Shown: piece by piece, positions 1-64,000 of the stretch | Layout: each line of letters begins with the position of its first letter | Position numbering within the stretch: the stretch's first letter is position 1 | Source of the DNA: Actinomycetota bacterium | Lineage (GTDB): Bacteria > Actinomycetota > UBA4738 > HRBIN12 | NCBI GenBank assembly: GCA_036555645.1 | Contig: DATBLA010000185.1 | Span: forward strand, 17,694-81,693 | Length of the DNA: 64,000 nucleotides | Reading direction: 5' to 3' | The notes under the pieces: generated by a model | The model's input: the letters and a program-made list of their open reading frames with translations, nothing else | Told to the model about the DNA's origin: nothing | Database searches by the model: none | Translations under genes and position numbers: made by a program

Positions 1-1
1 C

Positions 2-463
2 GCCCAGGACGTCGGGTTCGCGATCAACCCGCAGAACGTCGTCGGCCAGATCGAGGGCGGCTCGGCCCAGGGGCTCGGTCTCGCCCTCATGGAGGAGATC
101 CGGCTCCGCGACGGACAGATCACGAACGCCTCGTTCACCGACTACCTCCTGCCGACGACGCTCGACATGCCCCCCGTCGAGGTCGAGCTGGTGGAGGAGC
201 CCGAGCCCGGCTCGCCGTTCGGGGTCAAGGGCGTGGGGGAGCCGTCGAACGTCGTGGCGCCGGCCGCGATCGTCTCGGCGATCCGCGCGGCGCTCGGCCG
301 GGACCTCCAGCGGATCCCCGTCACGCCCGACGACCTGGTCGGCCTTCGGCCGCCACCCGGGGTCCCGCCCTGGCCGCCCTCGCCCGACGTTCCGGGCCCC
401 GCTCCGACCCCCGAGACGGCGGGGATCCATCGAACCGGCGAGGTGCCCGCGCCGGACCGGTGA
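2..463 (+). CDS. C-terminal fragment of xanthine dehydrogenase/aldehyde oxidase family molybdopterin-binding subunit (5' partial)
   Basis: In-frame translation from window start (AQDVGFAINPQNVVGQIEGGSAQGLGLALMEE...TDYLLPTTLDMPPVEVELVEEPEPGSPFGVKGVGEPSNVVAPAAIVSAIRAALG) matches conserved C-terminus of Mo-hydroxylase large subunits. Confidence 0.6.
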   Translation, partial: AQDVGFAINPQNVVGQIEGGSAQGLGLALMEEIRLRDGQITNASFTDYLLPTTLDMPPVEVELVEEPEPGSPFGVKGVGEPSNVVAPAAIVSAIRAALGRDLQRIPVTPDDLVGLRPPPGVPPWPPSPDVPGPAPTPETAGIHRTGEVPAPDR

Positions 464-467
464 ACCT

Positions 468-497
468 TTGACGGAGCAACGAAACCGCAGGTAGCAT
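468..497 (+). promoter_or_regulatory. Putative sigma-70-type promoter (TTGACG-18nt-TAGCAT) upstream of rplM, followed by a small GC hairpin (CCGGCC-loop-GGCCGG, about 503-520) in the leader
   Basis: Read directly: ttgacg gagcaacgaaaccgcagg tagcat about 35 nt upstream of rplM ATG. Hexamers and spacing fit consensus. Confidence 0.3.
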
Positions 498-533
498 GGG
501 GCGTCCGGCCGTCTCCGGCCGGGCTTTCCACGT

Positions 534-1247
534 ATGAGGACCTACTCGCCGAAGCCGCGTGACATCGAGCGCCGCTGGTTCGTGATCGACGCCAGCGGCG
601 CCGTTCTGGGTCGCCTGGCGACCGAGGCCGCGGCGATCCTGCGCGGCAAGCACAAGCCGATCTTCGCCCCACACATGGACACGGGCGATCACGTGATCGT
701 CGTGAACGCGAAGGACGTGACGCTCTCCGGCGGCAAGCGGGAGACGAAGGTCGCCTACCGGCACTCCGGACACCCGGGGGGCCTGACGGCGACGCCGTAC
801 GGCAGGTTGCTCGTCGAGAAGCCGGCCTTCGCGGTGGAGAAGGCGATCAGGGGCATGTTGCCGAAGAACCGGCTCGGCCGCCAGATGGCGAGCAAGCTCA
901 AGGTCTACGCTGGTCCGGATCACCGGCACACCGCCCAGCAGCCGCAGCCGCTGAAGCTCGGCGAGATCCCGACGTGGGAGGGCCTGCCGTCACCGGCGGT
1001 TCCGGCGTCGGATCCGCCGGCGAAGGCCTCCACGGCGAAGCGGTCGAGCTCGGCGCAAGCCGGCGCGAAGCCCTCGGCCGCCAAGCGCTCGACCGCGACG
1101 AAGACCGCCGCGAGCGCCAAGCGATCGACCGCGAAGCGGACGAGCACCGCGAAGTCGACCACCGCGAAGCGATCCACCGCGAAGCGCTCCGCGGCCAAGC
1201 CGTCCACCGCGAAGCGGTCGACCCGCAAGACCACGAAGGAGGAGTAG
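534..1247 (+). CDS. rplM: 50S ribosomal protein L13 with about 90 aa Lys/Ala/Arg/Ser/Thr-rich C-terminal repeat extension
   Basis: N-terminus [29 protein letters not shown] is canonical L13. Core about 145 aa is followed by AKRSTAKRS-type repeats to 237 aa. Confidence 0.9.
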
Positions 1248-1631
1248 GTGGCGCACATCGCAACCGGCCGTCGCAAGGAGGCCGTCGCGCGGGTTCGGCT
1301 CGCTCCCGGCACCGGGACGTTCGAGGTGAACGGCCGCTCGCTCGACGAGTACTTCACGACGCGCGCGGATCGCATCGTGGTCTCCGCCCCGCTACGTCTC
1401 GTCGGCAAGGACAAGGAGGTCGACGTCGTCGCCACGATCGAGGGCGGTGGTGTCTCGGGCCAGGCGGGCGCGCTCCGCCTCGGCATCGCCCGCGCGCTCA
1501 TCGAGCTCGATCCCGAGCTGCGTCCGGCGCTGAAGAGCGAGGGCTACCTGTCGCGGGACGCGCGCGAGAAGGAGCGGCGCAAGTACGGCCTCAAGAAGGC
1601 CCGCAAGGCGCCGCAGTACTCGAAGCGCTAG
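1248..1631 (+). CDS. rpsI: 30S ribosomal protein S9 (GTG start)
   Basis: Conserved S9 sequence ...[19 protein letters not shown]...[12 protein letters not shown] immediately after rplM. Confidence 0.9.
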
Positions 1632-1867
1632 TCGTCGCCGGGTTCGCTCCTCGCCGGATCCGCCGCGGTGTCGCCCTGATCGAGGACGAGCCGAGCCTGG
1701 ACCTCGTGCGCGGCGGCGACGAAGACGTGGACGGGTCCCACCCGATAGGGGTCGTCGCCTCCACCCTTGAGCAGCACCGGGATGCCCTCGTCCTCCAGGC
1801 GCGACTTCACGATCTCGCCCTCCAGGCTCGACGACACGGTGCGCACGAGGACGAGCTCGTCGGTCAT
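1628..1867 (-). CDS. Small DUF2007-like protein (putative signal-transducing protein fold)
   Basis: 79 aa, pattern [27 protein letters not shown]...[17 protein letters not shown] resembles DUF2007. Sits convergently in the rpsI-glmM gap. Confidence 0.45.
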
Positions 1868-1935
1868 GACCGCATTCTTCCATCCTCCGACGTGAGGCGT
1901 GGCCCGGCGGACGTTTCGAGTAGCCTTCGCGGCCG

Positions 1936-3261
1936 ATGGGACGACTCTTCGGGACCGACGGCGTCCGCGGTGTGTTCGGCCGGGATCTCACGACCGATCT
2001 CGCGCGTGAGCTCGGGAGGGCGGCGGTGGTCGTCCTGTCGCGGAGCGGAGGGCACCGTCCCGCCTTCGTCATCGGACGCGACACTCGGGGATCGGGTGCG
2101 CTCCTGGAGGACGCGCTCCTGGCCGGGATCGTGGACGCGGGTGGGGACGCCACCGTTGCCGGCGTGGTTCCGACGCCGGCGATCGCGTTCCTGACGACCG
2201 CCCTCGGGGCCGACTCGGGCGTCGTGATCTCGGCGTCGCACAACCCGCCACAGGACAACGGCATCAAGCTGTTCGGCAGCGGCGGGATCAAGCTCCCCGA
2301 CGCGGTGGAGGACGCCATCGAGGCCGAGATCGGCCGTGGTTCGGAGCCGGGGCCACCCGGTCGGCGACTCCCGGTCCCCCCGGACGCCCCCAGCTATCTC
2401 GAGCACGTCTCGGCCGCGGCCCGGGCACGCCTGGACGGGATGCGGGTCGTCGTCGACTGCGCGAACGGCTCCGCGAGCGGGTTCGCCCGTGAGGTCCTCG
2501 AGGGCCTCGGCGCGCGGGTCGAGACCATCCATGCCGATCCGGACGGCGCGAACATCAACGTGGGCTGCGGGGCCCTCCATCCCGAGGTCGTCGCCGGCGC
2601 GGTCGCGCGGTCCGGTGCGGATGCGGGGATCGCGTTCGACGGGGACGCGGATCGAGCGCTGTTCGCCGATGCCGGTGGCGGGGTGATCGACGGGGACCAG
2701 GTGCTGGCGGCCTGCGCGATCGCGATGCGGGCCGATGGGACGCTCACGGGCGACACGGTCGTCACGACGGTCATGTCCAACGTCGGCTTCCACCGCGCGA
2801 TGGCCGAGCACGGCATCCGCGTCGTCTCGGCGGCCGTCGGGGACCGGTACGTGCTCGAGCAGATGCTCGAGCACGACGCCGCGCTCGGGGGCGAGCAGTC
2901 CGGCCACGTGATCTTCCGCCACCACGCGACGACCGGAGACGGCCTGCTCACGGCCGTCTGGTTCCTGTCCCTGGCCGCCGAGCGGGGTGTGTCGGTCTCG
3001 GAGCTGGCGGCCGCCATGCGGAGATTCCCCCAGGTCCTTCGCAACGTCGAGGTGCCGCGGAAGGACGATCTCGGCGACGCCACGGGGGTCTGGGAGGCGG
3101 TGCGAGCCGCGGAGTCCCAGCTCGACGGGTCCGGGCGCGTGCTCGTTCGGGCCTCGGGGACCGAGCCACTGGTTCGGGTCATGGTCGAGGCCGAGACCGA
3201 GGACCTCGCTCGCCACCACGCCGACACGATCGCCGAGCACGTGGCGTCGGCGCTGGGCTGA
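1936..3261 (+). CDS. glmM: Phosphoglucosamine mutase
   Basis: MGRLFGTDGVRGV... and the active-site SASHNPPQDNGIK motif. Confidence 0.9.
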   Translation: MGRLFGTDGVRGVFGRDLTTDLARELGRAAVVVLSRSGGHRPAFVIGRDTRGSGALLEDALLAGIVDAGGDATVAGVVPTPAIAFLTTALGADSGVVISASHNPPQDNGIKLFGSGGIKLPDAVEDAIEAEIGRGSEPGPPGRRLPVPPDAPSYLEHVSAAARARLDGMRVVVDCANGSASGFAREVLEGLGARVETIHADPDGANINVGCGALHPEVVAGAVARSGADAGIAFDGDADRALFADAGGGVIDGDQVLAACAIAMRADGTLTGDTVVTTVMSNVGFHRAMAEHGIRVVSAAVGDRYVLEQMLEHDAALGGEQSGHVIFRHHATTGDGLLTAVWFLSLAAERGVSVSELAAAMRRFPQVLRNVEVPRKDDLGDATGVWEAVRAAESQLDGSGRVLVRASGTEPLVRVMVEAETEDLARHHADTIAEHVASALG

Positions 3262-3312
3262 CCGTTCGGCGGAGGCGTCGGCCCGAGACCGGCTGCTACC
3301 CTCGAAGCTCGA

Positions 3313-5136
3313 ATGTGCGGCATCGTGGGCTATGTCGGCCCCGACGAGGCACTCCCGATCGTGCTCGAGGGACTTCGGCGTCTCGAGTACCGGGGGTACG
3401 ACTCCGCGGGCGTTGCGATGATCGACGGCGACCTGTCCGTCGTGAAGCGAGCCGGCAAGCTCTCGGAGCTGGATTCGGCGCTGGGTGAGCAGGCCGCGCC
3501 GTCCGGCTCGGTGGGGATGGGGCACACGCGCTGGGCGACGCACGGCGCCCCGACGGATCGCAACGCCCACCCGCACGTCGATTGCCACGGCCGGGTGGCC
3601 GTGATCCACAACGGCATCATCGAGAACTTCGCCGATCTGCGCGAAGGTCTCGAGAAGGCCGGGCATCGGCTCGACTCCGAGACGGACACCGAGGTCGTGG
3701 CCCACCTGATCGAGGACAAGCAGGGTTCGCTTCCCGACCGCGTCCGAGCCACGGTGCGGGAGCTGGAGGGCTCGTACGCGCTCGTCGTCGTGTCGACGGA
3801 CGAGCCGGACCTGATCGTCGGGGTCAAGGTGGCGTCGCCCCTCATCGTGGGACTCGGCCGGGGCGAGAACCTGCTCGCCTCCGACATCCCGGCGGTCCTG
3901 CAGAAGACCCGGACGGTGGTGCCGATCGACGAGCGCCAGGTCGTCGAGGTCCGCGCGCACGACGTTCGCGTCACCGACTTCGACGGCAACGAGATCCAGG
4001 TCGAGCCCTTCGAGGTGGAGTGGGACGTCGCCCGCGCCCAGAAGGGCGGGTTCGACCACTTCATGCTGAAGGAGATCCACGAGCAACCCTCGGCGATCCG
4101 AGACACGCTCCTCGGACGGGTGAGCGACCAGGGCTTGCTGGCGCTCGACGAGGTGCACGTGGAGACCGACGTGCTGCGCGAGGTCGACAAGGTCTTCGTC
4201 GTGGCGTGCGGGACCGCGTTCCACTCGGGCCTCGTCGCGAAGTACGCGATCGAGCACTGGACGCGCCTGCCCGTGGAGATCGACATCGCCTCGGAGTTCC
4301 GGTACCGCGATCCGGTCCTCGGGCCCGACACGCTGACGCTCGCGGTGAGCCAGTCCGGCGAGACGATCGACACGCTTGAGGCCGCCCGGCACGCCTCCCA
4401 CCAGGGCTCGAAGGTCCTGGCCGTCACGAACACGATCGGCTCGTCGCTGGCCCGGGAGGCGGACGCGGTCATGTACACGCACGCCGGCCCGGAGATCTGC
4501 GTCGCGGCCACGAAGACGTTCGCGACGCAGATGGCGGCGCTCCACCTCGTCGCCCTGTACCTGGCGCAGGTCCGTGGAGCGATGTTCCCCGAGGAGATCA
4601 TCGAGACCGTCAGCCGCCTGGAGGAGCTGCCCGAGCAGGTGGAGCGGACGCTCGCCCTCGAGGAGCAGGTCCGCGCGATCGCGGCCGAGCTCCGGGACAC
4701 CCGCGACGTGCTGTTCATCGGCCGCCACACGGGGTACCCGGCGGCCCTCGAGGGAGCCCTGAAGCTGAAGGAGCTCTCGTACCTCCACGCCGAGGGATAC
4801 CCGGCCGGCGAGCTGAAGCACGGACCGATCGCGCTCGTCGAGGAGGGCGTCCCCGTCGTCGCCGTCGCGACCGAGTGCCACGTCTACCCGAAGGTCCTGT
4901 CGAACATCCAGGAGGTCCGCGCTCGGGGCGCCGACGTCATCGCCGTCGCGAGCGAGGGGGACGAGGAGATCGGCGCGTACGCGAAGCACGTGATCTTCGT
5001 GCCGCGCGTCCCCGAGCTGTTCGCGCCGGTCGTCGTCACGCCGCCGCTGCAGATGCTCGCTTACCACGTGGCGAAGATGCGCGGCTGCGACGTCGACCAG
5101 CCGCGGAACCTCGCGAAGAGCGTCACGGTCGAGTAA
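3313..5136 (+). CDS. glmS: Glutamine--fructose-6-phosphate aminotransferase (isomerizing)
   Basis: MCGIVGYVG N-terminal nucleophile, two SIS domains, C-terminal ...KSVTVE. Confidence 0.95.
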   Translation: MCGIVGYVGPDEALPIVLEGLRRLEYRGYDSAGVAMIDGDLSVVKRAGKLSELDSALGEQAAPSGSVGMGHTRWATHGAPTDRNAHPHVDCHGRVAVIHNGIIENFADLREGLEKAGHRLDSETDTEVVAHLIEDKQGSLPDRVRATVRELEGSYALVVVSTDEPDLIVGVKVASPLIVGLGRGENLLASDIPAVLQKTRTVVPIDERQVVEVRAHDVRVTDFDGNEIQVEPFEVEWDVARAQKGGFDHFMLKEIHEQPSAIRDTLLGRVSDQGLLALDEVHVETDVLREVDKVFVVACGTAFHSGLVAKYAIEHWTRLPVEIDIASEFRYRDPVLGPDTLTLAVSQSGETIDTLEAARHASHQGSKVLAVTNTIGSSLAREADAVMYTHAGPEICVAATKTFATQMAALHLVALYLAQVRGAMFPEEIIETVSRLEELPEQVERTLALEEQVRAIAAELRDTRDVLFIGRHTGYPAALEGALKLKELSYLHAEGYPAGELKHGPIALVEEGVPVVAVATECHVYPKVLSNIQEVRARGADVIAVASEGDEEIGAYAKHVIFVPRVPELFAPVVVTPPLQMLAYHVAKMRGCDVDQPRNLAKSVTVE

Positions 5137-5172
5137 CGGTTCCCGGCCCGTCGGGGCGGCTACCCTACCCAG

Positions 5173-5547
5173 GTGGAGATCCTCGGTCTCGGGGTCGACA
5201 TCTGCGAGATCGCCCGGATGGAGCGGGCCCTGGACCGGCACCCGACGATGCGCGATCGGGTCTTCACGCCCGAGGAACGGGCGTACTGCGACTCGAAGGC
5301 CCGACCGGCGGAGTCGTACGCGGGGCGCTTCGCGGCGCGCGAGGCGGTGATCAAGGCGCTCGGCGGATACCGGGGGAGGGGGTGGCAGGAGATCTCCGTG
5401 ATCCGGTCGCCATCGGGAGCGCCGGCGATCCGACTGGAGGGCAGGGCCAGGCGCCGCGCGGACGAGCTCGGGATCGCGCGGGTGCTCGTCACGATGACCC
5501 ATGAACGAGCGAGCGCCGTGGCGTTCGCGGTGGCGGTGTCCGAGTGA
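5173..5547 (+). CDS. acpS: Holo-[acyl-carrier-protein] synthase (GTG start)
   Basis: ILGLGVDICEIARMERAL... typical 4'-phosphopantetheinyl transferase, 124 aa. Confidence 0.85.
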   Translation: MEILGLGVDICEIARMERALDRHPTMRDRVFTPEERAYCDSKARPAESYAGRFAAREAVIKALGGYRGRGWQEISVIRSPSGAPAIRLEGRARRRADELGIARVLVTMTHERASAVAFAVAVSE

Positions 5548-7067
5548 GGCCGGTCCTCCTGCCGGCCGAGGCGCAGGAGCTCGACCGAGCGTCGCAGGCA
5601 CGGGGCATCGGCGCCTCCGATCTCATGGAGGCCGCCGGGGGGGAGGTCGCCGACGCGGCACGCCGTCTCCTCGGCGGCGTCTACGGGCGTCGCGCCGCGG
5701 TCGTCTGCGGGCCGGGCAACAACGGCGGCGACGGGTTCGTGGCCGCCCGGCATCTGGCCGCGGCGGGAGTCGGAACGACGGTGATCCTCCTCGAGGACCC
5801 GGAGGCCTTCCGGGAGCCGGCCGGGTCCAACCTGCGAGCCCTGCGAGCCACGCCCGCGCGCATCCGCCCCGCGTCGACCGCGGTGCTCGGACGCGAGCTG
5901 GGCCGCGCGGGCGTCGTCGTCGACGCGATCTTCGGAACCGGGTTCCACGGTGTGGCCGCCGGCGCGGCCGCGCAGGCCATCGCCGCGATCAACGCCGCGC
6001 GGGTGCCCGTCGTCGCCGTCGACATCCCCTCCGGCGTGGACGGCGGCACCGGGGCGGTCGAGGGGGAGGCGGTTCGCGCGGATCTCACCGTGACCTTCGG
6101 GGCACCGAAGCCGGGCGTGATCCTGTTCCCGGGAGCGGCGCTCGCGGGTGTCGTCGAGGTGGAGCCGATCGGCTTCCCGCCGGACCTGATCCGAGGCGAG
6201 ATCGAGCTCGTCGAGCCCGAGGACGTCGCCGCGTGGCTGCCGACCCGCGAGGCCGAGAGCCACAAGCGGTCCGCCGGCTACGGCGTCGTGATCGCGGGCT
6301 CCAGGTCGATGACCGGAGCCGCGGCGCTCGCAGGCCGAGGGGCGTACGCAGCGGGGGCCGGCCTCGTCGCCGTCGCCGTCCCCGAAGGCATCCTTCCCGT
6401 GCTGCAGGGGCTCCTCACCGAGGCGGTCTTCGTCCCGCTGCCTGAGACCGCCGAGGGGGCCGCGTCGGGAGGCTCGGCCCGGCTTGACGACGTCCTCGCG
6501 CAGGCCGGCGCGCTCGCCATCGGCCCGGGGATGACGGCGAACGAGACGACCGCCGCGTGGGTGCGTGAGGTCCTGCGGGCGAGCGAGATCCCGGTCGTCC
6601 TGGACGCCGACGGGCTGAACGCGTTCGCCGGGCGGCCCGAGGACCTGGCGGACCGCAAGGCCGAGATCGTGCTCACCCCCCACGCCGGCGAGTTCGCACG
6701 GCTCGCGGGCATCGGCGCGGCCGACGTGGTCCGGGATCGGATCGCGCGCGTTCGCGAGCTGGCCGGACGCACCGGGGCCGTCGTGCTCCTGAAGGGGAGC
6801 CGCACGGTCATCGGGACCCCGGACGGCCGCATCCGGATCGTCGCGACCGGGGGACCGTTCCTCGCGACCGGCGGCACCGGGGACGTGCTCACCGGGATGA
6901 TCGTCGCCCTGCTCGCGGGCGGGCTGGCTCCGGCCGACGCGGCCGCTGCGGCGGCGTTCGTGCACGGAGTGGCCGGCCGCACCGCTGCCGAGGGCCGGTC
7001 GGGACGGATCACCGCCGGGGACGTCGTCGCTCGGATCCCCGAGGCCATCGAGGAGATCGCCGGATGA
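5544..7067 (+). CDS. nnr: Bifunctional NAD(P)H-hydrate repair enzyme (epimerase/ADP-dependent dehydratase)
   Basis: N-terminal YjeF-N (CGPGNNGGDG) plus C-terminal carbohydrate-kinase-like domain (GGTGDVLTG). 4-bp overlap with acpS. Confidence 0.85.
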   Translation: MRPVLLPAEAQELDRASQARGIGASDLMEAAGGEVADAARRLLGGVYGRRAAVVCGPGNNGGDGFVAARHLAAAGVGTTVILLEDPEAFREPAGSNLRALRATPARIRPASTAVLGRELGRAGVVVDAIFGTGFHGVAAGAAAQAIAAINAARVPVVAVDIPSGVDGGTGAVEGEAVRADLTVTFGAPKPGVILFPGAALAGVVEVEPIGFPPDLIRGEIELVEPEDVAAWLPTREAESHKRSAGYGVVIAGSRSMTGAAALAGRGAYAAGAGLVAVAVPEGILPVLQGLLTEAVFVPLPETAEGAASGGSARLDDVLAQAGALAIGPGMTANETTAAWVREVLRASEIPVVLDADGLNAFAGRPEDLADRKAEIVLTPHAGEFARLAGIGAADVVRDRIARVRELAGRTGAVVLLKGSRTVIGTPDGRIRIVATGGPFLATGGTGDVLTGMIVALLAGGLAPADAAAAAAFVHGVAGRTAAEGRSGRITAGDVVARIPEAIEEIAG

Positions 7068-8170
7068 GGCGCTTTCGGCCCACGGTCGTCGAGGTCGACC
7101 TCGACGCGGTCCGCCGGAACGTCCGTCGCCTGCTCGTCGAGGACGCGGGCCTCATGGCCGTGGTCAAGGCCGACGGCTACGGCCACGGCGATGCCGAGGT
7201 GGCGCGCGCGGCGCTCGAGGCCGGCGCGGGATGGCTGGGGGTCGCCCTGGTCGAGGAGGGACTCGGGCTTCGAGATCGGGGGATCGACGCGCCGATCCTC
7301 GTGCTCTCCGAGTTCCCCGCGGGATCGGAGAAGGAGGCCCTTGCTGGAGATCTCACGCCGAGCGTCTACACACGCGAGGGCCTCGCGGCCCTCGCCGAGG
7401 CGGCCCGAGCCGGCGGCCGAGCCGTCGGCGTCCATCTCAAGCTCGACACCGGGATGCACCGGGTGGGGGTGTGGCCCCCCGAGGAGGGGCCGGCGTTCGC
7501 CCGCGACATCGCCGAGGCCGGTCTGAGGCTCGACGGGGTGTGGACGCACTTCCCCGACGCCGAACGAGACGACGACGGCACGCGCGCCCGGCTGGCGCGG
7601 TTCCGAGCCGTGCTCGAGCGCATGCGCGCTGCCGGGGTCGCGCCATCGCTCGCCCACGCCGCGAACAGCGCGGCGACGATCCGCGTTCCCGAATCGCGTC
7701 TGGATCTCGTCCGGCCGGGGGCGGCCGTCTACGGCCTGGATCCGGGCGACGGCATCGGTCCCGCGGCCGGCCTCGAGCCCGCGCTCACGTGGCGATCGGC
7801 CGTCTCGATGGTGAAACGTCTTCTCCCCGGCGAACGTGTCTCCTACGGGGGGCGGTTTCTCGTCGATCGAGCCTCGACCATCGCGACGGTCCCGGTCGGC
7901 TACGACGACGGCTTCCCGAGGTCGGCCGAGGGTCGAGCCGAGGTGCTGGTCCGCGGCCGGCGTTGCCCGGTCATCGGCGCCGTCACGATGGATCAGATCC
8001 TCGTCGACTGCGGCGACGACGAGGTCGTGGCCGGCGACGAGGTCGTGATCGCCGGAGCCCAGGGCGCCGAGCGGATCTCGCTCGACGACCTGGCGTCGGC
8101 GTGCGGGACGATCGGACGCGAGCTCGCCACGGGGATCGGGGCTCGGGTTCCCAGGGAGTACCTCGGGTGA
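7064..8170 (+). CDS. alr: Alanine racemase
   Basis: AVVKADGYGHG PLP-lysine motif. 4-bp overlap with nnr. Confidence 0.9.
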   Translation: MRRFRPTVVEVDLDAVRRNVRRLLVEDAGLMAVVKADGYGHGDAEVARAALEAGAGWLGVALVEEGLGLRDRGIDAPILVLSEFPAGSEKEALAGDLTPSVYTREGLAALAEAARAGGRAVGVHLKLDTGMHRVGVWPPEEGPAFARDIAEAGLRLDGVWTHFPDAERDDDGTRARLARFRAVLERMRAAGVAPSLAHAANSAATIRVPESRLDLVRPGAAVYGLDPGDGIGPAAGLEPALTWRSAVSMVKRLLPGERVSYGGRFLVDRASTIATVPVGYDDGFPRSAEGRAEVLVRGRRCPVIGAVTMDQILVDCGDDEVVAGDEVVIAGAQGAERISLDDLASACGTIGRELATGIGARVPREYLG

Positions 8171-9210
8171 GCCGCAAGCGCGCCGCGCTCGTCACGGCCG
8201 GGATCGCTGCCGGCGCCGTCGCCAGCGGCGTGATCGGCCGCACGGTCCTGAACGCCCGGAGGCGGAAGGACGACCCCGAGGCGCACGAGCAGCTGTCGAC
8301 GCCGCCGCCCGAGGATCTCGGGACGGTTCGCTCGTTCGACGGGACCGAGCTTGCGGTGCGTGCCGCGGGGGACCCGGCGCGACCGGCGATCGTGTTCGTC
8401 CACGGGTTCAGCCTGGACATGACGACGTGGCACTACCAGTGGAAGGAGCTGTCCTCGCGGTACCGCTGCATCCTGTTCGACTTCCGATCCCACGGCCGGA
8501 GCGGTCGCGCCGCCGGTGGGGACCTGTCGCCGCTCGCGTTCGGGCACGATCTCGCGGCCGTGCTCGACGCGGTGGTGCCGGGCCAGCGCGTGCTCCTCGT
8601 CGGTCACAGCATGGGGGCGATGGCGATCCTGTCGATGGCGGAGACGCGGCCGGACCTGTTCGAGGGGTCGGTGGCCGGGGTGGTGATCGCCGGCTCGGCC
8701 GCGAGCGATCTCGTTCGCGGCGCCGTGGGTTCGGTCACCGAGCTCCTGCGGCCGCGCCTGGGCTCGCTGCGGCAGGCCGCCCGGCGCGTGAATCGCCTCC
8801 GTCGAACCGTGCTGGCCACCCCGGGCGACATCGCCCAGATCGTGGCGCGGATGACGCAGTTCGGACCCGATGCCTCTCCCCACGTCGTGAGCTACATCGT
8901 CGAGCTGGCCGCGCGAGCCCCCTCCGAGGTCTGGACCGACGGGCTGGCGGGGCTCATGGACATGGACCTGCGGCACGCCCTCCGACACTTGCGCGTTCCC
9001 ACGCTCGTGATCGTGGGCGACCAGGATCGAATGACGCCGCCGTCGGCTTCGGTCGCCCTCGTCGACGAGCTTCCCGACGGTCGTCTCCAGATCGTCGAGG
9101 GCGCCGGGCACTTCCCGATGATGGAGGCGCACGAGGAGTTCAGCCGCCGGGTCGCCGCGTTCGCCGGTTCGGTGTTGCGCGCGCGGCGAGGCCGGCGGAG
9201 GACCGCGTGA
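8167..9210 (+). CDS. Alpha/beta-fold hydrolase (GTG start, overlapping the alr stop)
   Basis: HGFSLDMTTWHYQW...GHSMG nucleophile elbow...GAGHFPMME. The 7231..9210 track ORF is an upstream read-through of the same frame. Confidence 0.7.
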   Translation: MSRKRAALVTAGIAAGAVASGVIGRTVLNARRRKDDPEAHEQLSTPPPEDLGTVRSFDGTELAVRAAGDPARPAIVFVHGFSLDMTTWHYQWKELSSRYRCILFDFRSHGRSGRAAGGDLSPLAFGHDLAAVLDAVVPGQRVLLVGHSMGAMAILSMAETRPDLFEGSVAGVVIAGSAASDLVRGAVGSVTELLRPRLGSLRQAARRVNRLRRTVLATPGDIAQIVARMTQFGPDASPHVVSYIVELAARAPSEVWTDGLAGLMDMDLRHALRHLRVPTLVIVGDQDRMTPPSASVALVDELPDGRLQIVEGAGHFPMMEAHEEFSRRVAAFAGSVLRARRGRRRTA

Positions 9211-9229
9211 GCCGGTCCGAGGTCCTTCG

Positions 9230-10144
9230 GTGACCGAACGGGTCCCGGGGATCCGCGTCGGGCACTCGACGGACCTGAGTGGGGTCACGGGATGCACCGT
9301 CGTCCTGTGTCCGCCCGGGACGATCGGATCGGTGGATGTGAAGGGCGGGGCGCCGGGCACGCGCGAAACCGACGCGATCCGTCCCGGGACGTCGGTCGCC
9401 GAGTGTCATGCGGTGGTCCTGGCCGGCGGCAGCGCGTTCGGCCTGGAGGCGGCGACCGGGGTCGTTCGATGGCTGGAGGAGCGGGGTGTCGGGTTCGACA
9501 CGCGGGTGGCCCGGGTGCCGATCGTGCCCGGCGCCGTCCTGTTCGACCTCGGGATCGGGGATCCGCTCGCGCGCCCGGACGCCTCGGCCGGGTACGCCGC
9601 CTGCGAGGACGCGATCGAGGGCCCGATCGCCCAGGGGAGCGTCGGCGCCGGGACGGGGGCCGTCTTCGCCAAGGTGCCGGATCCCTCGGCGGGATGGAAG
9701 GGCGGGGTCGGCGAGGCCGGACACCGGGACGGTGAGGCGATCGTGTGGGCGCTCGCCGCGGTCAACGCCCTCGGGACGGTGTTGGACGAGGACGGCGCGC
9801 CGCTGGTCGAGAATCGGAACCCGACGGCCGACCCGCTCCTGTGGCCCGAGGTCAACACGACCCTGGTCGTCGTCGCGACGAACGCGACGCTGTCGAAGGA
9901 GCGGGCGCAGCTCCTGGCCCAGGCGGGGAGCGAGGGCCTCTCGCTCGTCGTGAGCCCGGCGCATACGATGTGGGACGGCGACGTGGTGTTCGCGCTCGCG
10001 ACCGGGCTCGTGGACGTTCCCCAACCCCGGCTCGAGTCGCTCGCGACGCGGGCCGCGAGCGATGCCATCCGCAGCGCGGTTCGCGCGGCGCAGCCGCTCG
10101 GCGGCATCCCCGCGCTCGGGGCCCCGGGCGAAGGGACCGGGTAG
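9230..10144 (+). CDS. P1-family (DmpA/S58-like) peptidase
   Basis: GIRVGHSTDLSGVTGCTVVL...VVLAGGSAFGLEAA pattern of L-aminopeptidase DmpA/ArgJ-fold peptidases. Confidence 0.65.
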   Translation: MTERVPGIRVGHSTDLSGVTGCTVVLCPPGTIGSVDVKGGAPGTRETDAIRPGTSVAECHAVVLAGGSAFGLEAATGVVRWLEERGVGFDTRVARVPIVPGAVLFDLGIGDPLARPDASAGYAACEDAIEGPIAQGSVGAGTGAVFAKVPDPSAGWKGGVGEAGHRDGEAIVWALAAVNALGTVLDEDGAPLVENRNPTADPLLWPEVNTTLVVVATNATLSKERAQLLAQAGSEGLSLVVSPAHTMWDGDVVFALATGLVDVPQPRLESLATRAASDAIRSAVRAAQPLGGIPALGAPGEGTG

Positions 10145-10185
10145 GAGCGGTCGGCCACGTCGAGCGCGAGGCGTGAGGGGGAGAC

Positions 10186-10782
10186 ATGAGGACGATCGAG
10201 GAGGCGGCGCTCGAGGCCTCGACGTGCACGCGGTGCCGGCTGTCCGAGGGTCGGACGCAGGTCGTCTACGGCGTCGGAAGCCCGCAGGCGGAACTGATGT
10301 TCATCGGCGAGGGTCCCGGCTACCACGAGGACAAGCAGGGAGAGCCGTTCGTCGGGGCCGCCGGCCAGCTCCTGAACCAGATGCTCGGTGAGATCGGCGT
10401 GTCCAGGGCGGACGTGTACATCAACAACGTCGTCATGTGCCGCCCACCCGGCAACCGCGACCCACTCCCCGACGAGATCGAGGCCTGTCAGCCCTGGCTC
10501 GACGAGCGGATCTCGATCATCGGCCCCGCCGTCGTCGTGACGCTCGGGAACTGGGCGACCCGGTTCGTCCTCGGTCCGCGCATCTCGATCAGCCGGGTCC
10601 GGGGGCAGCGGTTCCCCTGGAACGGCCGGACGGTGATCCCGACCTTCCATCCGGCGGCGATCCTGCACGGGGGAGGCCAGGCCTCGTCGCAGATGGCGGC
10701 GCTGCGTTCGGACTTCCAGGAGATCGCCCGCGCGCTCGCCGAGCGCCCCGAGATGGCCGAGGAGCAGCTGGGCCTGTTCTGA
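10186..10782 (+). CDS. Uracil-DNA glycosylase, family 4
   Basis: CTRCRL...FIGEGPGYHED...FVGAAGQLL motifs. Confidence 0.8.
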   Translation: MRTIEEAALEASTCTRCRLSEGRTQVVYGVGSPQAELMFIGEGPGYHEDKQGEPFVGAAGQLLNQMLGEIGVSRADVYINNVVMCRPPGNRDPLPDEIEACQPWLDERISIIGPAVVVTLGNWATRFVLGPRISISRVRGQRFPWNGRTVIPTFHPAAILHGGGQASSQMAALRSDFQEIARALAERPEMAEEQLGLF

Positions 10783-11270
10783 TGCGACTGCGGCTCCGCG
10801 CTTCGACGGCCGAGGACCTCCGGGCGATCGGCGCCGCGATCGCGCCGTTGCTCGTGGCCGGCGACGCGATCGCGCTCGGCGGCGACCTGGGAGCCGGCAA
10901 GACGACGCTCGCGCAGGGCCTGGCTCGCGGGCTCGGCATCGCCGGGCCCGTCACCTCGCCCACGTTCACGCTCGTCCGGGAGTATCCGCACGGCCGGCTG
11001 CCGCTCCTGCACGCGGACGTCTACCGCCTCGATCGCGTCCAGGACGTCCTCGACCTCGCGCTCGAGGAGGACGCCGAGGGCGGTGTCCTCGTCGTCGAGT
11101 GGGGCGACGTGATCGAGGCGCTCCTTCCGCAGGAGCATCTCGTCATCGAGCTCACGGTCGCCGAGCCCGGAGACGATCGCGAGGTGTTCCTTCGGGCCGA
11201 CGGTGACACGTGGACGCTGCGCGCCGCGGGACTGGAGCGTGCGCTCGGCGCCTGGCTGGTGGCGGCGTGA
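10782..11270 (+). CDS. tsaE: tRNA threonylcarbamoyladenosine biosynthesis ATPase TsaE (ATGA overlap with udg)
   Basis: GDLGAGKTTLAQGLARGLGI...SPTFTLVREY P-loop signature. The track ORF 10437..11270 is an upstream extension. Confidence 0.85.
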   Translation: MRLRLRASTAEDLRAIGAAIAPLLVAGDAIALGGDLGAGKTTLAQGLARGLGIAGPVTSPTFTLVREYPHGRLPLLHADVYRLDRVQDVLDLALEEDAEGGVLVVEWGDVIEALLPQEHLVIELTVAEPGDDREVFLRADGDTWTLRAAGLERALGAWLVAA

Positions 11271-11298
11271 GCCTGCTCGGCGCCGGACGGGCGCGATC

Positions 11299-12006
11299 GT
11301 GATCGTCCTCGGGATCGACACCTCGACGACGCAGACGTCGGTCGCGCTCGGCACCGAGAACGAGCTCGTGGCGGCCGCCTCGTTCGTCGGCGCCCGCCGG
11401 CACGACGACGTGGTCCCGGCGATCGACCGGCTGCTGGAGTGGAGCGGCCTCGAGCTCGGGCAGGTCGGTGGGGTGGCGGTGGGCGTGGGACCCGGCCGGT
11501 ACACGGGGCTTCGGATCGGCATCGAGGCGGGCAAGACGCTCGCTCAGGTGCTCGCCGTCCCGATCGTCGGGATCCCCTCACTCGACGTGCTGGCGTTCGG
11601 GGTCCGGCACACGAGCCGGTGCATCGTCTCGGTGATCGACGCCCGGCGCCGCGAGGTGTTCTTCGCCACCTATCGCCCGGTCCCCGGCGGCGTCGTGCGT
11701 CTTGGGGAGTACCGGGTGGCGACTCCGGGCACCCTGGCCGCCGAGCTCGAGGCGCTCCACGAGGAGGTGCTCCTCGTCGGCGACGGTGCCGTCGAGTACC
11801 GGCACGAGCTCGAGCAGGCCGACGCCCGAGTCGAGATCGCGCCCGCCTCGCTCGCCCACCCCTGGGCCTCGGCGCTGGTCGGGCTGTCGGCGCCGAGGTT
11901 CATCCGCGAGGAGACCGCTCGCCCCGAAGACCTCGTCCCGCTCTACCTCAGGAAGACGGACGCGGAGATCGCCTGGGATCGCCGGGCGGTGGATCCGGCG
12001 GGCTGA
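11299..12006 (+). CDS. tsaB: tRNA t6A biosynthesis protein TsaB (GTG start inferred)
   Basis: IVLGIDTSTTQTSVAL...GPGRYTGLRIG inactive-Kae1-homolog signature. Confidence 0.8.
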   Translation: MIVLGIDTSTTQTSVALGTENELVAAASFVGARRHDDVVPAIDRLLEWSGLELGQVGGVAVGVGPGRYTGLRIGIEAGKTLAQVLAVPIVGIPSLDVLAFGVRHTSRCIVSVIDARRREVFFATYRPVPGGVVRLGEYRVATPGTLAAELEALHEEVLLVGDGAVEYRHELEQADARVEIAPASLAHPWASALVGLSAPRFIREETARPEDLVPLYLRKTDAEIAWDRRAVDPAG

Positions 12007-12123
12007 GGCGACCGGAGGCCGCGATACCGGGCGGAGTACACTCGCGGACCAGCGAGCGGGTCGTGGCCGCGACGGGAGCGTCGCCCGACGCGACCCGATC
12101 GCCGGCGCGAGCGAGGACGTCCG

Positions 12124-12693
12124 ATGCGTAGATCGCTTGAGATCAGCGAGCCCGAGGCCTCGCGGCTCGAGGTGACGAGGATGCGGCGGCGTCACCTTCG
12201 AGGCGTCATGGCGATCGAGCGCCAGGTCTACCCGCGGCCGTGGAGCCCGAACCTGTTCCTGTCCGAGATGTCCGAGTCGCGCACCCGCTGTTACCTCGTC
12301 GCGAGGATCGAGCGGGACGTCATCGGGTACGGGGGTCTCATCTGTTACGGCGAGGAGGCCCACGTGACGAACGTGGCCGTCGATCCGAGCCACCACCGCC
12401 GGGGAGTCGGCACGAGACTGCTGCACGACCTCGTCGTCGAGGCGACCGACATGGGGGCCCAGGCGGTCTCGCTGGAGGTCAGGGTCACCAACTGGGGGGC
12501 GCAACGTCTCTACGGCCGGTTCGGGTTCCGCCCGGCGGGCGTTCGCAAGAACTACTACCAGGAGATCGGCGAGGACGCGCTCATCATGTGGGCGGACGAT
12601 ATCGGCGGCGACGTCTTCCGCCGGCGCCTCCGGCGGCTGGCCGAGCAGCTTCCCGACGGGATCCGGCCCGACGGGATCGCTCGGTCGGCGTGA
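12124..12693 (+). CDS. rimI: Ribosomal-protein-alanine N-acetyltransferase (start ambiguous: 12124 or 12181)
   Basis: GNAT motifs HVTNVAVDPSHHRRGVGTRLL. Conserved tsaB-rimI-tsaD order. Confidence 0.75.
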   Translation: MRRSLEISEPEASRLEVTRMRRRHLRGVMAIERQVYPRPWSPNLFLSEMSESRTRCYLVARIERDVIGYGGLICYGEEAHVTNVAVDPSHHRRGVGTRLLHDLVVEATDMGAQAVSLEVRVTNWGAQRLYGRFGFRPAGVRKNYYQEIGEDALIMWADDIGGDVFRRRLRRLAEQLPDGIRPDGIARSA

Positions 12694-12712
12694 ACCGGCC
12701 TCCCGAGTCGAC

Positions 12713-13714
12713 GTGAGGGTCCTCGGCATCGAGACCTCGTGCGACGAGACCGGGGTCGCCGTCGTGGACGACGACGTGGTCCTGTCGAACCGGCTCGCGA
12801 GCCAGACCGATCTCCACGAGCGATTCGGCGGCGTCGTGCCCGAGCTCGCGAGCCGGGCCCACGTGGAGGCGCTCAACCCCCTGCTCGAGCGTGCCCTCAA
12901 CGACGCCGACACGGACTTCGGCGACCTCGACGGCGTGGCCGTCACGGTGGGCCCCGGGCTCGTCGGGGCGCTGCTCGTCGGCATCGCCGCGGCCAAGGCC
13001 GTCGCCCTGGCGACGGGGGCGCCGTTCGTCGGCGTGAATCACCTCGAGGGTCACATCCTCGCGAACGCCGTCGAGCACGGCTCCGACTTGTTTCCGTCGG
13101 TCTGCCTCATCGTCTCGGGGGGGCACACGATGCTCGTGCACATGCCCGCCCGCCATCGGTACGAGCTGCTCGGGCAGACCGTGGACGACGCCGCGGGCGA
13201 GGCGTTCGACAAGGTCGCGCGGTTCCTCGGCCTGGGGTTCCCGGGCGGGCCGGCCCTGGACCGTCTGGCTCGAACGGGCGATCCCGAAGCGATCCGGTTC
13301 CCGCGTGCGATGGCGGACTCCGGGGACTACGATTTCTCGCTCTCCGGGTTGAAGACCGCCGTGGTGCGTCACGTCCGATCCGAGCGGGCCGCGGGCCGCG
13401 AGGTCGATGCCGCCGACGTCGCCGCGTCCTTCCAGGAGGCGATCGTCGACGTGCAGGTGTCGAAGACGATCGAGGCGGCGAAACACCTGAAGGTGGACAC
13501 CGTGCTGTTGGGAGGGGGGGTCGTGGCGAACACTCGGCTGCGGGAACGGATCGAGCGGGCGGGCTCGGAGGCCGGGCTCCGCGTCCGGTTCCCGGAGGTC
13601 TCGCTGTGCACCGACAACGGCGCCATGATCGCGATCGCGGGGGCATCGCGGCTGGCCAGGGGCGACCGTTCGAGCCTGTCGATCGGCGCCGACCCGAGCC
13701 TGGAGCTCGCGTGA
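12713..13714 (+). CDS. tsaD: tRNA N6-adenosine threonylcarbamoyltransferase (GTG start)
   Basis: VLGIETSCDETGVAVV...HLEGHI Kae1/TsaD signature. Confidence 0.9.
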   Translation: MRVLGIETSCDETGVAVVDDDVVLSNRLASQTDLHERFGGVVPELASRAHVEALNPLLERALNDADTDFGDLDGVAVTVGPGLVGALLVGIAAAKAVALATGAPFVGVNHLEGHILANAVEHGSDLFPSVCLIVSGGHTMLVHMPARHRYELLGQTVDDAAGEAFDKVARFLGLGFPGGPALDRLARTGDPEAIRFPRAMADSGDYDFSLSGLKTAVVRHVRSERAAGREVDAADVAASFQEAIVDVQVSKTIEAAKHLKVDTVLLGGGVVANTRLRERIERAGSEAGLRVRFPEVSLCTDNGAMIAIAGASRLARGDRSSLSIGADPSLELA

Positions 13715-14649
13715 CGGCCTACCTCGTGACGGGAGGCGCCGGCTTCATCGGGTCCCACCTGTGCGACCGGCTGCTCGCGGAGGGCCACCGGGTGATCGCG
13801 GTCGACGATCTGTCCACCGGCCGCATCGCCAACCTCGGGGAGGCTCGCGGCTACGGCAACGAGTTCACGTTCCTCAACATGGACGTTCGGGCCGAGGGCC
13901 TGCTCCCGCTGTTCGAGCGCCATCGGCCCGAGGTCGTCATGCACGTCGCCGCGCAGGCCGGCGTGGCTCCCTCGATCGAGGACCCGGTGCATGACGCGAG
14001 CGTGAACGTCATGGGTCTGCTCAACGTCCTCGAGTGCTGTGTGAGCACCGGCGTTCGAAAGATCGTGTTCGCGGCCTCCGGAGGGACCCTGTACGGCGAG
14101 CCGAGGCGACTCCCGGTGAAGGAGACGGCCTCCGGGCGCCCGACCTCGCCATACGGCATCAGCAAGAAGGTCGCGCTCGACTACCTCACCTTCTACGAGC
14201 GGTACCGGGGGCTCGCCTACACCGCCCTGGCCCTGGCGAACGTCTACGGACCCCGGCAGGACCCGACCGGCGAGGCCGGCGTCGTGGCGATCTTCGCCGC
14301 GCAGATGATCAACGGGCAGGCGCCGACGATCCACGGGGACGGCAACCAGACCCGCGACTACGTCTTCGTCGACGACACCGTTCACGCGTTCGCGCTCGCC
14401 GCCGAGCGAGGCGACGGCAGGGTCGTCAACGTCGGCACGGGCCTGGAGACCTCGGTGAACGGCCTGTTTCGGATGCTCGCCGAGATCACCGGCTTCGCCG
14501 GGGAGCCCGGCCAGGGGCAGGGTCGGCCCGGCGACCTCCGCAGGAGCGCCCTGGACCCCGCCCTCGCCTCGAGCGCGCTCGGCTGGCGGCCCTGGACGCA
14601 TCTCGAGGACGGGCTCGGCGAGACGGTGGCGTTCCTGAAGGGGATCTGA
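13711..14649 (+). CDS. NAD-dependent sugar epimerase (GalE-like), GTGA overlap with tsaD
   Basis: [12 protein letters not shown] Rossmann motif, YGISK catalytic YxxxK, 312 aa. Confidence 0.8.
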
Positions 14650-14650
14650 C

Positions 14651-15283
14651 CTAGCGGGGGGGCTGCCGCGCGTCGTCGGCGATCGCCTCTCGAATCCTCC
14701 TCAAGAGCTCGATCGCCGAGCTTCCCGAGGTCCCGGCGATGATCTCGAGGTCGCCCGAGCGCAGGGAGATCCGATCCGCGCCGGATTCGCCGCGCATCGC
14801 GAGGACCTCCTCGATGAACCCCGCGATGAGGTGGCGGACCTCCGGTGAGAGCTCGGCGACGGCGGACAGATCCAGGTCGATGCCCAGCGCCCCGGGAGCT
14901 CGAAGGGCGTCGGCGAGCAGGCGATCCGGCCGGACGCCGTACAGATCGGCGAGCGCGCAGAGCCGCTCGACCGAGATCCGACGCTCACCCCGCTCGTAGC
15001 CGGCGATCCCGGAGGGGGTGAACCGCCCTCCCGAGCTTCGGCTGGCATCCCGCAGGCTGAACCCCCGGGCCTCGCGAGCCCGGCGCAGCGCCCTCCCCAG
15101 GTTGCGCGTGACGTGCTTGCCCACCAGGTACCTGTCTCGTCGAGCGCGGGCGACCAAGGGGGGGATGCCATCATGCTCCACGGGCGTAGGTGAGGAATCC
15201 GATAGGTCGCGTAGCTCGCATACGCCGCGCCTCATTCCAACGACGTACGCCCGATTGACAAGTGCGCGCTCCGCGTTCGACAC
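14651..15283 (-). CDS. XRE-family helix-turn-helix transcriptional regulator (start may be internal)
   Basis: LRRAREARGFSLRDASR...YERGERRISVERLCALADLYGV HTH_3-like. Divergent from the histidine kinase. Confidence 0.55.
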   Translation of the reverse strand: MSNAERALVNRAYVVGMRRGVCELRDLSDSSPTPVEHDGIPPLVARARRDRYLVGKHVTRNLGRALRRAREARGFSLRDASRSSGGRFTPSGIAGYERGERRISVERLCALADLYGVRPDRLLADALRAPGALGIDLDLSAVAELSPEVRHLIAGFIEEVLAMRGESGADRISLRSGDLEIIAGTSGSSAIELLRRIREAIADDARQPPR

Positions 15284-15350
15284 TTGCGTGTCTCCTTGGG
15301 AGGCAACCCTGGCTCTCGGGCGACGTTAGAGGGGGAGGAGGAACCGATCC

Positions 15351-16913
15351 GTGGAGAACGCCCCCCCCAGCTTGAGCGTCGGCAGATCCGACCCGTTTCC
15401 CGACCCCAGCGACGTCGCGCGGTCGACCGCCGGATGGGTTCGGGCCATGGTCGGGGGACCGGGCGTCGCCGTCCGGGTCAGCCTGCCTGATCGGGCGGGC
15501 CGGCTTCGCGTGCAGGCGAGCTCGGGGACCCATCGGGACGAGGGGCGTCTGCGATCGACGAGACGCCGCCAGGCCTTCGCCGAGGCCACCCCCGTCAAGG
15601 TCGTGATGGGTTCGCCGCCCGAGCGCGAGCTCCACATCCTTCCTCTCGTCTCCGAGGGCGAAGCGCTCGGCGTCGTCGAGATCGTCGGCCCCGCCGGGCG
15701 CCTGGCCGAGCGCGAGGACGCGCTCGCCGCCGCCATCCAGCAGTCGGCCCTCCTGCTCCGCGCCGCGGCCGATCGGGCCGAGGTGGACCGCGCGATGCGC
15801 GGGATGGCATCGCTGTTCGAGCTCACGGCGCAGCTCATGACCGCGGACACCCCCCTGGATGCACTCCGCCTTGGCGTCGACCTGTGCTCGGAGGAGCTCC
15901 GCGTCCCGACGGCCGGGATCCGCCCGGACCGCGGCGGACAGGGGTGGTACCTGGCGGCCGCGGCGGGGATGGGAGCGCGCCGCAGGTCGGGCTTTCGCTC
16001 GACGGCACATCGCCTCATGGTCCACGGGCGACCCGAGGACGTGCACGCCTCGGTCGCCGGGGCCTTCGCCGACGCGGTCGGCTGGGACCGTGCCGAGGTG
16101 GTCCCCACCGGCGAGGCGCTCATGCTCGTCGCGGGGCGATCCAACGGACGGCAGGGGTTCCTGTCGGCCGTCGGCTCCCTCGTCGGGGAGGCGATGTCCC
16201 ACTCGGGTGATCTCCGCACGGCCAGGTCCAGGATCGAGGGTCTCGATCTGGGCATCGCCTGGACCGCCCACGAGCTTCGCGGGCCGCTCATCGGCGCGAG
16301 CGCGGCGCTCGACCACGTGCTGGAGTCGGTCGAGGGCGCGGGCGGCAACGAGCTGCTCCTTCGCACGCGTGGCGAGCTCGAACGGCTCACCGAGCTCGTC
16401 GGCCCGCTCCTTCGGTGGTCCGCGGGGTCCGAGCTGCTCGATCGCCGCCGCGTTGAGCTCGGCGACATCGTCCGCGAGGCGGTGGACGCCTGCGTGCTCG
16501 AACACCCGGATCACCGGATCGTCATCGACGTCACGGCCTCCGTCCCGGTTCGAGCCGACGCCCGCCAGCTCTCCGGAGCCATCGCCAACGTCTTGCGAAA
16601 CGCCCTCGCGTACTCCCCGACGAGCGCCCCGGTACGGATCGTCGTCGAGCGCGACGGCGAGCGGGCCTCGGTCTGCATCAGCGATCGAGGACCGGGGATC
16701 GCCCCGGAGGAGCGCGACCTGATCTTCGACCCGTTCGCGCGGGGTGCGGCCGGTGATGGGATGCGCAGCGGCAACGGCCTCGGCCTGTTCATCGCCCGGC
16801 GGGTTGCGCTCGCCCACGGCGGCGCGCTTCGGTTGCTGCCGTCGCGTCGAGGAGCCACGTTCTGCTTCGAGCTGGCGGTGGCCTCCGAGAGGAGGCACGC
16901 ATCCGCGTCCTGA
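15351..16913 (+). CDS. Sensor histidine kinase (N-terminal GAF-like region, HisKA, HATPase_c)
   Basis: H-box AWTAHELRGPL. N/G boxes ANVLRNALAYS...DRGPGI...GNGLGLFIARRV. Confidence 0.75.
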   Translation: MENAPPSLSVGRSDPFPDPSDVARSTAGWVRAMVGGPGVAVRVSLPDRAGRLRVQASSGTHRDEGRLRSTRRRQAFAEATPVKVVMGSPPERELHILPLVSEGEALGVVEIVGPAGRLAEREDALAAAIQQSALLLRAAADRAEVDRAMRGMASLFELTAQLMTADTPLDALRLGVDLCSEELRVPTAGIRPDRGGQGWYLAAAAGMGARRRSGFRSTAHRLMVHGRPEDVHASVAGAFADAVGWDRAEVVPTGEALMLVAGRSNGRQGFLSAVGSLVGEAMSHSGDLRTARSRIEGLDLGIAWTAHELRGPLIGASAALDHVLESVEGAGGNELLLRTRGELERLTELVGPLLRWSAGSELLDRRRVELGDIVREAVDACVLEHPDHRIVIDVTASVPVRADARQLSGAIANVLRNALAYSPTSAPVRIVVERDGERASVCISDRGPGIAPEERDLIFDPFARGAAGDGMRSGNGLGLFIARRVALAHGGALRLLPSRRGATFCFELAVASERRHASAS

Positions 16914-17653
16914 TCATCGACGACCATCGGCTGTTCGCCGAGGCCATCCGAGCGACCCTCGTGACCCGGGGGTTCGACGTGCGCGTCGCGACGACCGGCG
17001 ACGAGGGTGTCCGGGTGGCTCGCGAGTACGCCCCGGATCTCGTCCTCGTCGACGTCGGCCTGCCCGATCGGAGCGGGATCGTCGTCGGCAAGGAGATCCT
17101 GGCCGAGCTCGGCCAGGAGCCACCGCCGGCATCGGGTCGATCCAACGGCGGCTCCAACGGCAAGGCCGAGCCCGATTCGCATGAGCCCGAGGGGGGAGCC
17201 GAGGGCGAGGAGCCCGGCGTCCGTCACACCCACGTCGTCGCGGTCACCGCGCTCGACGACGCCAGGCTGGCGAACGAGGCGCTCCAGGCCGGGTTCCACG
17301 GGTATCTGATGAAGGACACGAACGTCTCGCAGCTCCTGAGCGCGATCGACGCCGTCCTCGCCGGACAGGTCGTCCTCCCGAGCCGCATCGCCCGCTCGGG
17401 ATCGGGCATCCGCGAGCAGGGCAGCGACGTGCGGCTCCTCGGGCAGCAGCTCACGCGTCGCGAGCTCGAGGTCCTCGAGCTCCTCACGGAGGGCGCGAAC
17501 AGCCGCGAGATCTCGGGCGCCCTCGGCGTGGCGCCGAACACCGTCCGGACCCACGTCCAGAGCATCCTGTTCAAGTTGCAGGTGCACTCCAGGCTCGAGG
17601 CCGCGGCGTTCGCCGTCCGGCATGATCTGGTCCGTCCGAGGCCTCGGTCGTGA
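16901..17653 (+). CDS. LuxR/NarL-family response regulator. No canonical in-frame start upstream of the receiver acidic pocket; the nearest canonical start is GTG 16961
   Basis: Frame reads IRVLIIDDHRLFAEAIRATL from 16901 (ATC) six nt after GAGAGGAGG. First ATG/GTG/TTG in frame is GTG 16961, which would delete the DD pocket. C-terminal LuxR HTH (REISGALGVAPNTVRTHVQSI). Confidence 0.6.
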   Translation: MRVLIIDDHRLFAEAIRATLVTRGFDVRVATTGDEGVRVAREYAPDLVLVDVGLPDRSGIVVGKEILAELGQEPPPASGRSNGGSNGKAEPDSHEPEGGAEGEEPGVRHTHVVAVTALDDARLANEALQAGFHGYLMKDTNVSQLLSAIDAVLAGQVVLPSRIARSGSGIREQGSDVRLLGQQLTRRELEVLELLTEGANSREISGALGVAPNTVRTHVQSILFKLQVHSRLEAAAFAVRHDLVRPRPRS

Positions 17654-17809
17654 TTTCGACGTAGTTGGGCGTGCTCCGGCGCGCTGTCTGGAGCCGTTGC
17701 AGGCACGTCTCAGGCTGGGGATGCTGCATGCGACGTAGGCAGACTACGCTGGCTGATGCGTGTCGGTGAGGTGACGGGCCGGTAGCGTCTTGGCCTCTGT
17801 GCGGAAGGG

Positions 17810-18493
17810 GTGGCGATGACGGAGCGGATCCGGGTGCTCCTGGCGGACGAGCAGTCGCTGTTCCGGGAGGCAGTCCGTGCCGTGCTCCAGAGCGAGGCGG
17901 ACCTGGACGTCATCGCCGAGGCTCGCGACGGGGTCCAGGCCGTCGCCGAGGCCAAGCGGGTCCAGCCGGACGTCGCCGTGCTCGACGCCAACCTGCCCAA
18001 CTGCGACGGCATCCGGGCCACGAAGCTCATCACCGAGAGCCTCGAGTCCTGTCGTGTCCTCGTCCTGGGCGTCGACGGGGACATCCGGCAGATGGTCGAG
18101 GCGCTCGAGGCGGGTGCTCGCGGGTTCCTCACGAAGGAGATCCCCCTGGCCGAGCTCATCGAGGCAGCCAGGAGCCTGTTCCGAGGGGAGACCCTGATCC
18201 CGCCCGGGATGCTGGGGCCGTTGCTCGCTCACCTCATCAACCGCCACCGTGAGGAGGAGGAGGCCCGCCGCCGGGTCTCCCGCCTCACGAAGCGCGAGCG
18301 GGAGGTGCTCGCGCTCCTCGCGTCCGGGGGGGACAACGACACGATCGCCCAGCGCCTCGTCATCAGCCCGGAAACGGCCCGCACGCACGTCCAGAACGTG
18401 CTCGGCAAGCTCGGCGTGCACTCGCGACTCGAGGCCGCCGCGTTCGTGCTGCAGACGGGGATGATGGCGGACCTGGTCGAGGCCAACGCATGA
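17810..18493 (+). CDS. LuxR/NarL-family response regulator (start GTG 17810 or ATG 17816)
   Basis: IRVLLADEQSLFREAVR...VAVLDANLPNCDG receiver plus TKREREVLALLASGGDNDTIAQRLVISPETARTHVQNV HTH. Confidence 0.8.
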   Translation: MAMTERIRVLLADEQSLFREAVRAVLQSEADLDVIAEARDGVQAVAEAKRVQPDVAVLDANLPNCDGIRATKLITESLESCRVLVLGVDGDIRQMVEALEAGARGFLTKEIPLAELIEAARSLFRGETLIPPGMLGPLLAHLINRHREEEEARRRVSRLTKREREVLALLASGGDNDTIAQRLVISPETARTHVQNVLGKLGVHSRLEAAAFVLQTGMMADLVEANA

Positions 18494-18774
18494 CCAGCGA
18501 GGTCCGTCAGCGCCGGCCGGTCCGGCGCGAGGGCGTGTGGTTGCGCGCGACCGCGGAGGAGAACGCGGTGTTCGACCCGGCCACCGGAGGCCTCCACCTC
18601 CTCAACGAGACGGCCCGCGCGATCTGGGAGCTGTGCGACGGCGCCACGACCACGGCCGAGATGGTCGAGGCCATCTGCAGCGTCACCGGCCTGCCCCGCG
18701 ACGTGGTCACCGAGGACGTCGAGCGAACGCTCACGGAGTTCGAGCGGCTCGGGATCCTTCGCTGGGAGGAGTGA
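18490..18774 (+). CDS. PqqD-family protein (RRE-type peptide-binding fold), ATGA overlap with regulator
   Basis: 94 aa. GLHLLNETARAIWELCDGATTTAEMVEAICSVTGLPRDVVTEDVERTLTEFERLGIL fits PqqD consensus. Confidence 0.7.
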   Translation: MTSEVRQRRPVRREGVWLRATAEENAVFDPATGGLHLLNETARAIWELCDGATTTAEMVEAICSVTGLPRDVVTEDVERTLTEFERLGILRWEE

Positions 18775-18776
18775 AG

Positions 18777-19058
18777 GTGGCGGCGTCCAGACCCCAGGTG
18801 CGTGGGGACCTGGTGGTGGTGGAGCTCGACGGCGAGGCCGTCGTCTACGACGAGCGCTCGGGGGAGCTTCACCATCTGAATCCGTCCGCGACCCTGATCT
18901 TCGGGCTGCTCGACGGCAGCGCCACGATCCGAACGCTGGCCGACGACATGTCCCAGGCATTCGGAGTTCCCCAGGAGGAGATGGAATCGCAGGTCAGAGC
19001 CCTCGTGGGACAGCTCCGGCGACTCGGGCTCATCGAGGGGAAGGCCGAGGTTGGCTGA
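18777..19058 (+). CDS. Second tandem PqqD-family protein (GTG start 6 nt after GGGAGGA)
   Basis: VVVELDGEAVVYDERSGELHHLNPSATLIFGLLDGSATIRTLADDMSQAFGVPQEEMESQVRALVGQLRRLGLI. Embedded in the longer track ORF 18537..19058. Confidence 0.65.
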   Translation: MAASRPQVRGDLVVVELDGEAVVYDERSGELHHLNPSATLIFGLLDGSATIRTLADDMSQAFGVPQEEMESQVRALVGQLRRLGLIEGKAEVG

Positions 19059-19956
19059 GCTCCCCGGCATGCGCGCCTACGATCCCGACCGCCCCGATCG
19101 CGAGTCGGAGCGGCGCAGCGTGTGCCTTCGCAAGCTGGACACCCTGGCGTGGGCGGTGGAGGGAACCTTCGAGCTCGGTTCGGCGCAGGTCGGCATCCGG
19201 ACGACCTCGGCCCGGGTGGGGGCGTGGATCGACGACGTGCTGGCCGATCACCGACTCGAGGCATGGACCGACGCGACGTACTCCCTCGTCATCGCCGAGG
19301 ACGCGCCGGGACGGCGCGGGTTCCACATCCTGTACCGGGGGATCGCGCCGCTCGTGCGGACGACCGATCTCGCCACCGTGGCACGCGCGTTCCTGATGGA
19401 GATGGAGCTGCACGCCCTGAGCGAGCGGCGCGACGCGATCTTCCTGAACGCCGCCGTCCTCGGTGGTCCCCGGGGGGCCGCGCTGATCCCGTCGTCCCTG
19501 ACGACGCTGCTCGGCTCGCGCCATCGCCTGGCCGAGCGGTGGGGTCTCGCGCTCCCGGGGGCCGGGTGGGCGGCCGTCGACCCGGAGACCGGCGATCTCG
19601 TCCCGGTTGCGAGCGGCATCGGGGTCCCCGCGGATGCGGTCGAGCAGCTCGTTGGACGTCCGGAGACGAGCGTGCCGGCGAGGTGCTTCGTCGACGATGC
19701 CACCCCGGTCGAAGCCGTGCTGTTCCTGGAGCGGGAGCGGCCGGCCGCCCCGGTGTCGAGGGCAGCCGGGCTCTACCGGCTCGCCTCGAACTGCCTGAAC
19801 CTGCCGCTCGTGGGTGGCTCGGGAGGCATGGAAGGCCTCGGCCACGTCGCCGGGCGGGCCGACCTGCGGGCGGTCGCCCTCGGGCCGCTCCCGGGCCTCG
19901 TCGAGGAGATCGGTGAGGCGATGGCCGAACCCGGCCGGGTACGCGCCCTGACGTAG
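19051..19956 (+). CDS. Hypothetical protein; distant paralog of the HPr-kinase-C-like protein at 53941 but without a Walker A motif
   Basis: Central region AIFLNAAVLGGPRGAALIPSSLTTLLGS aligns with FFAVHAAAAARGGAGVLLPGPPDAGKSTLVAALT of the 53941 protein, but GKS is replaced. Start overlaps the preceding PqqD stop. Confidence 0.4.
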   Translation: MAELPGMRAYDPDRPDRESERRSVCLRKLDTLAWAVEGTFELGSAQVGIRTTSARVGAWIDDVLADHRLEAWTDATYSLVIAEDAPGRRGFHILYRGIAPLVRTTDLATVARAFLMEMELHALSERRDAIFLNAAVLGGPRGAALIPSSLTTLLGSRHRLAERWGLALPGAGWAAVDPETGDLVPVASGIGVPADAVEQLVGRPETSVPARCFVDDATPVEAVLFLERERPAAPVSRAAGLYRLASNCLNLPLVGGSGGMEGLGHVAGRADLRAVALGPLPGLVEEIGEAMAEPGRVRALT

Positions 19957-20036
19957 ACAAGATACGCGCCACGATTGATGAGGGGCGCAATCGGCCCTCC
20001 CTACACTCGGGACTCCGTTTCTTCCGGGAGCAGTCG

Positions 20037-21911
20037 TTGGAACAGCCCATCGAAGAACAGACGAGGCACGCCGCGGCACGGGTCGTCGGCCGGATTCGCA
20101 GTGATCTTCCGTTGGTCGGCATCGACCTGTTGGTGATCGTCGGCGCCTATCTCGTCACGCTGGTCATCCGATTCGAGGGCCGCATCCCCCCCAAGTTCTG
20201 GCAGTCGTTCTGGCTGATCATCCCGGCGATCGTCATCGTCCACCTCACGGCGAACTTCCTGTTCGGCCTGTACGGGCAGATGTGGCGGTACGCGAGCGTC
20301 CAGGAGGCCCGCCGGGTCGTGCTGGCCGGGGTCTTCGCGGGAGCCATCGTCGTCGTCCTGGCCGAGCTCGGGTCCACTCCGAATCGCGCCATCCCGCTGT
20401 CGGTGGCGTTCTTCGGCGCAACCCTGTCGTTCGTCGGGTTCGGGGCCGTCCGCTTCCAGTCGCGACTGTTCGGGTTCCGGCGCCGGACCGAGCACGACGA
20501 GCCGACACGGGTGCTCGTGGTGGGCGCCGGCGACGCCGGATCGATGATCGTTCGCGACGTCTTCCGCAATCCCGCCGTCGGCCTGCTGCCGGTGGGGTTC
20601 GTCGACGACGACCCGAAGAAGATCGGGCTGTCGCTCAGCGGGATCCGCGTCGAGGGCAACTGCCGGGCGATCCCCGACATCGCACGGCGAACGCAGGCCG
20701 ACCAGGTGCTGCTCGCGATCCCCTCGGCCACGAGCGACCTCGTGCGCGACGTCGCGGCCGGATGCGAGAAGGCGGGGCTGATGCTCCGCGTGCTCCCGTC
20801 GGTCCGAGAGGTCGTCGGTGGCCGCGTCACGGCGCACGACATCCGCGACCTCAGCATCGAGGACCTCCTCGGCCGCCAGCAGGTCGAGATGGAGGACGAG
20901 ACCGTCCGGCTGATGCTGGAGGGGCGCCGGGTCCTCATCACCGGCGCGGGTGGGTCGATCGGATCCGAGATCGCCCGCCAGGTCGCGAGCTTCGCTCCGG
21001 CCCGCGTGACGCTCCTGGACCACGACGAGACGCACCTGCACGACGTCATGTCCGAGCTCGAGTCGTCCCCGATCATGTCCGGCGTCCTCGCCGACGTCCG
21101 TGATCGCGACCGCGTGCACGAGGTCATGCGGTCCGAACGCCCCGAGGTCGTGTTCCACGCCGCGGCTCACAAGCACGTTCCCCTGCTCGAGGACCACCCG
21201 GCCGAGGCGTTTCGCACGAACGTGCTCGGGACGGCCAACGTGGCGGAGGCGGCGGCGGCGATCGGCGTCGACCACTTCGTCCTCGTGTCCACCGACAAGG
21301 CCGTTCGCCCGGCAAGCGTCATGGGAGCCTCGAAGTGGTTCGCGGAGCAGGTCGTCCGGAGCCTGCAGAACGGCGGCGGGGGGGTCTTCTGCGCCGTGCG
21401 GTTCGGCAACGTCCTGGGGAGTCGCGGGAGCGTCGTGCCCACCTTCCTCCGGCAGATCCGCAGCGGCGGACCGCTCACCGTGACGGACCCGTCGATGGCG
21501 CGGTTCTTCATGAGCATCCAGGAGGCCGTGTGCCTGGTGCTGCAGTCGGCCGCCATGTCGCGTGGGGGCGAGGTGTTCACGCTCGAGATGGGCGAACCGG
21601 TGAACATCCTCGATCTCGCCGGACGGCTCGTCCGCCTCTCCGGCCGCGTTCCCGGCCGCGACGTGAAGATCGAGGTCGTCGGGCGCCGACCCGGCGAGAA
21701 GCTCGTCGAGGACCTCATCGATCCCGACGAGGACCCCGGGCCGAGCGGACATCAGGGGATCATGGTCTCGCGGCCCCGGACGCCCGATCGCGCGGCGCTC
21801 AAACGGGCGCTCCGCGAGCTCGACCTCCTCGTCGACGAGAGCGACGCCCTTGCCGATCGCATGAAGGACCTGGCCGCGGCCGGTTTCGTGGAGGACGTGG
21901 TGCGGATATGA
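20037..21911 (+). CDS. Polysaccharide biosynthesis protein CapD/PglF/WbpM family (membrane-anchored nucleotide-sugar 4,6-dehydratase)
   Basis: N-terminal TM helices, then VLVVGAGDAGSMI and ITGAGGSIGSEIARQ double Rossmann, 624 aa. Confidence 0.85.
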   Translation: MEQPIEEQTRHAAARVVGRIRSDLPLVGIDLLVIVGAYLVTLVIRFEGRIPPKFWQSFWLIIPAIVIVHLTANFLFGLYGQMWRYASVQEARRVVLAGVFAGAIVVVLAELGSTPNRAIPLSVAFFGATLSFVGFGAVRFQSRLFGFRRRTEHDEPTRVLVVGAGDAGSMIVRDVFRNPAVGLLPVGFVDDDPKKIGLSLSGIRVEGNCRAIPDIARRTQADQVLLAIPSATSDLVRDVAAGCEKAGLMLRVLPSVREVVGGRVTAHDIRDLSIEDLLGRQQVEMEDETVRLMLEGRRVLITGAGGSIGSEIARQVASFAPARVTLLDHDETHLHDVMSELESSPIMSGVLADVRDRDRVHEVMRSERPEVVFHAAAHKHVPLLEDHPAEAFRTNVLGTANVAEAAAAIGVDHFVLVSTDKAVRPASVMGASKWFAEQVVRSLQNGGGGVFCAVRFGNVLGSRGSVVPTFLRQIRSGGPLTVTDPSMARFFMSIQEAVCLVLQSAAMSRGGEVFTLEMGEPVNILDLAGRLVRLSGRVPGRDVKIEVVGRRPGEKLVEDLIDPDEDPGPSGHQGIMVSRPRTPDRAALKRALRELDLLVDESDALADRMKDLAAAGFVEDVVRI

Positions 21912-22468
21912 GCGTGTGCACGGTCGTGGTCGGGCATCGCGAGGCCATGGTCGCCGAGGGGATCGCCGCGGCGCTCGGGCGCTCCCCCGGGATCCTGCCC
22001 GTCGCCTCGGCCTGCGAGGCCGGCGAGGTGCTCAGGCTCGGGCAGTCCGTCGACGCCGTGGCGCTCGATTCGGGCATGCCCGACTCCGAGCGACTCGCGG
22101 CGCGCCTGCGGCGCCACGGGGTCCGGGTCGTCATGATCGGCGGCGATCCGACCGACGACGAGTCGGTGCGCGTGTCGACGCGCGATCGCGTCGCGGCGCT
22201 CGCGTCCGCGCTCAATCCTCGCGGCGCACCCGCGCCGGTCCACGCCTCCCGACTGACCAACCGCGAGCACGAGGTGCTCACGCTGGTCGCGAAGGGGCTC
22301 GTCGGCAAGCAGGTCGCCAGGCAGCTCGGCATCAGCCCGAAGACCGTCGAGCGACACAAGACGAAGATCTTCTCGAAGCTGGGGGTCCCGAACGCGGCCG
22401 CAGCCGTCGGCCTCCTCCTGTCGACGAACGGGGGAGGTGACCGTTCGTGGACGCATCCTCCTATGTGA
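21908..22468 (+). CDS. Atypical LuxR-family regulator with degenerate receiver-like N-terminus
   Basis: ATGA overlap with capD-like gene. C-terminal TNREHEVLTLVAKGLVGKQVARQLGISPKTVERHKTKIFSKLGV LuxR HTH. N-terminus lacks the DD pocket. Confidence 0.65.
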   Translation: MSVCTVVVGHREAMVAEGIAAALGRSPGILPVASACEAGEVLRLGQSVDAVALDSGMPDSERLAARLRRHGVRVVMIGGDPTDDESVRVSTRDRVAALASALNPRGAPAPVHASRLTNREHEVLTLVAKGLVGKQVARQLGISPKTVERHKTKIFSKLGVPNAAAAVGLLLSTNGGGDRSWTHPPM

Positions 22469-24180
22469 GGGGCTTCGCCCGGCGGTGGAAGGTCATCCTG
22501 GCCTGCGTGCTGGTCGCCCTCGCGATCGGATTCGTCGTGACATCGGGGCAGAGCGGCTCGGCGCCCACGACCACGCAGTACCAGGCGACGACCTACCTGT
22601 TGGGTACCTCGTCGAGCAGCTCGTTCCGAGGCGACAACAACCTGACGACCGTCGCCACGATCGCGACGCTCGGCGTGATCCCCGAGCGGGTCGCGGAGGC
22701 GATCGGCTACGAGGGCGATCCCCAGGATCTCGCCGAGACCGTGGTCGTCGAGGGAGACGAGAACACGGGCCTGCTGTCGATCGAGGCGCTCGGGACCTCG
22801 GCGGCTCGCGCCGAGGAGCTCGCCGACACGTGGGCCGAGGAGCTCCTCGGGTTCCTGCGGGACCGCAACCTCGAGGAGGTTCGCCGGCTGCGGGCGCAGA
22901 TCCGGCAGCTCACGCAGGAGATCGCCGAGCTCGACGCCGAGCTGGAGCAGCCGGACGAGGGGAGCACCGACGAGGACAAGGCCGGGGTCCAGGAGGAGCG
23001 GGACACCGCCGACCTGCAGCTTCAGGCGCTGACCCAGCAGTACTCGCAGCTCGCCGCCGAGACCGGAGGGGTTCCCGAAGGCTTCGAGGTGATCGAGCCC
23101 GCCACGGCGCAGGAGGTGAGCACCGATCCCGGCATCCAGGCGCCGCGCTCCCGGCTCATCCGGCTGCTGATCGCGGTCATCATCGGCTTGCTCTTCGGCG
23201 TCGGCATCTCGCTCTTGCTCGAGCGCTTCGACACCCGCATCCGGACCAAGGAGGAGGCCGAGGAGAGCTTCGGGCTCCCGGTCCTGGCCGAGATCCCACC
23301 GATCAGCCGAAGGAAGCGGTCCGGGGTCGTGGTGGATGCGTTCCCGCGCGCGCCCGCTTCGAACGCCTTCCGGTTGCTGGCCGCGGCGCTGCAGTTCGGC
23401 CGGCACGACGGGTCCGCGCGCGACACCGAGTCGAACGGGCATCCCGGATCGCCCACGATCCTCGTGACGAGCTCCGTCCCCGCCGAGGGGAAGTCGACGA
23501 TCGTCGCGAACCTGGCGGCGACCTACGCGGACCTCGGCAAGCGCGTCGTCGTGGTCTGCTGCGACTTCCGGCACCCCACGATCCACGAGACGCTGAAGGT
23601 GGAGCAGGGTCCGGGGCTGGCCGACGCCCTCGTCGCCGAGTCACAGGTCCCGCTCGAGCCGCTGCTCCAGGAGAGCCGCCTCGACCGTGTCCGTGTGCTC
23701 GCCACCGGTCACGTCCCCGAGAAGACCGGCGGCCTGTTCGGGTCGCCCCACGTGGGGCAGGTGCTCGATGCCCTTCGATCCGAGGCCGACGTGGTCCTCA
23801 TCGACACGGCTCCGGTGCTCGCCTCGAGCGACTGGACGCAGCTGTTGCCCGAGGTCGACTCGGTCCTCGTGGTCGCGCGATCGGGGAAGACCGACCGCAG
23901 CGACGCGGCGCGGACCGCCGAGATCCTCGCGATCCTCGGCGCGCCCGTCGTCGGGATCGCGATGAACGGTCTGGCGCGATCGCCGAGCCGGCGTGACAGC
24001 TACCGCTACCGCTACCACCGCGAGGCATCCACGGAGCCGACCGACGAGACCTCCGAGTCCGCGGACGTCAGCGGCAACGGCGCCGCCGGCCCGGCGGCCG
24101 ATACCGGCGCGGAGCAGGAGGGGGCGGAGAGTTCGCGTGGGGGATTCCCCCACCTGGCGCGTCCCTCGACGAAGGAATAG
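22447..24180 (+). CDS. Wzc-like polysaccharide co-polymerase / tyrosine autokinase (BY-kinase); alternative start GTG 22465
   Basis: N-terminal TM plus chain-length-determinant region, coiled coil, C-terminal P-loop ILVTSSVPAEGKSTIVANLAATYADLGKRVVVVCCDFRHP, Tyr/Ser-rich tail. Confidence 0.75.
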   Translation: MDASSYVRGFARRWKVILACVLVALAIGFVVTSGQSGSAPTTTQYQATTYLLGTSSSSSFRGDNNLTTVATIATLGVIPERVAEAIGYEGDPQDLAETVVVEGDENTGLLSIEALGTSAARAEELADTWAEELLGFLRDRNLEEVRRLRAQIRQLTQEIAELDAELEQPDEGSTDEDKAGVQEERDTADLQLQALTQQYSQLAAETGGVPEGFEVIEPATAQEVSTDPGIQAPRSRLIRLLIAVIIGLLFGVGISLLLERFDTRIRTKEEAEESFGLPVLAEIPPISRRKRSGVVVDAFPRAPASNAFRLLAAALQFGRHDGSARDTESNGHPGSPTILVTSSVPAEGKSTIVANLAATYADLGKRVVVVCCDFRHPTIHETLKVEQGPGLADALVAESQVPLEPLLQESRLDRVRVLATGHVPEKTGGLFGSPHVGQVLDALRSEADVVLIDTAPVLASSDWTQLLPEVDSVLVVARSGKTDRSDAARTAEILAILGAPVVGIAMNGLARSPSRRDSYRYRYHREASTEPTDETSESADVSGNGAAGPAADTGAEQEGAESSRGGFPHLARPSTKE

Positions 24181-24188
24181 CATTCAAG

Positions 24189-24545
24189 ATGCCCGTGTAC
24201 TTTGTCTCGCCCGCGGAAGTCGTCCGAGGCCTCCTCACCTACACCGACTGGTGGCAGCCGTCCACCGCGTCGATCCTTCAGGTGGGGGGCGGTCGTCGCG
24301 CGTCGTGGGTCGAGGACGGCGTCAACGTCGGGCTGCTGGACCGACTCGACGAGCGGGCCGAGCTGCGGCGACGGATGCAGATGCTCGGCGAGACCGAGCG
24401 GCACTTGCTGTACCTCTGGTACGTGGTGCAGGTTCCCGCCGCCGGGATCGCCCGCGAGCTGAAGATCTCCCGCCGCCAGTGCTTCCGGCGCCGCGCCTCG
24501 GCGATCCGACGGATCGTCGAGCTCGGCGAGAGCGCGGCGGCCTGA
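24189..24545 (+). CDS. Small protein with sigma-70 region-4-like HTH
   Basis: LGETERHLLYLWYVVQVPAAGIARELKISRRQCFRRRASAIRRIVEL resembles ECF sigma region 4. Locally AT-richer upstream sequence. Confidence 0.45.
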   Translation: MPVYFVSPAEVVRGLLTYTDWWQPSTASILQVGGGRRASWVEDGVNVGLLDRLDERAELRRRMQMLGETERHLLYLWYVVQVPAAGIARELKISRRQCFRRRASAIRRIVELGESAAA

Positions 24546-24600
24546 CCGCCCTCACGCTCGTCGCGATCCCGAGCCGGGCATCGCGCGCAAGGAGGTTCGA

Positions 24601-24843
24601 TTGGACACCGCAACGAGCATCACGGAGTACGTCCGCGATGAGCTGCTCGTCGGCGACGGCGAGCTGAACGCCGATACCCCGCTGTGGGACGGCGCCATCG
24701 ACTCGGTCGCCCTCATCCAGCTCATCTCGTTCATCGAGGAGCGATTCGGCGTCGAGATCGATGATGCCGAGCTGACCTCGGACCACTTCAACACGGTCGC
24801 CGACATCGCCGCCCTCGTCGATCGCAAGCTCGCCTCGGCATGA
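24601..24843 (+). CDS. Acyl/peptidyl carrier protein (DltC-like)
   Basis: 80 aa. LWDGAIDSVALIQLISFIEERFGVEI with phosphopantetheine-attachment Ser in DS context. Confidence 0.8.
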   Translation: MDTATSITEYVRDELLVGDGELNADTPLWDGAIDSVALIQLISFIEERFGVEIDDAELTSDHFNTVADIAALVDRKLASA

Positions 24844-24880
24844 GGAGCCCGCTCGACGACGGCGACCGGAGGAGGCTCGG

Positions 24881-26470
24881 ATGAGCGTCTTCGCCGTGCA
24901 CCACCTGCTCGAGCGATCGGCGGAGTCGGTTCCGGACCGGATCGCCGTTCGGTGCGACGGCGCCGAGCTCTCGTACGCGGAGCTCGAGCGCCGATCGAGC
25001 GGGATCGCGGCGACGCTCGTGGACGCCGGGGTCGAGCCGGGCGACCGCGTCGGCCTGTACGTGCCGAAGAGCGTGGACACCGTCGCGGCGATCTACGGGA
25101 TCATGAAGGCGGGCGCCGCGTACGTCCCGATCGATCCGAGCTCGCCGGTGCTTCGCGCGGCGACGATCGCAGGTGATTGCACGGTCGCGGCGATGGTCAC
25201 CACGCCCGATCGGCTGCCGCAGCTCGCGGAGGGTCTCGGGGATCACCGCCCGCGCTGTGCGCTGCTCGTGGGTGACGTGGGGTCCGCGGACGGCGGATCG
25301 ATCCCGTCGATCGGGCTGGCGGATGCGGCCGACGCGGGAGGCCCCGATCCTCGTGTTCCGGTCGTCGACACGGACCTCGCGTACATCCTGTACACGTCGG
25401 GCTCCACCGGTACGCCCAAGGGCGTGATGCTGACGCATCGCCACGCGATCACCTTCGTCGAATGGTGCGCGAGCACGATCGGCACCCAGCCGGACGACCG
25501 GTTCTCGAACCACGCGCCGTTCCACTTCGACCTGTCGGTGTTCGATCTGTACGTCGCCGCGTACGGAGGCGCGAGCGTGTCGATCGTTCCCGAGCGGCGC
25601 GCCTACTTCGGGCGCGACCTCGCCTCGTTCCTCCGCGAGGAGTCGATCACGGTCTGGTACTCGGTGCCGTCGGCGCTCATGCTGATCGCGCGGGCCGTCG
25701 ACGAGGGCGAGTCGTTCCCGTCCCTGCGCGCCGTCGTGTTCGCGGGCGAGGTCTACCCGACGAAGCATCTGCGAGCGCTCATGTCCGTCGTCCCCGCCGC
25801 GGAGCTCTGGAACCTCTACGGCCCCACGGAGACGAACGTCTGCACCGCCTACCGCGTCACCGAGCTCGAGGACGACGCGCCGATCCCGATCGGCCGGGCG
25901 ATCGAGAACACCGAGGTCGTCGCGGTCACGGACGACGGTCGGGCTGCGGGCGTCGACGAGGAGGGCGAGCTCTACGTCCGAGGGTCGACGGTCATGAAGG
26001 GGTACTGGGGCAACCCGGAGCGCTCGGCCGAGGTGCTCGTGCCGCATCCGCTCCGCAGCGACGTCGTCGATCCCGTCTACCGGACGGGCGATCTCGTCCG
26101 TCTTCGACCCGATGGCGACTACGACTTCCTCGGCCGCCGAGATCACCAGATCAAGAGTCGCGGGTACCGGATCGAGCTCGGCGAGGTCGAGGCGGCGCTC
26201 CATGCGGACCCTCGCGTGGACGTGGCGGTCGCGATCGCCGTGCCGCACGAGGACTGGGGGACCGCGATCGTCGCCTACGTCGTGCCCAAGCAGGCGGACG
26301 AGGTTCCCACGGAGATCGACGTGAAGCGTCACGCGGCCCAGCGGCTCCCGCGATACATGGTCCCGGCCCGCGTGGAGATCCGGGACGAGCTGCCTCGGAC
26401 CTCGACGGGCAAGGTCGACCGGCGCACGGTCGCCGACGAGGCGACGGCCCGGGCGTGGTCGTGGAGCTGA
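24881..26470 (+). CDS. Standalone adenylation-domain (AMP-binding) enzyme, DltA/NRPS A-domain-like
   Basis: LAYILYTSGSTGTPKGVMLTHR (A3 core), YGPTETNV, YRTGDLVR, ...GKVDRR (A10). 529 aa, no C/T/TE domains. Confidence 0.85.
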   Translation: MSVFAVHHLLERSAESVPDRIAVRCDGAELSYAELERRSSGIAATLVDAGVEPGDRVGLYVPKSVDTVAAIYGIMKAGAAYVPIDPSSPVLRAATIAGDCTVAAMVTTPDRLPQLAEGLGDHRPRCALLVGDVGSADGGSIPSIGLADAADAGGPDPRVPVVDTDLAYILYTSGSTGTPKGVMLTHRHAITFVEWCASTIGTQPDDRFSNHAPFHFDLSVFDLYVAAYGGASVSIVPERRAYFGRDLASFLREESITVWYSVPSALMLIARAVDEGESFPSLRAVVFAGEVYPTKHLRALMSVVPAAELWNLYGPTETNVCTAYRVTELEDDAPIPIGRAIENTEVVAVTDDGRAAGVDEEGELYVRGSTVMKGYWGNPERSAEVLVPHPLRSDVVDPVYRTGDLVRLRPDGDYDFLGRRDHQIKSRGYRIELGEVEAALHADPRVDVAVAIAVPHEDWGTAIVAYVVPKQADEVPTEIDVKRHAAQRLPRYMVPARVEIRDELPRTSTGKVDRRTVADEATARAWSWS

Positions 26471-26472
26471 AG

Positions 26473-27639
26473 GTGACTCGCCCCTCCGGCCTTCGCCGCC
26501 GAGCCGCGCTCGCGCTGCTCGCGCTCGGCGCGGCGACCGTGGCGGTGCTGGGTCCTCAGGTGTCGGCCTCGGCCCAGGGGGCGATCGAGGTCCGCAGCGA
26601 CATCACGTACGCGACGCACGCCGGCGACGCGTTGCTGCTCGACGCCTACCTGCCGGATGCCGGTGCGCCGGTCCCGGGTGTCATCGTCGTTCCGGGCGGC
26701 AAGTGGGTGAACATCGACAAGACGAAGCACAGCGACGTGCCCACGTACTTCGCGGATCACGGGATCGCGGCGTTCGCGATCGAGTACCGGTCGGCGACCG
26801 AGTTCCCGTACCCGGCGGCGGTCGAGGACGTCGTCGCAGCCATCCGCTGGGTGCGAGGACACGCGGCGGAGTTCGACGTCGATCCGACGCAGCTCGGGGC
26901 GGTCGGCGTGTCCGCGGGCGGCCACCTCGCGGCGCTCGCCGCCACGATGGGTTCCGGTCCGCTCGATCGAGGGGCCCGGGTCCGGGTCGTGGCCTCGTGG
27001 TCGGGCCCGATGGACCTCGAGCCGCTCGTCGACACCCCGGACGCCGACCTGCGCGAGCCGGTCCGGACGTTCCTCGGGTGCTCGGCGACCGAGGACTGCA
27101 CCGCGGTGGCTCGCGACGCCTCGCCGATCACGTACGCCGACCCATCCGATCCTCCGATGTTCCTGGTCAACGGCGAGACGGAGATCATCCCCGTCGGCCA
27201 GGCGGAATCGATGGCCCGGGCGCTGGCCGCCGCCGGTGTCGAGTCCGAGGTCGACGTCGTCGCCGGAGGCGGCCACGGGGCCGGCTACGGAGGGGGGGAC
27301 AAGGTCCTGAACCAGGCCCTGCCCTACATCCAGAGCTGGATCGCCGGGCGTCCCGCCCCCCAGGTGACGGGCACGCAGGGCACGAGCGGTTCCGGCGGCA
27401 AGGACTCCTCGGCGGCCGCTCCGACGGCGTCGCCCGCTCCGGGCAAGCAGACGGACCCGGCCTCGAAGGAGACGGGCACGGGTGCGACCGCGACGGGGTC
27501 GAACGAGACGGTGGTCGTGGCCGTCGCCATGGTCGCGCTGCTCCTGGTCGCGCTCGAGCTCGTCGTGATCGTCCGGCTTCGGCGCCGGGTCGCGGCGTTG
27601 TCGGCGGCGCGCACGGTCGAGGAGACGGGGGCATCGTGA
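26473..27639 (+). CDS. Secreted alpha/beta hydrolase (esterase/lipase-like) with Sec signal peptide and C-terminal TM anchor
   Basis: TRPSGLRRRAALALLALGAATVAVLG...ASA signal. VGVSAGGHLAA nucleophile elbow. Thr/Gly/Ser-rich linker then hydrophobic VVVAVAMVALLLVALELVVIV. Confidence 0.7.
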   Translation: MTRPSGLRRRAALALLALGAATVAVLGPQVSASAQGAIEVRSDITYATHAGDALLLDAYLPDAGAPVPGVIVVPGGKWVNIDKTKHSDVPTYFADHGIAAFAIEYRSATEFPYPAAVEDVVAAIRWVRGHAAEFDVDPTQLGAVGVSAGGHLAALAATMGSGPLDRGARVRVVASWSGPMDLEPLVDTPDADLREPVRTFLGCSATEDCTAVARDASPITYADPSDPPMFLVNGETEIIPVGQAESMARALAAAGVESEVDVVAGGGHGAGYGGGDKVLNQALPYIQSWIAGRPAPQVTGTQGTSGSGGKDSSAAAPTASPAPGKQTDPASKETGTGATATGSNETVVVAVAMVALLLVALELVVIVRLRRRVAALSAARTVEETGAS

Positions 27640-28694
27640 GCGCGGCGTCCTCGGCTCCAGCGTCGTCGTTCCCGTTCGTCGTCGCTCGCGGCCGCTCGGG
27701 GACGACGCTGCTCCGGGCGATGCTCGATGCCCACCCGGAGCTGTCGATCCCCGGCGAGTCGCACTTCGTCCCGCACTTCGTCGTCCAGCGATCGCGCTAC
27801 GAGCGTCCGGACGGGTTCGACACGAGGCGGTTCGGCCGCGAGCTGCTCGGTCGGTGGGGTTGGACGATCCGCCGCTGGAGCCTGTCGGACGAGGAGATCC
27901 TCCGGGAGATCCAGGATCCGCCTCCGAGCGAGGTCACCGAGGTGGTCCGACGCCTCTACGCGGCCCACGCGAGGGCGGAGGGCAAGGCCCGGTACGGCGA
28001 CAAGACGCCGAGCTACATCCTCCACATCGACCTCCTGGCCTCGGCCTTCCCCGAAGCGAGGTTCATCCACCTGATCCGGGACGGGCGCGACGTGGCGAGG
28101 TCGTACCTCGACGCGGATTTCGGGTCCCAGACGCTCGGGCAGGCCGCGATCACCTGGGATCGGTACGTGCGCGCCGGGCGCGCCGCCGGTGCCCGGCTCG
28201 GTCCCGAGCGGTACGTCGAGGTTCGCTACGAGGATCTCGTTCGCGACCCCGAGCGCGTCCTCGGCGAGCTCATGCCGTTCATCGGCCTCGAGTTCGACGA
28301 GCGGATGCTCCGCTATCACGAGCAGGCCGACCAGCTCGTTGGCGGCCTCTCGCACAGCGCCCACCATCGAAACCTGTACAAGCCGCCGACGCCGGGGCTG
28401 CGGGACTGGCGCCGGGAGTTCTCTCCGCGGCAGGTGGCGGTGTTCGAGGCCCTGGCCGGCGACCTGCTCGGCGAGCTCGGCTACGAGCGTGTCTCCGGCG
28501 AGCGCGGGTTCTCGGTGGCCGTGACCGCGGGCCGGCATCGCGCGGAGACGCAGATCCGCCGGGCGGGGCACGGCATCCGCGTGCGGGTCCGGCGGCAACG
28601 CCGGCGGATCATCCGATCCATCAACCAGCGCCGAACCGCGGGCGACCGCGGGACGGCAACGATCGCGTCGTCGTCGCAGACCCCACAGACATGA
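27636..28694 (+). CDS. Sulfotransferase-family protein (Stf0-like)
   Basis: FVVARGRSGTTLLRAMLDAHPE 5'-PSB-like motif and ...FIHLIRDGRDVARS 3'-PB-like motif. GTGA overlap with upstream gene. Confidence 0.7.
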   Translation: MSAASSAPASSFPFVVARGRSGTTLLRAMLDAHPELSIPGESHFVPHFVVQRSRYERPDGFDTRRFGRELLGRWGWTIRRWSLSDEEILREIQDPPPSEVTEVVRRLYAAHARAEGKARYGDKTPSYILHIDLLASAFPEARFIHLIRDGRDVARSYLDADFGSQTLGQAAITWDRYVRAGRAAGARLGPERYVEVRYEDLVRDPERVLGELMPFIGLEFDERMLRYHEQADQLVGGLSHSAHHRNLYKPPTPGLRDWRREFSPRQVAVFEALAGDLLGELGYERVSGERGFSVAVTAGRHRAETQIRRAGHGIRVRVRRQRRRIIRSINQRRTAGDRGTATIASSSQTPQT

Positions 28695-28713
28695 CGGCTC
28701 GGAGGACGAAGGG

Positions 28714-30021
28714 ATGAGAGGAACCGCCGCGCTTCGCCGCCGGATCCTGTCCCGGCGAGCGAAGGTCGCCGTGATCGGTCAGGGATACGTCGGGGTGTCG
28801 CTCGCATGCGCGGCCTCCGAGGCCGGGTTCCCGGTCGTCGGGACCGACATCGACGCCGGACGGATCGCGGATCTGGCTCGAGGTGTCCTGTCCGTCCCCG
28901 GCGTGAGCTCCCAGCTGTTCCGGGCCGGCGTCGAAGCTGGCAACGCCACGTTCTCGACGGACATCGGCGTCATCCGCGATGCCGATCTCGTCCTCATCTG
29001 CGTCCCGACCCCCGTCCGGGACCACGCGCCGGATCTGTCCTTCGTCGAGCAGGCCGCCCGCGACGTTGCGGCCAACCTCACGCCCGGCAAGCTCGTCGTC
29101 CTGGAGTCCACGACCTACCCGGGGACGACCGAGGACCTCATCCGGCCGATCCTCGAGACGTCCGGGCTGGGGGCGGGCCGGGACTTCCTCCTCGCGTACT
29201 CGCCCGAACGGATCGACCCGGGCAACGATGAGTTCGGACTCCGGAACACGCCGAAGATCGTTGGCGGGCTGTCGCCCGAGTCCACCGGTCTCGCCGCCCT
29301 GTTCTACGAGCAGCTCGTCGAGAAGGTCATGGTCGTCTCGTCCTGCCGGGCGGCGGAGCTCGCCAAGCTGCTGGAGAACACGTTCCGGCACGTGAACATC
29401 GCGCTCGTGAACGAGATGGCCACGCTCTGCCACGAGATGGGCATCGACGTCTGGGAGGTCGCGGAGGCAGCGGCGACGAAGCCGTTCGGGTTCATGTCGT
29501 TCTCACCCGGCCCGGGGGTGGGCGGCCATTGCATCCCGCTGGATCCCGCGTATCTCGCCTGGCAGGTGCGCCGGGACGCGGGGCATCAGTTCCGCATCCT
29601 CGAGCAGGCACAGGACATCAACGCCCAGATGCCGGGATACGTGGCGGCGCGCATCGGCGACGCCCTCAACGACGTCGGCAAGCCGGTGAAGGGATCGCGG
29701 ATCCTCGTCCTCGGCGTCGCCTACAAGGCCGATGTGGGGGACATCCGCGAGTCACCCGCGCTGAAGGTGATGACCATGCTGCACCGCCGCGGGGCGATCG
29801 TGACGTTCAACGACCCACACGCGCAGAAGGTGCAGGTGAACGGCATGCTGCTGTCGAGCGCCGAGCTCACGCAGCGGGAGCTCGCGGTCGCGGACTGCGT
29901 CGCGCTGCTCACCCCCCATCGCGCGTACGACCTCGAATGGATCGCCGAGCATGCGGCGCTCGTCTTCGATGCCCGCAACGCGTTCGGCTCGGACCGCCGC
30001 CGGAACGTCGTGCGGCTGTGA
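28714..30021 (+). CDS. Nucleotide-sugar 6-dehydrogenase (UDP-glucose/UDP-N-acetyl-hexosamine dehydrogenase family)
   Basis: VAVIGQGYVGVSLA Rossmann, ...GGHCIPLDP catalytic Cys region. Confidence 0.85.
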   Translation: MRGTAALRRRILSRRAKVAVIGQGYVGVSLACAASEAGFPVVGTDIDAGRIADLARGVLSVPGVSSQLFRAGVEAGNATFSTDIGVIRDADLVLICVPTPVRDHAPDLSFVEQAARDVAANLTPGKLVVLESTTYPGTTEDLIRPILETSGLGAGRDFLLAYSPERIDPGNDEFGLRNTPKIVGGLSPESTGLAALFYEQLVEKVMVVSSCRAAELAKLLENTFRHVNIALVNEMATLCHEMGIDVWEVAEAAATKPFGFMSFSPGPGVGGHCIPLDPAYLAWQVRRDAGHQFRILEQAQDINAQMPGYVAARIGDALNDVGKPVKGSRILVLGVAYKADVGDIRESPALKVMTMLHRRGAIVTFNDPHAQKVQVNGMLLSSAELTQRELAVADCVALLTPHRAYDLEWIAEHAALVFDARNAFGSDRRRNVVRL

Positions 30022-30299
30022 GCGCTGCCCGGACCTACGAGCGCCGTCCCGTGCTCTGGCGTCGCTGCGGCGACGAGATCCTCGTGGCGGTCCCCGAGCG
30101 GGACGGAGTCGGACGCCTGTCCGAGCCGGCCTCGCTCGTCTGGCACCTGCTGGATCGACCGTCCTCGGCGGAGGCGCTGACCGCGGAGGTGGCGTCTCGG
30201 TTCGACGATTCGGGACGGGACGTCGCGGACCGGGTCGAGGCCATGCTCGCCGAGCTCGTTGCGGAAGGATGGATCCGACCGGTGGCATCGGATGGGTGA
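30018..30299 (+). CDS. Third PqqD-family protein (GTGA overlap with dehydrogenase)
   Basis: ILVAVPERDGVGRLSEPASLVWHLLDRPSSAEALTAEVASRFDDSGRDVADRVEAMLAELVAEGWI. Confidence 0.65.
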   Translation: MSAARTYERRPVLWRRCGDEILVAVPERDGVGRLSEPASLVWHLLDRPSSAEALTAEVASRFDDSGRDVADRVEAMLAELVAEGWIRPVASDG

Positions 30300-31461
30300 C
30301 CGGCCCGTCGCCCCTCCCGAGGTCCGCCGGATCGCCTCCGCCGGTCTCCCGGACGGGCCGCGGTCGATCCGGATCGCGGCGGACCGATGGCCCACCGTGC
30401 TCTCGGGTCTCCGGTTCTGCCGGCTCACGGGCTTCGCCGTCGGCGCCTGGAAGGACGGGACGCTCGAGCTGACCGAGCTCCAGAGGGACGAGCTGCTCGA
30501 GCACCACCGCTCGGCGATGCTGCTGGCGCTGGCGATCGAGCAGCGGCTCCTGCGTCTGCAGATCTCGCTTCAGGCCGCGCAGGTTCGAGCCGTCGTGCTG
30601 AAGGGCCCGGCCATGGCCCACGCGGCCTACCCGGAGCCGTCCCTGCGCTCGTTCGGCGACCTCGATCTGCTGGTGAGCGCGACGCAGTGGCGTCGTGCCT
30701 GCCAGGTCCTTCGAACCAGCGGGTACGAACGCGACCTGCCCGAGCCTCGTCCGCGGTTCGACGAGCGGTTCGGCAAGTCGGCGACCCACACCGACGAGCA
30801 GGGGTATCAGGTCGATCTGCACCGGACGCTGGTGCTGGGCGCGTTCGGCCTGTGGCTGGATCCGGAGGAGCTCCTCGGTCACACCGGGACGTTCACGCTG
30901 GCAGGGCGGAACGTCGAGCGGCTGGACACCACCGGGATGCTCCTGAACGCCGCGCTGCACGCGAGCCTGGGATCCTCACCGCCGCTGCTGGTCCCGCTGC
31001 GGGACGTCGCCCAGCTCGCCCACGACCCCGGAGTGGACTGGGGACGGCTCGCCGCCTGGTCGGCGCGCTGGCACCTCGCGGCGCCGCTGGCGTTCGCGTT
31101 CCGGTCGGCGTCCGAGCACCTGGAGGTGGGCCTCCCGGCGGCCGCACGAGCCATGGCCGAAATCGTCTCGCCGAACGCCGAACGGCGCGCGCTGGCCGCC
31201 TACACTGAACGGCGTCGAACGGGAGGCCTGGCGCTGACCGCCACCCGGGCGATCCCCGGTGTCCGCGCAAAGGCCGCCTACACGTTCGGGATGCTCGTGC
31301 CCAGCCGCGAGTTCCTCCGGGCTCGGGCGGGACGAGGCTCGAAGCCGACCTACCGAGCCCGCTGGAGCGTGCCGATGCGGTGGGTGGGTCGTCGGCCGAG
31401 GAATCACGGAACGGAGAACCTGATGAGTGCTCATTCCATCGATCACGGGACGTCGGAGTGA
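30292..31461 (+). CDS. Nucleotidyltransferase-family protein (NTP_transf_5-like)
   Basis: VVLKGPAMAHAAYPEPSLRSFGDLDLLV: GS-x-D-h-D-h nucleotidyltransferase motif. About 389 aa. ATGGGTGA overlap with PqqD. Confidence 0.55.
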   Translation: MGDRPVAPPEVRRIASAGLPDGPRSIRIAADRWPTVLSGLRFCRLTGFAVGAWKDGTLELTELQRDELLEHHRSAMLLALAIEQRLLRLQISLQAAQVRAVVLKGPAMAHAAYPEPSLRSFGDLDLLVSATQWRRACQVLRTSGYERDLPEPRPRFDERFGKSATHTDEQGYQVDLHRTLVLGAFGLWLDPEELLGHTGTFTLAGRNVERLDTTGMLLNAALHASLGSSPPLLVPLRDVAQLAHDPGVDWGRLAAWSARWHLAAPLAFAFRSASEHLEVGLPAAARAMAEIVSPNAERRALAAYTERRRTGGLALTATRAIPGVRAKAAYTFGMLVPSREFLRARAGRGSKPTYRARWSVPMRWVGRRPRNHGTENLMSAHSIDHGTSE

Positions 31462-32237
31462 TCGCGCAGACCTGGCGGAGTCGCCCGCTCGTGCTGTCGT
31501 TCGTCCGGCGGCAGTATCAGCTCCGGTATCGCCAGTCGCTGGCGGGGTTTTTCTGGGCGATCGTTCCTCCGATCGCGAGCCTGCTCGTGGCGACGCTCGT
31601 GTTCCACGAGGTCATCGGCGTGCAGACGGGGGATCCCAATGTGCCCTACCCGCTGTTCGTGCTGGCCGGCCTGGTCCCGTGGTCGTTCTTCACGAGCAGC
31701 GTGACGGCCGGCGTCGGGAGCGTGGCGTCCTCGCAGACGATGGTGACGCGACTGGCCTTCCCCCGGGCGATCATCCCTCTGTCCGTCGTGGGCACCGGCC
31801 TGATCGATCTCGGCATCACGGTCCTCGTGTTCATCGGCTTCCTCATCGTGACCACGACGGGCGTGCCCATCACGGTGCTGTGGACGCCGGTGTTGCTCGC
31901 GATCGAGATCGTCTTCGTGACCGGTGTCGTCCTGTTCGGAAGCGCGCTCAACGTGTTCGCGCGCGACATTCGCCTCGCGATCCCTCTCATCATGCAGTTG
32001 TGGCTGTTCCTGACCCCCGTGATGTACCCGCTCAGCTCCGTTCCCGACAATCTCCTGCCCTTCTTCCTCGCGAATCCCATGACCGGCCTGATCGAATCGT
32101 TCCGCGAGGTGATCATCGCCGGGAACGCGCCGGACATCACGGTCCTGATGCCCGCCATCATCGGCGCCGTGCTGGCCTTCGCCCTGGGCACGTGGTACTT
32201 CGGCGTCACCGAGTCGCGGTTCGCGGATGTGATCTGA
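31458..32237 (+). CDS. ABC-2 type polysaccharide exporter permease (Wzm-like)
   Basis: RRQYQLRYRQSLAGFFWAIVPP N-terminal signature, six predicted TM helices. Confidence 0.8.
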   Translation: MIAQTWRSRPLVLSFVRRQYQLRYRQSLAGFFWAIVPPIASLLVATLVFHEVIGVQTGDPNVPYPLFVLAGLVPWSFFTSSVTAGVGSVASSQTMVTRLAFPRAIIPLSVVGTGLIDLGITVLVFIGFLIVTTTGVPITVLWTPVLLAIEIVFVTGVVLFGSALNVFARDIRLAIPLIMQLWLFLTPVMYPLSSVPDNLLPFFLANPMTGLIESFREVIIAGNAPDITVLMPAIIGAVLAFALGTWYFGVTESRFADVI

Positions 32238-32238
32238 C

Positions 32239-33477
32239 GTGGACGCGATCACGCTCGAGTCGGTGACGAAGACCTACCGGGTGGGCGTCGGACGGGCGCG
32301 CGTGCGCGAGATGCTGCCGCCGCCATTTGATCGCGTCGTCCGTTGGGCCGCCCCCGGGTGGTGGGCGCGCGACACGTTCAACGCGCTGGACGCCGTGTCG
32401 CTGTCGATCCCGGACGGTTCCTCGATCGGGATCGTCGGCCACAACGGCGCGGGCAAGACCACGATGCTGAAGGTGATCGCCGGTGTGACCTCGTCCACCT
32501 CGGGCCACGTGAAGGTGCACGGCCGGGTCGCCGCCCTCATCGACGTCGTCGTGGGCCTGCACCCCGATCTGACGGGCCGCGAGAACATCTACCTCCTGGG
32601 GGCGATGCACGGCCTCGGACGCAAGTCGATGCGCGAGCGCATCGACCGTGTGGTCGAGTTCGCGGAGATCGACGACCTCATCGACACCCCGCTCAAGCGG
32701 TGCTCGGCGGGGATGATCACCCGGATCGGCTTCGGCGCCATCACGGCGCTGGACGCCGACGTGCTGCTCGTGGACGAGGTGCTGTCGGTCGGGGACGCCG
32801 CCTTCCAGCGCAAGTGCGCGACGTGGCTCGAGGACTATCGGGACGGTGGCGGGACGCTGCTGTTCGTGTCGCACAACCTCGGGTTGGTCCGGAGCATGAC
32901 GAACCGCGCGATCTGGCTCGACCACGGCAAGGTGGTCTCGGACGGTGACACGAACTCCGTGCTGATGGAGTACGGCCGTGCGATGGAGCGCCGACAGGCG
33001 CCCGAGGAGGTTCACGCGAAGGGTCAGGTTCGCAAGCTCATGCGCGCCCGCGGGATGAACCGCTGGGGGATGGGCGGCGCGCGCGTCGAGGAGGTCCACG
33101 TCGGCGAGATCCTCGACGGGCTCGCGCTCGACGTCCGGATCGCGTTCGAGGCCAGCGAGGTCGATCGAGCCGTGTTCTGCGTGGGGTTCATCGACGAGAG
33201 CGGGACCGAGATCGGCGCGGCCGCGTCGCCGGAGGTGGACGTCCGCAACACCACCGGAGAGGTCACGTGCCGCATCCGTCCCCTCCCATTGCGGTCCGGG
33301 ATCTACTTCCCGGTCGTGGCGATCCTGTCGGACGACGGCATGGTGCGCGATCGCTGGCAGCTTGATCGCGCGCTCGTGGTCGACCGCAACGGCGACGGTG
33401 TGCTGCCGGACGGGTTCGGGCCGATCGACCTGCCCGCCGCGTGGATCACCGAGGGGGGCGCCGAGGTCGGCGCCTGA
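32239..33477 (+). CDS. ABC transporter ATP-binding protein (Wzt-like) with C-terminal extra domain
   Basis: GIVGHNGAGKTTMLK Walker A, CSAGMITRIGF signature, LLVDEVLSVGD Walker B. About 160 aa C-terminal extension. Confidence 0.85.
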   Translation: MDAITLESVTKTYRVGVGRARVREMLPPPFDRVVRWAAPGWWARDTFNALDAVSLSIPDGSSIGIVGHNGAGKTTMLKVIAGVTSSTSGHVKVHGRVAALIDVVVGLHPDLTGRENIYLLGAMHGLGRKSMRERIDRVVEFAEIDDLIDTPLKRCSAGMITRIGFGAITALDADVLLVDEVLSVGDAAFQRKCATWLEDYRDGGGTLLFVSHNLGLVRSMTNRAIWLDHGKVVSDGDTNSVLMEYGRAMERRQAPEEVHAKGQVRKLMRARGMNRWGMGGARVEEVHVGEILDGLALDVRIAFEASEVDRAVFCVGFIDESGTEIGAAASPEVDVRNTTGEVTCRIRPLPLRSGIYFPVVAILSDDGMVRDRWQLDRALVVDRNGDGVLPDGFGPIDLPAAWITEGGAEVGA

Positions 33478-34346
33478 TGGTCGATGCCCGCATGCCCGAT
33501 GTCGTGATCATCGGCGCGATGAAGTCCGCCACCACGACGCTGTATCGCTGGCTGGACGAACAGCCGGAGGTGTTCGTCGCGCGGTCGAAGGAGACGCGCT
33601 TCTTCACCGACCATTGGTCTCGCGGCCCCGACTGGTACGCCGGGCTGTTCGCGCAGGCGCAGGCCGGACAGCTGCTCGGCGAATCCTCGGTCAACTACAC
33701 GAATCCCCGGCTGGCGCCGGTCGCCGCCGATCGGATGGCCCAGACGATCCCCCAGGTCCGCGTGATCTACATCCTTCGCCATCCGGTCGAGCGCATCCGT
33801 TCCCACTACCGGCACGAGGTCCAGCGCCGACGAGAGGAACGAACGTTCGTCGAGGCCGTTCGCGAGCCCGGGAACCCGTACATCGGCCACAGCATGTACT
33901 TCACGTGCCTGCAGCCGTACATCGAACGGTTCTCGCGGGAGCAGATCCTCGTCATCCGGTTCGAGGACCTCGTTCGGCCGCCGTCGCCGGCATGGACGAC
34001 GGTGCTCGGGTTCCTGTCGCTGGACGAACGGGAGGCGCCCGAGTCGGCCCACAACGTCGGCAGCGAGAAGGCGCAGTGGACACGAACGATGGCCTGGGCG
34101 AAGCGGCACCGGCTCATCAGCCTTCGCCAGGTCTCGCGCATGCCGAAGTCGGTTCGCCGGGCGGGCCGGTTCGTCTTCGCCCGTGAGGGACGCGACTACC
34201 GCGCCAAGCTCGACGGCTCACGCGCTCCGCTCGACCCCGAGGTCCTGGACGGCATGTGGGCCGACGTGGCCCGCCTCGAGGAGTGGATGGGCACGGAGCT
34301 CTGGGAGCGGGACGATCAGTCGCTCTCACGGGGTCCGGCTGGGTGA
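33477..34346 (+). CDS. Sulfotransferase-domain protein
   Basis: PDVVIIGAMKSATTTLYRWL (5'-PSB) and ...IYILRHPVERIRSHY (3'-PB). Confidence 0.75.
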   Translation: MVDARMPDVVIIGAMKSATTTLYRWLDEQPEVFVARSKETRFFTDHWSRGPDWYAGLFAQAQAGQLLGESSVNYTNPRLAPVAADRMAQTIPQVRVIYILRHPVERIRSHYRHEVQRRREERTFVEAVREPGNPYIGHSMYFTCLQPYIERFSREQILVIRFEDLVRPPSPAWTTVLGFLSLDEREAPESAHNVGSEKAQWTRTMAWAKRHRLISLRQVSRMPKSVRRAGRFVFAREGRDYRAKLDGSRAPLDPEVLDGMWADVARLEEWMGTELWERDDQSLSRGPAG

Positions 34347-35263
34347 AGGACCGGGGACGAGCCTGGCTGGACGCCGTGCTCCGATGGAGCCCGGCACAGT
34401 CGATCTATCACCGACGCGCGTCCGACCGGCTCGCGGTGCTGGCGTATCACGGCGTGGACGACCCGGGCCGGTTCGAGCAGCACCTGGACCGGGTTCGGCA
34501 GGGCGCGGCGGCCGTCTCCCTGGACGACGTGCTCGCTGCCTTCTCGGGAGGCCGGTCGCTCCCGGACCGGGCCGTGCTCATCACCTTCGACGACGGGCAT
34601 CGCAGCGTCCTGGAGCTCGCGATGCCGCTGCTCATGGAGCGCGGCATGCCGGCGGTGGCCTTCGTGGTTGCCGGGGTCGTCGATTCCGATCGGCCGTTCT
34701 GGTGGACCGAGGTCATCGATCTCGCCGGGAACGGTGGGGTCGTCGACGAGATGGCCGGGCTCGATCCCGCCGATCTCGTCAGGGCGCTGAAGCGGGTCCC
34801 GGACGATCGGCGACGAGCCGCGATCGCCGAGCTGGGACGAACCGCCTCGGCGCCGGCCGCCCCCCTGCCGCAGCTCACGTCCGCCGACCTTCGGACGCTG
34901 GAGTCGGCGGGGATCGCGATCGGGAACCACACGTGGGGGCACCCGTGCCTGTCGCGATGCGACGCGGGCACGTGCCGGGCCGAGATCGAGGAGGCGCACC
35001 GAATGCTCTCGAACGTCCTGGGGCACGAGCCCCGCAGCTTCGCCTATCCCGACGGCGATCGCGACGATCGGGCGGCCGTCGTGCTGCGCGAGCTCGGCTA
35101 CGAGGCGGCCTTCCTGTTCGACCATCGGCTGAGTCCGCGGCGCCCGGCCGACACGATGGCGGTCTCGCGTCTCCGCGTGAACTCCACGACCACGCTCGAT
35201 CGGTTCGACACGATCGCGAGCGGGCTCCACCCGTCGCTGCATCGCGTGCGCGGAGGGGTCTGA
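34343..35263 (+). CDS. Polysaccharide deacetylase (NodB-homology)
   Basis: VLITFDDGHRSVL...GNHTWGHP motifs. GTGA overlap. Confidence 0.75.
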   Translation: MKDRGRAWLDAVLRWSPAQSIYHRRASDRLAVLAYHGVDDPGRFEQHLDRVRQGAAAVSLDDVLAAFSGGRSLPDRAVLITFDDGHRSVLELAMPLLMERGMPAVAFVVAGVVDSDRPFWWTEVIDLAGNGGVVDEMAGLDPADLVRALKRVPDDRRRAAIAELGRTASAPAAPLPQLTSADLRTLESAGIAIGNHTWGHPCLSRCDAGTCRAEIEEAHRMLSNVLGHEPRSFAYPDGDRDDRAAVVLRELGYEAAFLFDHRLSPRRPADTMAVSRLRVNSTTTLDRFDTIASGLHPSLHRVRGGV

Positions 35264-35264
35264 C

Positions 35265-36452
35265 GTGCGCATGCTCTGCGTGATCGACGGCCTGGGCTTC
35301 GGTGGGGCCGAGCGATCGCTGGCCGAGCTCCTGCCCGACCTCGAGCCCAACGGGATCGAGCCGACGATCGCGTGCCTGCGCCATCGCGACGGCGGCGTCG
35401 AGCCCCAGGTCCTCGAACAGGGCCACGACGTGCGCTTCCTGCCGTCGGGACGCCTGGCGAAGATCCGGGCCGTGCGCGGGATGATCCGCGACACGTCGGC
35501 GTCCCTCGTCTACACGTCGCTCGTCGGCGCGTCGCTCGTCGGGCGGTTGGCGGCGGCCGGCACCGGCGTGCCCGTCCTCACGAGCCTGGTGAACCAGTCG
35601 TATTCGCGCGAGCGGATGGCCGACCCGCACGTGAAGACGGTCGCCGTCCGCGGCATCCGGCTCGTGGACGGCTGGACCGCCCGGCACCTCACGACCCACT
35701 TCCACGCGATCACCCACGCCGTGAAGCGCTCGGCGAGCGAGACGCTCGGGGTGCCGCCCGAGCGGATCACGGTGGTCGAGCGTGGCCGAGACCCGGCGCG
35801 ACTCGGCGAGCCGGGCGCCGACCGTCGCCTCAGGACGCGCCGGCTGCTCGGGCTGCCCGAGGACGCCGAGGTCCTCGTCGCGGTCGGCCGACAGGAGTTC
35901 CAGAAGGGCCATCGGTACCTCGTGGAGGCCATGGGGGCGGTGCGATCGGCACACCCGGGCGCGATCCTCCTCCTGGCAGGTCGCGACGGTGCGGAGTCCT
36001 CTCACCTTCGAGCGCTCGTGCGCGATCGAGGCCTCGACGGCGCCGTTCGGTTCCTCGGGCACCGCGACGATCTCCCCGACGTGCTCGCGTGCGCGGACAT
36101 CTTCGTGTTCCCCTCGCTGTGGGAGGGCCTGGGCGGCTCGGTCCTGGAGGCGATGGCGCTCGCGGTGCCGATCGTGGCGAGCGATCTCGAGCCCGTTCGC
36201 GAGGTCGTCGACGACGGTCGGTGCGCGGTCCTGGTCCCGTCGCGGGACCCGCGCGCCCTGGCCTCGGCGCTCGCGAGCGTCCTGGACGACCCCGATCGGG
36301 CACGAACGCTCGGAACCACCGGCAGGCAGATCTTCCTGGAGCGGTTCACCTTGGAGCACAGCACGAAGCGCATGATCGAGATGTTCCGTCGAGTCGCGGG
36401 CGCGCGCCCCGGGATGGCGCGAGCCGACGGCGACGGCCTCGAGGTGGCCTGA
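35265..36452 (+). CDS. Glycosyltransferase family 4
   Basis: C-terminal FVFPSLWEGLGGSVLEAMALAVPIVAS (EX7E). Confidence 0.8.
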   Translation: MRMLCVIDGLGFGGAERSLAELLPDLEPNGIEPTIACLRHRDGGVEPQVLEQGHDVRFLPSGRLAKIRAVRGMIRDTSASLVYTSLVGASLVGRLAAAGTGVPVLTSLVNQSYSRERMADPHVKTVAVRGIRLVDGWTARHLTTHFHAITHAVKRSASETLGVPPERITVVERGRDPARLGEPGADRRLRTRRLLGLPEDAEVLVAVGRQEFQKGHRYLVEAMGAVRSAHPGAILLLAGRDGAESSHLRALVRDRGLDGAVRFLGHRDDLPDVLACADIFVFPSLWEGLGGSVLEAMALAVPIVASDLEPVREVVDDGRCAVLVPSRDPRALASALASVLDDPDRARTLGTTGRQIFLERFTLEHSTKRMIEMFRRVAGARPGMARADGDGLEVA

Positions 36453-36453
36453 G

Positions 36454-37569
36454 ATGCGACTCCTGCACGTCGTCGCGACCGGCCAGCGCAGGGGCGCCGA
36501 GATGTTCGCCTCCGATCTCGTGCGAGCCCTCGACGGGCTCGGCGAGTTCGACCAGGAGGTCGTCGTCCTCCACGGTCCGTGGCCGACGGCGGTGCGCTAC
36601 GAGGCGCCCGTGCGGCCCCTGCGCGCGAAGGGTCGCCAGCTGCCCGGGCTCCGGCTCGACGTCGGCACCCTGTCGGATCTCCGCGCGGCGCTCGGTCGCT
36701 TCCAGCCGCAGATCGTGCACGCGCACGGCGGGGAGGCCTTCAAGTACTCGGCGATCGCGACCGCGGGCCGGGAGACCTCGATCGTCTACCGGCGCATCGG
36801 CACGGCGCCGGAGACCGTGACCCGCGGGCTGCGTCGCCGGGTCCACGCGGCACTGCTCCGGCGCTCGGATCGGATCGTGGCCGTGGCGGAGTCGGTCCGG
36901 CGGGAGACGCTCGACACGTTCCGGGTGCCCGGAGAACGCGTCGTCACGATCCCCAGGGGCGTCGATCCGCAACGCGTCCGGGCCGAGCGCGATCGGGCGG
37001 CGGTGCGTCGGGAGCTCGGGATCGGCGACGACGCCCCGGTCGTGATCGCGGTCGGAGCGCTGAGTCCGGAGAAGGACCCGCTGGCGCATCTCGACGTGTG
37101 CGAGTCCCTGGCCCGATCCGTTCCCGACGTGGTCTACCTGTTCGCGGGGGACGGGCCGATGCGCGAGGAGCTTCGGGCCGCCGTGTCGACGCGGGGGCTG
37201 GAGGAGCGAGTTCGATTGCTGGGAACCCGAACCGACATCGGCGACCTCCTCGGCGCGAGCGACGTGCTCGTGCTGGCGAGCCTGACCGAGGGGATGCCGG
37301 GGTGCGTGATCGAGGCCGGGATGGCCGGCGTGCCCGTCGTGGCGTTCGGGATGGCCGGCGTCCCGGAGGTGATCGTCGACGGGGTGACGGGATCCATCGT
37401 CGACCCCGGCGACCACGCGGAGCTCACGCGCCGAACGCTCGAGCTGCTCGTCGACGTCGATCGGCGCTCCGCGATGGGTCGGGCGGCGGCCGAGCGCTGT
37501 CGTCCGGCGTTCGACATCGGCACGGTGGCGCGGCACTACGTCGACGTCTACGCGGAGGTCGCCTCGTGA
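36454..37569 (+). CDS. Glycosyltransferase family 4
   Basis: LVLASLTEGMPGCVIEAGMAGVPVVA. Confidence 0.8.
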   Translation: MRLLHVVATGQRRGAEMFASDLVRALDGLGEFDQEVVVLHGPWPTAVRYEAPVRPLRAKGRQLPGLRLDVGTLSDLRAALGRFQPQIVHAHGGEAFKYSAIATAGRETSIVYRRIGTAPETVTRGLRRRVHAALLRRSDRIVAVAESVRRETLDTFRVPGERVVTIPRGVDPQRVRAERDRAAVRRELGIGDDAPVVIAVGALSPEKDPLAHLDVCESLARSVPDVVYLFAGDGPMREELRAAVSTRGLEERVRLLGTRTDIGDLLGASDVLVLASLTEGMPGCVIEAGMAGVPVVAFGMAGVPEVIVDGVTGSIVDPGDHAELTRRTLELLVDVDRRSAMGRAAAERCRPAFDIGTVARHYVDVYAEVAS

Positions 37570-37579
37570 GGAGGCCGGC

Positions 37580-38737
37580 GTGAGCGAGCGCTCAACGCTC
37601 GAGCCGGTCGTCCCCCCCGCGGTAGCGCCGCGACGGACGAGGGTCCTCCTGCTGATCAAGGGCCTCGGGCGCGGGGGGGCGGAGCAGCTGGTCGTCAACG
37701 CGGTCGAGCACGGCGACGCGTCGAGGTTCGACTACCACGTCGCCTACCTCCTGCCGCACAAGGACGCGCTGGTCCCCGATCTCCAGGCGCTCGGGATTCC
37801 CGTCGTCTGTCTGGACGGGTCCCGAGGCGCGACGTGGGTGGTGCGCCTTCGCCGCCTCGTCCGCGATCGCCGGATCGATCTCGTGCACGTGCACTCGCCG
37901 CTCGTGGCCGCGTTCGCGAGGGCGGGCCTGCTGGGAGACGGCCGCACGCTCGTCACGACCGAGCACAACGTCTGGGAGCGATACCACCGTTCGACGTACT
38001 GGGCCAACGCCCTGACGTTCCCCCGCAACGATCACGTGTTCGCCGTGTCCGACGAAGTGCATCGGTCGATCCGGTATCCGACCGCGCTCGGCTTCCTGCC
38101 GACCCCGCCCGTCGAGACGCTTCACCACGGGATCGATCTCGACCGGGTGAGGGCGACACCGGCTCCGGACGGTATCCGTGAGGGCCTGAGCGTGGACGGC
38201 GACGCGTTCCTGGTGAGCACGGTGGCGAACTTCAAGCCGCACAAGGGGTACGAGTACCTCCTCGAGGTCGTTGGGCACGTCGTGGCCCGGCGTCCATCGG
38301 CGAGGTTCGTGTTCGTCGGGCACGGCCCGTTGCAGGATCGGATGCGGGCTCAGGCGGGACGTCTCGGTCTGGCCGGCGCGGTCGTGTTCGCCGGGTTCCG
38401 TGACGATGCGCTGCGCGTCGTGCGGGCGAGCGACGCCTATGCGATGGCCTCCGTCCACGAGGGATTGCCGCTCGCGCTCCTCGAGGCGATGGCCCTCGGC
38501 CGCCCACCCGTCGCGACGCGCGTCGGCGGCGTGACGCAGGTCATCGAGGACGGCGTGAGCGGGTTCCTCGTGGATCCTCGCGACCCGAACACCGAGGCGG
38601 ATCGGATCGTCGAGCTCATGGACTCGCCGGCGCTCCGCGAGCGAGTGGGCGCGGCAGCGGCCGAGCGTGCGTCGAGGTTCGACGTCCGGCGGGCGGTGGG
38701 ACGCATCGAGCAGGTCTACGGGGAGCTGATCGCGTGA
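37580..38737 (+). CDS. Glycosyltransferase family 4
   Basis: MASVHEGLPLALLEAMALGRPPVAT. Confidence 0.8.
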   Translation: MSERSTLEPVVPPAVAPRRTRVLLLIKGLGRGGAEQLVVNAVEHGDASRFDYHVAYLLPHKDALVPDLQALGIPVVCLDGSRGATWVVRLRRLVRDRRIDLVHVHSPLVAAFARAGLLGDGRTLVTTEHNVWERYHRSTYWANALTFPRNDHVFAVSDEVHRSIRYPTALGFLPTPPVETLHHGIDLDRVRATPAPDGIREGLSVDGDAFLVSTVANFKPHKGYEYLLEVVGHVVARRPSARFVFVGHGPLQDRMRAQAGRLGLAGAVVFAGFRDDALRVVRASDAYAMASVHEGLPLALLEAMALGRPPVATRVGGVTQVIEDGVSGFLVDPRDPNTEADRIVELMDSPALRERVGAAAAERASRFDVRRAVGRIEQVYGELIA

Positions 38738-39768
38738 GCGGCGAGGCATCGGTCGAGACCGAGGTGGTGATCCGGCCCTACCGGGACGACGACGCATCCG
38801 AGGTGCTCGACCTGCTCGTCGGATCGCTGGGCGGTGGTCCCGCGGGGGAGCGGCCGCCCGAGTACTTCCAGTGGAAGCACCTCGACAACCCCTTCGGGCG
38901 CTCGTACATGATCGTGGCCGAGTTCGCGGGCAGGATCATCGGCTTTCGGGCGCTCATGCGGTGGCAGTTCGGCATCGGCGATCGCACCGTGGAGGCCGTC
39001 CGTCCCGTCGACACCGTGACGCACCCCGATCACCGGGGTCGGGGGGTCTTCTCCCGCCTCACGCGGGCCGCCCTCGAATCGCTGCAGGGTGAGATCGACC
39101 TCGTGTTCAACACGCCGAACCAGAACAGCCTCCCCGGGTATCTGAAGCTGGGCTGGGAGGTGGTCGGGCAGGTCCCGGTCAGCGTCCGCGTGTGCCGGCC
39201 GGCGTCGTTCGTCCTGGGCAAGCTCCGTAGGTCCGGGTCGGCGAGCCCGCCGGAGCGCCCGGCGATCTCCGCCCCGAGGGCGTCGGAGGTGCTCGAGGGG
39301 GACACCGAGGTCGCCGGTCTCCTCGAACGCGTCGAGCGCGTTCCCGGCGCGTACGCGACCCCTCGGACCGTGCCGTTCCTCCGGTGGCGCTTCGGCGACG
39401 CCCCGCTCCTGGGGTATCACGCGGTCGTCGAGCGGGACGGAGACGGGCTGCGCGGCCTCGCGTTCTTCCGGCTTCGCGCGGAGGGGTCGCTGTGGGGGCT
39501 GTCCGTCGCGGACGTGCTCGTCCGCGACGGCGACGTGAGCGTCGCGCGCTCGCTGCTCGCCGCCGCGCGGCGATCCGCCAACGTCGCGTACGTGGCGGCA
39601 GCGTTTCCCCCTGGCTCGTCGGCGGCCGCGGCTCATCGGGGACCGACCACGATGCGCGCGCCCCGGGGGATGACCTTCGTCGTGAACCCCGTCCGCCCCG
39701 ATCTGCGGCCGGACCCGCGTGTGCTGTCGTCCTGGGCGCTGTCCACCGGGGACGTCGAGGTGTTCTGA
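38734..39768 (+). CDS. Large GNAT-type acyltransferase (FemAB/BioF2-like size class, about 344 aa)
   Basis: HPDHRGRGVFSRLTRAAL acetyl-CoA-binding motif. Long C-terminal domain. Confidence 0.55.
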   Translation: MSGEASVETEVVIRPYRDDDASEVLDLLVGSLGGGPAGERPPEYFQWKHLDNPFGRSYMIVAEFAGRIIGFRALMRWQFGIGDRTVEAVRPVDTVTHPDHRGRGVFSRLTRAALESLQGEIDLVFNTPNQNSLPGYLKLGWEVVGQVPVSVRVCRPASFVLGKLRRSGSASPPERPAISAPRASEVLEGDTEVAGLLERVERVPGAYATPRTVPFLRWRFGDAPLLGYHAVVERDGDGLRGLAFFRLRAEGSLWGLSVADVLVRDGDVSVARSLLAAARRSANVAYVAAAFPPGSSAAAAHRGPTTMRAPRGMTFVVNPVRPDLRPDPRVLSSWALSTGDVEVF

Positions 39769-41154
39769 GTGAGCATGCTCGATGTCGCCGTTCGCAACCG
39801 GTCGAGGTGGGCGCTCCTCGGCGTGGGGCTCGTCGTCGTGGCGATGTACATCGCCATCCTGCTGTACCTCATGGAGCGGAGCACGTGGGACACGTGGGGC
39901 GCGATGGTCATCGGTCCCGTCCTGTATCTGATCAGCATCCCCGCCTTCGTCCGGCAGGCGAAACGAGAGAACGACCGGCGCGTCGTGTGGCTGCTGGTCA
40001 CCGCGCTCACGGTGAAGTTCGTCTTCTCGCTGCTCCGGTATCACCAGGCGTTCAACCTCGTGAACAAGGCCGACGCCCAGGCCTACGACGCCACCGGAAC
40101 CGAGATCGCGCTCCGGTTCCTGTCCGGGGACTACTCGACGGGCCTCGAGGGGTGGCTGGACTCCAATTTCATCCGGCTGTTCACCGGTCTGATCTACACC
40201 GTGATCCGTCCGACGGCGGCCGGGGCGTTCCTCATCTACGCGTGGCTGGCGTTCTGGGGGACGTACTTCTTCTACCGGGCGTTCGTGCTCGCGGTGCCCG
40301 ACGGGAACCGGCGGAGCTACGGGCGCTGGCTGTTCTTCCTGCCGTCGATCCTGTTCTGGCCCTCGAGCATCGGCAAGGAGTCCTGGCTCATCTTCGGGCT
40401 GGGGATCGCGGCGTTCGGGGCGGCGAAGGTGCTGTCCGAGCGGGTCATGCCCGGGCTGCTCGTGGCCGCGCTCGGCATCGGCCTGACGGCGCTCGTCCGG
40501 ACCCCGTCGGCGGTCGCGATGGGGATCGGGCTCGTCGTCGGGGGCTTCCTGCGACGGCCCAAACGCGAGCTTCGCCATCTCGGGCCGATCGCCAAGCTCG
40601 CCACGACCGGATTGTTCGTCGGTCTCGCCCTGGTGATGTTCCTCGTGCTCCAGGAATACCTCGCCCGCGAAGGACTCGGAGGACAGGACATCGACAGCCT
40701 GCTTGCGGAGTCCCAGCGTCTGACGGCCACCGGGGGCTCCGAGTTCACGCCGACGTCGATCACCTCGCCCATCGGCCTCATGATCGCGGCCGTGACGGTG
40801 CTGTTCCGCCCCTTCCTGTTCGAGGCGAACAACGCGGAGGCCGTCGTCACCGCGCTCGAGGCGTCGGTGCTCATGGTGTTCACGCTCGTCCGATGGCGAT
40901 CGATCTGGGCGGCCATCAGAGGCGTGCGTCGCATCCCGTACGCGGCCGTGGCCATCACGTACGTCGGAGCGGCGATCGTCGCGCTCTCCGCCGTGGCGAA
41001 CTTCGGGATCATCGCTCGGCAGCGAACGCTCATCTTCCCGATGTTCCTCGTGCTCCTGTGCGTGGCGCCCGCTCGTCGCGCGCGGTCGGAGGCGGACCAT
41101 CGCGCCGAGGTGCCCGCCGCCGGCACCAGGGCGCTCGTCGGAGCCCGGCGGTGA
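39769..41154 (+). CDS. Polytopic membrane protein, putative oligosaccharide repeat-unit polymerase (Wzy-like)
   Basis: About 10 hydrophobic segments. No recognisable catalytic motif. Position next to O-antigen-ligase-like gene. Confidence 0.45.
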   Translation: MSMLDVAVRNRSRWALLGVGLVVVAMYIAILLYLMERSTWDTWGAMVIGPVLYLISIPAFVRQAKRENDRRVVWLLVTALTVKFVFSLLRYHQAFNLVNKADAQAYDATGTEIALRFLSGDYSTGLEGWLDSNFIRLFTGLIYTVIRPTAAGAFLIYAWLAFWGTYFFYRAFVLAVPDGNRRSYGRWLFFLPSILFWPSSIGKESWLIFGLGIAAFGAAKVLSERVMPGLLVAALGIGLTALVRTPSAVAMGIGLVVGGFLRRPKRELRHLGPIAKLATTGLFVGLALVMFLVLQEYLAREGLGGQDIDSLLAESQRLTATGGSEFTPTSITSPIGLMIAAVTVLFRPFLFEANNAEAVVTALEASVLMVFTLVRWRSIWAAIRGVRRIPYAAVAITYVGAAIVALSAVANFGIIARQRTLIFPMFLVLLCVAPARRARSEADHRAEVPAAGTRALVGARR

Positions 41155-42212
41155 ACGCGTCGAGCCTCCACGAGTCCTCGGGTCGGTCGCTCGCGCTCGT
41201 CGGCGCGGCGCTCTTCGCAGGTGCGGCCGCATGGTCCGCGGTGACCGCGCTGATCGCCGGGACCGCTCCCGCGCCGGCGGCCGGGATGATCCTCGGATGC
41301 GGCGTCACCGTGGGCCTGTGTTGGCTGGCGGGCAGTCGCTGGCCCCTGCTCGTTCCCGCGGGGCTCGTCGCCGCGGCGGTCCTGCTCGTGGCGATGAACG
41401 TGGAGACCACGCTCCGGTCGCACCCGCTCCAGGGCCCGTTCGGCTACGCGAACGCGACGGCGGCGTTCCTCGTCCAGGCGATCATCGCCGCGGTCATGCT
41501 GATCGTGAGCGCCCGTCCCGGGGCCGTGCGGATCCTCGCCGCGACGGCCACGATCGGGTTCGCAGGCGTCCTCGTCGTGACGCGGTCGTGGACGGCGATC
41601 CTGTCCCTGCCGGTGGTCCTGCTCCTCGCCCTGATCGTCGAACGCGAGCGCGGCGGGCGCGCCGCGGTGATGGTCGCCGCGGGCCTGTTCGTGGCCGCCC
41701 TCGCCGTCACGGTCGCGCTCGGTGCCATCAGATTGGGAACCGGGACCGGTCCCCTCGACCGGTTGGTGCAGGGCACGATCTCGGAGGGGCGCCCGCAGCT
41801 GTGGCACGAGGCCCTGTCGATCACGGCGGCTCGGCCGCTCGTGGGCGTGGGTCCGGGCGCGTTCGCCGTGACGAGTCCGACCGCCGCGTCGGATCTGGAC
41901 CTGCGATGGGCGCACAACGAGTACCTGCAGGCCGGTGCCGAGTCGGGGGTCCTCGGCTATCTCCTGGCCACCGGCATCTTCCTGTGGGGGTTCGCGGCGC
42001 TGTGGATGGGGTCGCCGGGACGGATCGGCGCCCTCGGCGCGGCGGCGTTGGCGCTGCTCGGCATCCACGCGTCGGTGGACTACGTGCTGCATTTCCCCGC
42101 CGTGGCGGTCGCCGGGGCCGCGTTGCTCGGTGCGAGCGTGGGTGCCTCGCGGCTGTCCGCGGACCTCGTTGCGCCTCGCGCCGATCCCGTGCCGACGGGA
42201 GGGCTCGCATGA
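41151..42212 (+). CDS. O-antigen ligase/polymerase family membrane protein (Wzy_C domain)
   Basis: RWAHNEYLQAGAESGVLGYLL conserved motif. GTGA overlap. Confidence 0.7.
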   Translation: MNASSLHESSGRSLALVGAALFAGAAAWSAVTALIAGTAPAPAAGMILGCGVTVGLCWLAGSRWPLLVPAGLVAAAVLLVAMNVETTLRSHPLQGPFGYANATAAFLVQAIIAAVMLIVSARPGAVRILAATATIGFAGVLVVTRSWTAILSLPVVLLLALIVERERGGRAAVMVAAGLFVAALAVTVALGAIRLGTGTGPLDRLVQGTISEGRPQLWHEALSITAARPLVGVGPGAFAVTSPTAASDLDLRWAHNEYLQAGAESGVLGYLLATGIFLWGFAALWMGSPGRIGALGAAALALLGIHASVDYVLHFPAVAVAGAALLGASVGASRLSADLVAPRADPVPTGGLA

Positions 42213-43189
42213 GCGCGGCCGGATCGAGAGGACCGAGCCAGCTCCTCGGTGTGCTGGTGACCTACGACCGACCGGCGGCCCTGGCGATCACCCTGGGGCG
42301 GCTGGCCGAACAGGATCGCCGCCTCGATCTCCTCGTGGTCGTCGACAACGCGCCGACCGATGCGTCGAGGCGGGCCGTCGCCGGCAACCCCGACGTGGCC
42401 GAGCGCGTCGAGCACCTCGAGATGGCCGAGAACCTGGGGTTCACCGGTGGCGTGGCCGCGGGGATGCGCCACGTGATCGCGACGGCCGACGATCGGGACT
42501 GGATCGTGGTGCTGGACGACGACGACCCGGTGCCCTACCCGGAGGTGCTCTCCGAGCTCGAGCGATTCGCGAACCGCATGCTCGACGAGGATCCCACGAC
42601 GGCGGGGATCGGCATGAGCGGAGGGCGATTCGATTGGCGGCGCGGGCGGATTCGCCGGGTGGCCGACGAGGAGCTGCACGGGCCGGTGGCCGTCGACCAC
42701 GTCGCCGGCAACTCGGTGCCGTTCTATCTCGTGTCGGCCGTGCGGCGGAACGGAACGTTCCATGCGCCGCTGTTCTTCGGGCTATCGGAGATCGAGTTCG
42801 GACTCCGACTCTCGCGCGCGGGCCACGCCTTCTACGGTCATGGCGACCTGTGGCGGCGACGCAGACGTGAGGCCGGGCGCATGGGGCTCGACGCGCGTCC
42901 GAGCCGCCGGCTGGCGCCGATGAACTGGCGGCGCTACTACGTGCTCCGCAACTCGATCTACATGCTGCGACGGTTCGGACACCAGGGAACCGCCCTGCGG
43001 CTGACGATGATCAACCTGGGCAAGCCGATCGCCAACCTCCCGTTCGAACCGGGTCTGGCGAGCAGGCACCTCGCCTCGAACGTGCGCGCGTGCCGTGACG
43101 GCTGGATGGGGCGGATGGGCCGGCGTGTCGAGCCCGGGTCGGATGCCCGTCACGAACGAAAGGCCGGAGCCTCGACGGCGCCGGCCTGA
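42209..43189 (+). CDS. Glycosyltransferase family 2
   Basis: LGVLVTYDRPAAL...VVVDNAPTD...VVLDDDD (DXD). Confidence 0.7.
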   Translation: MSAAGSRGPSQLLGVLVTYDRPAALAITLGRLAEQDRRLDLLVVVDNAPTDASRRAVAGNPDVAERVEHLEMAENLGFTGGVAAGMRHVIATADDRDWIVVLDDDDPVPYPEVLSELERFANRMLDEDPTTAGIGMSGGRFDWRRGRIRRVADEELHGPVAVDHVAGNSVPFYLVSAVRRNGTFHAPLFFGLSEIEFGLRLSRAGHAFYGHGDLWRRRRREAGRMGLDARPSRRLAPMNWRRYYVLRNSIYMLRRFGHQGTALRLTMINLGKPIANLPFEPGLASRHLASNVRACRDGWMGRMGRRVEPGSDARHERKAGASTAPA

Positions 43190-43219
43190 ACACCGATCAC
43201 CACCGAGGAGGACCACGCG

Positions 43220-44125
43220 ATGATCCAGACCGACGTCTCGGCATCTCCCGCCGCGACCCGAGTGATGGCCGACGGCTCGCCGGAGCGCGTCGAGTTCCTC
43301 GGCGCCGAGGGAGAACGTCTCCTGTCGTATCTGCACCTGCCGGCCTCGAGCCCGCGCGGCGCCGTCGTGATCTGTCCCGCGCTGCACGGCGAGTTCATGC
43401 GCAACTACCGTCGCGAGGTCCTGCTCGCCCGCAAGCTGGCCCACATCGGCTTCGCGGTGGATCGCGTCCAGTACCGCTTCTCGGGCAACAGCGACGGTGA
43501 GGACTCGGACCTGTCCTTCGACTCGATGCGCGAGGATGCGCTGTTCTCCGTGGAGCGCGTGCGGGAGCTGGCCCCGGGCGTTCCCGTGTTCCTGGCCGGC
43601 ACCCGATGGGGCGCGATGATCGCCGCCGCCGCCGCACGCAACCATCCCGACGCCGGGGTGGTGCTGTGGGAGCCGGTGCTCACGGGATCGCAGTTCTTCA
43701 AGGACGCCTTCCGGAACAAGGCCTTTCGCGATCTTCGCGACGGGATCGAGCAGCCGGCCACGAGCGACGAGCTCGAGGAGCGACTGCGGGGCGGCGAACC
43801 CGTGGACGTCGTGGCCCATCGCATCGAGGTGGAGCTGTACCGGTCCTGCATCGACCGGTCGCTGGACACGGAGATGGGAGACTCGCACCGGAACGTCCTG
43901 CTCACGCAGATCGGTCCCTCGGCGCTGCGAAAGCCGTTCGCCCGCCAGGTCGAGCGGTGGCAGGCGGCGGGGATCGAGGTCGACGTGGAGATCGTGCGTG
44001 GCGAGGAGAACTGGTGGCTCATCCAGGAACGTTGGAGCGACGAGGGGACCCATCCGCTCACGCGAGCGCTCGTCGCGCTGAGCGCGACGTGGCTGTCGGC
44101 CCACGCGGGCGAGGTCGCGTCGTGA
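43220..44125 (+). CDS. Alpha/beta-fold hydrolase, paralog type 1, copy 1
   Basis: VVICPALHGEFMRNYRREVLLARKLAHIGFAVDRVQYRFSGNSDGE...LAGTRWGAMIAAAAA. Nucleophile position appears to be W/R-G rather than GxSxG. Confidence 0.55.
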   Translation: MIQTDVSASPAATRVMADGSPERVEFLGAEGERLLSYLHLPASSPRGAVVICPALHGEFMRNYRREVLLARKLAHIGFAVDRVQYRFSGNSDGEDSDLSFDSMREDALFSVERVRELAPGVPVFLAGTRWGAMIAAAAARNHPDAGVVLWEPVLTGSQFFKDAFRNKAFRDLRDGIEQPATSDELEERLRGGEPVDVVAHRIEVELYRSCIDRSLDTEMGDSHRNVLLTQIGPSALRKPFARQVERWQAAGIEVDVEIVRGEENWWLIQERWSDEGTHPLTRALVALSATWLSAHAGEVAS

Positions 44126-45108
44126 CCGGGGCGGCCGTGACGTATCGGGAGGCACCCGTCTTCCTCGAGTCGGGGGAGGACTCGCTGTTCGCGATCGTCA
44201 CCGTCCCGGCGCGAGGACGGGCGACGGCCGGGTTGATCGTGCTTCCCGGCGGCGCGACACCGCTCACGACGAACCGCAACCGTCTGTCGGTGAGGATCTG
44301 CCGCGCGCTGGCTCGCGAGGGCTACGCGGCGATGCGGCTGGACTACCACGGCACGGGCGACAGCACCGGGGTCCTCGATCAGATCCGCCTGGACCAGCCG
44401 GTCGTCGAGGACGTCGCGGCCGGCGTCGCCTACCTGCGGTCGATCGGCGTGGAACGCGTGGCGCTCGCCGGGTCGTGCTACGGGGCTCGCAACGCCCTGG
44501 AGACGGCGGCGGCGTTGCCGGAGGTGTCGGAGGTCATCATGATCGCGCCGTCGACGCTGGACTACGTCCTCGGCGAGCGCGGGGGAGTCAACCGCGCGAA
44601 GAAGTGGTCGCTTGGCCGCTACGCGATCGAAGCGCTCCGCCCACGGACGATCGCGGGCGTGTTCAGCAGCCGCAAGCGCCGAAGCTACGGGATCTACGCG
44701 CGCGCGAAGATGAAGGAGATGCGTCGGAAGCTTCCCGGCCGGCAGGCGGACGCGACCGGGTCGGAGGCGGAGATGGATGCGAGCCCGGGATTCGAGCGGG
44801 CGATGAGGACGCTCGCCGACCGCGGCGCGCCGGTCCTGTTCGTCTACGGGGGGGAAGACGGGTTCTACGGGGAGTTCACGAGGGCCGCCGACGGACGACT
44901 CGGGGAGATCCTGGGAGGATCGACGGTCTCCGTCCGCGTGCTCCCGGGGAAGATCCACGGGTTCACCACGGTTCATGCGCAGGACGTCGCGCTGGAGGAG
45001 ATCCGCGGGTGGGCGGCCCGAACTCGCACGGATGGCTCGACCGAACCGATCGGCGAACCCGAGGCGGTCCCCGCGCTCGATCTCCCGGATCGGGCGGCCG
45101 AGGGCTGA
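44122..45108 (+). CDS. Alpha/beta-fold hydrolase, paralog type 2, copy 1
   Basis: GLIVLPGGATPLTTNRNRLSVRICRALAREGYAAMRLDYHGTGDSTG...LAGSCYGARNAL: nucleophile elbow carries Cys (GSCYG). Confidence 0.55.
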   Translation: MTGAAVTYREAPVFLESGEDSLFAIVTVPARGRATAGLIVLPGGATPLTTNRNRLSVRICRALAREGYAAMRLDYHGTGDSTGVLDQIRLDQPVVEDVAAGVAYLRSIGVERVALAGSCYGARNALETAAALPEVSEVIMIAPSTLDYVLGERGGVNRAKKWSLGRYAIEALRPRTIAGVFSSRKRRSYGIYARAKMKEMRRKLPGRQADATGSEAEMDASPGFERAMRTLADRGAPVLFVYGGEDGFYGEFTRAADGRLGEILGGSTVSVRVLPGKIHGFTTVHAQDVALEEIRGWAARTRTDGSTEPIGEPEAVPALDLPDRAAEG

Positions 45109-45151
45109 TCTGCGTGACCGACGATCCGCTCACATCGACCAGAGGAGACAG

Positions 45152-46063
45152 ATGACGATCGGCGAACAGCAACAGGCGGCCGTCGCCACACGCGTCGACG
45201 AGGCGACCGGGACCGCCGAACGGGTGGAGTTCCGCGGAGCCGGCCGCGAACGGGTGTTCTCGGTGCAGTACACGCCCGCCACCGAGCCGGTCGGCGGCCT
45301 GCTCGTCTGCCCCGCGCTGGCCAGCGAGTTCACGCAGAATTACCGACGCGAGGTGCTGCTCGCTCGCCGTCTGGCCGAGATGGGCTTCGTGGTCGAGCGG
45401 TTCCACTACCGGTTCACCGGCAACAGCGACGGCGACTCCGCGAACCTCACCTTCGACTCGATGCGAGAGGATGCGGTCGCGGCGACCGAGCACCTGCGGG
45501 GGCTGGCCCCCGGGCTGCCGCTGTTCCTCCTCGGCACCCGATGGGGATCCCTGGTCGCCGCGTCGGCCGCCGCGTCGTCCGATGCGGGCCTCGTGCTCTG
45601 GGAGCCCGAGCTCGACACCGCCCGGTTCTTCAAGGATGCGTTCCGCGCCCGCCTCGTCTACGACCGCAAGCGGGGGGTGGAGGAGCCGCTCACCGGCGCT
45701 CAGCTGATCGAACGGGTCCGGGCCGGGGACCCCGTCGAGGCGATGGGGCACACGATCGAGCCCGAGCTGTTCCACTCGTCCGAGGGCCGCACGCTCGAGG
45801 GCGAGCTCGGGTCGACGCCTCGCGCGATCTTCGTCCTCCAGCTCGGTGGGACGGGTGTCGTCGGGCAGGCGCTCTCGTCGCAGATCGACCGCTGGAGCGA
45901 GGCCGGGTTCCGGGTCGATGTGGAGACGGTCAAGGGAGACGAGACGTGGTGGGTGATCGACGAGCGTCTGAACGACATGGGTGACCAGCCGATGACCAAG
46001 CGACTCATCGAGCTCACGTCCGCGTGGCTGGCCACCAGCGTGGGACGGCAGGTCGAGGCATGA
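45152..46063 (+). CDS. Alpha/beta-fold hydrolase, paralog type 1, copy 2
   Basis: LLVCPALASEFTQNYRREVLLARRLAEMGFVVERFHYRFTGNSDGD...LLGTRWGSLVAASAA. Confidence 0.55.
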   Translation: MTIGEQQQAAVATRVDEATGTAERVEFRGAGRERVFSVQYTPATEPVGGLLVCPALASEFTQNYRREVLLARRLAEMGFVVERFHYRFTGNSDGDSANLTFDSMREDAVAATEHLRGLAPGLPLFLLGTRWGSLVAASAAASSDAGLVLWEPELDTARFFKDAFRARLVYDRKRGVEEPLTGAQLIERVRAGDPVEAMGHTIEPELFHSSEGRTLEGELGSTPRAIFVLQLGGTGVVGQALSSQIDRWSEAGFRVDVETVKGDETWWVIDERLNDMGDQPMTKRLIELTSAWLATSVGRQVEA

Positions 46064-47019
46064 GCGCGGACCCGCGACCCGACTACGTGGAGCGGCCGAT
46101 GTACTTCGACGTGGACGGTGAGGCGGTGTTCGGCATCCTCACGCGGTCACTCGACGAGCACGTGGACACGGCCGTGATCGTGCTTCCGGGCGGCGGCGTG
46201 CCGCTCACGACCAACCGCAACCGGCTGACGGTCCGGATCTGTCGCGACCTGGCCGGCCTCGGCGTCGCGGCGTTCCGGATGGATTACCACGGGACCGGCG
46301 AGAGCACCGGCTCCGTCGGGGGATTCCACACGGGGCACCCGTTCTGGGGGGACGTCCGCGCGGCCATCTCGCGGCTGAAGGAGGAGGGGCTCACGCGATT
46401 CGTGCTCGTGGGCTCGTGTTTCGGGTCGCGCACGGCGCTGTCTGCGGCCGCCCATCTGGACGACGTGGAGGAGGTCCTGCTGTTCTCCGTCCCGCTGGGC
46501 GACTACGCGATGGGGGAGCGCAAGAGCGTCACGACCGCGCAGCGCCACCACCTCGGCCACTACGCGAGGGCAGCCCTCAGGCCCCGGACGTGGCGGGCGC
46601 TGCTCAGCCGCCGCGGCCGGTGGGTGCTCTGGAACCACGCGCGGGCCAAGCTGCGCGTCATCTGGACGCGGTTGTCGCGTCTGGCCGGGCGCGCGCCTTC
46701 GTCCGAGCCCCACGCCGAGCACATCAGTCCTCGATTCCGTCGCGGGCTCGAGCGGCTGATCGAGCGAGGCGTCCCCGTGACCTTCGTCTTCGGTGATGAC
46801 GAGGACTATCACCGGGAGTTCGAGGAGGCTCGCCGGCACGAGCTGGGCGAGATCCTGGCGCGGGGGGGCTCCAAGGTTCGGATCGTGACGCTGCCGGGGC
46901 GGATCCACGGGTTCACGACCCTGGCATCGCAGGACGCGTCGCTCGGCGTGATCACCGAGTGGGCGCGGGGCCGGCGGGCAGGGTTCGTGCCGGGGACGCC
47001 GACGGACGTCGCGTCCTAG
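46060..47019 (+). CDS. Alpha/beta-fold hydrolase, paralog type 2, copy 2
   Basis: VIVLPGGGVPLTTNRNRLTVRICRDLAGLGVAAFRMDYHGTGESTG...LVGSCFGSRTAL. Confidence 0.55.
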   Translation: MSADPRPDYVERPMYFDVDGEAVFGILTRSLDEHVDTAVIVLPGGGVPLTTNRNRLTVRICRDLAGLGVAAFRMDYHGTGESTGSVGGFHTGHPFWGDVRAAISRLKEEGLTRFVLVGSCFGSRTALSAAAHLDDVEEVLLFSVPLGDYAMGERKSVTTAQRHHLGHYARAALRPRTWRALLSRRGRWVLWNHARAKLRVIWTRLSRLAGRAPSSEPHAEHISPRFRRGLERLIERGVPVTFVFGDDEDYHREFEEARRHELGEILARGGSKVRIVTLPGRIHGFTTLASQDASLGVITEWARGRRAGFVPGTPTDVAS

Positions 47020-47073
47020 CCGGGGCGCGCCGCCGCCTCGCGGACTCCGGTCCACGGAACCACGATCTCCGTG

Positions 47074-48042
47074 TCATCCGGCGAACGCCGCTCGACGATG
47101 TTCGGGAGGGAGGGGACCTTGGCGATCTCCATCGATCCGGCGACGCGACCCGTCGCGACGGCCACCTTCCCCGACGGGCTCGTCGAACGAGCGGAGTACC
47201 TGGGGCCTCCGGGGGCACGCGTGCTCACGCTCCAGCACGTGCCGACGGCGCAGCCGAGGGCCGCGGTCGTGATCTGCTCGCCGATCCACGGTGAGTTCGC
47301 TCGGAACTATCGGCGCGAGGTGCTCTTCGCGCGGCGGCTCGCTCGAGACGGCATCGCCGTCGAGCGGTTCCACTACCGGTGCACGGGCAACAGCGATGGA
47401 GACGGCGAGCACCTCACCTTCGACTCAATGGTCGAGGACTCCCTGTCGTGCGTGGAGCACCTCCTGCGAGAGGCGGGTGAGGTTCCGCTCGTCATCGTCG
47501 GCGCGCGCTGGGGCTCGATCGTCGCGGCCTCGACGGCCGCCCGAAGTGGCGCCGCCGTCGCCGTCGTCCTGTGGGAGCCGTTGCTCGATGCGTCCCGATT
47601 CTTCAAGGATGCGTTCCGGAACAAGCTGGTGAAGGAGAAGCGTGCCGGGGCGATCGACATCGAGACGAGCGCGGATCTGGAGCGGCGTCTCCTCGCCGGC
47701 GAGTCCGTCGACGTCGTCGCGCATCGGATCGAGGTCGAGCTGTACCGCACATCGGCGGGGCGAACGCTGGGCGATGAGCTCGGGACGGATCCGCGGGATC
47801 TGCTCGTCGTGCAGCTGGGCACGACCGGGACGCTTCGACGGGAGATCGTCCAACAGGTCGAACACTGGCAGACCGCTGGGCTGCGGGTCGACACGGCGGT
47901 CGTTCGCGGAGAAGAGGCCTGGTGGCTCGTGGACGAGACGCTGTACGACGAGGGCTCGAGACCGGTGACGCAGGAGCTCGTCACGGTCAGCACCGATTGG
48001 ATCGGCCGGCGGGCGCTCCCTCCGGGAGGATCGTCTCGATGA
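47074..48042 (+). CDS. Alpha/beta-fold hydrolase, paralog type 1, copy 3 (start 47074 or ATG 47098)
   Basis: VVICSPIHGEFARNYRREVLFARRLARDGIAVERFHYRCTGNSDGD...IVGARWGSIVAASTA. Confidence 0.55.
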   Translation, partial: SSGERRSTMFGREGTLAISIDPATRPVATATFPDGLVERAEYLGPPGARVLTLQHVPTAQPRAAVVICSPIHGEFARNYRREVLFARRLARDGIAVERFHYRCTGNSDGDGEHLTFDSMVEDSLSCVEHLLREAGEVPLVIVGARWGSIVAASTAARSGAAVAVVLWEPLLDASRFFKDAFRNKLVKEKRAGAIDIETSADLERRLLAGESVDVVAHRIEVELYRTSAGRTLGDELGTDPRDLLVVQLGTTGTLRREIVQQVEHWQTAGLRVDTAVVRGEEAWWLVDETLYDEGSRPVTQELVTVSTDWIGRRALPPGGSSR

Positions 48043-48986
48043 TCGCACGGGGCTACCTCGAGATGCCGGTGTTCTTCGAATCGGCCGGCGAGACCCTGTT
48101 CGGGATCGTGACGGTACCGGCGGATGGCCAGGCGCGAACCGGCCTCGTCATCCTTCCGGGCGGTGGGACGCCGTTCTCGGTGAACCGGAACCGCGTCTCG
48201 GTCCGCGTGTGCCGCGAGCTCGCGGCGCTCGGTGTGGCCGCCTTCCGGCCCGATTTCCACGGGGCGGGCGACAGCACCGGCCCAAGCGAGAAGCTCGCCC
48301 TCGATCGGCCCTATTCGGCCGATGTCCAGGCCGCCGCGCAGACGCTCCGGCAGCTCGGCGCGGAACGGATCGTCCTCGCGGGCTCGTGCTTCGGCGGGCG
48401 AAGCGCCCTGTCCGCCGCGCCGCTCGAGGACGACGTGCACGCGGTGATCCTCATCGCCACCTCGCTGCACGACTACGAGATGGGCGAGCGCAAGAGCGCT
48501 CGTGCCGCCGCGAACTGGTCCATGGGACGCTACGTCCGCGAGTCGGTGCAGCCTCGGAGGATCCGTGGGCTGTTCACGGCCCGCTCCCGCCGGTCATACG
48601 CGAAATACGTCCGGGCCAAGCTCGGGACGTTCGCCGCATGGAACCGGATGACCGGTCGGGAGGCCGGGGAGGGGGAGCGGAACACGGAAGTCGTGTCTCC
48701 GCTGTTCGCCACACCGCTTCGGCGTCTCCTGGACCGGGGCGGTCGCGTCCTGTTCATCTTCGGGAAGGACGACACGTCGTACGAGGAGTATCTGGAGGCG
48801 GCCGCCGGACCGCTCGCGGACGTCCTCGGCGGGGATCATCCCGGCGTCGAGGTGACCGTCGTACCGGGCAAGATCCACGGGTTCCTCTCGATTGCGGCTC
48901 AGGATCTCGTCGTGGACGAGATCGCGCGGTGGATGGCGGCCGATCGCTCGGCCCCGGCGCTCGCACGACCTCGGGTGGAGGAGTAG
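48039..48986 (+). CDS. Alpha/beta-fold hydrolase, paralog type 2, copy 3
   Basis: LVILPGGGTPFSVNRNRVSVRVCRELAALGVAAFRPDFHGAGDSTG...LAGSCFGGRSAL. Confidence 0.55.
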   Translation: MIARGYLEMPVFFESAGETLFGIVTVPADGQARTGLVILPGGGTPFSVNRNRVSVRVCRELAALGVAAFRPDFHGAGDSTGPSEKLALDRPYSADVQAAAQTLRQLGAERIVLAGSCFGGRSALSAAPLEDDVHAVILIATSLHDYEMGERKSARAAANWSMGRYVRESVQPRRIRGLFTARSRRSYAKYVRAKLGTFAAWNRMTGREAGEGERNTEVVSPLFATPLRRLLDRGGRVLFIFGKDDTSYEEYLEAAAGPLADVLGGDHPGVEVTVVPGKIHGFLSIAAQDLVVDEIARWMAADRSAPALARPRVEE

Positions 48987-48989
48987 ACC

Positions 48990-49787
48990 GTGCCATCTGC
49001 CGAGACCCTCGTGCGGGTGGGCGTGAAGATGGTGGCCCTGCCGCTCGGCGCCGCCTCGCGCAGGCAGGCCGGCGACGTGGTGATCCTGTGCTACCACCGC
49101 GTCGCCGACAGTCCGAGAGAGATCGACGTGCCGCCGGCGCGGTTCGCCGACCAGCTCGACGCCGTGTCGTCGGGCGGCCGGGTGCGATCCCTCGACGACG
49201 CGCTGTCGGGTTCGGAGGGCGGCGTGGTGCTCACGTTCGACGACGGGTTCCGCGACTTCCACGACGTCGTCCTCCCTGCCCTCGTCGAGCGGGGCATGCC
49301 CGCGCTGCTGTACCTGGCGACGGGATTCGTCGACGTCGGCGACCCCAGGACCGGCATCGGGCCGGACGGTGCGCTCTCCTGGACGATGCTGGAGGAGGCC
49401 ACGTCGACGGGGCTCGTCACGGTGGCATCGCACACGCACGATCACGTCGACCTGTCGAAGGCCGGCGATGCCGAGGCGGAGGAGCAGATGCGGCGCTCGA
49501 AGGAGCTCATCGAGGATCGCCTGGGGCGTTCGTGCACGCACTTCGCCTACCCCTGGGGACGGGCCTCGGCGGCCTCGGACGCGGTGGCCAGGCGGACGTT
49601 CCGCTCCGCGGCGCTCGACTCGTGGCGCACGAACCGGCGCGATCGTCTCGACGCCCATCGGCTCGGACGAACGCCGGTGTTCCGCAGCGACAGCGACGTG
49701 TTCATCCGAGCCAAGGCCCGGGGTCAGCTCGATGCCGAGGGCTATGCCTATCGCCTGCTGCGCAAGGGTCCATGGGCGCCGTCGTGA
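48990..49787 (+). CDS. Polysaccharide deacetylase family protein
   Basis: VVLTFDDGFRDF...ASHTHDHVDL NodB motifs. Confidence 0.75.
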   Translation: MPSAETLVRVGVKMVALPLGAASRRQAGDVVILCYHRVADSPREIDVPPARFADQLDAVSSGGRVRSLDDALSGSEGGVVLTFDDGFRDFHDVVLPALVERGMPALLYLATGFVDVGDPRTGIGPDGALSWTMLEEATSTGLVTVASHTHDHVDLSKAGDAEAEEQMRRSKELIEDRLGRSCTHFAYPWGRASAASDAVARRTFRSAALDSWRTNRRDRLDAHRLGRTPVFRSDSDVFIRAKARGQLDAEGYAYRLLRKGPWAPS

Positions 49788-51637
49788 CCCGGCCGAGCTC
49801 CCCGGCGGGACCCGCGGGGCGCGATCCCGCCCGGGCGCCGGTGCGTGTGGCCCACGTCACCACCGTGGACGCGACGCTGTGGATGTTGCTGCTCGGCCAG
49901 CTGCGGGGTCTGCGCGACGAGGGGTTCGAGGTCACGACGATCAGCGCCCCCGGGTCCCAGGTGCCGCGTCTGCGGGCGGAGGGGTTCGAGCATGTCGCGT
50001 GGCGGAACGCCACCCGCGCGTGGGACCCGGCGGCCGACGCGCGCGCGTTCGTCGAGCTGGTGCGGATCTTCCGACGCAATCGGTTCGACGTCGTTCACAC
50101 GCACAACCCGAAGCCCGGGATCCTCGGCAGGGTGGCCGCTCGCCTGGCGGGCGTGCCGATCGTCGTGAACACCGTGCACGGCTACTGGGCCGCCCCGGAG
50201 GATCCCCCGCGGCGGCGGCTCCCGGTGATGTCGGCGGAGTGGCTCGCCGCCAGGTTCAGCGACGCCGAGCTGTTCCAGAGCGCCGAGGATCTCGCGTGGG
50301 CGCGCCGGCTTCGGCTCGTGGCTCCGCCCCGGGCGCGCCTTCTCGGGAGCGGGACGGATCTGTCGAGGTTCGACCCGGCCAGCCTCGATCCCGGTCGGCT
50401 CGCGGCGCTCCGGGCCGAGCTCGGACTGCCCGAGGGCGGCCTCGTCGTCGGGATGATCGGTCGGATGGTGCGCGAGAAGGGCTTCGTCGAGTTCTTCGAG
50501 GCCGCGCGCGCCATCCGAGCACGGCGGCGGGACGTCTCGTTCCTCGTGGTCGGTCCGACCGACCGGCACAAGGACGACGCCATCTCGGAGCACGATCGTG
50601 CCGCGTCGGGCGAGGACGTCGTGTTCGCCGGCTGGCGCTGGGACATCCCCGAGATGCTCGGCCTCATGGACGTCTTCGTGTTGCCCTCCTGGAGAGAGGG
50701 CCTGCCTCGTTCGCCGATCGAAGCGGCAGCGATGGGCAAGGCGATGGTGCTCTCGGACATCCGAGGGTGTCGCGAGGTGGCGCGGGACGAGCGCGAGGCG
50801 CTGCTCGTTCCGCCCCGGGATGCGGTCGCCCTCACGCGGGCGATCGAGCGGCTCCTGGAGGACGACGCGCTCCGCGCGAGCCTCGGAGCGGCGGCCCGAG
50901 ACCGGGCGCTCGACCGGTTCGACGAGCGAGCCGTGGCGCGACGGGTCGTCGAGACGTATCGGGACCTGCTGCCGCGGCCGGCCGTCGCGCCGAGGCAGGT
51001 CGATCAGCCCGGGCTTCGCGAGGTGGCGATCCGCGAGGCGACCCGGGCCGACGCGCCGGTCATCGCGTCGATGCATCGTTCGGTGATGAATCCCAAGGCG
51101 TTCCTGCCGAGCCTCGGCCCCACGTTCATGCGCCTGCTCTTCCTCGCCCTGATCGAGGACCCGGCGGCGCCGGTGCACGTGGCGATCCGGGAAGGCGAGA
51201 TCGTCGGGTACACGGCCGGGGTCGTCTCCATGTCGGGGTTTCGACGCAGGTTCGTCCGGCGGTACGGCGTTCGCGCCGGGATGTCGGTGGCGCCCGCCCT
51301 CCTGCGGCCGGGTGTGGTGCGCCGGGCCGTCGAGATCTTCCGATACCCGGAGGCGACCCGGGATCTGCCGCAGGCCGAGCACGCGTTCCTGGGGGTCCGG
51401 CAGCAGGGCAAGGGTCTCGGGCCCATCCTCACGAAGACGACGCTCGAGTCGCTCGAGGACCTCGGGGTGGCCGAGGTGAAGGGCTACGTCCAGGCGACGA
51501 ACGTCCCCATGAACAAGATGATGCTGCGCGTGGGGTGGGAGCCCCGCGGGGAGATCACGATCCACGACGGCGTGCCGAGCGTCCTTTACGTCTACCGATG
51601 CCATTCCTCATCGCCCTCGGAATCGGACTCGCGCTGA
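49772..51637 (+). CDS. Glycosyltransferase family 4 fused to C-terminal GNAT acetyltransferase domain (alternative start GTG 49784)
   Basis: N-terminal GT4 (HTHNPKPGILG...VFVLPSWREGLPRSPIEAAAMGKAMV) then about 200 aa GNAT-like region (HAFLGVRQQGKGLGPIL). Embedded in artefactual 1142-aa track ORF. Confidence 0.65.
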   Translation: MGAVVTRPSSPAGPAGRDPARAPVRVAHVTTVDATLWMLLLGQLRGLRDEGFEVTTISAPGSQVPRLRAEGFEHVAWRNATRAWDPAADARAFVELVRIFRRNRFDVVHTHNPKPGILGRVAARLAGVPIVVNTVHGYWAAPEDPPRRRLPVMSAEWLAARFSDAELFQSAEDLAWARRLRLVAPPRARLLGSGTDLSRFDPASLDPGRLAALRAELGLPEGGLVVGMIGRMVREKGFVEFFEAARAIRARRRDVSFLVVGPTDRHKDDAISEHDRAASGEDVVFAGWRWDIPEMLGLMDVFVLPSWREGLPRSPIEAAAMGKAMVLSDIRGCREVARDEREALLVPPRDAVALTRAIERLLEDDALRASLGAAARDRALDRFDERAVARRVVETYRDLLPRPAVAPRQVDQPGLREVAIREATRADAPVIASMHRSVMNPKAFLPSLGPTFMRLLFLALIEDPAAPVHVAIREGEIVGYTAGVVSMSGFRRRFVRRYGVRAGMSVAPALLRPGVVRRAVEIFRYPEATRDLPQAEHAFLGVRQQGKGLGPILTKTTLESLEDLGVAEVKGYVQATNVPMNKMMLRVGWEPRGEITIHDGVPSVLYVYRCHSSSPSESDSR

Positions 51638-52563
51638 CCCCCCTGCTGGCCCGCGTCGGGCGGGCGGCGGGGCTGGTCGATCACCCCTCGGGGAGCGCTC
51701 TCAAGATCCACGCCGAGCCGCGGCCGCTCACCGGTGGGATCGCGATCGTGTTCGCGACCCTGATCGCGCAGGCGATCGGGCGGGGCGAGGTCGAGTCGTG
51801 GACGGCCGGGATCGTCGTCCTGCTCGTCCTGGGAGTGGTCGACGACCTCGTGTCGCTTCCCGCGGTCGTCCGGTTGCTGGGCGAGGTGGCGGCCGGCGTC
51901 GCCCTCGCCCTCGCCGGACTGACGCTGTCGCCGCTGGGAGACGCCGGACCGGTCGTCCTCGCGCTGGCCGTGCTCGCGCTGGCGAACGCCGTGAACTTCG
52001 TGGACGGGCAGGACGGCCTGGCCGGCGGCCTCGCGACGGCGTCGGCGCTCGGCGTCACGGCGATTCTCGCCTCGCAGGGGTCCGTCGGCGACCTGGGGCC
52101 CGCACTCGTCGCCTCCCTGCTGGCGTTCCTCGTGTGGAACCGACCTCCGGCGAGCGTGTTCCTCGGCGACGGCGGCGCGTACGCGGTGGCCGGTCTGCTC
52201 GTCGTCCTCGCCTCCTCCGCCGCGACGTCGTGGGAGGCGCTGCTTGGTGTGCTCGTGTGCATGACGCCGTTCGTCGTCGAGCTCGTGAGCACGATCGTGC
52301 GCCGGCTCGTCACCCGATCGGCCATGACGTCCGGCGATCGCTCGCACCTGTACGACCTCCTCGCGATCCGCCTGGGCGGACGCGAGCGTTCCACCGGCGT
52401 CATCGTGGGGGTCGGGATCTGTGTGTCCGCCCTCGGTCTGCTCGTTGCCGAGATCCCGCTCCTCGGGGGCGTCGCGATCACGCTCGCGATCGCGATCGCG
52501 AGCGCCGTCGGCGTCCGCGTGCTCTGGACGACGACATCGAAGCCGGTACGGCGTTCGCAGTAG
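51598..52563 (+). CDS. Glycosyltransferase family 4 polyprenol-phosphate sugar-1-phosphate transferase (WecA/MraY-like)
   Basis: Multi-TM. NAVNFVDGQDGLAGG and VFLGDGGAYAVAG motifs. 40-bp overlap with preceding gene. Confidence 0.75.
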   Translation: MPFLIALGIGLALTPLLARVGRAAGLVDHPSGSALKIHAEPRPLTGGIAIVFATLIAQAIGRGEVESWTAGIVVLLVLGVVDDLVSLPAVVRLLGEVAAGVALALAGLTLSPLGDAGPVVLALAVLALANAVNFVDGQDGLAGGLATASALGVTAILASQGSVGDLGPALVASLLAFLVWNRPPASVFLGDGGAYAVAGLLVVLASSAATSWEALLGVLVCMTPFVVELVSTIVRRLVTRSAMTSGDRSHLYDLLAIRLGGRERSTGVIVGVGICVSALGLLVAEIPLLGGVAITLAIAIASAVGVRVLWTTTSKPVRRSQ

Positions 52564-52672
52564 CGGACGTACGCCGGCCAAGCCTTGGTCGCGAGTGTGG
52601 TGACTCGTACCTTCGAAGGAAAGGAGTGCCCGTTCATGCGGCTCGAACGATCAACCGAAGAGGTGTCCATCC

Positions 52673-53878
52673 ATGCGGGTTGAAGAGGCTCGGGACCGAC
52701 GTCCGGCGGCCCTCGGGGGGGCTCCGATGTTCCCCGACGGCCTGCCGCTGGCACGCCCGCGGATCGCCGATCCCGGCCGGCTCGCTCGCGAGCTCGAGCG
52801 CATCGTCTCGAGCGAGGTGCTGACGAACGGGCCCACCGTGGAGCGCCTGGAAGCCCGGGCCGCCGACTATCTCGGGGTGCGTCACTGCATCGCCGTCGCC
52901 TCGTGCACGACGGGGCTGATGCTCGTCCTTCGCGCCGCGGAGGTGTCGGGCGACGTGATCGTGCCGTCGTTCACGTTCGCCGCGACCGCGCACGCCGTCG
53001 CGTGGAGCGGGCTGCGTCCGGTGTTCGCGGACGTCGATCCGGAGACGCTCACGCTGTCCCCGCTGTCCGCCGAACGCGCGATCGGCGTTCGCACGTCCGC
53101 GATCCTCGCGACGCACATCTTCGGGGCGCCGTGTGATGTCGAGGGTCTGGCGGGTGTCGCCAGGCGCAACGGCATCTCGCTGTTCTTCGACGCGGCGCAC
53201 GGCTTCGGGGCCAAGCGCGCGGGGACGATGGTCGGCGGATCAGGGGCGGCGGAGGTCTTCAGCCTCACGCCGACGAAGACGCTGATCGCGGGCGAGGGCG
53301 GCATCATCGCGACGAACGACGATCTCCTGGCGGAGCGCTGCCGGATCGGCCGGAACTACGGGAACCCGGGTGACTACGACTGCCGGTTCGTCGGCCTGAA
53401 TGGCAGGATGTCCGAGCTTCACGCCGCGGTGGCGCTGGCATCCTTCGACGACCTCGAAGAGCGGATCGCCCGCCGCAACGAGCTCGCGGCCCGGTACCGC
53501 GAGGTGCTGGCGACCGTCCCCGGCGTCGAGTTCCCGCTCGTCCGCGATGACGACCGGTCCACGTACAAGGATCTGTCGATCCTGGTCGACGACCGCGCGT
53601 TCGGGTTGACGGCCGACGGCCTGGCCGAGGCGCTGGAGGCCGAGGGCATCGAGACCCGGAGGTACTACGCGCCGCCGGTGCACCGGATGCGCTCCTATCG
53701 AGCGGTGGCCGCGGGCGTCGACCTGCCGGTGACCGACGCCGCCGCGGCCGAGTCCCTGTCGATCCCGCTGTGGACCGACATGACCGAGGACCAGGTGGCG
53801 CAGGTCGGCGAGGCCATCCGCACGATCGGCGAGCAGTTGGGCCGTGTCGGCGCGGTCACCGCCTCACCCGACGACTGA
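52673..53878 (+). CDS. DegT/DnrJ/EryC1/StrS-family sugar aminotransferase
   Basis: FSLTPTKTLIAGEGG PLP-lysine region and overall 401-aa architecture. Confidence 0.85.
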   Translation: MRVEEARDRRPAALGGAPMFPDGLPLARPRIADPGRLARELERIVSSEVLTNGPTVERLEARAADYLGVRHCIAVASCTTGLMLVLRAAEVSGDVIVPSFTFAATAHAVAWSGLRPVFADVDPETLTLSPLSAERAIGVRTSAILATHIFGAPCDVEGLAGVARRNGISLFFDAAHGFGAKRAGTMVGGSGAAEVFSLTPTKTLIAGEGGIIATNDDLLAERCRIGRNYGNPGDYDCRFVGLNGRMSELHAAVALASFDDLEERIARRNELAARYREVLATVPGVEFPLVRDDDRSTYKDLSILVDDRAFGLTADGLAEALEAEGIETRRYYAPPVHRMRSYRAVAAGVDLPVTDAAAAESLSIPLWTDMTEDQVAQVGEAIRTIGEQLGRVGAVTASPDD

Positions 53879-53940
53879 TCCGATCGGGCAGACCGCGCCC
53901 GCTCGAGGCGGCTCGCTCGTCCCGTCACCACCATCCACTC

Positions 53941-54804
53941 ATGCCAACCGACCGCTCCTACCGTGTCCTCGCCTACGAGTTTCGGATCGCGTCACCGCGC
54001 GGCCCGGGAGCGTTCCTTCACCGGATGCTCGCGCCGTTCGAGGACGAGGTGGCGTCCGACGCGGCTCGGTACGACTTCGCCCGGGAGCCGTCCGAGGCCA
54101 AGCCGTGGGTCGTCTACCTCGACGGTGAATGCATGCGGCGCGGGACGACACAGGATCCCGTGCTCGAGTTCGCGACGTGGCACATCAGCAACCGGGCGAT
54201 CGCGTCCGATCACGGCTTCTTCGCCGTCCACGCGGCGGCCGCCGCCCGAGGAGGCGCGGGTGTCCTGTTGCCCGGCCCTCCCGACGCCGGCAAGAGCACG
54301 CTCGTCGCCGCGCTGACCCGGGCGAGCTTCTCCTACCTCACGGACGAGGCGGCGCTGGTGGACCCGGTGGACGGGCTCCTGCATCCGTTCCCGAGGTCGC
54401 TCGGGCTGGACCGGGCATCCGTCGAGGCGGTCTTCGGCCCCGGCGCGCAGCCGAAGTGGCGGACGGGCCGGCAGTTCCACGTGCGACCCTCGGATCTGAG
54501 GCCCCGCGCCATCGGGAGGCCCAGCCCCGTCCGGTTCGTCATCGCCCCCCGATACGAGGCGGGTGCGGTCACGGTGCTCGAGCCAATGAGCCGCGCCGAG
54601 GCCGTCATGGTCCTGGCTCGCAACGCGTTCCATCTGGACCGGTTCGGTGGGGCGGGGATCGATCTGCTCGGACGTGTGGTGCTGCAGGCTTCCTGTTATC
54701 GCCTGTGCGTGGGAGACCTGGACGACGCGGTCGACGCGGTCAGCTCGGTGGTCGAGGCGGGGCGCCGGAGACGACCGCGGTCCGCGCGTGAAGGGGCGAT
54801 CTAG
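53941..54804 (+). CDS. HPr-kinase-C-like P-loop protein
   Basis: FFAVHAAAAARGGAGVLLPGPPDAGKSTLVAALTRASFSYLTDEAALV resembles HprK C-terminal kinase domain as found in RiPP/lasso tailoring kinases. Confidence 0.55.
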   Translation: MPTDRSYRVLAYEFRIASPRGPGAFLHRMLAPFEDEVASDAARYDFAREPSEAKPWVVYLDGECMRRGTTQDPVLEFATWHISNRAIASDHGFFAVHAAAAARGGAGVLLPGPPDAGKSTLVAALTRASFSYLTDEAALVDPVDGLLHPFPRSLGLDRASVEAVFGPGAQPKWRTGRQFHVRPSDLRPRAIGRPSPVRFVIAPRYEAGAVTVLEPMSRAEAVMVLARNAFHLDRFGGAGIDLLGRVVLQASCYRLCVGDLDDAVDAVSSVVEAGRRRRPRSAREGAI

Positions 54805-55499
54805 AAGACGGCGTCGGTGCGGTCGCCGTCGACGTCGTCGGCCGGGCCGTCGTCGCCCTCGTCCTCCGGGTCGCTCCCGTCGTGCGTCTGACCGCTCTCG
54901 TCGCCCTCGTCTTCCTCGTCCCGGACGTCGCCGTCGGACTCGGGCTCCTCATCGGTCCCGCCCTCGACGTCGCCGACCGTTCCGCTGCAACAGATCGTAA
55001 GCTCGACGCCGGAGATGCCCTGATTCTGACCATGGGGACCGGACGGACACGGTGTGAACAGCCAGGTGTTCGGCCCGATCTCCTGCGGCGATGTGCAGCC
55101 GCTGCTGCCGCACTTCGAGGCCCCGTCGACCAGCGTGCACCCGCTTGCGATCGTGACCGTGATCGTTCCGGTGTCGTCGTTCGGCGTCCGCGCGCTTGCC
55201 GCGACGAAGCCGCAACCACCATCGTCTCCGGTCTCTGGGTCGATGCAGTGATACCCGTTCGGGTTCTGCTCGGGCGAGCACCCGCCGCCCGTGCTGATCT
55301 TGACGGAGTAGCAGGCCTCCTGCGGAGTCCCCGCGTAGGCCGTCGCCGGGTTGATCGTCTGGATAACCGGAGCGGCCCACGCCGCAGCTCCGGCCACGGC
55401 CGCGCCGCGCAACACCTGGCGCCGGCTGACCCCCCGTTCGTCCGAATCGACGTGCTCGACCACGCGTCCTCCGCCACGAGGATCGTCGTGTCCCCGCAC
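54801..55499 (-). CDS. Tat-signal secreted Cys-rich protein with long acidic C-terminal tail
   Basis: SRRQVLRGAAVAGAAAWAAP twin-arginine signal. At least 10 Cys in about 130 aa. D/E-rich tail (DEEPESDGDVRDEEDEGDESG...). Convergent, 4-nt overlap with 53941 gene. Confidence 0.5.
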   Translation of the reverse strand: MRGHDDPRGGGRVVEHVDSDERGVSRRQVLRGAAVAGAAAWAAPVIQTINPATAYAGTPQEACYSVKISTGGGCSPEQNPNGYHCIDPETGDDGGCGFVAASARTPNDDTGTITVTIASGCTLVDGASKCGSSGCTSPQEIGPNTWLFTPCPSGPHGQNQGISGVELTICCSGTVGDVEGGTDEEPESDGDVRDEEDEGDESGQTHDGSDPEDEGDDGPADDVDGDRTDAVF

Positions 55500-55609
55500 G
55501 GACCTACCGTACCCGCGGCACCCAGGGCGCAGATGCGTCGTCCAGCGTGTTTTTCCTACGGGCAGCGGCCGTGGCCGACGGGCAACACCTGGTCCACCAT
55601 CTCCCTTGT

Positions 55610-55864
55610 ATGGATACGCAACTCCGGCCGGCCGATCGGCCCGATCGAGCGACCCGGCCCATCCCGTTCACGCGCGAGCGCGCGGCCACCGAGCTGACCC
55701 GCGCTCGGAGCCAGCTCGCGGACGCGCTGGGGTCGCTGGAGCTCGCGCTGGTCATCCTCCGAACGCTGCCCGATGTGGGCGAGCGCTGGCAGCTCGTTGC
55801 CGCCGAAGGGGTTCTGGCCCGGCTCGAGGAAGCCCGGCTGGCCCTGGACCGCGCCGGGATCTGA
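55610..55864 (+). CDS. Small hypothetical protein (85 aa)
   Basis: High GC3 ORF, predicted helical. No recognisable family. Confidence 0.3.
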   Translation: MDTQLRPADRPDRATRPIPFTRERAATELTRARSQLADALGSLELALVILRTLPDVGERWQLVAAEGVLARLEEARLALDRAGI

Positions 55865-55943
55865 ACGACGCCGACTCCCTGCTCACCGCCCGCGGTGGTT
55901 CGCCGTCGCTCGTTTGACCCCTGGCAGTCTCGCCGATATCCTG

Positions 55944-55970
55944 TTAGCACTCACAGCAGCCGAGTGCTAA
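55944..55970 (+). promoter_or_regulatory. CIRCE element (HrcA operator)
   Basis: Perfect TTAGCACTC-N9-GAGTGCTAA 16 nt upstream of groES. Confidence 0.9.
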
Positions 55971-55985
55971 CGCCAAGGAGGGACA

Positions 55986-57994
<2,009 letters not shown>

Positions 57995-58186
57995 CCGCGC
58001 CTCGAGCGCCTCCCGGTCCGGGTGAGCCGACCCATCGCGTCCGCCTGATGGGGCGACTCCTGCGTGGTTTCGTCCGTTCGTCGTAGCCGAACTACGCAGG
58101 TCGACCCTTCCGGCGCGGGGTTGCCTGACGGACGCTTCGTGCTCGCCGTGGTTCGGCGTAGGTCGCCCGCCCCAGGAGCATCCACG

Positions 58187-59242
58187 TTGAGGGTTCTCGT
58201 CACCGGACATGAGGGATACATCGGCGTCGTCCTGACGGACGTGTTCGCCCGTGCCGGACACGAGGTCGTCGGACTGGATGCCGGCTGGTACCGCGGATGC
58301 ACGTTCGGAGCCGAGCCCGCGGCCGTCGAGTCGCTCTCGCTCGATCTCCGCGACGTCGAGCCGCGGCATCTGGAGGGGTTCGACGCGGTGGTGCACCTCG
58401 CGGCGATCTCGAACGATCCACTGGCCGATCTCGATCCCGAGACGACCTACGACGTGAACCACCGAGCGTCGGTCCGGCTGGCGCGGCTCGCGAAGCGGGC
58501 GGGCGTGGGGCGGTTCGTCTTCTCGTCCTCGTGCAGCCTGTACGGGACCGCGGATCCGGGTGTGCTCGTCGACGAGGACGCGCCGATGCGGCCGATCACT
58601 CCGTACGGGGAGTCGAAGGTGCTCGTGGAACGCGACGTCTCCGCGCTCGCCGACGATCACTTCAGCCCCGTCTTCCTGCGCAACGCCACGGTCTACGGCG
58701 TGTCCCCTCGGCTCCGGCTCGACCTCGTCGTGAACAACCTCGCCGGGTTCGCCTTCACGACCGGCGAGGTCCTCGTCATGAGCGACGGGACGCCCTGGAG
58801 GCCGCTCGTCCACATCGAGGACGTGTGCCGGGCGTTCCTGGCCGTGGTGGAGGCTCCCCGGGCAGCCGTGCACGACGAGGCGTTCAACGTGGGCCGCAGC
58901 GAGGAGAACCATCAGGTCAGCGAGCTCGCCGACATCGTGGCTCGCGCGCAGCCCGGGAGCCGGGTCGTGTACGCGCCCGGGGGCGGTCCCGACCCGAGGA
59001 CGTACCGAGTGGACTTCTCGAAGCTGTCGCGCGCGCTCCCGGATCTGCGGATGACGTGGGCGGTCGAGGCGGGAGTCGAGGAGCTGGTGTCGGCCTATGC
59101 CCGGGAGGGGCTGTCGATGAACGACGTCACGGGGCCGCGGTACACGCGGATCCGGCGCATCCAGGAGCTCAAGGCGGCGGGGCGGCTCGACGGCGCGCTT
59201 CGGTGGGACCGCGCGCGCGCTCAGGCGCGGGCGATGCCATGA
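58187..59242 (+). CDS. NAD-dependent nucleotide-sugar epimerase/dehydratase (TTG start inferred)
   Basis: VLVTGHEGYIGVVL Rossmann, YGESK catalytic motif. Confidence 0.75.
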   Translation: MRVLVTGHEGYIGVVLTDVFARAGHEVVGLDAGWYRGCTFGAEPAAVESLSLDLRDVEPRHLEGFDAVVHLAAISNDPLADLDPETTYDVNHRASVRLARLAKRAGVGRFVFSSSCSLYGTADPGVLVDEDAPMRPITPYGESKVLVERDVSALADDHFSPVFLRNATVYGVSPRLRLDLVVNNLAGFAFTTGEVLVMSDGTPWRPLVHIEDVCRAFLAVVEAPRAAVHDEAFNVGRSEENHQVSELADIVARAQPGSRVVYAPGGGPDPRTYRVDFSKLSRALPDLRMTWAVEAGVEELVSAYAREGLSMNDVTGPRYTRIRRIQELKAAGRLDGALRWDRARAQARAMP

Positions 59243-60531
59243 GTCGCGCCAGGCTCACCGCGGACCGCGAAGGAGCGCCGAGCCAGGTGCCGGGTCACGG
59301 ACCTCGGTGCCGGTTCTGCGGTCAGCCGCTGCGCGTGACGTTCGTCGACCTGGGGATGTCGCCGCTGTGCGAGACCTTCCTCCTGCCCGAGGAGCTCAGT
59401 CGGATGGAGGCGTTCTATCCGCTCCGCGTGTTCGTGTGCGAGCGGTGCTTCCTCGTTCAGCTCGAGGAGTTCGTCGACCCGGACGGGATCTTCGCCCAGG
59501 ACTACCGGTACTTCTCGTCGTACTCGGAGTCATGGCTCAGGCACGCGGAGGCCTACGCGACCATGATCGTCGATCGCCTGGGCTTGGGACGGGAGAGCCT
59601 CGTCGTCGAGCTGGGGAGCAACGACGGCTACCTGCTGCAGTACGTCCGTGCACTCGGCGTGCCGGTGCTCGGCATCGAACCCGCGCGCAACATCGCGGCG
59701 GTCGCGAACGAGCGGGGGATCCCGACGCGCTCGGTCTTCTTCGGCGCCGACACGGCCCGGGACCTGCGCGCGGAGGGGATCTCCGCGGATCTCATCGTCG
59801 GGAACAACGTGCTGGCTCAGGTCCCGGACCTCAACGGGTTCGTCGCGGGCGTGAAGACGCTGCTGCGTCCGGGCGGGATGCTGACGTTCGAGTTCCCTCA
59901 CCTGGAGCGGCTGGTCGCCGAGAACCAGTTCGACACGATCTACCACGAGCACTTCTCCTACTTCTCGTTCACGACCGTTCGCGAGATCTTCGGCGCCCAC
60001 GGGCTCGACATCGTCGACGTCGAGGAGCTGCCGACGCACGGCGGGTCGCTCAGGATCTTCGGGCGACACGCCGGCGAACGGGCGCCGACCGAGACCGAGC
60101 GGTGCCGCCGACTGGCAGCCCACGAGGTCGAGGTGGGGATGCGGTCGACGGCGTACTACGCGGCCTTCGCCGGTCACGTCGAGTCGGCGAAGCGGGCGCT
60201 CCTGCGATTCCTCATCGACGCGAAGGAGCAGGGGAAGCGCGTCGTCGGCTACGGGGCGCCGGGCAAGGGCAACACGCTGCTGAACACGTGCGGGATCCGA
60301 TCCGACCTCCTCGAGTACACCGTCGATCGCAACGAACACAAGCACGGCCGCTTCACCCCCGGGACCCACATCCCGATCCATCCGCCGGATCGGATCTTCC
60401 AGACGCGTCCGGACTACGTCCTCATCCTTCCGTGGAACCTGAAGGACGAGATCGTCAGCCAGATGGAGGCCATCCGGGACTGGGGAGGGCGGTTCGTCGT
60501 CCCGATCCCCGCGCTGGAGGTGCTTCCATGA
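59239..60531 (+). CDS. Class I SAM-dependent C-methyltransferase with N-terminal Zn-ribbon (NDP-hexose C-methyltransferase type)
   Basis: CRFCGQPLRVTFVDLGMSPLCE Zn-ribbon. VVELGSNDGYLL SAM motif I. C-terminal Methyltransf_14-like region. Confidence 0.7.
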   Translation: MSRARLTADREGAPSQVPGHGPRCRFCGQPLRVTFVDLGMSPLCETFLLPEELSRMEAFYPLRVFVCERCFLVQLEEFVDPDGIFAQDYRYFSSYSESWLRHAEAYATMIVDRLGLGRESLVVELGSNDGYLLQYVRALGVPVLGIEPARNIAAVANERGIPTRSVFFGADTARDLRAEGISADLIVGNNVLAQVPDLNGFVAGVKTLLRPGGMLTFEFPHLERLVAENQFDTIYHEHFSYFSFTTVREIFGAHGLDIVDVEELPTHGGSLRIFGRHAGERAPTETERCRRLAAHEVEVGMRSTAYYAAFAGHVESAKRALLRFLIDAKEQGKRVVGYGAPGKGNTLLNTCGIRSDLLEYTVDRNEHKHGRFTPGTHIPIHPPDRIFQTRPDYVLILPWNLKDEIVSQMEAIRDWGGRFVVPIPALEVLP

Positions 60532-61295
60532 AGGTCGTGCTGTTCTGCGGTGGCCTCGGGACGCGCATCCGGGACTTCGCCGAGAACGCTCCGAAGCCGC
60601 TCGTCCGGATCGGGTACCGGCCGATCCTGTGGCACGTGATGAAGTACTACGCCCACTTCGGCCATAAGGACTTCATCCTGTGCCTCGGATACCGCGCCGA
60701 CGCCATCAAGGACTACTTCCTCCACTACGACGAGGCGCTCTCGAACGACTTCGTCCTGGACGGAGGCGGCGGGGTCGAGCTGCTGACGAGCGACATCGAG
60801 GACTGGCGCATCACCTTCGTGGACACCGGCGTGACGTCGGGGATCGGAGAGCGGCTGCGTCGCGTCCGCCCCCACCTCGAGGGCGAGGAGGTGTTCCTCG
60901 CCAACTACAGCGATGGGCTGACGGACCTGGATCTGCCGACGTACGTCGAGAGCGTTCGGAGCCAGGACCGGATCGCGAGCTTCCTGTGCGTGCGCCCGAC
61001 GCAGACCTTCCACGTCGTCAAGGACCAGGATGGCGGCATCGTGACGAACGTCGAGCCGGTGGCCGAGTCGGACGTGTGGATCAACGCCGGGTTCTTCCTG
61101 TTCAAGCAGGAGATCTTCGACTACATCCGGGAAGGCGAGGACCTCGTGCTGGAGCCGTTCGAACGGCTCATCGGCGAGCGACAGCTCCTCGCCTACAAGT
61201 ACACGGGCTTCTGGACGGCGATGGACACGTTCAAGGATCGGGAACGGCTCGAGGACCTGTGGAGCGCGGGCAAGGCCCCGTGGATCATGTGGTGA
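60528..61295 (+). CDS. rfbF: Glucose-1-phosphate cytidylyltransferase
   Basis: MKVVLFCGGLGTRIRDF...KPLVRIGYRPILWHVMKYYAHFGHKDFILCLGYR closely matches RfbF. Confidence 0.85.
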   Translation: MKVVLFCGGLGTRIRDFAENAPKPLVRIGYRPILWHVMKYYAHFGHKDFILCLGYRADAIKDYFLHYDEALSNDFVLDGGGGVELLTSDIEDWRITFVDTGVTSGIGERLRRVRPHLEGEEVFLANYSDGLTDLDLPTYVESVRSQDRIASFLCVRPTQTFHVVKDQDGGIVTNVEPVAESDVWINAGFFLFKQEIFDYIREGEDLVLEPFERLIGERQLLAYKYTGFWTAMDTFKDRERLEDLWSAGKAPWIMW

Positions 61296-61335
61296 CTCCC
61301 GACGCGGGCGGCGATCCGGCGCCCCCTCGAACGCC

Positions 61336-61995
61336 ATGACGCTGGGTCTGGGCGATCGCGCGTGGTTGCGGTCCGGCTCGACCGTGCTGTGCCTCGGAGC
61401 TCACGCCGACGACATCGAGATCGGGTGCGGCGGGACGCTGGTGCGGCTCCTCGAGGAGCACCCGGACGTGTCGGTGCACTGGGTCGTCCTCAGCGCTCCG
61501 GGGGCTCGCCGGGACGAGGCGCTGAAGAGCGCGAACGTCTTCCTGACCGGAGCGGCGTCGGCGGAGGTCTCGGTGCAGGGCCACGAGGAGCGGTACTTCC
61601 CCTACGACGGCGGCGCGCTGAAGCGGTCCTTCGACGAGCTCGGGGCCTCGATCTCCCCGGACCTGGTCTTCACGCACCGGCGGGAGGACCTCCACCAGGA
61701 CCATCGCCTCGTCTCCGAGCTGACGTGGAACACGTTTCGGCACCAGCTCATCCTCGAGTACGAGATCCCGAAGTGGGACGGCGATCTCGGCCAGCCCAAC
61801 CTGTTCGTGCCCCTGGCCGAGGACGTGTGCGAGCGCAAGGTCTCGACGATCCTGCGCGAGTTCGGGTCCCAGCGCGAGCGCGACTGGTTCACGGCGGACA
61901 CGTTCTGGGCCACGCTCCGGCTCCGAGGCGTGGAGTGCCACGCCCCCTCGGGGTTCGCCGAGGCCTTCCACGCCCGAAAGCTGATCCTGCCGTGA
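61336..61995 (+). CDS. PIG-L/LmbE-family deacetylase
   Basis: VLCLGAHADDIEIGCGGTL...HQDHR motifs. Confidence 0.75.
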   Translation: MTLGLGDRAWLRSGSTVLCLGAHADDIEIGCGGTLVRLLEEHPDVSVHWVVLSAPGARRDEALKSANVFLTGAASAEVSVQGHEERYFPYDGGALKRSFDELGASISPDLVFTHRREDLHQDHRLVSELTWNTFRHQLILEYEIPKWDGDLGQPNLFVPLAEDVCERKVSTILREFGSQRERDWFTADTFWATLRLRGVECHAPSGFAEAFHARKLILP

Positions 61996-62534
61996 GGTTC
62001 GAGCCGACGCCGCTCGACGGGACCTTCGTTGTCCGTCCCGACGTGCACGAGGACGAGCGGGGCTCGTTCGCCCGGACCTGGGACGGCGAGGAGTTCGCGC
62101 AGCGAGGGCTGTCCCCGCGTCTCGTCCAATGCAGCACGTCGTGGAATCGTTCGGCGGGCACGCTTCGGGGACTGCATCACCAGGAAGCGCCCCACGAGGA
62201 GGAGAAGCTCGTCCGGTGCACCGCGGGCGCGATCTTCGACGTCGCCGTCGATCTCCGGCCGGGGTCCGCGACGTTCCTCGGATGGTTCGGCGTCGAGCTG
62301 ACCGCGCAGAACCGCCTCGCCCTGTACATCCCGAAGGGCTGCGCCCACGGCTTCCTCACGCTCGAGGACGGCAGCGAGGTCCTGTATCAGATGTCGGAGC
62401 CCCATGTCCCCGATGCCGGGCGTGGGGTGCGCTGGGACGACCCGGCGTTCGGGATCCGGTGGCCGCTCGCGCCCTCGGTGATCAACGAGCGGGACCGCTC
62501 GTGGCCGATGGTCCGGGTCGAGGCTCCGTCGTGA
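61992..62534 (+). CDS. dTDP-4-dehydrorhamnose 3,5-epimerase-family (cupin) sugar epimerase
   Basis: RGLHHQ...KLVRCTAGAIFDVAVDLR...YIPKGCAHGF motifs. GTGA overlap. Confidence 0.8.
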   Translation: MRFEPTPLDGTFVVRPDVHEDERGSFARTWDGEEFAQRGLSPRLVQCSTSWNRSAGTLRGLHHQEAPHEEEKLVRCTAGAIFDVAVDLRPGSATFLGWFGVELTAQNRLALYIPKGCAHGFLTLEDGSEVLYQMSEPHVPDAGRGVRWDDPAFGIRWPLAPSVINERDRSWPMVRVEAPS

Positions 62535-63856
62535 GCCTGCGCGAGGCGATCGCCGAGCTCGACGTCGAGTCCCTGGGCGACGACATGCACGCGCTCGTGG
62601 CCGATCTGTTCCCCATCTGCCGGAGCATCACCGGCGACGGGTTCCGGCAGACGCTCGCGATCCTCGACAAGCGCGTCCCGCTTGAGGTCCACGAGGTGCC
62701 GAGCGGGACGCGGGCGTTCGATTGGACCGTGCCGCCGGAATGGAACCTCCGCGATGCGTACGTCGCGGACCTCGCGGGGAACAGGGTCATCGACGTCCGC
62801 GCCTCCAACCTGCACGTGATGAGCTACAGCGTCCCCACCCGGCGCCGGGTGACGCGTTCGGAGCTCGACGAGCATCTCCACTGGCTGCCGGAGCATCCGG
62901 AGTGGATCCCGTACCGGACCTCGTACTACCGCCCCGACTGGGGATTCTGCCTGAGCGAGCGGCAGCGTGCCGGCCTGTCCGATCCCGAGTACGACGTCGT
63001 GGTGGACAGCACCCTCGAGGACGGCTCGCTCACCTACGGCGAGCTCGTCGTTCCGGGCGAGACGCAGGACGAGGTCCTCGTCACCGCTCACGCGTGCCAT
63101 CCGTCGATGGCGAACGACAACCTGTCCGGCGTGGCGCTCGTGGCGTTCCTCGCCGAGATCCTCGCGACGACGCGACCGCGCCGCTCCTACCGGTTCCTGC
63201 TCATCCCCGGGACGATCGGGTCGATCACGTGGCTGTCCCGGAACGAGGCCGTCGTCCCCAGGATCGTGGCGGGACTCGTCGTCGCCTGCGTCGGCGACGG
63301 CGGGCCGCTCACGTACAAGTCGAGCCAGCGGGGTGACGCGCTCGTCGATCGAGCGGCCGCGCACGTCATGCGCCGGCGCGGCGGATCCGTTCGAGCCTTC
63401 ACGCCCTTCGGGTACGACGAGCGGCAGTTCAACTCGCCCGGATTCGACCTGCCGGTCGGATGCCTGTCGCGCACCCCCCACGGCGAGTTTCCCGAGTACC
63501 ACACCTCGGCCGACGATCTCGAGCTCGTCCGGCCCGAGTCGCTGGCAGGCTCGCTCGCGGCGGCGCTCGACATCGTGCGGATCCTCGACGAGGACGCCGC
63601 GTACGTGAACCGGCACCCGAAGGGGGAGCCGCAGCTCGGATCCAGGGGCCTGTATCCCTCGACGGGCGGCAGGCAGGCCGAGGAGGGCGTGCTCGCCATG
63701 CTGTGGGTGCTCAACCAGTCGAACGGCGGGCGGAGCCTCCTCGACATCGCCGACCGGGCCGCCCTCCCGTTCGATGCGATCCAGACCGCGGCGACCACCC
63801 TGGCAGAGGCCGGTCTGCTGGCCGTCTCGTCCGAGCGGGGTGACGACGATGGATGA
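62531..63856 (+). CDS. DUF4910/aminopeptidase-like-domain protein frequently found in deoxysugar loci
   Basis: 441 aa. Family assignment from overall pattern only (HACHPSMANDNLSG region). Weak. Confidence 0.4.
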   Translation: MSLREAIAELDVESLGDDMHALVADLFPICRSITGDGFRQTLAILDKRVPLEVHEVPSGTRAFDWTVPPEWNLRDAYVADLAGNRVIDVRASNLHVMSYSVPTRRRVTRSELDEHLHWLPEHPEWIPYRTSYYRPDWGFCLSERQRAGLSDPEYDVVVDSTLEDGSLTYGELVVPGETQDEVLVTAHACHPSMANDNLSGVALVAFLAEILATTRPRRSYRFLLIPGTIGSITWLSRNEAVVPRIVAGLVVACVGDGGPLTYKSSQRGDALVDRAAAHVMRRRGGSVRAFTPFGYDERQFNSPGFDLPVGCLSRTPHGEFPEYHTSADDLELVRPESLAGSLAAALDIVRILDEDAAYVNRHPKGEPQLGSRGLYPSTGGRQAEEGVLAMLWVLNQSNGGRSLLDIADRAALPFDAIQTAATTLAEAGLLAVSSERGDDDG

Positions 63857-64000
63857 GGCGACCGAAGCTCGATCGGCGAGCCGGTCGCGTTCGGCCGAGT
63901 TGCTCGGACGGGCCCACGATCTCATCCCCGGCGGCGCGCACACGTACGCGAAGGGTGACGACCAGTACCCGGAGGGACTCGCCCCCGTCCTGGAGCGCGG
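63849..64000 (+). CDS. Class-III (glutamate-1-semialdehyde aminomutase-like) aminotransferase, 3' partial
   Basis: MDEATEARSASRSRSAELLGRAHDLIPGGAHTYAKGDDQYPEG. The track's other frame from ATG 63853 is nonsense. Confidence 0.55.
   Translation, partial: MDEATEARSASRSRSAELLGRAHDLIPGGAHTYAKGDDQYPEGLAPVLER

Follow-up and report, generated by a model that had tools for sequence, protein, structure and literature searches.

The window, the 64,000-nucleotide stretch of DNA from an Actinomycetota bacterium analysed here, contains a genuine gene for ribosomal protein L13 (rplM, uL13), whose product carries a disordered, positively charged repeat tail common to a clade of uncultured Actinomycetota. 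Our preferred reading, to which we give a probability of roughly 0.55, is that the tail is a genuine, translated, lineage-specific extension of uL13, in which a docking linker would be followed by a disordered polycationic segment that binds RNA non-specifically.

The rplM gene and its core domain

The open reading frame starts with ATG, ends with TAG at 1245–1247 and encodes 237 residues, compared with about 140–150 in canonical L13 (Table 1). The initial annotation had described it as L13 with a long basic, low-complexity C-terminal tail; we confirmed the reading frame, and the tail sequence that it quoted is exact. The protein matched the Pfam family Ribosomal_L13 (PF00572) over residues 13–130 with 148.9 bits. 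It also matched TIGR01066 (rplM_bact), the NCBIfam equivalog model for bacterial L13 with 141 positions; residues 7–141 were aligned with profile positions 5–140, and the score was 180.4 bits against a cutoff of 93.05. The uL13 profile match is full-length and above the curated cutoff, and the rplM-rpsI operon synteny is present. Because the profile match stops at residue 141, about 96 residues (142–237) lie beyond the canonical end of L13. The L13 chains in the PDB align with residues 1–145 of the window protein, and the best PDB matches are uL13 chains. Bacterial L13 chains in solved structures are mostly 137–151 residues long, and none of those in the PDB comparison has a comparable tail. 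The departure from canonical uL13 is one of length only, and it does not argue against orthology.

The start of rpsI had also been placed directly after rplM. Its GTG codon at 1248–1250 indeed abuts the TAG codon of rplM, and the S9 protein matches its profile end to end. The rplM-rpsI order is the same in two relatives (loci L081 and L082).

Table 1. Features of the rplM-rpsI region, with positions counted from the first nucleotide of the window
Feature	Position	Strand	Basis
rplM ORF (uL13, 237 aa with tail)	534..1247	+	ORF listing; Pfam and NCBIfam L13 matches
Canonical uL13 domain, aa 1–141	534..956	+	TIGR01066, PDB alignments, AlphaFold2
Clade-specific conserved linker, aa 140–152	951..989	+	Invariant columns, alignment A1
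Pro/Ala-rich spacer, aa 153–162	990..1019	+	Read from sequence; variable in A1
Polycationic repeat tail, aa 163–237 (75 aa)	1020..1244	+	Composition, codon usage, motif counts, AlphaFold2
Imperfect tandem DNA repeats encoding the tail	1014–1113 (period 45), 1141–1216 (period 15/30)	+	Tandem Repeats Finder, 75–83% matches
AAGGAGGAG, last three rplM codons (K-E-E), rpsI Shine-Dalgarno sequence	1236..1244	+	Sequence; junctions of relatives
rpsI (uS9, 127 aa)	1248..1631	+	PF00380 aa 7–127; NF001099 aa 3–127 of 130-position profile

Evidence that the tail is coding

The length of the open frame is not remarkable alone. At the GC content of 71%, a frame of 96 codons stays open by chance with P of about 0.17, and spurious long open reading frames are abundant in other frames of the window. 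The extension was judged to be coding not from this length but from its codon usage, its excess of Lys, the reading frame of an independent contig and its conservation in relatives. The G+C fraction at third codon positions (GC3) is 0.94 in the tail, 0.94 in the L13 core, 0.91 in S9 and 0.95 in glmS, and the codon choice of the tail is typical of window genes. Lys accounts for 14 of the 75 tail residues against 1.7% of those encoded by 35 other window genes (binomial P about 4e-11), which is an 11-fold enrichment over the proteome. An independent JGI metagenome contig (L082) likewise contains a 237-residue reading frame, which differs from that of the window by nine nucleotide substitutions and no indel. 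Four substitutions in the core are synonymous and none is non-synonymous, and the tail has three synonymous and two non-synonymous ones; nine differences in all are too few for a dN/dS selection test. No stop codon occurs at the canonical end of L13 in either the window or L082. A comparison of rplM length in related taxa, which the initial annotation had proposed as a check, found the extension in all close relatives, and the independent assembly reproduces the tail.

A frameshift or assembly error, a missed stop codon, or the joining of rplM to a separate H1/HC2-like gene could in principle produce such a frame. Open frames are common at this GC content (P about 0.17 for 96 codons), and the reading at this locus is disrupted in two relatives (L018 and L025). 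However, the independent assembly has an identical ORF architecture, the tail is kept in 28 species and in 119 of 120 database homologs, and in GC3 and codon usage it matches real genes. A fusion is further opposed by the tail-less relatives, in which no gene lies between rplM and rpsI and the spacer is at most 32 nt. An artefactual origin of the tail is effectively excluded. Given the L082 reading frame, the conservation, the GC3 and the absence of a donor gene, we rejected a frameshift, a missed stop codon and a gene fusion alike.

Architecture of the extension

The tailed L13 proteins are composed of four parts, namely the uL13 core, an invariant linker, a Lys/Arg/Ala/Ser/Thr(/Pro) repeat tail, and a terminal KKE[EDS] or TEE. 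The linker has the motif L-x-x-G-x-x-P-x-W-x-G-[LF]-P, and Leu140, Gly143, Pro146, Trp148, Gly150 and Pro152 are invariant in the alignment of 36 sequences (A1). All 28 tailed species share the segment G-x-x-P-x-W-x-G-[LF]-P, as do 119 of the 120 homologs, and it was found in none of the tail-less relatives compared. Past the linker, the 36 sequences of A1 cannot be aligned, and their composition is constant. The basic segment of the window protein (residues 163–237) consists of Ala (25%), Lys (19%), Ser (19%), Thr (19%) and Arg (11%), with a net charge of +20; Ser and Thr together make up 37% of the tail and Pro only 3%. The repeat unit is [ST][ST]AK[RKPS], and the tripeptide AKR occurs seven times. 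The tandem repeats of the underlying DNA, with periods of 15, 30 and 45 nt, fit growth and shrinkage of the tail via slippage.

In an AlphaFold2 model calculated with A1, the core folds with pLDDT values of about 60–80 and is built only moderately well (mean pLDDT 58). From residue 126 to the end, the model has no secondary structure and the pLDDT is 40–52; the tail is therefore predicted to be disordered. The same model, in which the core is built only moderately well from the 36-sequence alignment, gave no confident placement of the linker on a docking site.

Distribution among relatives

An exact look-up of the window protein returned no record, and its best 120 database homologs are all 222–292 residues long. 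The linker and a tail of 70–104 residues with a net charge of +13 to +27 are present in 119 of them. The second-best match (P0002, 292 residues, on a 3.8-kb ENA contig) consists of two different L13 domains arranged head-to-tail with no basic tail, and probably represents a chimera of metagenome assembly.

When one genome from each GTDB species was scanned, 80 loci were obtained, and each match was extended to its stop codon. L13 is tailed in 28 of the 80 species (183–280 residues, with linker) and tail-less in the other 52 (141–159 residues), which include Iamia, Microthrix, Ilumatobacteraceae, Desertimonas and other Acidimicrobiia. The tailed genomes are all metagenome-assembled genomes (MAGs) titled 'Actinomycetota' or 'Actinomycetes bacterium', with the exception of one labelled Planctomycetaceae, which is probably mis-binned. 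A neighbour-joining tree built from the L13 core groups the tailed proteins and that of the window in one clade, which is sister to the tail-less Acidimicrobiia and divides into two subclades. The monophyly of the tailed proteins is indicated rather than proven, because this is a single-protein tree without support values. Tails of the window's subclade have Arg-containing TAKR/SAKR units and end in KKE[EDS], and those of the other subclade (B) have PTAKK, TTAKK or KPKAA units and end in TEE.

Across the 28 species, the tail past the linker is 31–128 residues long and has a mean composition of 19% Lys, 6% Arg, 23% Ala, 23% Ser plus Thr, 12% Pro and 3% hydrophobic residues. In 25 species it carries a net charge of +8 to +37. 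The tails of the remaining three (L012, L013 and L019) are short or net-acidic, so a polycation is not indispensable. Lys makes up 10–27% of the tail in 24 of the 28 species despite the subclade-specific units (TAKR, PTAKK and KPKAA), which we count as support for selection that would act on the composition of the tail and not on its sequence. The frame is kept up to a stop codon abutting rpsI in 26 of the 28 species, and the tail has apparently been kept since a single origin, over a divergence of the L13 core down to about 55–60% identity. Lying outside the conserved core, confined to one clade and common to its members, the extension can be regarded as lineage-specific.

Specificity to L13 and origin of the tail

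Six-frame scans of the 64-kb window, of 268 kb of tailed-clade loci and of 300 kb of tail-less loci revealed no other Lys-rich low-complexity segments. A genome-wide tendency to add tails to proteins was rejected for the scanned regions, where only L13 tails were found. On a 2.77-Mb contig of a relative, S13 (126 residues), S11 (130), L17 (119) and S9 (129) are all of ordinary length. The tail-less sister group offers no donor for a fusion, as rplM and rpsI follow each other there with nothing in between; de novo growth from the 3' end of rplM is the most likely origin of the tail. An Rfam scan of the 64-kb window found no RNA family, and hence neither an rRNA nor a known rplM leader.

The end of rplM and the start of rpsI

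The rplM frame ends with AAG GAG GAG TAG, in which GGAGG (1238–1242) lies 5 nt upstream of the GTG codon of rpsI. In the same way, rplM ends with GGAGG or GAGGAG plus the stop codon in 26 of the 28 tailed species; the junctions of the other two (L018 and L025) are unreadable. The rpsI start could be placed at 25 of the 26 readable tailed junctions, and there it lies at −4 to +7 nt from the rplM stop. The end codons of the tailed rplM genes, AAGGAGGAG or ACCGAGGAG, double as the rpsI Shine-Dalgarno sequence (loci L001–L027). Tail-less relatives mostly have a spacer of 9–32 nt between the two genes, which holds the Shine-Dalgarno sequence. The acidic KKEE/TEE end is probably best accounted for by the ribosome-binding site of rpsI, whose footprint it would be, and by tight translational coupling, and not by a motif at the protein level. 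The terminal K-E-E is probably constrained because its codons form the ribosome-binding site of the translationally coupled rpsI.

In L018 (MAG AC_45, 3001–4083), the L13 frame runs unstopped into S9 and gives a 360-residue L13-tail-S9 reading. Its close relatives L022 and L060 have a normal GAGGAGTGA stop, where L018 has a 7-nt gap and a different sequence; the reading is either a true fusion or an assembly error. In L025 (MFD00392.bin.2.365, 3001–3724), the Lys-rich tail is out of frame with the L13 core and can be read at 3476–3724. This apparent frameshift could be a sequencing indel.

Surrounding genes

A 79-residue DUF2007 reading frame ('putative prokaryotic signal transducing protein') on the minus strand of the window (1628–1867) is convergent with rpsI, with an overlap of 4 nt at the rpsI stop. 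L082 has a DUF2007 reading frame in the matching position, and L081 has an unannotated minus-strand gene for 88 residues there. L081 also contains a three-gene cluster for a molybdoenzyme of the xanthine-dehydrogenase/CO-dehydrogenase type (6022–9699) between truA and rplM, with the domains FAD_binding_5, Fer2_2 and Ald_Xan_dh_C/MoCoBD. The start of the window (89–463, plus strand) encodes the MoCoBD_2 C-terminus of the large subunit of such a molybdoenzyme. Because these metabolic genes lie between them, rplM-rpsI is set apart from the rpoA-rplQ-truA block in this lineage. In the ribosomal-protein region of L081, map and infA are separated by a further reading frame of 258 residues with no Pfam match (1591–2367).

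Farther along the window, a long same-strand cluster (20037–41154, plus strand) lies downstream of the housekeeping genes glmM-glmS-acpS-nnr-alr-...-tsaB-rimI-tsaD. Among other products, it encodes a Polysacc_synt_2 dehydratase, a ParA/tyrosine-kinase-like ATPase, a carrier protein with an AMP-binding enzyme, a UDP-glucose dehydrogenase and an ABC transporter, and it looks like a locus for cell-envelope polysaccharide.

Comparison with other basic tails

The tail had been likened to those of histone H1 and HupB. This likeness is one of composition only and holds in that the tail is polycationic, Ala/Lys-rich, repetitive and predicted to be disordered. It fails in the details, since the tail is Pro-poor, rich in Ser, Thr and Arg, and has neither the motifs nor the profile match of that type. 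PAKK/KAAK (PAKKA) repeats define the HupB/H1-type tail (PMC5676037, PMC3553676), and the window tail contains no PAKK and no KAAK, against seven AKR. The window protein also had no match to Pfam HC2 (PF07382, gathering score 40 bits) at E ≤ 0.01. Precomputed PF07382 matches exist on only a few relatives of the window L13; the model reports composition, because it also matches unrelated STAQH repeats. Some tails of subclade B contain one or two PAKK, and that of L063 contains four KAAK; such tails, with PTAKK, PAKK and KAAK, appear nearer to the HupB style than the window tail.

Lysine-rich low-complexity tails modulate DNA binding in Actinobacteria (PMC5676037, PMC3553676), and independent repeated evolution of such tails on unrelated proteins has been proposed (PMC3553676, PMC5676037). 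The tails of actinobacterial HupB/Hlp, Ku and topoisomerase I are, like that of the window L13, terminal, repetitive, polycationic, Ala/Lys-rich and fast-evolving, and their hosts are, like L13, otherwise conserved nucleic-acid-binding proteins of Actinomycetota. The window tail differs from the HupB/Hlp type in its ribosomal, RNA-binding host, its [ST][ST]AKR unit and the conserved Trp-containing linker that precedes it. Its Lys (19%), Ala (25%) and net charge (+20) are as in the HupB/Hlp-type region, but its Pro (3%), Ser plus Thr (37%) and Arg (11%) are not. Chlamydial Hc2 (PF07382) and Pseudomonas AlgP, a polyphosphate-granule protein (PMC9239181), also have basic Ala/Lys-rich repeats of the pentapeptide type. 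This resemblance is one of composition and gives no evidence of homology.

Searches with the tail alone were of limited use. A phmmer search against 1.84 billion representatives returned two 'significant' matches, both to unrelated STAQH/GTARH repeat proteins; it is uninformative because the bias correction suppresses low-complexity matches, even those to the L13 tails of relatives. A word-indexed search gave weak matches (E 0.07–10), which are best read as examples of STAKR repeats elsewhere and not as evidence of homology. Among these unrelated proteins (P0124–P0133), STAKR/TTAKR tails were seen on DUF1918 proteins (PF08940) and on a small phasin-like protein from an Actinomycetota MAG. They were also seen on a zinc-ribbon C-terminal fragment of topoisomerase I, and on a coiled-coil-like family of about 125 residues starting with MPKSEPTESLLKRLQKIE. 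STAKR repeats are thus terminal on other proteins too; therefore, the window tail can be placed among the lysine-rich low-complexity tails, which have emerged time and again on nucleic-acid-binding proteins unrelated to one another (PMC3553676). This kind of tail is already known; here its repeat unit differs and its ribosomal host is new.

Extensions of ribosomal proteins in other lineages

The L13 tail is unusual but not unprecedented as an add-on. The S19 protein of CPR bacteria has an Ala/Lys-rich C-terminal extension of roughly 25 residues (10.1101/2022.01.07.475337), and mosquito RpS6 and RpL23a have H1-like Lys/Ala-rich tails (PMC548281; PMC11764897). Like the L13 tail, these are Lys/Ala-rich C-terminal additions to a universal ribosomal protein within one lineage; the L13 tail, however, is found on another protein and in another lineage, and it is much longer than the S19 extension. 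According to the survey of CPR bacteria, the size of L13 is constant in non-CPR bacteria (10.1101/2022.01.07.475337), to which the tailed clade is an exception.

Organellar and eukaryotic uL13 (uL13c and uL13m) have the core protein in common with the window L13, and their basic extra sequence touches rRNA on the surface of the 50S or 60S subunit. On the surface of the subunit, a plastid-specific basic extension of uL13c touches the termini of the 23S and 4.5S rRNAs and makes up for the missing helix H98 (PMC5694952). That extension is N-terminal and helical (PMC5694952), whereas that of the window protein is C-terminal, repetitive and predicted to be disordered. Solved chains of uL13c and uL13m in the PDB comprise 158–277 residues. 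A mitochondrial uL13 of 277 residues (PDB 7pkt_i) aligns with window residues 14–218, reaching into the tail region, which suggests an independently extended uL13m, probably with a low-complexity extension.

Possible role of the tail

The uL13 protein is essential for 50S assembly and binds 23S rRNA early; in Escherichia coli, its binding site has to be organised with the aid of the helicase SrmB, and the protein is also a repressor of the operon that encodes it (PMC10931766). From its charge, the initial annotation had proposed a nucleic-acid-binding appendage, which is a reasonable inference. Given these properties of uL13 and the plastid precedent, the tail most likely acts as a polycationic RNA-binding appendage on the 50S surface or in early assembly. 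We infer that it would be incorporated into ribosomes, bind RNA and contribute to assembly or stability. The invariant Trp/Pro linker probably docks on a fixed partner at the solvent face of the 50S subunit, which may be neighbouring rRNA or a neighbouring protein. The disordered tail that follows, about 75–100 residues of [ST][ST]AK[RK]-type repeats with a fast turnover, would have positive charge as its conserved property and act as a non-specific electrostatic RNA binder. It may help uL13 to capture and hold nascent rRNA and chaperone early 50S assembly, or its task may be to neutralise or clamp rRNA exposed on the surface of the finished subunit, as eukaryotic and organellar ribosomal-protein extensions do. 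The tail would have arisen, and would vary in length, via slippage and expansion of the 15/30/45-nt repeats at the 3' end of rplM. Against an RNA-binding role counts the great variation of the tail in sequence and length, as expected under weak constraint. Because the same type of repeat is also present on a topoisomerase I fragment and on small proteins, the ligand could equally be DNA or another polyanion.

That variation is also what a tolerated, nearly neutral repeat expansion would leave behind. The C-terminus of uL13 points to the solvent, so that 15-nt repeats prone to slippage could expand and contract there harmlessly; selection might act only on the linker and on the Shine-Dalgarno codons, and the tail would have no specific function. 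In favour of this, the DNA contains tandem repeats, and the tail ranges from 31 to 128 residues with units that vary from one relative to another. Three species have a short or acidic tail, invariance is confined to the linker columns, and the rpsI Shine-Dalgarno sequence accounts for the terminal motif. However, a drifting GC-rich extension is expected to be rich in Ala, Arg, Gly and Pro and not in Lys, and Lys, 11-fold enriched over the proteome in the window tail, remains enriched in 24 of the 28 species and in all but one of the 120 homologs despite the change of units. The frame has moreover been held in 26 of 28 species, and the tail apparently retained since its single origin to about 55–60% core identity. 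We consider neutral expansion unlikely, though credible. Somewhat less probable still is that the tail binds DNA or polyphosphate in the style of HupB, Ku, TopA or AlgP, and tethers ribosomes, or free L13, to the nucleoid or to granules, or makes ribosomes cluster or hibernate when soil cells are dormant or dried out. Its composition resembles that of the actinobacterial lysine-rich tails that modulate DNA binding (PMC5676037, PMC3553676) and that of AlgP (PMC9239181); STAKR repeats are found on the topoisomerase I C-terminal fragment and on small non-ribosomal proteins, and a few relatives have precomputed HC2 matches. The host, however, is a core protein of the ribosome, which binds rRNA and enters the particle early and in stoichiometric amounts, and we count a free pool of L13 as unsupported; the window tail also lacks PAKK and KAAK and leaves HC2 unmatched at E ≤ 0.01.

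Plastid uL13c offers a precedent in the chloroplast ribosome (PMC5694952) for a different function, in which the tail would compensate for a lost or altered rRNA helix or ribosomal protein near uL13, as in the case of H98. The invariant linker suggests a fixed docking site and agrees with this, but a tail of disordered repeats whose length varies would be an improbable stand-in for a lost structural element, and the visible neighbouring ribosomal-protein genes are of normal length. Such compensation is quite improbable. A more speculative proposal, which we rate above compensation and slightly below the DNA or polyphosphate ligand, is that the tail makes uL13, and with it every 50S subunit, polyanion-binding, with a role outside translation. 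It would then act either as a built-in RNA chaperone in place of an SrmB-type helicase at the uL13 site, or as a tether or condensing agent joining ribosomes to nucleoid DNA, to polyphosphate or to one another in dormant soil Actinomycetota; in either case, its Ser/Thr-rich repeats could be a phospho-switch.

Significance

Bacterial L13 is usually treated as a core protein of fixed size, to which the tail of this clade adds two thirds. We found no prior description of a tailed bacterial L13 clade in the searched literature. The uncultured actinobacterial clade that carries the tail is apparently widespread. The linker motif together with the tail provides a clean signature of this clade, and the long L13 calls in its MAGs are not annotation errors. 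A ribosomal host is added to the actinobacterial proteins known to have lysine-rich low-complexity tails, and the tailed L13 provides a natural bacterial analogue of eukaryote-style ribosomal-protein extensions. Should the tail bind rRNA during assembly, or connect ribosomes with other polyanions, it would offer a simple system for the study of the origin and the contribution of disordered polycationic extensions.

Follow-up and report, generated by a model that had tools for sequence, protein, structure and literature searches.

Boundaries of the interval between tsaD and groES

The locus raises the question of what separates tsaD from the groES-groEL operon in the window (a stretch of 64,000 nucleotides from an Actinomycetota bacterium), and whether the interval came in as a single accessory block between two former neighbours, as proposed in an earlier note made from the sequence alone. 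The gap of about 42 kb reported there was confirmed, since tsaD (12713–13714; Pfam TsaD, E 8e-96) ends at 13714 and a perfect CIRCE element lies at 55944–55970, ahead of the groES start at 55986, giving a distance of 42.2 kb between tsaD and CIRCE. The window belongs to a metagenome-assembled NCBI contig of 90 kb from an uncultured bacterium with 71% GC, and it ends ahead of any right core gene. The left side is formed by the following features.

534..13714, + strand: left conserved core, in the order rplM, rpsI, glmM, glmS, acpS, nnr, alr, alpha/beta hydrolase, S58 peptidase, UDG, tsaE (at ~10782–11270), tsaB, rimI and tsaD (Pfam scans; same gene lists on contigs of relatives)
13711..14649, + strand: epi1, NAD-dependent sugar epimerase/dehydratase, 312 aa (Pfam Epimerase, E 3e-56; top NCBIfam match GalE-like, under cut-off)

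The left core is collinear with L087, L089 and L090 at 75–78% nucleotide identity, and its order from rplM to tsaD follows that of mycobacteria, as had been claimed, except that alpha/beta hydrolase, S58 peptidase and UDG, which stand between alr and tsaE, are missing from mycobacteria. The first 4 bp of epi1 lie within the end of tsaD, and epi1 directly follows tsaD in 16 of the 17 relatives with tsaD of at least 74% identity, including loci where groES comes next, with 79–82% identity, equal to that of tsaD. In the alignment of the boundaries against relatives, which the earlier note had suggested, collinearity stops at 14645–14652 and resumes at 55911. By gene order and identity epi1 is core in this clade and lies outside the variable block, which had been set to begin at 13711; as epi1 is not accessory, the variable stretch is 14651–55910. 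On the right side, the block is followed by the chaperonin genes.

55911..57994, + strand: self-contained groESL cassette (promoter, CIRCE, groES and groEL)
55986–56288, + strand: groES
56375–57994, + strand: groEL

The CIRCE element (TTAGCACTC-N9-GAGTGCTAA) shows 0 mismatches and is the only such site in the window, where 0 would be expected, and a sigma70-like promoter is predicted upstream of it at 55914–55942. Nucleotide homology of 84% to L089/L090 starts at 55911, the -35 box, and stops at the groEL stop codon or at most 15 bp past it. Since the cassette is compact and carries its own promoter and CIRCE, it could stand at either end of the region or midway along it with its heat-shock control kept.

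Gene content on both sides of the groESL cassette

Two slots may be distinguished around the cassette, slot 1 from tsaD-epi1 to groES and slot 2 from groEL to the downstream core; in the window, slot 1 would hold 41 kb (14651–55910) and slot 2 the genes from 58187 onward. About 35 genes for glycan synthesis, export and decoration were found in the ~42 kb interval.

14651..18493, mixed strands: regulatory module of HTH, kinase and two response regulators (Pfam)
14651–15181, minus strand: XRE-type HTH protein, convergent with epi1 (Pfam)
15351–16913: histidine kinase (Pfam)
16961–17653 and 17810–18493: two NarL/LuxR-type response regulators (Pfam)
19051..19956, + strand: gene of unknown function, 301 aa
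20112..24545, + strand: conserved glycan core module, 4 genes (Pfam, NCBIfam)
20112–21911, + strand: membrane-anchored PglF/CapD-type UDP-GlcNAc 4,6-dehydratase (Pfam Polysacc_synt_2, E 1e-104; 4 predicted TM segments)
21908–22468, + strand: solo LuxR (Pfam GerE)
22465–24180, + strand: chain-length regulator/tyrosine autokinase (NCBIfam eps_fam, 107 bits against a 108-bit cut-off; 3 predicted TM segments)
24189–24545, + strand: small sigma70-region-4-like protein
24601..28694, + strand: decoration genes, 4 (Pfam, NCBIfam)
24601–24843, + strand: carrier protein (ACP matches)
24881–26470, + strand: adenylating ligase (NCBIfam AA-adenyl-dom, 398 bits, above cut-off; also ligase_PEP_1, 342 bits, below the cut-off of 592; DltA-like)
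26455–27639, + strand: BD-FAE esterase (Pfam)
27636–28694, + strand: sulfotransferase (Pfam)
28714..30021, + strand: NDP-sugar dehydrogenase, UDP-ManNAc/GlcNAc/Glc dehydrogenase type (NCBIfam NDP-sugDHase, 407 bits, cut-off 190)
30018–30299, + strand: PqqD-like (RRE-type) protein (Pfam PqqD, E 2e-10)
second gene of the 30018..31461 pair, + strand: NTP_transf_5 nucleotidyltransferase (Pfam NTP_transf_5, E 3e-30)
31458–32237, + strand: ABC-2 exporter permease, Wzm-like (Pfam ABC2_membrane; 6 TM segments)
32239–33477, + strand: ABC-2 exporter ATPase, Wzt/TagH-like (Pfam ABC_tran; NCBIfam galactan and teichoic-acid export ATPases, 182–183 bits, under cut-off)
33477..43189, + strand: assembly genes, namely a second sulfotransferase, polysaccharide deacetylase, three GT4, GNAT acetyltransferase, two membrane proteins and GT2 (Pfam, TM counts)
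39769–41154, + strand: 9-TM protein of unknown family, candidate flippase or polymerase
41151–42212, + strand: Wzy_C polymerase/ligase-like 10-TM protein (Pfam)
43220..48986, + strand: three tandem two-gene cassettes of ~1.95 kb (repeat families, frame analysis, Pfam Hydrolase_4)
49011..53878, + strand: second deacetylase, 621-aa GT4, transferase and aminotransferase (Pfam)
51598–52563, + strand: WecA/MraY-family polyprenyl-phosphate sugar-1-phosphate transferase, predicted initiating enzyme (11 TM segments; NCBIfam wecA, 68 bits, below cut-off)
52727–53878, + strand: DegT-type sugar aminotransferase (NCBIfam DesI-like, 328 bits, below cut-off)
53941–54804, right end of slot 1: HprK-related-kinase-A-like protein (NCBIfam TIGR04352, 122 bits, below the cut-off of 200)
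54801–55463, minus strand, right end of slot 1: orphan Tat-signal protein
55610–55864, right end of slot 1, upstream of groES: 84-aa ORF
58187..63856, + strand: slot 2 glycan genes past groEL, namely SDR epimerase/dehydratase, sugar C-methyltransferase, glucose-1-phosphate cytidylyltransferase-like enzyme (NCBIfam G1P_cyt_trans, 228 bits, below the cut-off of 300), PIG-L deacetylase, NDP-4-keto-sugar 3,5-epimerase and DUF4910/HTH_47 (Pfam)

The two-component system, the LuxR regulators (16961–18493 and 21908–22468) and the glycan genes with an RRE-like protein announced in the earlier note were thus all recovered. The 301-aa gene has no Pfam or NCBIfam match and no homologue in any fetched locus, and the antisense ORF at 18507–19070, with its odd residue composition, is probably not a gene. 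The PqqD-like and NTP_transf_5 pair gave only a weak TIGR04353 match in NCBIfam, and the membrane proteins at 39769–41154 and 41151–42212 gave no match in the NCBIfam search. Each tandem cassette comprises a hydr2_PEP-like and a hydr1_PEP-like alpha/beta hydrolase (six genes, including 44119–45108), with TIGR03101 and TIGR03100 alternating as top NCBIfam matches, all under cut-off, and the cassettes are marked by direct-repeat families D1–D6 with spacing of 1932–1973 bp and 60–76% identity. The Tat-signal protein has just 6 homologues in 5.8 billion proteins, and the 84-aa ORF has a homologue of 47–50% identity in L179, likewise just upstream of groES.

By domain-level homology, the genes are predicted to make, polymerise and export, under regulation, one or two heteropolysaccharides that would be extracellular or linked to the wall. 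Chain assembly would be started on polyprenyl phosphate by the WecA-like transferase, amino and acetamido sugars would come from the PglF/CapD-type dehydratase, the DegT aminotransferase and GNAT, a uronic acid would be the product of the NDP-sugar dehydrogenase, and the chain would be built by GT4 and GT2 enzymes. Two export routes may be present, one of the Wzy/tyrosine-kinase and one of the Wzm/Wzt ABC type. Sulfation, de-N-acetylation and acylation through the carrier protein may decorate the product. The slot 2 genes would form a branched deoxysugar pathway. As most of the enzyme assignments fall under the NCBIfam curated cut-offs, the sugar identities are guesses.

Arrangement of the region in relatives

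Relatives were compared over ±10 kb around tsaD or groEL. In distant relatives (tsaD below 63% identity), groES lies less than 400 bp from tsaD in 21 loci and 0.4–9 kb away in 37 loci (3–9 kb in Streptomyces), and 35 loci are without groES within the 3–10 kb of available sequence; the adjacency used as a reference by the earlier note is thus real but looser than supposed. In the deeper relatives L107 and L108, phosphodiesterase, APS kinase and IMPDH come no more than 2 kb after a tsaD-(epi1)-groESL series. By these comparisons the ancestral arrangement was compact. All examined members of the tsaD clade of the window are without groES after epi1.

Differential occupancy of the slots was observed among relatives with groEL 88–91% or tsaD 74–84% identical. 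Only slot 2 is occupied in L089–L091, where groESL comes straight after tsaD-epi1, only slot 1 is occupied in L176–L178, where the right core directly follows groEL, and both are occupied in the window and L179. Homologues of the regulatory module stand downstream of groEL-epi2 in L089–L091 (HTH 66–70%, kinase 43–45%, regulators 45% and 63–64% identity), so that the module at 14671–18455 upstream of groES in the window corresponds to 15067–18983 after groEL in L089; the module directly follows epi1 in L087, L096, L100 and L172. In L179, homologues of the 20112–24545 genes lie directly past groEL in the same order (64, 59, 39 and 61% identity), with the dehydrogenase (28714–30021) at its relative position (69%) and the ABC exporter (31458–33477) after groEL, also in order (37%). 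There, the sigma70-region-4-like homologue is directly followed by the dehydrogenase homologue, with none of the decoration genes (24601–28694) at the corresponding position, and the dehydrogenase and exporter homologues have no PqqD-like or NTP_transf_5 gene between them. The gene content at these positions is different in each relative examined.

A second partial copy of tsaD (residues 200–332) with an epimerase was detected in L173/L174, 73% identical in nucleotides to the resident copy, its epimerase being 82% identical to the L092 lineage against 75% to the resident epimerase, and HTH and regulators come after this copy in the window-type arrangement; it is best read as a recombination scar. 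In a neighbour-joining tree of tsaD, a single gene without support values, arrangement state C falls in two separate clades, which may fit repeated events or transfer and would also fit tree error.

Origin of the interval

The locus probably represents a hypervariable, natively composed surface-polysaccharide region held in two slots around a groESL cassette whose position varies between lineages, and the 42 kb tsaD-groES interval is this genome's version of that fast-changing region, not a foreign insertion. In the clade, one of uncultured soil Actinomycetota, the deeply conserved run of alr...tsaB-rimI-tsaD, groES-groEL and (phosphodiesterase-APS kinase-guaB-guaA) would have become the home of the region, which surrounds the chaperonin operon. 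The block may be seen as a mosaic of modules, namely HTH and two-component regulators, the dehydratase-LuxR-tyrosine kinase core with sugar dehydrogenase and ABC exporter, Wzy-type assembly and decoration cassettes, which in sister lineages lie on the opposite side of groESL or are swapped for unrelated glycan genes; either groESL or the modules may have moved across the other. Turnover may have proceeded by homologous recombination among related lineages with tsaD-epi1, groESL and the right core as anchors, a mechanism suggested by one footprint (L173/L174) and by analogy, and also by local insertion, deletion and tandem duplication.

The reading closest to the earlier note, a single old lineage-specific island of ~42 kb between tsaD and groES that has been ameliorated to host composition, appears unlikely. 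The tsaD-groES adjacency of the outgroup, the lack of mobility genes, the native composition and the absence of groES after epi1 throughout the examined clade agree with it, and its claim to age stands in that the displaced groESL is old enough to be common to all examinable clade members. Its claim to a single inserted block is not supported, as epi1, with which the proposed island would begin, is clade core, relatives sharing the displaced groESL carry unrelated genes after the regulators, and groEL is also trailed by glycan genes. The regulator and 20112–33477 modules after groEL in L089–L091 and L179 further indicate that these genes were present nearby beforehand and were not imported between neighbours. 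From these homologues in sister lineages, together with the glycan genes downstream of groEL in the window, the locus is better described as a movable groESL cassette with variable sequence to either side of it than as a block splitting two neighbours.

Relocation of groESL is a special case of the two-slot region and not a true alternative to it; taken by itself as a full account, it seems rather improbable. Here the ancestor would have had tsaD-epi1-groESL with one long glycan locus after it, and in the lineage of the window the 2.1 kb cassette, maybe with the small upstream ORF, would have moved ~41 kb downstream into the middle of that locus with nothing inserted, for example by duplication and later loss of the original copy. 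The homology with L089 covers exactly the promoter, CIRCE, groES and groEL, the genes after groEL in L089 are those after epi1 in the window, and the 84-aa ORF is shared with L179, where groESL also lies mid-locus. Left unexplained are the wide differences in gene content among relatives and the L176–L178 loci, in which groESL borders the right core and is preceded by other glycan genes, and no remnant of groES or groEL was found next to epi1, nor of tsaD or epi1 inside the block.

Composition, mobility genes and junctions

The composition of the block is native. GC content is 0.709 in the block and 0.710 in the flanks, the tetranucleotide correlation between them is 0.99, and 37 of 40 block genes lie on the + strand, with the cumulative GC skew climbing across both boundaries. 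In the comparison of skew and codon usage, likewise suggested earlier, the codon-usage difference B was 0.07, where random gene partitions gave 0.054 ± 0.008 (p about 0.02, marginal), and GC3 was 0.895 in the block against 0.915 (p = 0.006), a small shift as expected for accessory versus housekeeping genes.

A recently acquired mobile island (integrative element, prophage remnant or transposon-borne cluster) would suit the large size, the accessory functions and the position in a break of conserved synteny, but it is very improbable and effectively refuted. Domain scans of the 41 block genes revealed no integrase, transposase, recombinase or conjugation domain, no tRNA was found in the block, no flanking direct or inverted repeats longer than chance were present, the block agrees with its flanks in GC, tetranucleotide and codon usage, and its boundaries coincide with the epi1 stop codon and the groES -35 box; on this point the earlier note was right. 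A chimera of two regions joined at conserved genes, for which a metagenome-assembled contig and the attraction of misjoins by genes such as groEL could speak, is hardly credible, as independent JGI contigs of separate samples (L001–L005) show the right junction again, three of them running fully from DegT through groES-groEL to the deoxysugar genes, separate JGI contigs carry 99% identical tsaD proteins, and many relatives share the left junctions epi1-HTH and epi1-kinase.

Comparison with known loci

Hypervariable polysaccharide loci at fixed sites include cps of S. pneumoniae between dexB and aliA and the O-antigen locus of E. coli and Salmonella between galF and gnd, the Klebsiella K-locus being likewise variable. 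As a kind of feature the present region is ordinary, and its place is unusual. Shared with these loci are conserved housekeeping flanks with glycan content differing between related lineages, and a gene set of initiating transferase, glycosyltransferases, polymerase, exporters and sugar-precursor enzymes with no dedicated mobility genes; flank recombination is here indicated by the L173/L174 footprint. In contrast, the flanks are t6A genes and a chaperonin operon, the essential and highly conserved groESL lies inside the variable region at a varying position, and the lineages compared, from an uncultured clade, are of genus level or deeper (tsaD 74–84%), not serotypes of one species. For the E. 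coli group 3 capsule loci, a published account attributes the diversity to recombination (PMC10433991).

Several top NCBIfam matches point to systems defined by NCBIfam/TIGRFAMs models, namely the exosortase A (XrtA/PEP-CTERM) EPS loci (ligase_PEP_1, alternating hydr2_PEP/hydr1_PEP, and an XrtA-associated or eps_fam tyrosine autokinase) and the HPr-rel-A cassette (HprK_rel_A and the PqqD family protein). All of these (ligase_PEP_1, hydr1/hydr2, XrtA-associated kinase, HprK_rel_A and HPr-rel-A PqqD) are under the curated cut-offs. The window has neither an exosortase nor a PEP-CTERM protein, the host is of actinobacterium type, the hydrolase pair is triplicated, and the HPr-rel-A-like parts lie 24 kb apart.

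Bhat et al. 2017 (PMC5335608) describe the M. tuberculosis alr-groEL1 operon as heptacistronic, its genes adjoining one another and transcribed together, with groESL1 as a sub-operon. The series alr, tsaE, tsaB, rimI, tsaD and groES-groEL, with groESL under its own promoter and CIRCE, is common to both, whereas the window has three genes between alr and tsaE, an epimerase attached to the 3' end of tsaD, and then 41 kb with three minus-strand ORFs (two of them credible genes) before groES, which would make read-through from tsaD to groES implausible here.

Boundaries of the Variable Stretch and Reference Synteny

The stretch that separates tsaD from groES in this genome is best read, from sequence comparison, as the local allele of a clade-wide hypervariable region, predicted to serve surface-glycan synthesis and arranged around a self-contained groESL cassette (55911–57994), and not as one old insertion or a mobile element. 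GC3-based gene calling gave 64 genes in the window (71% GC), which lie on the + strand nearly throughout, and the features framing the block, the variable stretch before groES, are as follows.

Conserved features framing the block
First 14 kb: left core, comprising rplM, rpsI, glmM, glmS, acpS, nnr, alr, alpha/beta hydrolase, S58 peptidase, UDG, tsaE, tsaB, rimI and tsaD
12713–13714: tsaD
13711–14649: epi1, sugar epimerase gene
55914–55942: sigma70-like promoter, consensus match, abutting CIRCE
55944–55970: CIRCE, perfect match, the sole one in the window (0 expected by chance)
55986–56288: groES
56375–57994: groEL

The earlier note had placed about 42 kb between the end of tsaD (13714) and CIRCE-groES, which is correct, and the block holds the genes it described, namely a histidine kinase, two LuxR-type response regulators, a solo LuxR, a PqqD/RRE-like gene and many glycan genes. 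The true left boundary, placed by that note at the end of tsaD, lies one gene further to the right. The start of epi1 overlaps the tsaD stop codon, and epi1 directly follows tsaD in 16 of the 17 listed loci with TsaD identity of at least 74%, shows the same identity to relatives as tsaD does (79–82%), and is also kept where groES comes next (loci L089–L091, L097 and L111). Since epi1 is conserved and nucleotide collinearity with relatives passes its stop and ends at 14645–14652, the variable stretch is 14651–55910. A retrieved protein of 629 aa (P0127), found in the TsaD 90%-identity cluster of P0074 (245,532-bp contig), may represent either a fusion of tsaD with the epimerase gene, in keeping with the 4-bp overlap of the two, or a gene-calling merge.

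The linkage of tsaD and groES is deep, and the baseline adopted by the earlier note is valid, but the width of the gap varies widely across phyla: among loci with TsaD identity below 63%, groES lies less than 400 bp from tsaD in at least 21, 0.4–9 kb away in at least 37 (3–9 kb in Streptomyces), and is absent from the visible 3–10 kb around tsaD in at least 35. In M. tuberculosis, the genes from alr to groEL1 form a single heptacistronic operon, within which groESL1 is a sub-operon (PMC5335608). The window has the same gene order, whereas the contiguity is gone, with three genes between alr and tsaE, and epi1 plus 41 kb between tsaD and groES; as in M. tuberculosis, groESL has its own predicted promoter and CIRCE (consensus matches). 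The three genes between alr and tsaE (8167–10782; alpha/beta hydrolase, S58 peptidase and uracil-DNA glycosylase family), unlike the mycobacterial operon, are shared with relatives and with some Acidimicrobiia MAGs (L077, L038, L037), which hints at the affiliation of the lineage.

Differential Module Positions among Relatives

Relatives were obtained from a large protein collection (uncultured; TsaD 74–84% and GroEL 88–91% identity), with their loci seen within ±10 kb of tsaD or groEL, while a contig search of the GTDB species set with TsaD returned none above 60% identity among the matches listed and hence outgroups only; a metagenome search with a RimI alignment gave at least about 30 informative clade members. 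The earlier note had suggested an old lineage-specific insertion. The block is indeed real, correctly placed and no recent mobile element, but a single insertion is contradicted by the regulator and glycan modules, which lie downstream of groEL in L089–L091 and L179.

The order in L089–L091 (TsaD 80%) is tsaD, epi1, groES, groEL, a second epimerase gene (epi2), a minus-strand HTH gene, a kinase and two regulators, and these regulator genes are homologous to window 14651–18493 (HTH 66–70%, second regulator 63–64% identity). By blastn, L089 1–11933 corresponds to window 2546–14645, 11992–14081 to 55911–57994 at 84% identity, and 15067–15701 to 14671–15308; therefore, it is precisely promoter-CIRCE-groES-groEL that differs in position with respect to the shared regulator module. 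L179 (GroEL 89%) carries glycan genes upstream of groES, and directly after groEL it has homologues of window 20112–24545, 28714–30021 and 31458–33477 in window order, at 64, 59, 39, 61, 69, 37 and 37% identity, respectively. Relative to L179, the window has in addition, interposed among these genes, a carrier protein, ligase, esterase and sulfotransferase (24601–28694) as well as a PqqD gene with a nucleotidyltransferase (30018–31461). Glycan genes also resume after groEL in the window, with a CDP- or NDP-deoxysugar pathway including a C-methyltransferase.

Two intervals are thus distinguished, slot 1 between tsaD-epi1 and groES (window 14651–55910) and slot 2 between groEL and the right core (window 58187 onward), the latter core being phosphodiesterase, APS kinase and guaB/guaA. 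Slot 1 is empty and slot 2 filled in L089–L091; both are filled in the window and L179. A compact arrangement is seen in the deeper relatives L107 and L108, where tsaD-(epi1)-groESL is followed within 2 kb by phosphodiesterase, APS kinase and IMPDH. L176, L177 and L178 have the right core just after groEL and, upstream of groES, at least 10 kb of glycan/surface genes that differ among the three, with no tsaD within reach. The distance from groEL to the right core is 0.7–2.4 kb (phosphodiesterase-APS kinase, then guaB/guaA; L176 12344–14373; L177 14616–16657; L178 13989–16015; L107 16140–18067). Gene content after epi1 or before groES differs among L087/L172, L173, L092–L096, L120 and L175–L179 (±10 kb each); among displaced-state relatives, epi1 is followed by Bac_transf, WecG and others in L087 and L172, by three regulators and a kinase-like gene in L173, and by yet other gene sets in L092–L096 and L120. 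The flanks are kept among relatives, with tsaD-epi1 on the left, groESL (84% nucleotide identity) and the right core, the window itself ending before the latter. According to a TsaD neighbour-joining tree without support values, the clade of the window is entirely in the displaced state, its sister L089–L091 is not, and a second clade mixes displaced and adjacent states.

Hypervariable glycan loci are a familiar feature of capsule and O-antigen biology in pathogens. The present site resembles cps, O-antigen and K-locus loci in its conserved flanks and lineage-variable gene content and, at the domain level only, in its predicted initiating transferase, glycosyltransferases, polymerase, ABC exporter, chain-length regulator and precursor enzymes. 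Unusual here are the position within an ancient t6A-chaperonin gene run and the essential operon floating inside the region. An apparent synteny break thereby becomes a recognisable hot spot of putative surface-polysaccharide diversity in an abundant, uncultured soil actinobacterial lineage; the basic understanding of genome evolution is unchanged by it. The anchors tsaD-epi1, groESL and phosphodiesterase-APS kinase could serve to retrieve the locus from metagenomes and to type surface glycans, and the locus may bear on phage and predator interactions and on soil aggregation.

Mobility, Composition and Assembly

No integrase, recombinase or transposase domain was detected with Pfam in any gene of 13711–55864, no tRNA, tmRNA or other Rfam family was matched in the window, and the repeat search found no att-like pairs flanking the block, the long repeats all being internal; the absence of integrase, transposase and flanking repeats reported earlier therefore holds. 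The GC content is 0.709 in the block and 0.710 in the flanks, with a tetranucleotide correlation of 0.992, a codon-usage difference B of 0.071 against 0.054 ± 0.008 for random partitions (p about 0.02), and GC3 of 0.895 against 0.915 (p = 0.006). Of the 40 block genes, 37 lie on the + strand, and the cumulative GC skew climbs steadily across both block boundaries. The comparison of GC skew and codon usage proposed in the earlier note thus gave an unbroken skew and only small differences, the latter as expected for accessory versus housekeeping genes, with nothing pointing to a foreign donor; in contrast to a mobile genomic island or integrative element, the block has no integrase, tRNA site, att repeats or deviant composition. 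The exact TsaD and GroEL proteins are also present on several JGI metagenome contigs, and three of these contigs span DegT, two unknown genes, a small ORF, groES, groEL and deoxysugar genes. The right junction recurs on independent JGI contigs, which argues against an assembly chimera.

A Possible Recombination Footprint

A second, partial tsaD-epimerase copy follows the resident tsaD-epi1 in L173 (12436–13781) and L174 (12445–13790), comprising TsaD residues 200–332 (the C-terminal ~134 aa) and a full epimerase of 314 aa, with a minus-strand HTH gene and regulators after it. This copy has 73% nucleotide identity to the resident one over 1.37 kb; its epimerase is 82% identical to that of the L092 lineage versus 75% to the resident one, and the resident genes are 88–92% identical to those of the nearest relatives. 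The second copy looks like the scar left when a donor segment beginning tsaD-epi1-HTH was imported imprecisely, and this one footprint, as judged from sequence identities, indicates that lineages may have exchanged the locus using tsaD-epi1 as an anchor. Within the block, no pseudogene remnants of tsaD, epi1, groES, groEL, epi2, phosphodiesterase or APS kinase were found. A hybrid origin of the window's epi1 from epi1 and epi2, through deletion by recombination, was rejected, as the gene shares 81% identity with epi1 along its entire length and only 40% with epi2 of L089.

The groESL Cassette

The groESL genes appear to have their own heat-shock control, predicted from the promoter-like site and the perfect CIRCE. 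Rather unlikely in our estimate is the wider model that groESL would be a portable, self-regulated cassette within a glycan super-locus of >50 kb, acting as an internal homologous-recombination anchor with modules swapped on either side (two-slot architecture), and that transcription from its heat-shock promoter may extend into the deoxysugar genes downstream. Such read-through is considered because the terminator scan found no canonical terminator after groEL; the intergenic fold there is not unusual (z = −1.05). If true, surface-glycan remodelling would be coupled to the HrcA/CIRCE stress response. Just upstream of the groES promoter lies an ORF of 84 aa (55610–55864) without family match, whose counterpart in L179 (9195–9440) is 47–50% identical and in the same position, and which may travel with the cassette.

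Predicted Glycan Functions

The functions of the block genes were assigned at the domain level, with most specific assignments below NCBIfam cut-offs, and are to be read as leads rather than identifications. Regulation would involve an XRE HTH protein, a kinase, two NarL-type regulators, a solo LuxR and a small sigma-r4-like protein, and precursor supply epi1, a PglF/CapD-type membrane dehydratase, a DegT aminotransferase, a GNAT and an NDP-sugar dehydrogenase; dehydratase, DegT aminotransferase and GNAT may yield a di-N-acetylated 6-deoxy amino sugar, and the dehydrogenase a uronic acid.

Putative assembly, export and decoration functions
51598–52563: WecA/MraY-family transferase, 11 TM segments, initiation
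Four GT4 and one GT2: elongation
41151–42212: Wzy_C protein, 10 TM segments, polymerisation
9-TM unknown protein: polymerisation/export set
22465–24180: tyrosine-autokinase-like chain-length regulator
31458–33477: Wzm/Wzt ABC-2 exporter, separate route
Two sulfotransferases, two deacetylases, carrier protein with adenylating ligase and esterase, six alpha/beta hydrolases: decoration

Two export routes in one locus would fit with a mosaic origin. Sulfotransferases recur in the variable loci, such as window 27636–28694 and 33477–34346, L176 and L177, and together with the conserved APS kinase nearby this suggests that sulfated surface glycans may be a clade trait; sulfated glycans are unusual for Gram-positive-type bacteria.

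The carrier protein and ligase_PEP_1-like enzyme (24601–26470) and the hydr1/hydr2-like hydrolases (43220–48986) resemble the NCBIfam exosortase A-associated EPS accessory set (TIGR03098, TIGR03100, TIGR03101), whereas, unlike in exosortase A EPS loci, all system-specific matches are best matches only and fall below curated cut-offs (adenylating ligase 342 bits against 592; hydrolases 58–94 bits against 168 and 203), and no exosortase or PEP-CTERM domain was found in any window gene. Such an accessory set is odd for an actinobacterium-type genome. An HprK-related-kinase-A-like gene (53941–54804; TIGR04352, 122 bits, below the cut-off of 200) lies 24 kb from the PqqD-like protein and NTP_transf_5 nucleotidyltransferase (30018–31461), a pair that L179 lacks at the corresponding position; the three genes look like scattered parts of an uncharacterised 'HPr-rel-A' cassette.

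The minus-strand ORF 18507–19070 (187 aa) passes the GC3 filter and has an odd, S/R/H-rich composition; no homologue was found anywhere, and it is unlikely to be a real gene, so that some 550 bp separating the second response regulator from the following gene are unexplained. An orphan secreted Tat-signal protein (54801–55463, minus strand), encoded where the glycan locus ends, is Cys-rich in its central part and has an acidic tail rich in D/E; with only 6 homologues among 5.8 billion proteins, all metagenomic, it was dropped as a right-boundary marker in relatives. A two-gene cassette of ~1.95 kb occurs three times in tandem at 43220–48986 (60–76% nucleotide identity), each copy consisting of one hydr2_PEP-like and one hydr1_PEP-like alpha/beta hydrolase, and the second gene of copy 1 (44119–45108) is easily missed, as an overlapping same-frame ORF is much longer.

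Follow-up and report, generated by a model that had tools for sequence, protein, structure and literature searches.

The carrier protein and the stand-alone adenylation enzyme encoded in this stretch of DNA resemble, by sequence, the proline-loading pair of pyrrole antibiotic pathways and not the D-alanine (Dlt) system. Taken as a whole, the observations are best explained, with a probability of roughly 0.6, by a pathway in which an L-prolyl-S-carrier is made and passed by cytoplasmic pairs of hydrolase-fold proteins (h2 and h1) to a sulfated glycan or another acceptor. The window, i.e., the whole 64-kb stretch that was analyzed, has lost the dehydrogenase gene that accompanies the two loading genes in related genomes.

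Carrier Protein and Adenylation Enzyme

The loading genes and their immediate neighbors are:

24189..24545, + strand: small HTH protein, 118 aa, with weak sigma-70 region-4 likeness; directly 5' of the carrier gene and conserved
24601..24843, + strand: stand-alone carrier protein of peptidyl/acyl type, 80 aa, phosphopantetheine Ser35 (PF00550)
24844..24880, no strand: carrier-ligase spacer, 37 nt, with GGAGGAGG ribosome-binding site (junction comparison)
24881..26470, + strand: stand-alone adenylation enzyme, 529 aa, predicted L-proline--[carrier protein] ligase (TIGR01733, PltF, code)
26461..27639, + strand: BD-FAE/carbohydrate-esterase-like serine hydrolase, predicted to be secreted and C-terminally membrane-anchored (PF20434)
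27636..28694, + strand: sulfotransferase (Sulfotransfer_3; PF13469, 2.8e-40), translationally coupled to the esterase

The open reading frames of carrier, ligase, and esterase all lie on the + strand at these coordinates, with GC3 of coding type. The carrier gene starts with TTG, preceded by AAGGAGG at a distance of 6 nt. Its product matches PP-binding in Pfam (PF00550, 8.2e-10), and Ser35 (codon 24703-24705; motif IDSV, within AIDSVAL) corresponds, in the alignment with solved carriers, to the serine that bears phosphopantetheine, in agreement with the first-pass annotation, which had described an 80-aa carrier with such a site. The same annotation had called the residues around the serine DltC-like; this likeness proved not to be specific, as the carrier reaches 26.8 bits with the DltC model (cut-off 68) and does better with other carrier models. 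Among solved structures, the carrier matches 2MY5 (42.8 bits) and then Bmp1-ACP (6CXT_A, 42.2 bits), followed at a distance by PigG (24.7), DltC (23.7), and PltL (23.6 bits). Bmp1-ACP is a prolyl/pyrrolyl carrier. Orthologues of the carrier share 59-72% identity with it. The 118-aa HTH protein encoded upstream gives weak scores to TIGR02980/TIGR02937 and to Sigma70_r4_2 (E=0.013); its gene keeps its position, at 67-75% identity, in L080, L082, L163, L164, L167, and L168.

The ligase matches AMP-binding (4.5e-87) and AMP-binding_C (7.1e-19), passes the TIGR01733 "amino acid adenylation domain" model (397.8 bits, cut-off 317.4), and contains every one of the cores A1-A10. The earlier description of a 529-aa A-domain enzyme with full cores is therefore borne out, and a fatty-acyl-AMP ligase is ruled out on the same evidence. 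The closest solved protein is PltF (6O6E; 3.9e-113, 382 bits, vs. 219 bits for DltA), and the 116-aa pocket segment ranks PltF (109.8 bits) above 7THN-B (84.8) and DltA (59.1). Extraction of the specificity code, which had been proposed as a check, returned DLFSVALVCK. This is of the proline type and speaks against a Dlt reading: it agrees at 8/10 positions with the L-proline ligases PltF (DLLSLALVCK) and 7THN chain B (DLFSIAWVCK), vs. 5/10 with DltA, and has no Cys at position 301. The code is common to 84/120 orthologues, including P0004, P0017, and P0021, which adjoin a dehydrogenase gene. Such dehydrogenase-adjacent loci have the code family DL[FL]S[LVI]ALVCK, with the exact code of PltF in 15 of them, and several ligase orthologues carry the JGI label "L-proline--[L-prolyl-carrier protein] ligase". 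The substrate is thus predicted to be L-proline, a prediction that, like any from a 10-residue code, is probabilistic.

Loss of the Prolyl-Carrier Dehydrogenase

At the carrier-ligase junction, relatives of the window encode a prolyl-carrier dehydrogenase of the acyl-CoA dehydrogenase family (gene of ~1.16 kb). Where identity is at least 58%, it lies between carrier and ligase in all informative relatives (12/12), and it is adjacent in 47/63 loci at 40-57% identity. The best solved matches of this enzyme are the prolyl-ACP dehydrogenase AnaB (5.2e-111), Bmp3 (2.8e-90), and PigA (3.9e-86); among the NCBIfam models, PigA (413 bits) and RedW (410 bits) precede the next acyl-CoA dehydrogenase family (289 bits). 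Of 13 informative close loci, the window alone lacks the gene. Comparison of the junction sequences shows a clean junction at its site, and tblastn with the L080 dehydrogenase found no homologue in the 64-kb window (best E 1.9). The gene has been cleanly lost here, within the scope of this window; a copy could exist elsewhere in the genome. Carrier and ligase share 67-75% identity with those of L163/L164, equal to the neighboring glycan genes, which argues for their continued use.

The Predicted Secreted Esterase

The esterase gene may start with GTG at 26455, 26461, or 26473 and ends at 27639, overlapping the ligase stop at its 5' end and the sulfotransferase start at its 3' end. The protein matches BD-FAE (PF20434; 7.8e-40, 137.1 bits) and Abhydrolase_3 (4.2e-21), with the motif GVSAGGH, and its best solved relatives are, at 2e-26, the carbohydrate esterase 6TKX and the acetyl xylan esterase 6XYC, and then the GH43-CE protein 6MLY. 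Hydropathy reveals a hydrophobic segment at residues 15-31, followed by SASA and then QG, and a C-terminal transmembrane segment at 351-371, followed by RLRRR; both are kept in orthologues. The signal peptide and C-terminal anchor proposed earlier for this alpha/beta hydrolase are consistent with these features, from which the topology is inferred.

The carrier-ligase-esterase triad, for which a search of other genomes had been suggested, did not emerge as the conserved unit. Instead, carrier, dehydrogenase, and ligase recur together (12/12), and the esterase is present in 5/8 syntenic loci, a remnant in 1/8, and absent in 2/8. It is missing or truncated in L081, L082, and L168, all of which keep the other three genes, and is thus a variable, dispensable neighbor of the carrier-dehydrogenase-ligase unit. 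A direct functional link between esterase and ligase may nevertheless exist, because their genes overlap and the esterase is kept in most close relatives.

The Glycan Locus and the h2-h1 Pairs

The module sits in a polysaccharide locus of ~42 kb that includes CapD, Wzz/BY-kinase, UDP-sugar dehydrogenase, and ABC-2 transporter genes, two sulfotransferases, two polysaccharide deacetylases, GT4/GT2 glycosyltransferases, Wzy_C, a WecA-like protein, and DegT. The sulfotransferase at 27636..28694 is syntenic in relatives, and in at least eight syntenic loci the cassette occupies the same slot, with the Wzz-kinase gene on one side and the sulfotransferase/UDP-sugar dehydrogenase genes on the other. 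Glycan genes also stand beside the cassette in Proteobacteria, Planctomycetota, and Desulfobacterota (L003, L020, L025, L034, L099). Some distant relatives have no obvious glycan locus (L007, with a thiolase-like protein, a CN hydrolase, and an aminotransferase; L091, with a halogenase); therefore, the acceptor need not be a polysaccharide.

The reported absence of DltB and DltD was confirmed, with no Pfam match to MBOAT (DltB) or DltD in any window protein scanned, and neither a DltX-like protein nor any other membrane conduit for extracytoplasmic transfer was found in the window. The sole unassigned polytopic protein of the window (39769-41154) was considered as an MBOAT candidate and rejected, since its model has a GT-C-like fold. 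Of the route proposed earlier, the loading of an amino acid onto a stand-alone carrier within a polysaccharide locus is supported, and the extracytoplasmic transfer, for which no conduit was found, is not. Three h2-h1 pairs lie in tandem (43220-48986), 17 kb downstream of the carrier and ligase genes:

43220..44125, + strand: h2a, putative pseudo-enzyme partner of alpha/beta-hydrolase fold, in which Arg replaces the nucleophile (GTRWG) and the catalytic His is missing; best NCBIfam match TIGR03101 hydr2_PEP, 94 bits (cut-off 202.75)
44089..45108, + strand: h1a, alpha/beta-hydrolase-fold enzyme with Cys130 at the nucleophile elbow (GSCYG) and His290; TIGR03100 hydr1_PEP, 57.5 bits (cut-off 168.45)
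45152..46063, + strand: h2b, second Arg-type pseudo-hydrolase (GTRWG), 50% identical to h2a; TIGR03101, 91.1 bits
46060..47019, + strand: h1b, second Cys-type hydrolase (GSCFG, IHGF); TIGR03100, 71 bits
47098..48042, + strand: h2c, third Arg-type pseudo-hydrolase (GARWG); TIGR03101, 78.6 bits
47997..48986, + strand: h1c, third Cys-type hydrolase (GSCFG, IHGF); TIGR03100, 70.3 bits

No transmembrane segment or signal peptide was found in any of these proteins. Among 21 homologues of h1a, C130 is invariant and H290 nearly so, and the AF2 model (pLDDT 79.6) places C130 between strand 123-129 and helix 131-142; a fold search with this model returned general alpha/beta hydrolases and nothing more specific. 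The h1 Cys and h2 Arg motifs are kept in the alignment of more than 20 homologues from several phyla that abut the cassette, and homologous h2-h1 pairs lie directly beside the dehydrogenase, ligase, and carrier genes in L001, L003, L007, L086, L087, L091, L093, L096, and L099. In the window, the pairs are flanked by a GT2 gene on one side and by deacetylase/GT4/WecA genes on the other; a syntenic relative has two pairs in the same place. The h2-h1 pairs are thus likely partners of the carrier and ligase and are better conserved than the esterase. Their proposed role in transfer is inferred from co-location and motifs.

Proposed Pathway

Carrier and ligase would form a loading pair in the style of type II NRPS, comparable to PltF/PltL, PigI/PigG, and CloN4/CloN5. 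The ligase would activate L-proline with ATP and thioesterify it onto the phosphopantetheine arm of Ser35. The ancestral form of this recurrent cassette probably comprised carrier, prolyl-carrier dehydrogenase, ligase, and at least one cytoplasmic h2-h1 pair, in which the catalytic positions of h1 are occupied by Cys and His and the nucleophile of h2 is replaced by Arg. Given the loss of the dehydrogenase, and provided that the genome has no oxidase gene outside the window, the carrier-bound end product would be an L-prolyl-S-carrier and not a dehydroprolyl or pyrrolyl thioester. An h1 cysteine could then take the acyl group from the carrier and, still in the cytoplasm, pass it to a hydroxyl or amino group on the lipid-linked sulfated glycan that the surrounding locus builds; the carrier-to-sugar transfer by CloN7/CouN7 (see below) is the precedent for such a step. 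Judged by sequence, the h2-h1 pairs are better candidates for this transfer than the secreted esterase, which would stand outside the loading chemistry and whose most likely task is to de-esterify or remodel the polymer after export.

Alternative Explanations

The first-pass annotation had seen a Dlt-like module. On this reading, D-alanine or another amino or aryl acid would be loaded on a DltC-like carrier and moved across the membrane, and the anchored esterase would attach it outside, like DltD but without DltB. The predicted extracytoplasmic, membrane-tethered position of the esterase, the overlap of its gene with that of the ligase, and the sizeable partial DltA scores of the ligase (303 and 292 bits) fit this picture. 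These scores, which reflect the common FDLSV lineage of DltA and PltF-type ligases, fall well below the equivalog cut-offs of 476 and 560 bits, just as the carrier (27 vs. 68 bits) misses that of DltC, and the ligase is closest to PltF/7THN-B. With a code that matches DltA at only half of its positions and lacks Cys301, with MBOAT, DltD, and a DltX-like conduit not found in the window, and with an esterase that is BD-FAE/Abhydrolase_3 and not DltD-like and is missing or truncated in 3/8 syntenic loci, this reading is largely refuted by the sequence comparisons and retains very little probability. It is also improbable that the architecture is the same but the substrate differs. In that case, F and V in place of the two leucines of PltF at code positions 239 and 299 would make the ligase select a different small amino acid, either cyclic or aliphatic. 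These two of the ten code residues indeed differ from PltF, and DLFSVALVCK was not found in the literature searched; however, the same code occurs in orthologues that keep the prolyl-carrier dehydrogenase, 239 F is shared with the L-proline ligase 7THN-B, and V, I, and L vary freely at 299 in the dehydrogenase-linked family.

A small-molecule pathway is unlikely, although all characterized PltF/PltL/PltE-type cassettes feed natural products. In such a pathway, a diffusible proline or pyrrole metabolite or signal would be made, h1 and h2 would act as thioesterase-like off-loaders, and the co-location with polysaccharide genes would be regulatory or accidental. Some distant cassettes adjoin a halogenase, a thiolase-like protein, or an aminotransferase and not glycan genes, and the actinomycete matches L009, L010, and L014 lie among further A domains. 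The 64-kb window, however, revealed no PKS, condensation domain, halogenase, or further NRPS module; the cassette slot is fixed in the glycan locus, the h2-h1 pairs lie amid glycan genes, and such genes flank the cassette in other phyla too. The absence of the dehydrogenase from the window alone among the 13 close loci, together with the disappearance of other block members in relatives (e.g., the esterase in L081, L082, and L168), might instead indicate a decaying remnant that lost its function with the dehydrogenase and has yet to degrade. We regard this as rather improbable: the carrier and ligase reading frames are intact, with catalytic cores, serine, and good ribosome-binding sites; the code is unchanged and identity to the closest orthologues is that of the neighboring glycan genes; the window has three h2-h1 pairs where the syntenic relative has two; and many more distant lineages have the same code with no adjacent dehydrogenase.

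Comparison with Known Systems

Like DltABCD, which D-alanylates teichoic acids, the window combines a stand-alone A domain and a small carrier near genes for a cell-envelope polymer, and it encodes nearby a membrane-tethered protein of hydrolase fold that is predicted to be extracytoplasmic. It differs in that neither its ligase nor its carrier passes the respective Dlt model (DltA, DltC), the code is Pro-type, DltB and DltD are missing, and the esterase, which relatives can do without, comes from another fold family. The esterase itself resembles BD-FAE/carbohydrate esterases (6TKX, 6XYC, 6MLY) in passing PF20434 (137 bits) and in its GxSxG motif and C-terminal His. Unlike them, it has a Pro/Ser/Thr/Gly-rich linker and a C-terminal transmembrane anchor, and its acidic residue aligns as NGETE instead of GDAD.

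The pairing of a stand-alone A domain with a stand-alone carrier is shared with pyoluteorin PltF/PltL/PltE, of which PltF is the closest solved structure (code 8/10). PigI/PigG/PigA, RedM/RedO/RedW, Bmp4/Bmp1/Bmp3, and AnaC/AnaD/AnaB are of the same type (type II NRPS proline loading and oxidation); the window carrier resembles Bmp1-ACP, and the relatives have the matching dehydrogenase. In contrast to these systems, the window module has no dehydrogenase, halogenase, PKS, or NRPS partner, sits in a sulfated-polysaccharide locus, and is linked to Cys/Arg hydrolase-fold pairs.

CloN7 has an alpha/beta-hydrolase fold. CloN7/CouN7 acylate a sugar 3'-OH with carrier-bound pyrrole-2-carboxylate, which derives from proline, and the clorobiocin/coumermycin system (CloN3/N4/N5 with CloN1/N2/N7) is the sole case found in the literature searched in which a dedicated acyltransferase moves a proline-derived acyl group from a carrier protein to a sugar hydroxyl (PMC11218499, PMC8748450). 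Two relatives of the window recall CloN1: in L168 the ligase gene is followed by another carrier gene (66% identical to the window carrier by tblastn), and in L086 by an 81-aa open reading frame with no Pfam match. The acceptor of the Clo system, however, is a small aminocoumarin glycoside and not a polymer.

The exosortase A (XrtA/PEP-CTERM) cassette contains a ligase (TIGR03098), hydrolase 1 (TIGR03100), and hydrolase 2 (TIGR03101), which are the best or second-best NCBIfam matches of the window ligase (342 bits) and of all six h proteins; in the window, too, hydrolase 2 and hydrolase 1 types alternate within an exopolysaccharide locus. The scores are nevertheless below the cut-offs (ligase 342 vs. 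592, h1 57-71 vs. 168, h2 79-94 vs. 203 bits), as are those of the proteobacterial locus L003. Together with the absence of an exosortase and a PLP decarboxylase from the window and the presence of a prolyl-carrier dehydrogenase in its relatives, this marks the cassette, as judged from sequence, as a sister system of the XrtA cassette and not a member of it.

The carrier–ligase pair

Three consecutive genes of the window were described in the first-pass annotation as a carrier protein, a stand-alone adenylation enzyme and an anchored hydrolase, and ORF, Pfam and motif analysis supports all three as real:

24601-24843, +, carrier protein, 80 aa
24881-26470, +, adenylation enzyme (the ligase), 529 aa
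26461-27639, +, anchored esterase, located 3' within ORF 25462-27639; possible GTG start codons are 26455, 26461 and 26473

The carrier matches the PP-binding family PF00550 at 8.2e-10, and its Ser35 (AIDSVAL) aligns with the phosphopantetheine-bearing or modified serine of solved carriers. Among solved proteins it is matched best by 2MY5, an unnamed PCP (42.8 bits), and by the Bmp1 ACP (6CXT_A, 42.2 bits); PigG, PltL and DltC each score about 24 bits (DltC 23.7). The carrier resembles the ACP of Bmp1, the protein on which prolyl and pyrrolyl groups are offered to the oxidase Bmp3. The only phosphopantetheinyl transferase seen in the window is of the AcpS type (5173-5547; PF01648, 4.8e-18), with no Sfp-type enzyme near the carrier gene.

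The ligase matches AMP-binding (4.5e-87) and AMP-binding_C (7.1e-19), passes the curated model TIGR01733 'amino acid adenylation domain' (397.8 bits, cut-off 317.4) and contains all cores from A1 to A10, as expected of a stand-alone amino-acid adenylation domain. Its best single-domain solved match is PltF, the proline ligase of pyoluteorin biosynthesis (3.9e-113, 382 bits), compared with 219 bits for DltA structures. The 116-residue specificity-pocket segment alone gives the same ranking: PltF first (109.8 bits), then 7THN chain B, a second L-proline ligase that was co-crystallised with PigG (84.8 bits), and DltA (59.1 bits). The specificity code, whose extraction the first-pass annotation had proposed, was read at the ten Stachelhaus positions (GrsA numbering), located by means of the core motifs on pocket alignments with solved ligases. 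The resulting code, DLFSVALVCK, is of the proline type and agrees at 8/10 positions both with PltF (DLLSLALVCK) and with 7THN chain B (DLFSIAWVCK). A homology search with the ligase found a 100%-identical protein (P0001) of an Actinomycetota MAG and many metagenomic orthologues at 60-75% identity, several of which are named L-proline--[L-prolyl-carrier protein] ligase by JGI.

A Pro-type adenylation enzyme and a carrier predicted to be competent are established at the level of sequence. It is likely that the two proteins load L-proline.

A dehydrogenase gene kept by relatives

Loci of relatives carrying an orthologue of the ligase were fetched (168 in total, numbered L001-L168), and eight syntenic ones were compared (L080-L082, L163-L165, L167, L168). 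Seven of the eight have the order HTH gene, carrier, acyl-CoA-dehydrogenase-family gene (381-388 aa) and ligase; L165 has the same carrier–dehydrogenase–ligase order with no detectable HTH gene 5' of the carrier. The best solved match of the relatives' dehydrogenase is the prolyl-ACP dehydrogenase AnaB (5.2e-111), followed by Bmp3 (2.8e-90) and PigA (3.9e-86). It scores 413 bits with the PigA model and 410 with the RedW model, below the strict equivalog cut-offs of both, and the next acyl-CoA dehydrogenase family reaches 289. Among the fetched loci, the dehydrogenase adjoins the ligase in all 12 informative loci at identities of at least 58% and in 47 of 63 at 40-57%.

Where the relatives carry this gene, the window has only a 37-nt spacer between carrier and ligase, with a ribosome-binding site, and a tblastn search of the whole 64 kb found no dehydrogenase homologue (best E 1.9). 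The code is unchanged between the ligase of the window and the orthologues beside a dehydrogenase; more widely, the code family DL[FL]S[LVI]ALVCK is dehydrogenase-linked, and the exact code of PltF occurs in 15 loci. These comparisons give the strongest argument for L-proline as the substrate and for the loss of the oxidation step here. Within the scope of the 64-kb window, we infer that the step has been lost in this genome.

The glycan locus

The carrier and ligase genes are surrounded by a glycan locus that spans some 42 kb (13.7-55.5 kb) in a window of about 71% G+C, nearly all genes of which lie on the + strand. Its gene order is as follows:

Start: epimerase, histidine kinase, LuxR-type regulators
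Next: two PqqD proteins, CapD-type dehydratase, Wzz/BY-kinase
Next: small HTH protein, carrier, ligase, esterase, sulfotransferase
Next: UDP-sugar dehydrogenase, PqqD, NTP_transf_5, ABC-2 transporter
Next: second sulfotransferase, polysaccharide deacetylase, three GT4 enzymes, GNAT
Next: 10-TM protein, Wzy_C, GT2, six alpha/beta hydrolases
End: second deacetylase, GT4, WecA-like enzyme, DegT aminotransferase, HprK-related kinase

The locus is flanked by tsaD (12713-13714) and groES-groEL (55986-57994), genes that adjoin each other in many Actinobacteria, and is inserted in an otherwise housekeeping block with rplM, glmM, glmS, acpS, nnr, alr and then tsaD. A scan around the carrier, ligase and esterase genes found no promoters, and terminators at chance level only.

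Two sulfotransferases (27636-28694, 33441-34346), two polysaccharide deacetylases (34376-35263, 48990-49787) and the UDP-sugar dehydrogenase (28714-30021) suggest that the polymer is sulfated, possibly N-deacetylated and N-sulfated, and contains uronic acid, following a heparan-like logic. The polysaccharide locus also holds three PqqD-family genes, an NTP_transf_5 nucleotidyltransferase and an HprK-related kinase A (18490-19058, 30018-30299, 30292-31461, 53941-54804), components that are elsewhere characteristic of RiPP or lasso-peptide clusters; the kinase scores 122 bits with TIGR04352, below the cut-off of 200. This arrangement is kept in L080, L164 and L165. One of the very few minus-strand genes of the window (54801-55463) encodes 220 aa that match the TAT signal weakly (E 3.4e-4) and no other family. 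After groEL, a second sugar-nucleotide modification cluster (58187-63856) comprises an epimerase, a C-methyltransferase (Methyltransf_13/14), a nucleotidyl transferase, a PIG-L deacetylase, a dTDP-sugar 3,5-epimerase and a DUF4910/M28-like protein.

The anchored esterase

The esterase matches BD-FAE (PF20434) at 137.1 bits (cut-off 26.8), as well as Abhydrolase_3 and Peptidase_S9; among solved proteins it stands nearest to carbohydrate and acetyl-xylan esterases (2e-26). The Ser-His apparatus is found in GVSAGGH (residues 149-155) and GGGHG (residues 269-273). By hydropathy, an N-terminal stretch resembling a signal peptide runs up to SASA|QG; a low-complexity linker comes next, then a transmembrane helix at the C-terminus and RLRRR. 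Segment, linker and anchor are kept in orthologues. The catalytic domain is predicted to lie outside the membrane, out of reach of a cytoplasmic carrier.

The start of the gene overlaps the ligase stop and its stop overlaps the sulfotransferase start. Ligase and esterase are likewise consecutive in L080, L163, L164, L165, L167 and L001, while the esterase is missing in L081 and a second carrier gene takes its place in L168. At the same position, L082 has a 161-aa ORF (4565-5050) that retains only the two ends of the esterase, signal peptide and C-terminal anchor, with the low-complexity linker between them, the catalytic domain having been deleted. The cassette does not always include the esterase.

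Paired hydrolase-fold proteins

Between the GT2 gene and a polysaccharide deacetylase gene, six tandem genes of the alpha/beta-hydrolase fold (43220-48986) form three pairs, each made up of an Arg-type protein (h2) and a Cys-type protein (h1). Along the row, the best NCBIfam match switches from 'hydrolase 2' (TIGR03101) to 'hydrolase 1' (TIGR03100) and back, both exosortase A system-associated families, with all scores below cut-off: 57-71 bits for the h1 proteins (cut-off 168.45) and 79-94 for the h2 proteins (202.75). TIGR03098, the ligase family belonging to this uncharacterised set, is the second-best NCBIfam match of the ligase, at 341.6 bits against a cut-off of 592.35. In alignments, the motifs G-S-C-[YF]-G and IHGF of the three h1 proteins put Cys and His at the catalytic positions; in the three h2 proteins, G-[TA]-R-W-G puts Arg in place of the nucleophile, and the catalytic His is lacking. 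In the predicted model of the first h1 protein, Cys130 occupies the nucleophile elbow between strand and helix. All six proteins lack transmembrane segments and signal peptides. Since sequence and fold searches matched generic alpha/beta hydrolases only, no functional analogue can be named.

Homologous pairs with the Cys and Arg (or Lys) signatures directly adjoin dehydrogenase, ligase and carrier in many loci of Actinomycetota, Proteobacteria and unclassified MAGs (L001, L003, L007, L086, L087, L091, L093, L096, L099). L003 carries two such pairs, the order in L001 is ligase, esterase, h2, h1 and sulfotransferase, and the syntenic L080/L166 have two pairs where the window has three. Given this recurrent adjacency, the evolutionarily coherent unit, as judged from gene neighbourhoods, is h2-h1 together with dehydrogenase, ligase and carrier.

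Genes of high-GC loci were called by a GC3-based caller. In other phyla, glycan genes stand beside the cassette in L003, L020, L025, L034 and L099. The neighbours in L007, L091 and L096 are of other kinds, which weakens the idea that the cassette always resides in glycan loci. L091, a relative at 50% identity whose surroundings include an asparagine synthase and a polysaccharide deacetylase, has a Trp_halogenase-family FAD halogenase gene (5129-6373) directly 5' of the genes for carrier, h2, h1, dehydrogenase and ligase. This neighbour suggests a pyrrole at least in L091, and halogenation of a pyrrolyl-S-carrier there. Small additional genes were found at the esterase/sulfotransferase position in two loci. 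The one in L168 (7633-7911), 3' of the ligase, encodes the second small carrier (weak PP-binding match, 66% identity to the carrier of the window by tblastn), and the 81-aa ORF of L086 (7385-7630) has no Pfam match.

Alternative explanations

The first-pass annotation had interpreted the genes as a Dlt-like module without DltB or DltD that serves transfer to an extracytoplasmic acceptor, probably the polysaccharide made by adjacent genes. It is a tempting mis-annotation for any stand-alone A domain with a carrier near envelope genes, and one that the present analysis corrects. The absence of DltB and DltD is borne out: no scanned window protein matches MBOAT in Pfam, hydropathy reveals no further polytopic protein among the genes outside the Pfam scan, and no DltD family match occurs in the window, the anchored hydrolase matching BD-FAE, Abhydrolase_3 and Peptidase_S9. 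The ligase stays below the cut-offs of the DltA models NF003417 (303.1 bits, cut-off 476) and TIGR01734 (291.6, cut-off 559.85), and its code shares only 5/10 positions with that of DltA 3FCC (DLMSLCTVAK), which has Cys at position 301 where the ligase has Ala, so a D-Ala-type pocket was rejected. The "DltC-like flanks" ascribed to the carrier are no specific property of it, as the DltC model NF003464 gives 26.8 bits against a cut-off of 68. On model scores, code and the lack of DltB and DltD, a Dlt-like extracytoplasmic route is largely excluded. The sole unassigned polytopic protein (39769-41154; 461 aa, about 10 TM) was considered as a hidden MBOAT or acyl conduit and rejected. It has no Pfam match even at E <0.5, and its 366 homologues are all 'hypothetical'. 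Its AF2 model (pLDDT 88.3) has GT-C proteins as top fold matches (AglB, STT3, AftB, PglB, ALG9, ArnT), albeit weak ones (E about 0.02-0.07, prob about 1, TM 0.4-0.5), with no MBOAT among them.

Proline-loading carrier cassettes are known only as the entry to pyrrole natural products, whereas here one is fixed in a polysaccharide locus. A small-molecule pathway is an improbable reading of it, the window offering no PKS, NRPS or halogenase partner. Two further readings are a decaying remnant and a ligase that has shifted to another substrate. The former is unlikely because ORFs, motifs and code are intact and conservation equals that of neighbouring genes; the latter is possible, but not favoured, because the identical code coexists with a prolyl-carrier dehydrogenase in relatives.

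Proposed function and its significance

In the mechanism that we prefer, the ligase would make L-prolyl-S-carrier. Where the dehydrogenase is present, the prolyl thioester would be converted to a pyrrolyl or dehydroprolyl thioester, by a PigA-type four-electron or an AnaB-type two-electron oxidation. The h1 cysteine may then take the acyl group and pass it to the acceptor, with h2 as a non-catalytic partner, and the anchored esterase would act on the exported polymer. Given the fixed position in the glycan locus in this clade and the glycan neighbours in other phyla, the acceptor is most likely a lipid-linked glycan, although it may differ between lineages in view of the non-glycan neighbours of some distant relatives. 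That the acyl group ends on a glycan through h1 and h2 has, in our estimate, slightly less than an even chance. As a whole, carrier, ligase, the relatives' dehydrogenase and the Cys/Arg pairs may constitute an undescribed and phylogenetically widespread glycan-acylation system that depends on a carrier protein. It would provide envelope polysaccharides, in the cytoplasm, with a proline-derived decoration, which would be unoxidised L-proline here and pyrrole-2-carboxylate or dehydroproline in relatives, and which the esterase would edit outside the cell. This full reading is tentative, with a probability of roughly 0.3.

Literature searches on the specificity code strings, on TIGR03098/03100/03101 and PEP-CTERM with ACP, hydrolase or decarboxylase, and on prolyl- or pyrrolyl-decorated exopolysaccharide returned nothing relevant, and Haft 2006 does not mention the TIGR03098/03100/03101 genes. 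While the loading pair is of a known kind, its glycan context, the association with Cys/Arg pairs and the lineage-specific loss of the oxidase appear to be undescribed in the literature searched. A cassette that travels across phyla with an uncharacterised hydrolase-fold pair, in which the nucleophile position is taken by Cys in one member and by Arg in the other, points towards a chemistry, possibly new, by which cell-surface glycans are decorated. A specific role also suggests itself for the 'hydrolase 1 / hydrolase 2 / ligase' genes annotated in exopolysaccharide loci, which have long gone unexplained. Moreover, the clean natural loss of the dehydrogenase offers a built-in comparison of prolyl and pyrrolyl decoration, either in uncultured Actinomycetota or by heterologous expression.

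Comparison with known systems

With the PltF/PltL-type pairs the window shares the stand-alone A domain, the carrier and the Pro-type code, but it is without the PltE/RedW/PigA/AnaB-type dehydrogenase of those sets. With the exosortase A cassette (TIGR03098/03100/03101) it shares the adjacency of hydrolase 2 and hydrolase 1 in an exopolysaccharide locus; however, ligase, h1 and h2 miss all three model cut-offs. Moreover, neither an exosortase/PEP-CTERM context nor a PLP decarboxylase, the defining traits of that cassette in the TIGRFAM descriptions, was found among the Pfam and NCBIfam matches of the window genes. The extra small ORFs of L168 and L086 recall the second carrier CloN1/CouN1 of aminocoumarin pathways. 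In clorobiocin and coumermycin biosynthesis, proline is turned into pyrrole-2-carboxyl-S-carrier by CloN4, CloN5 and CloN3; CloN2 then shifts the pyrrole-2-carboxyl group to CloN1, and the acyltransferase CloN7/CouN7 esterifies the 3'-OH of the sugar (PMC11218499, PMC8748450). This acyl transfer to a sugar is the nearest documented precedent for the transfer proposed here.
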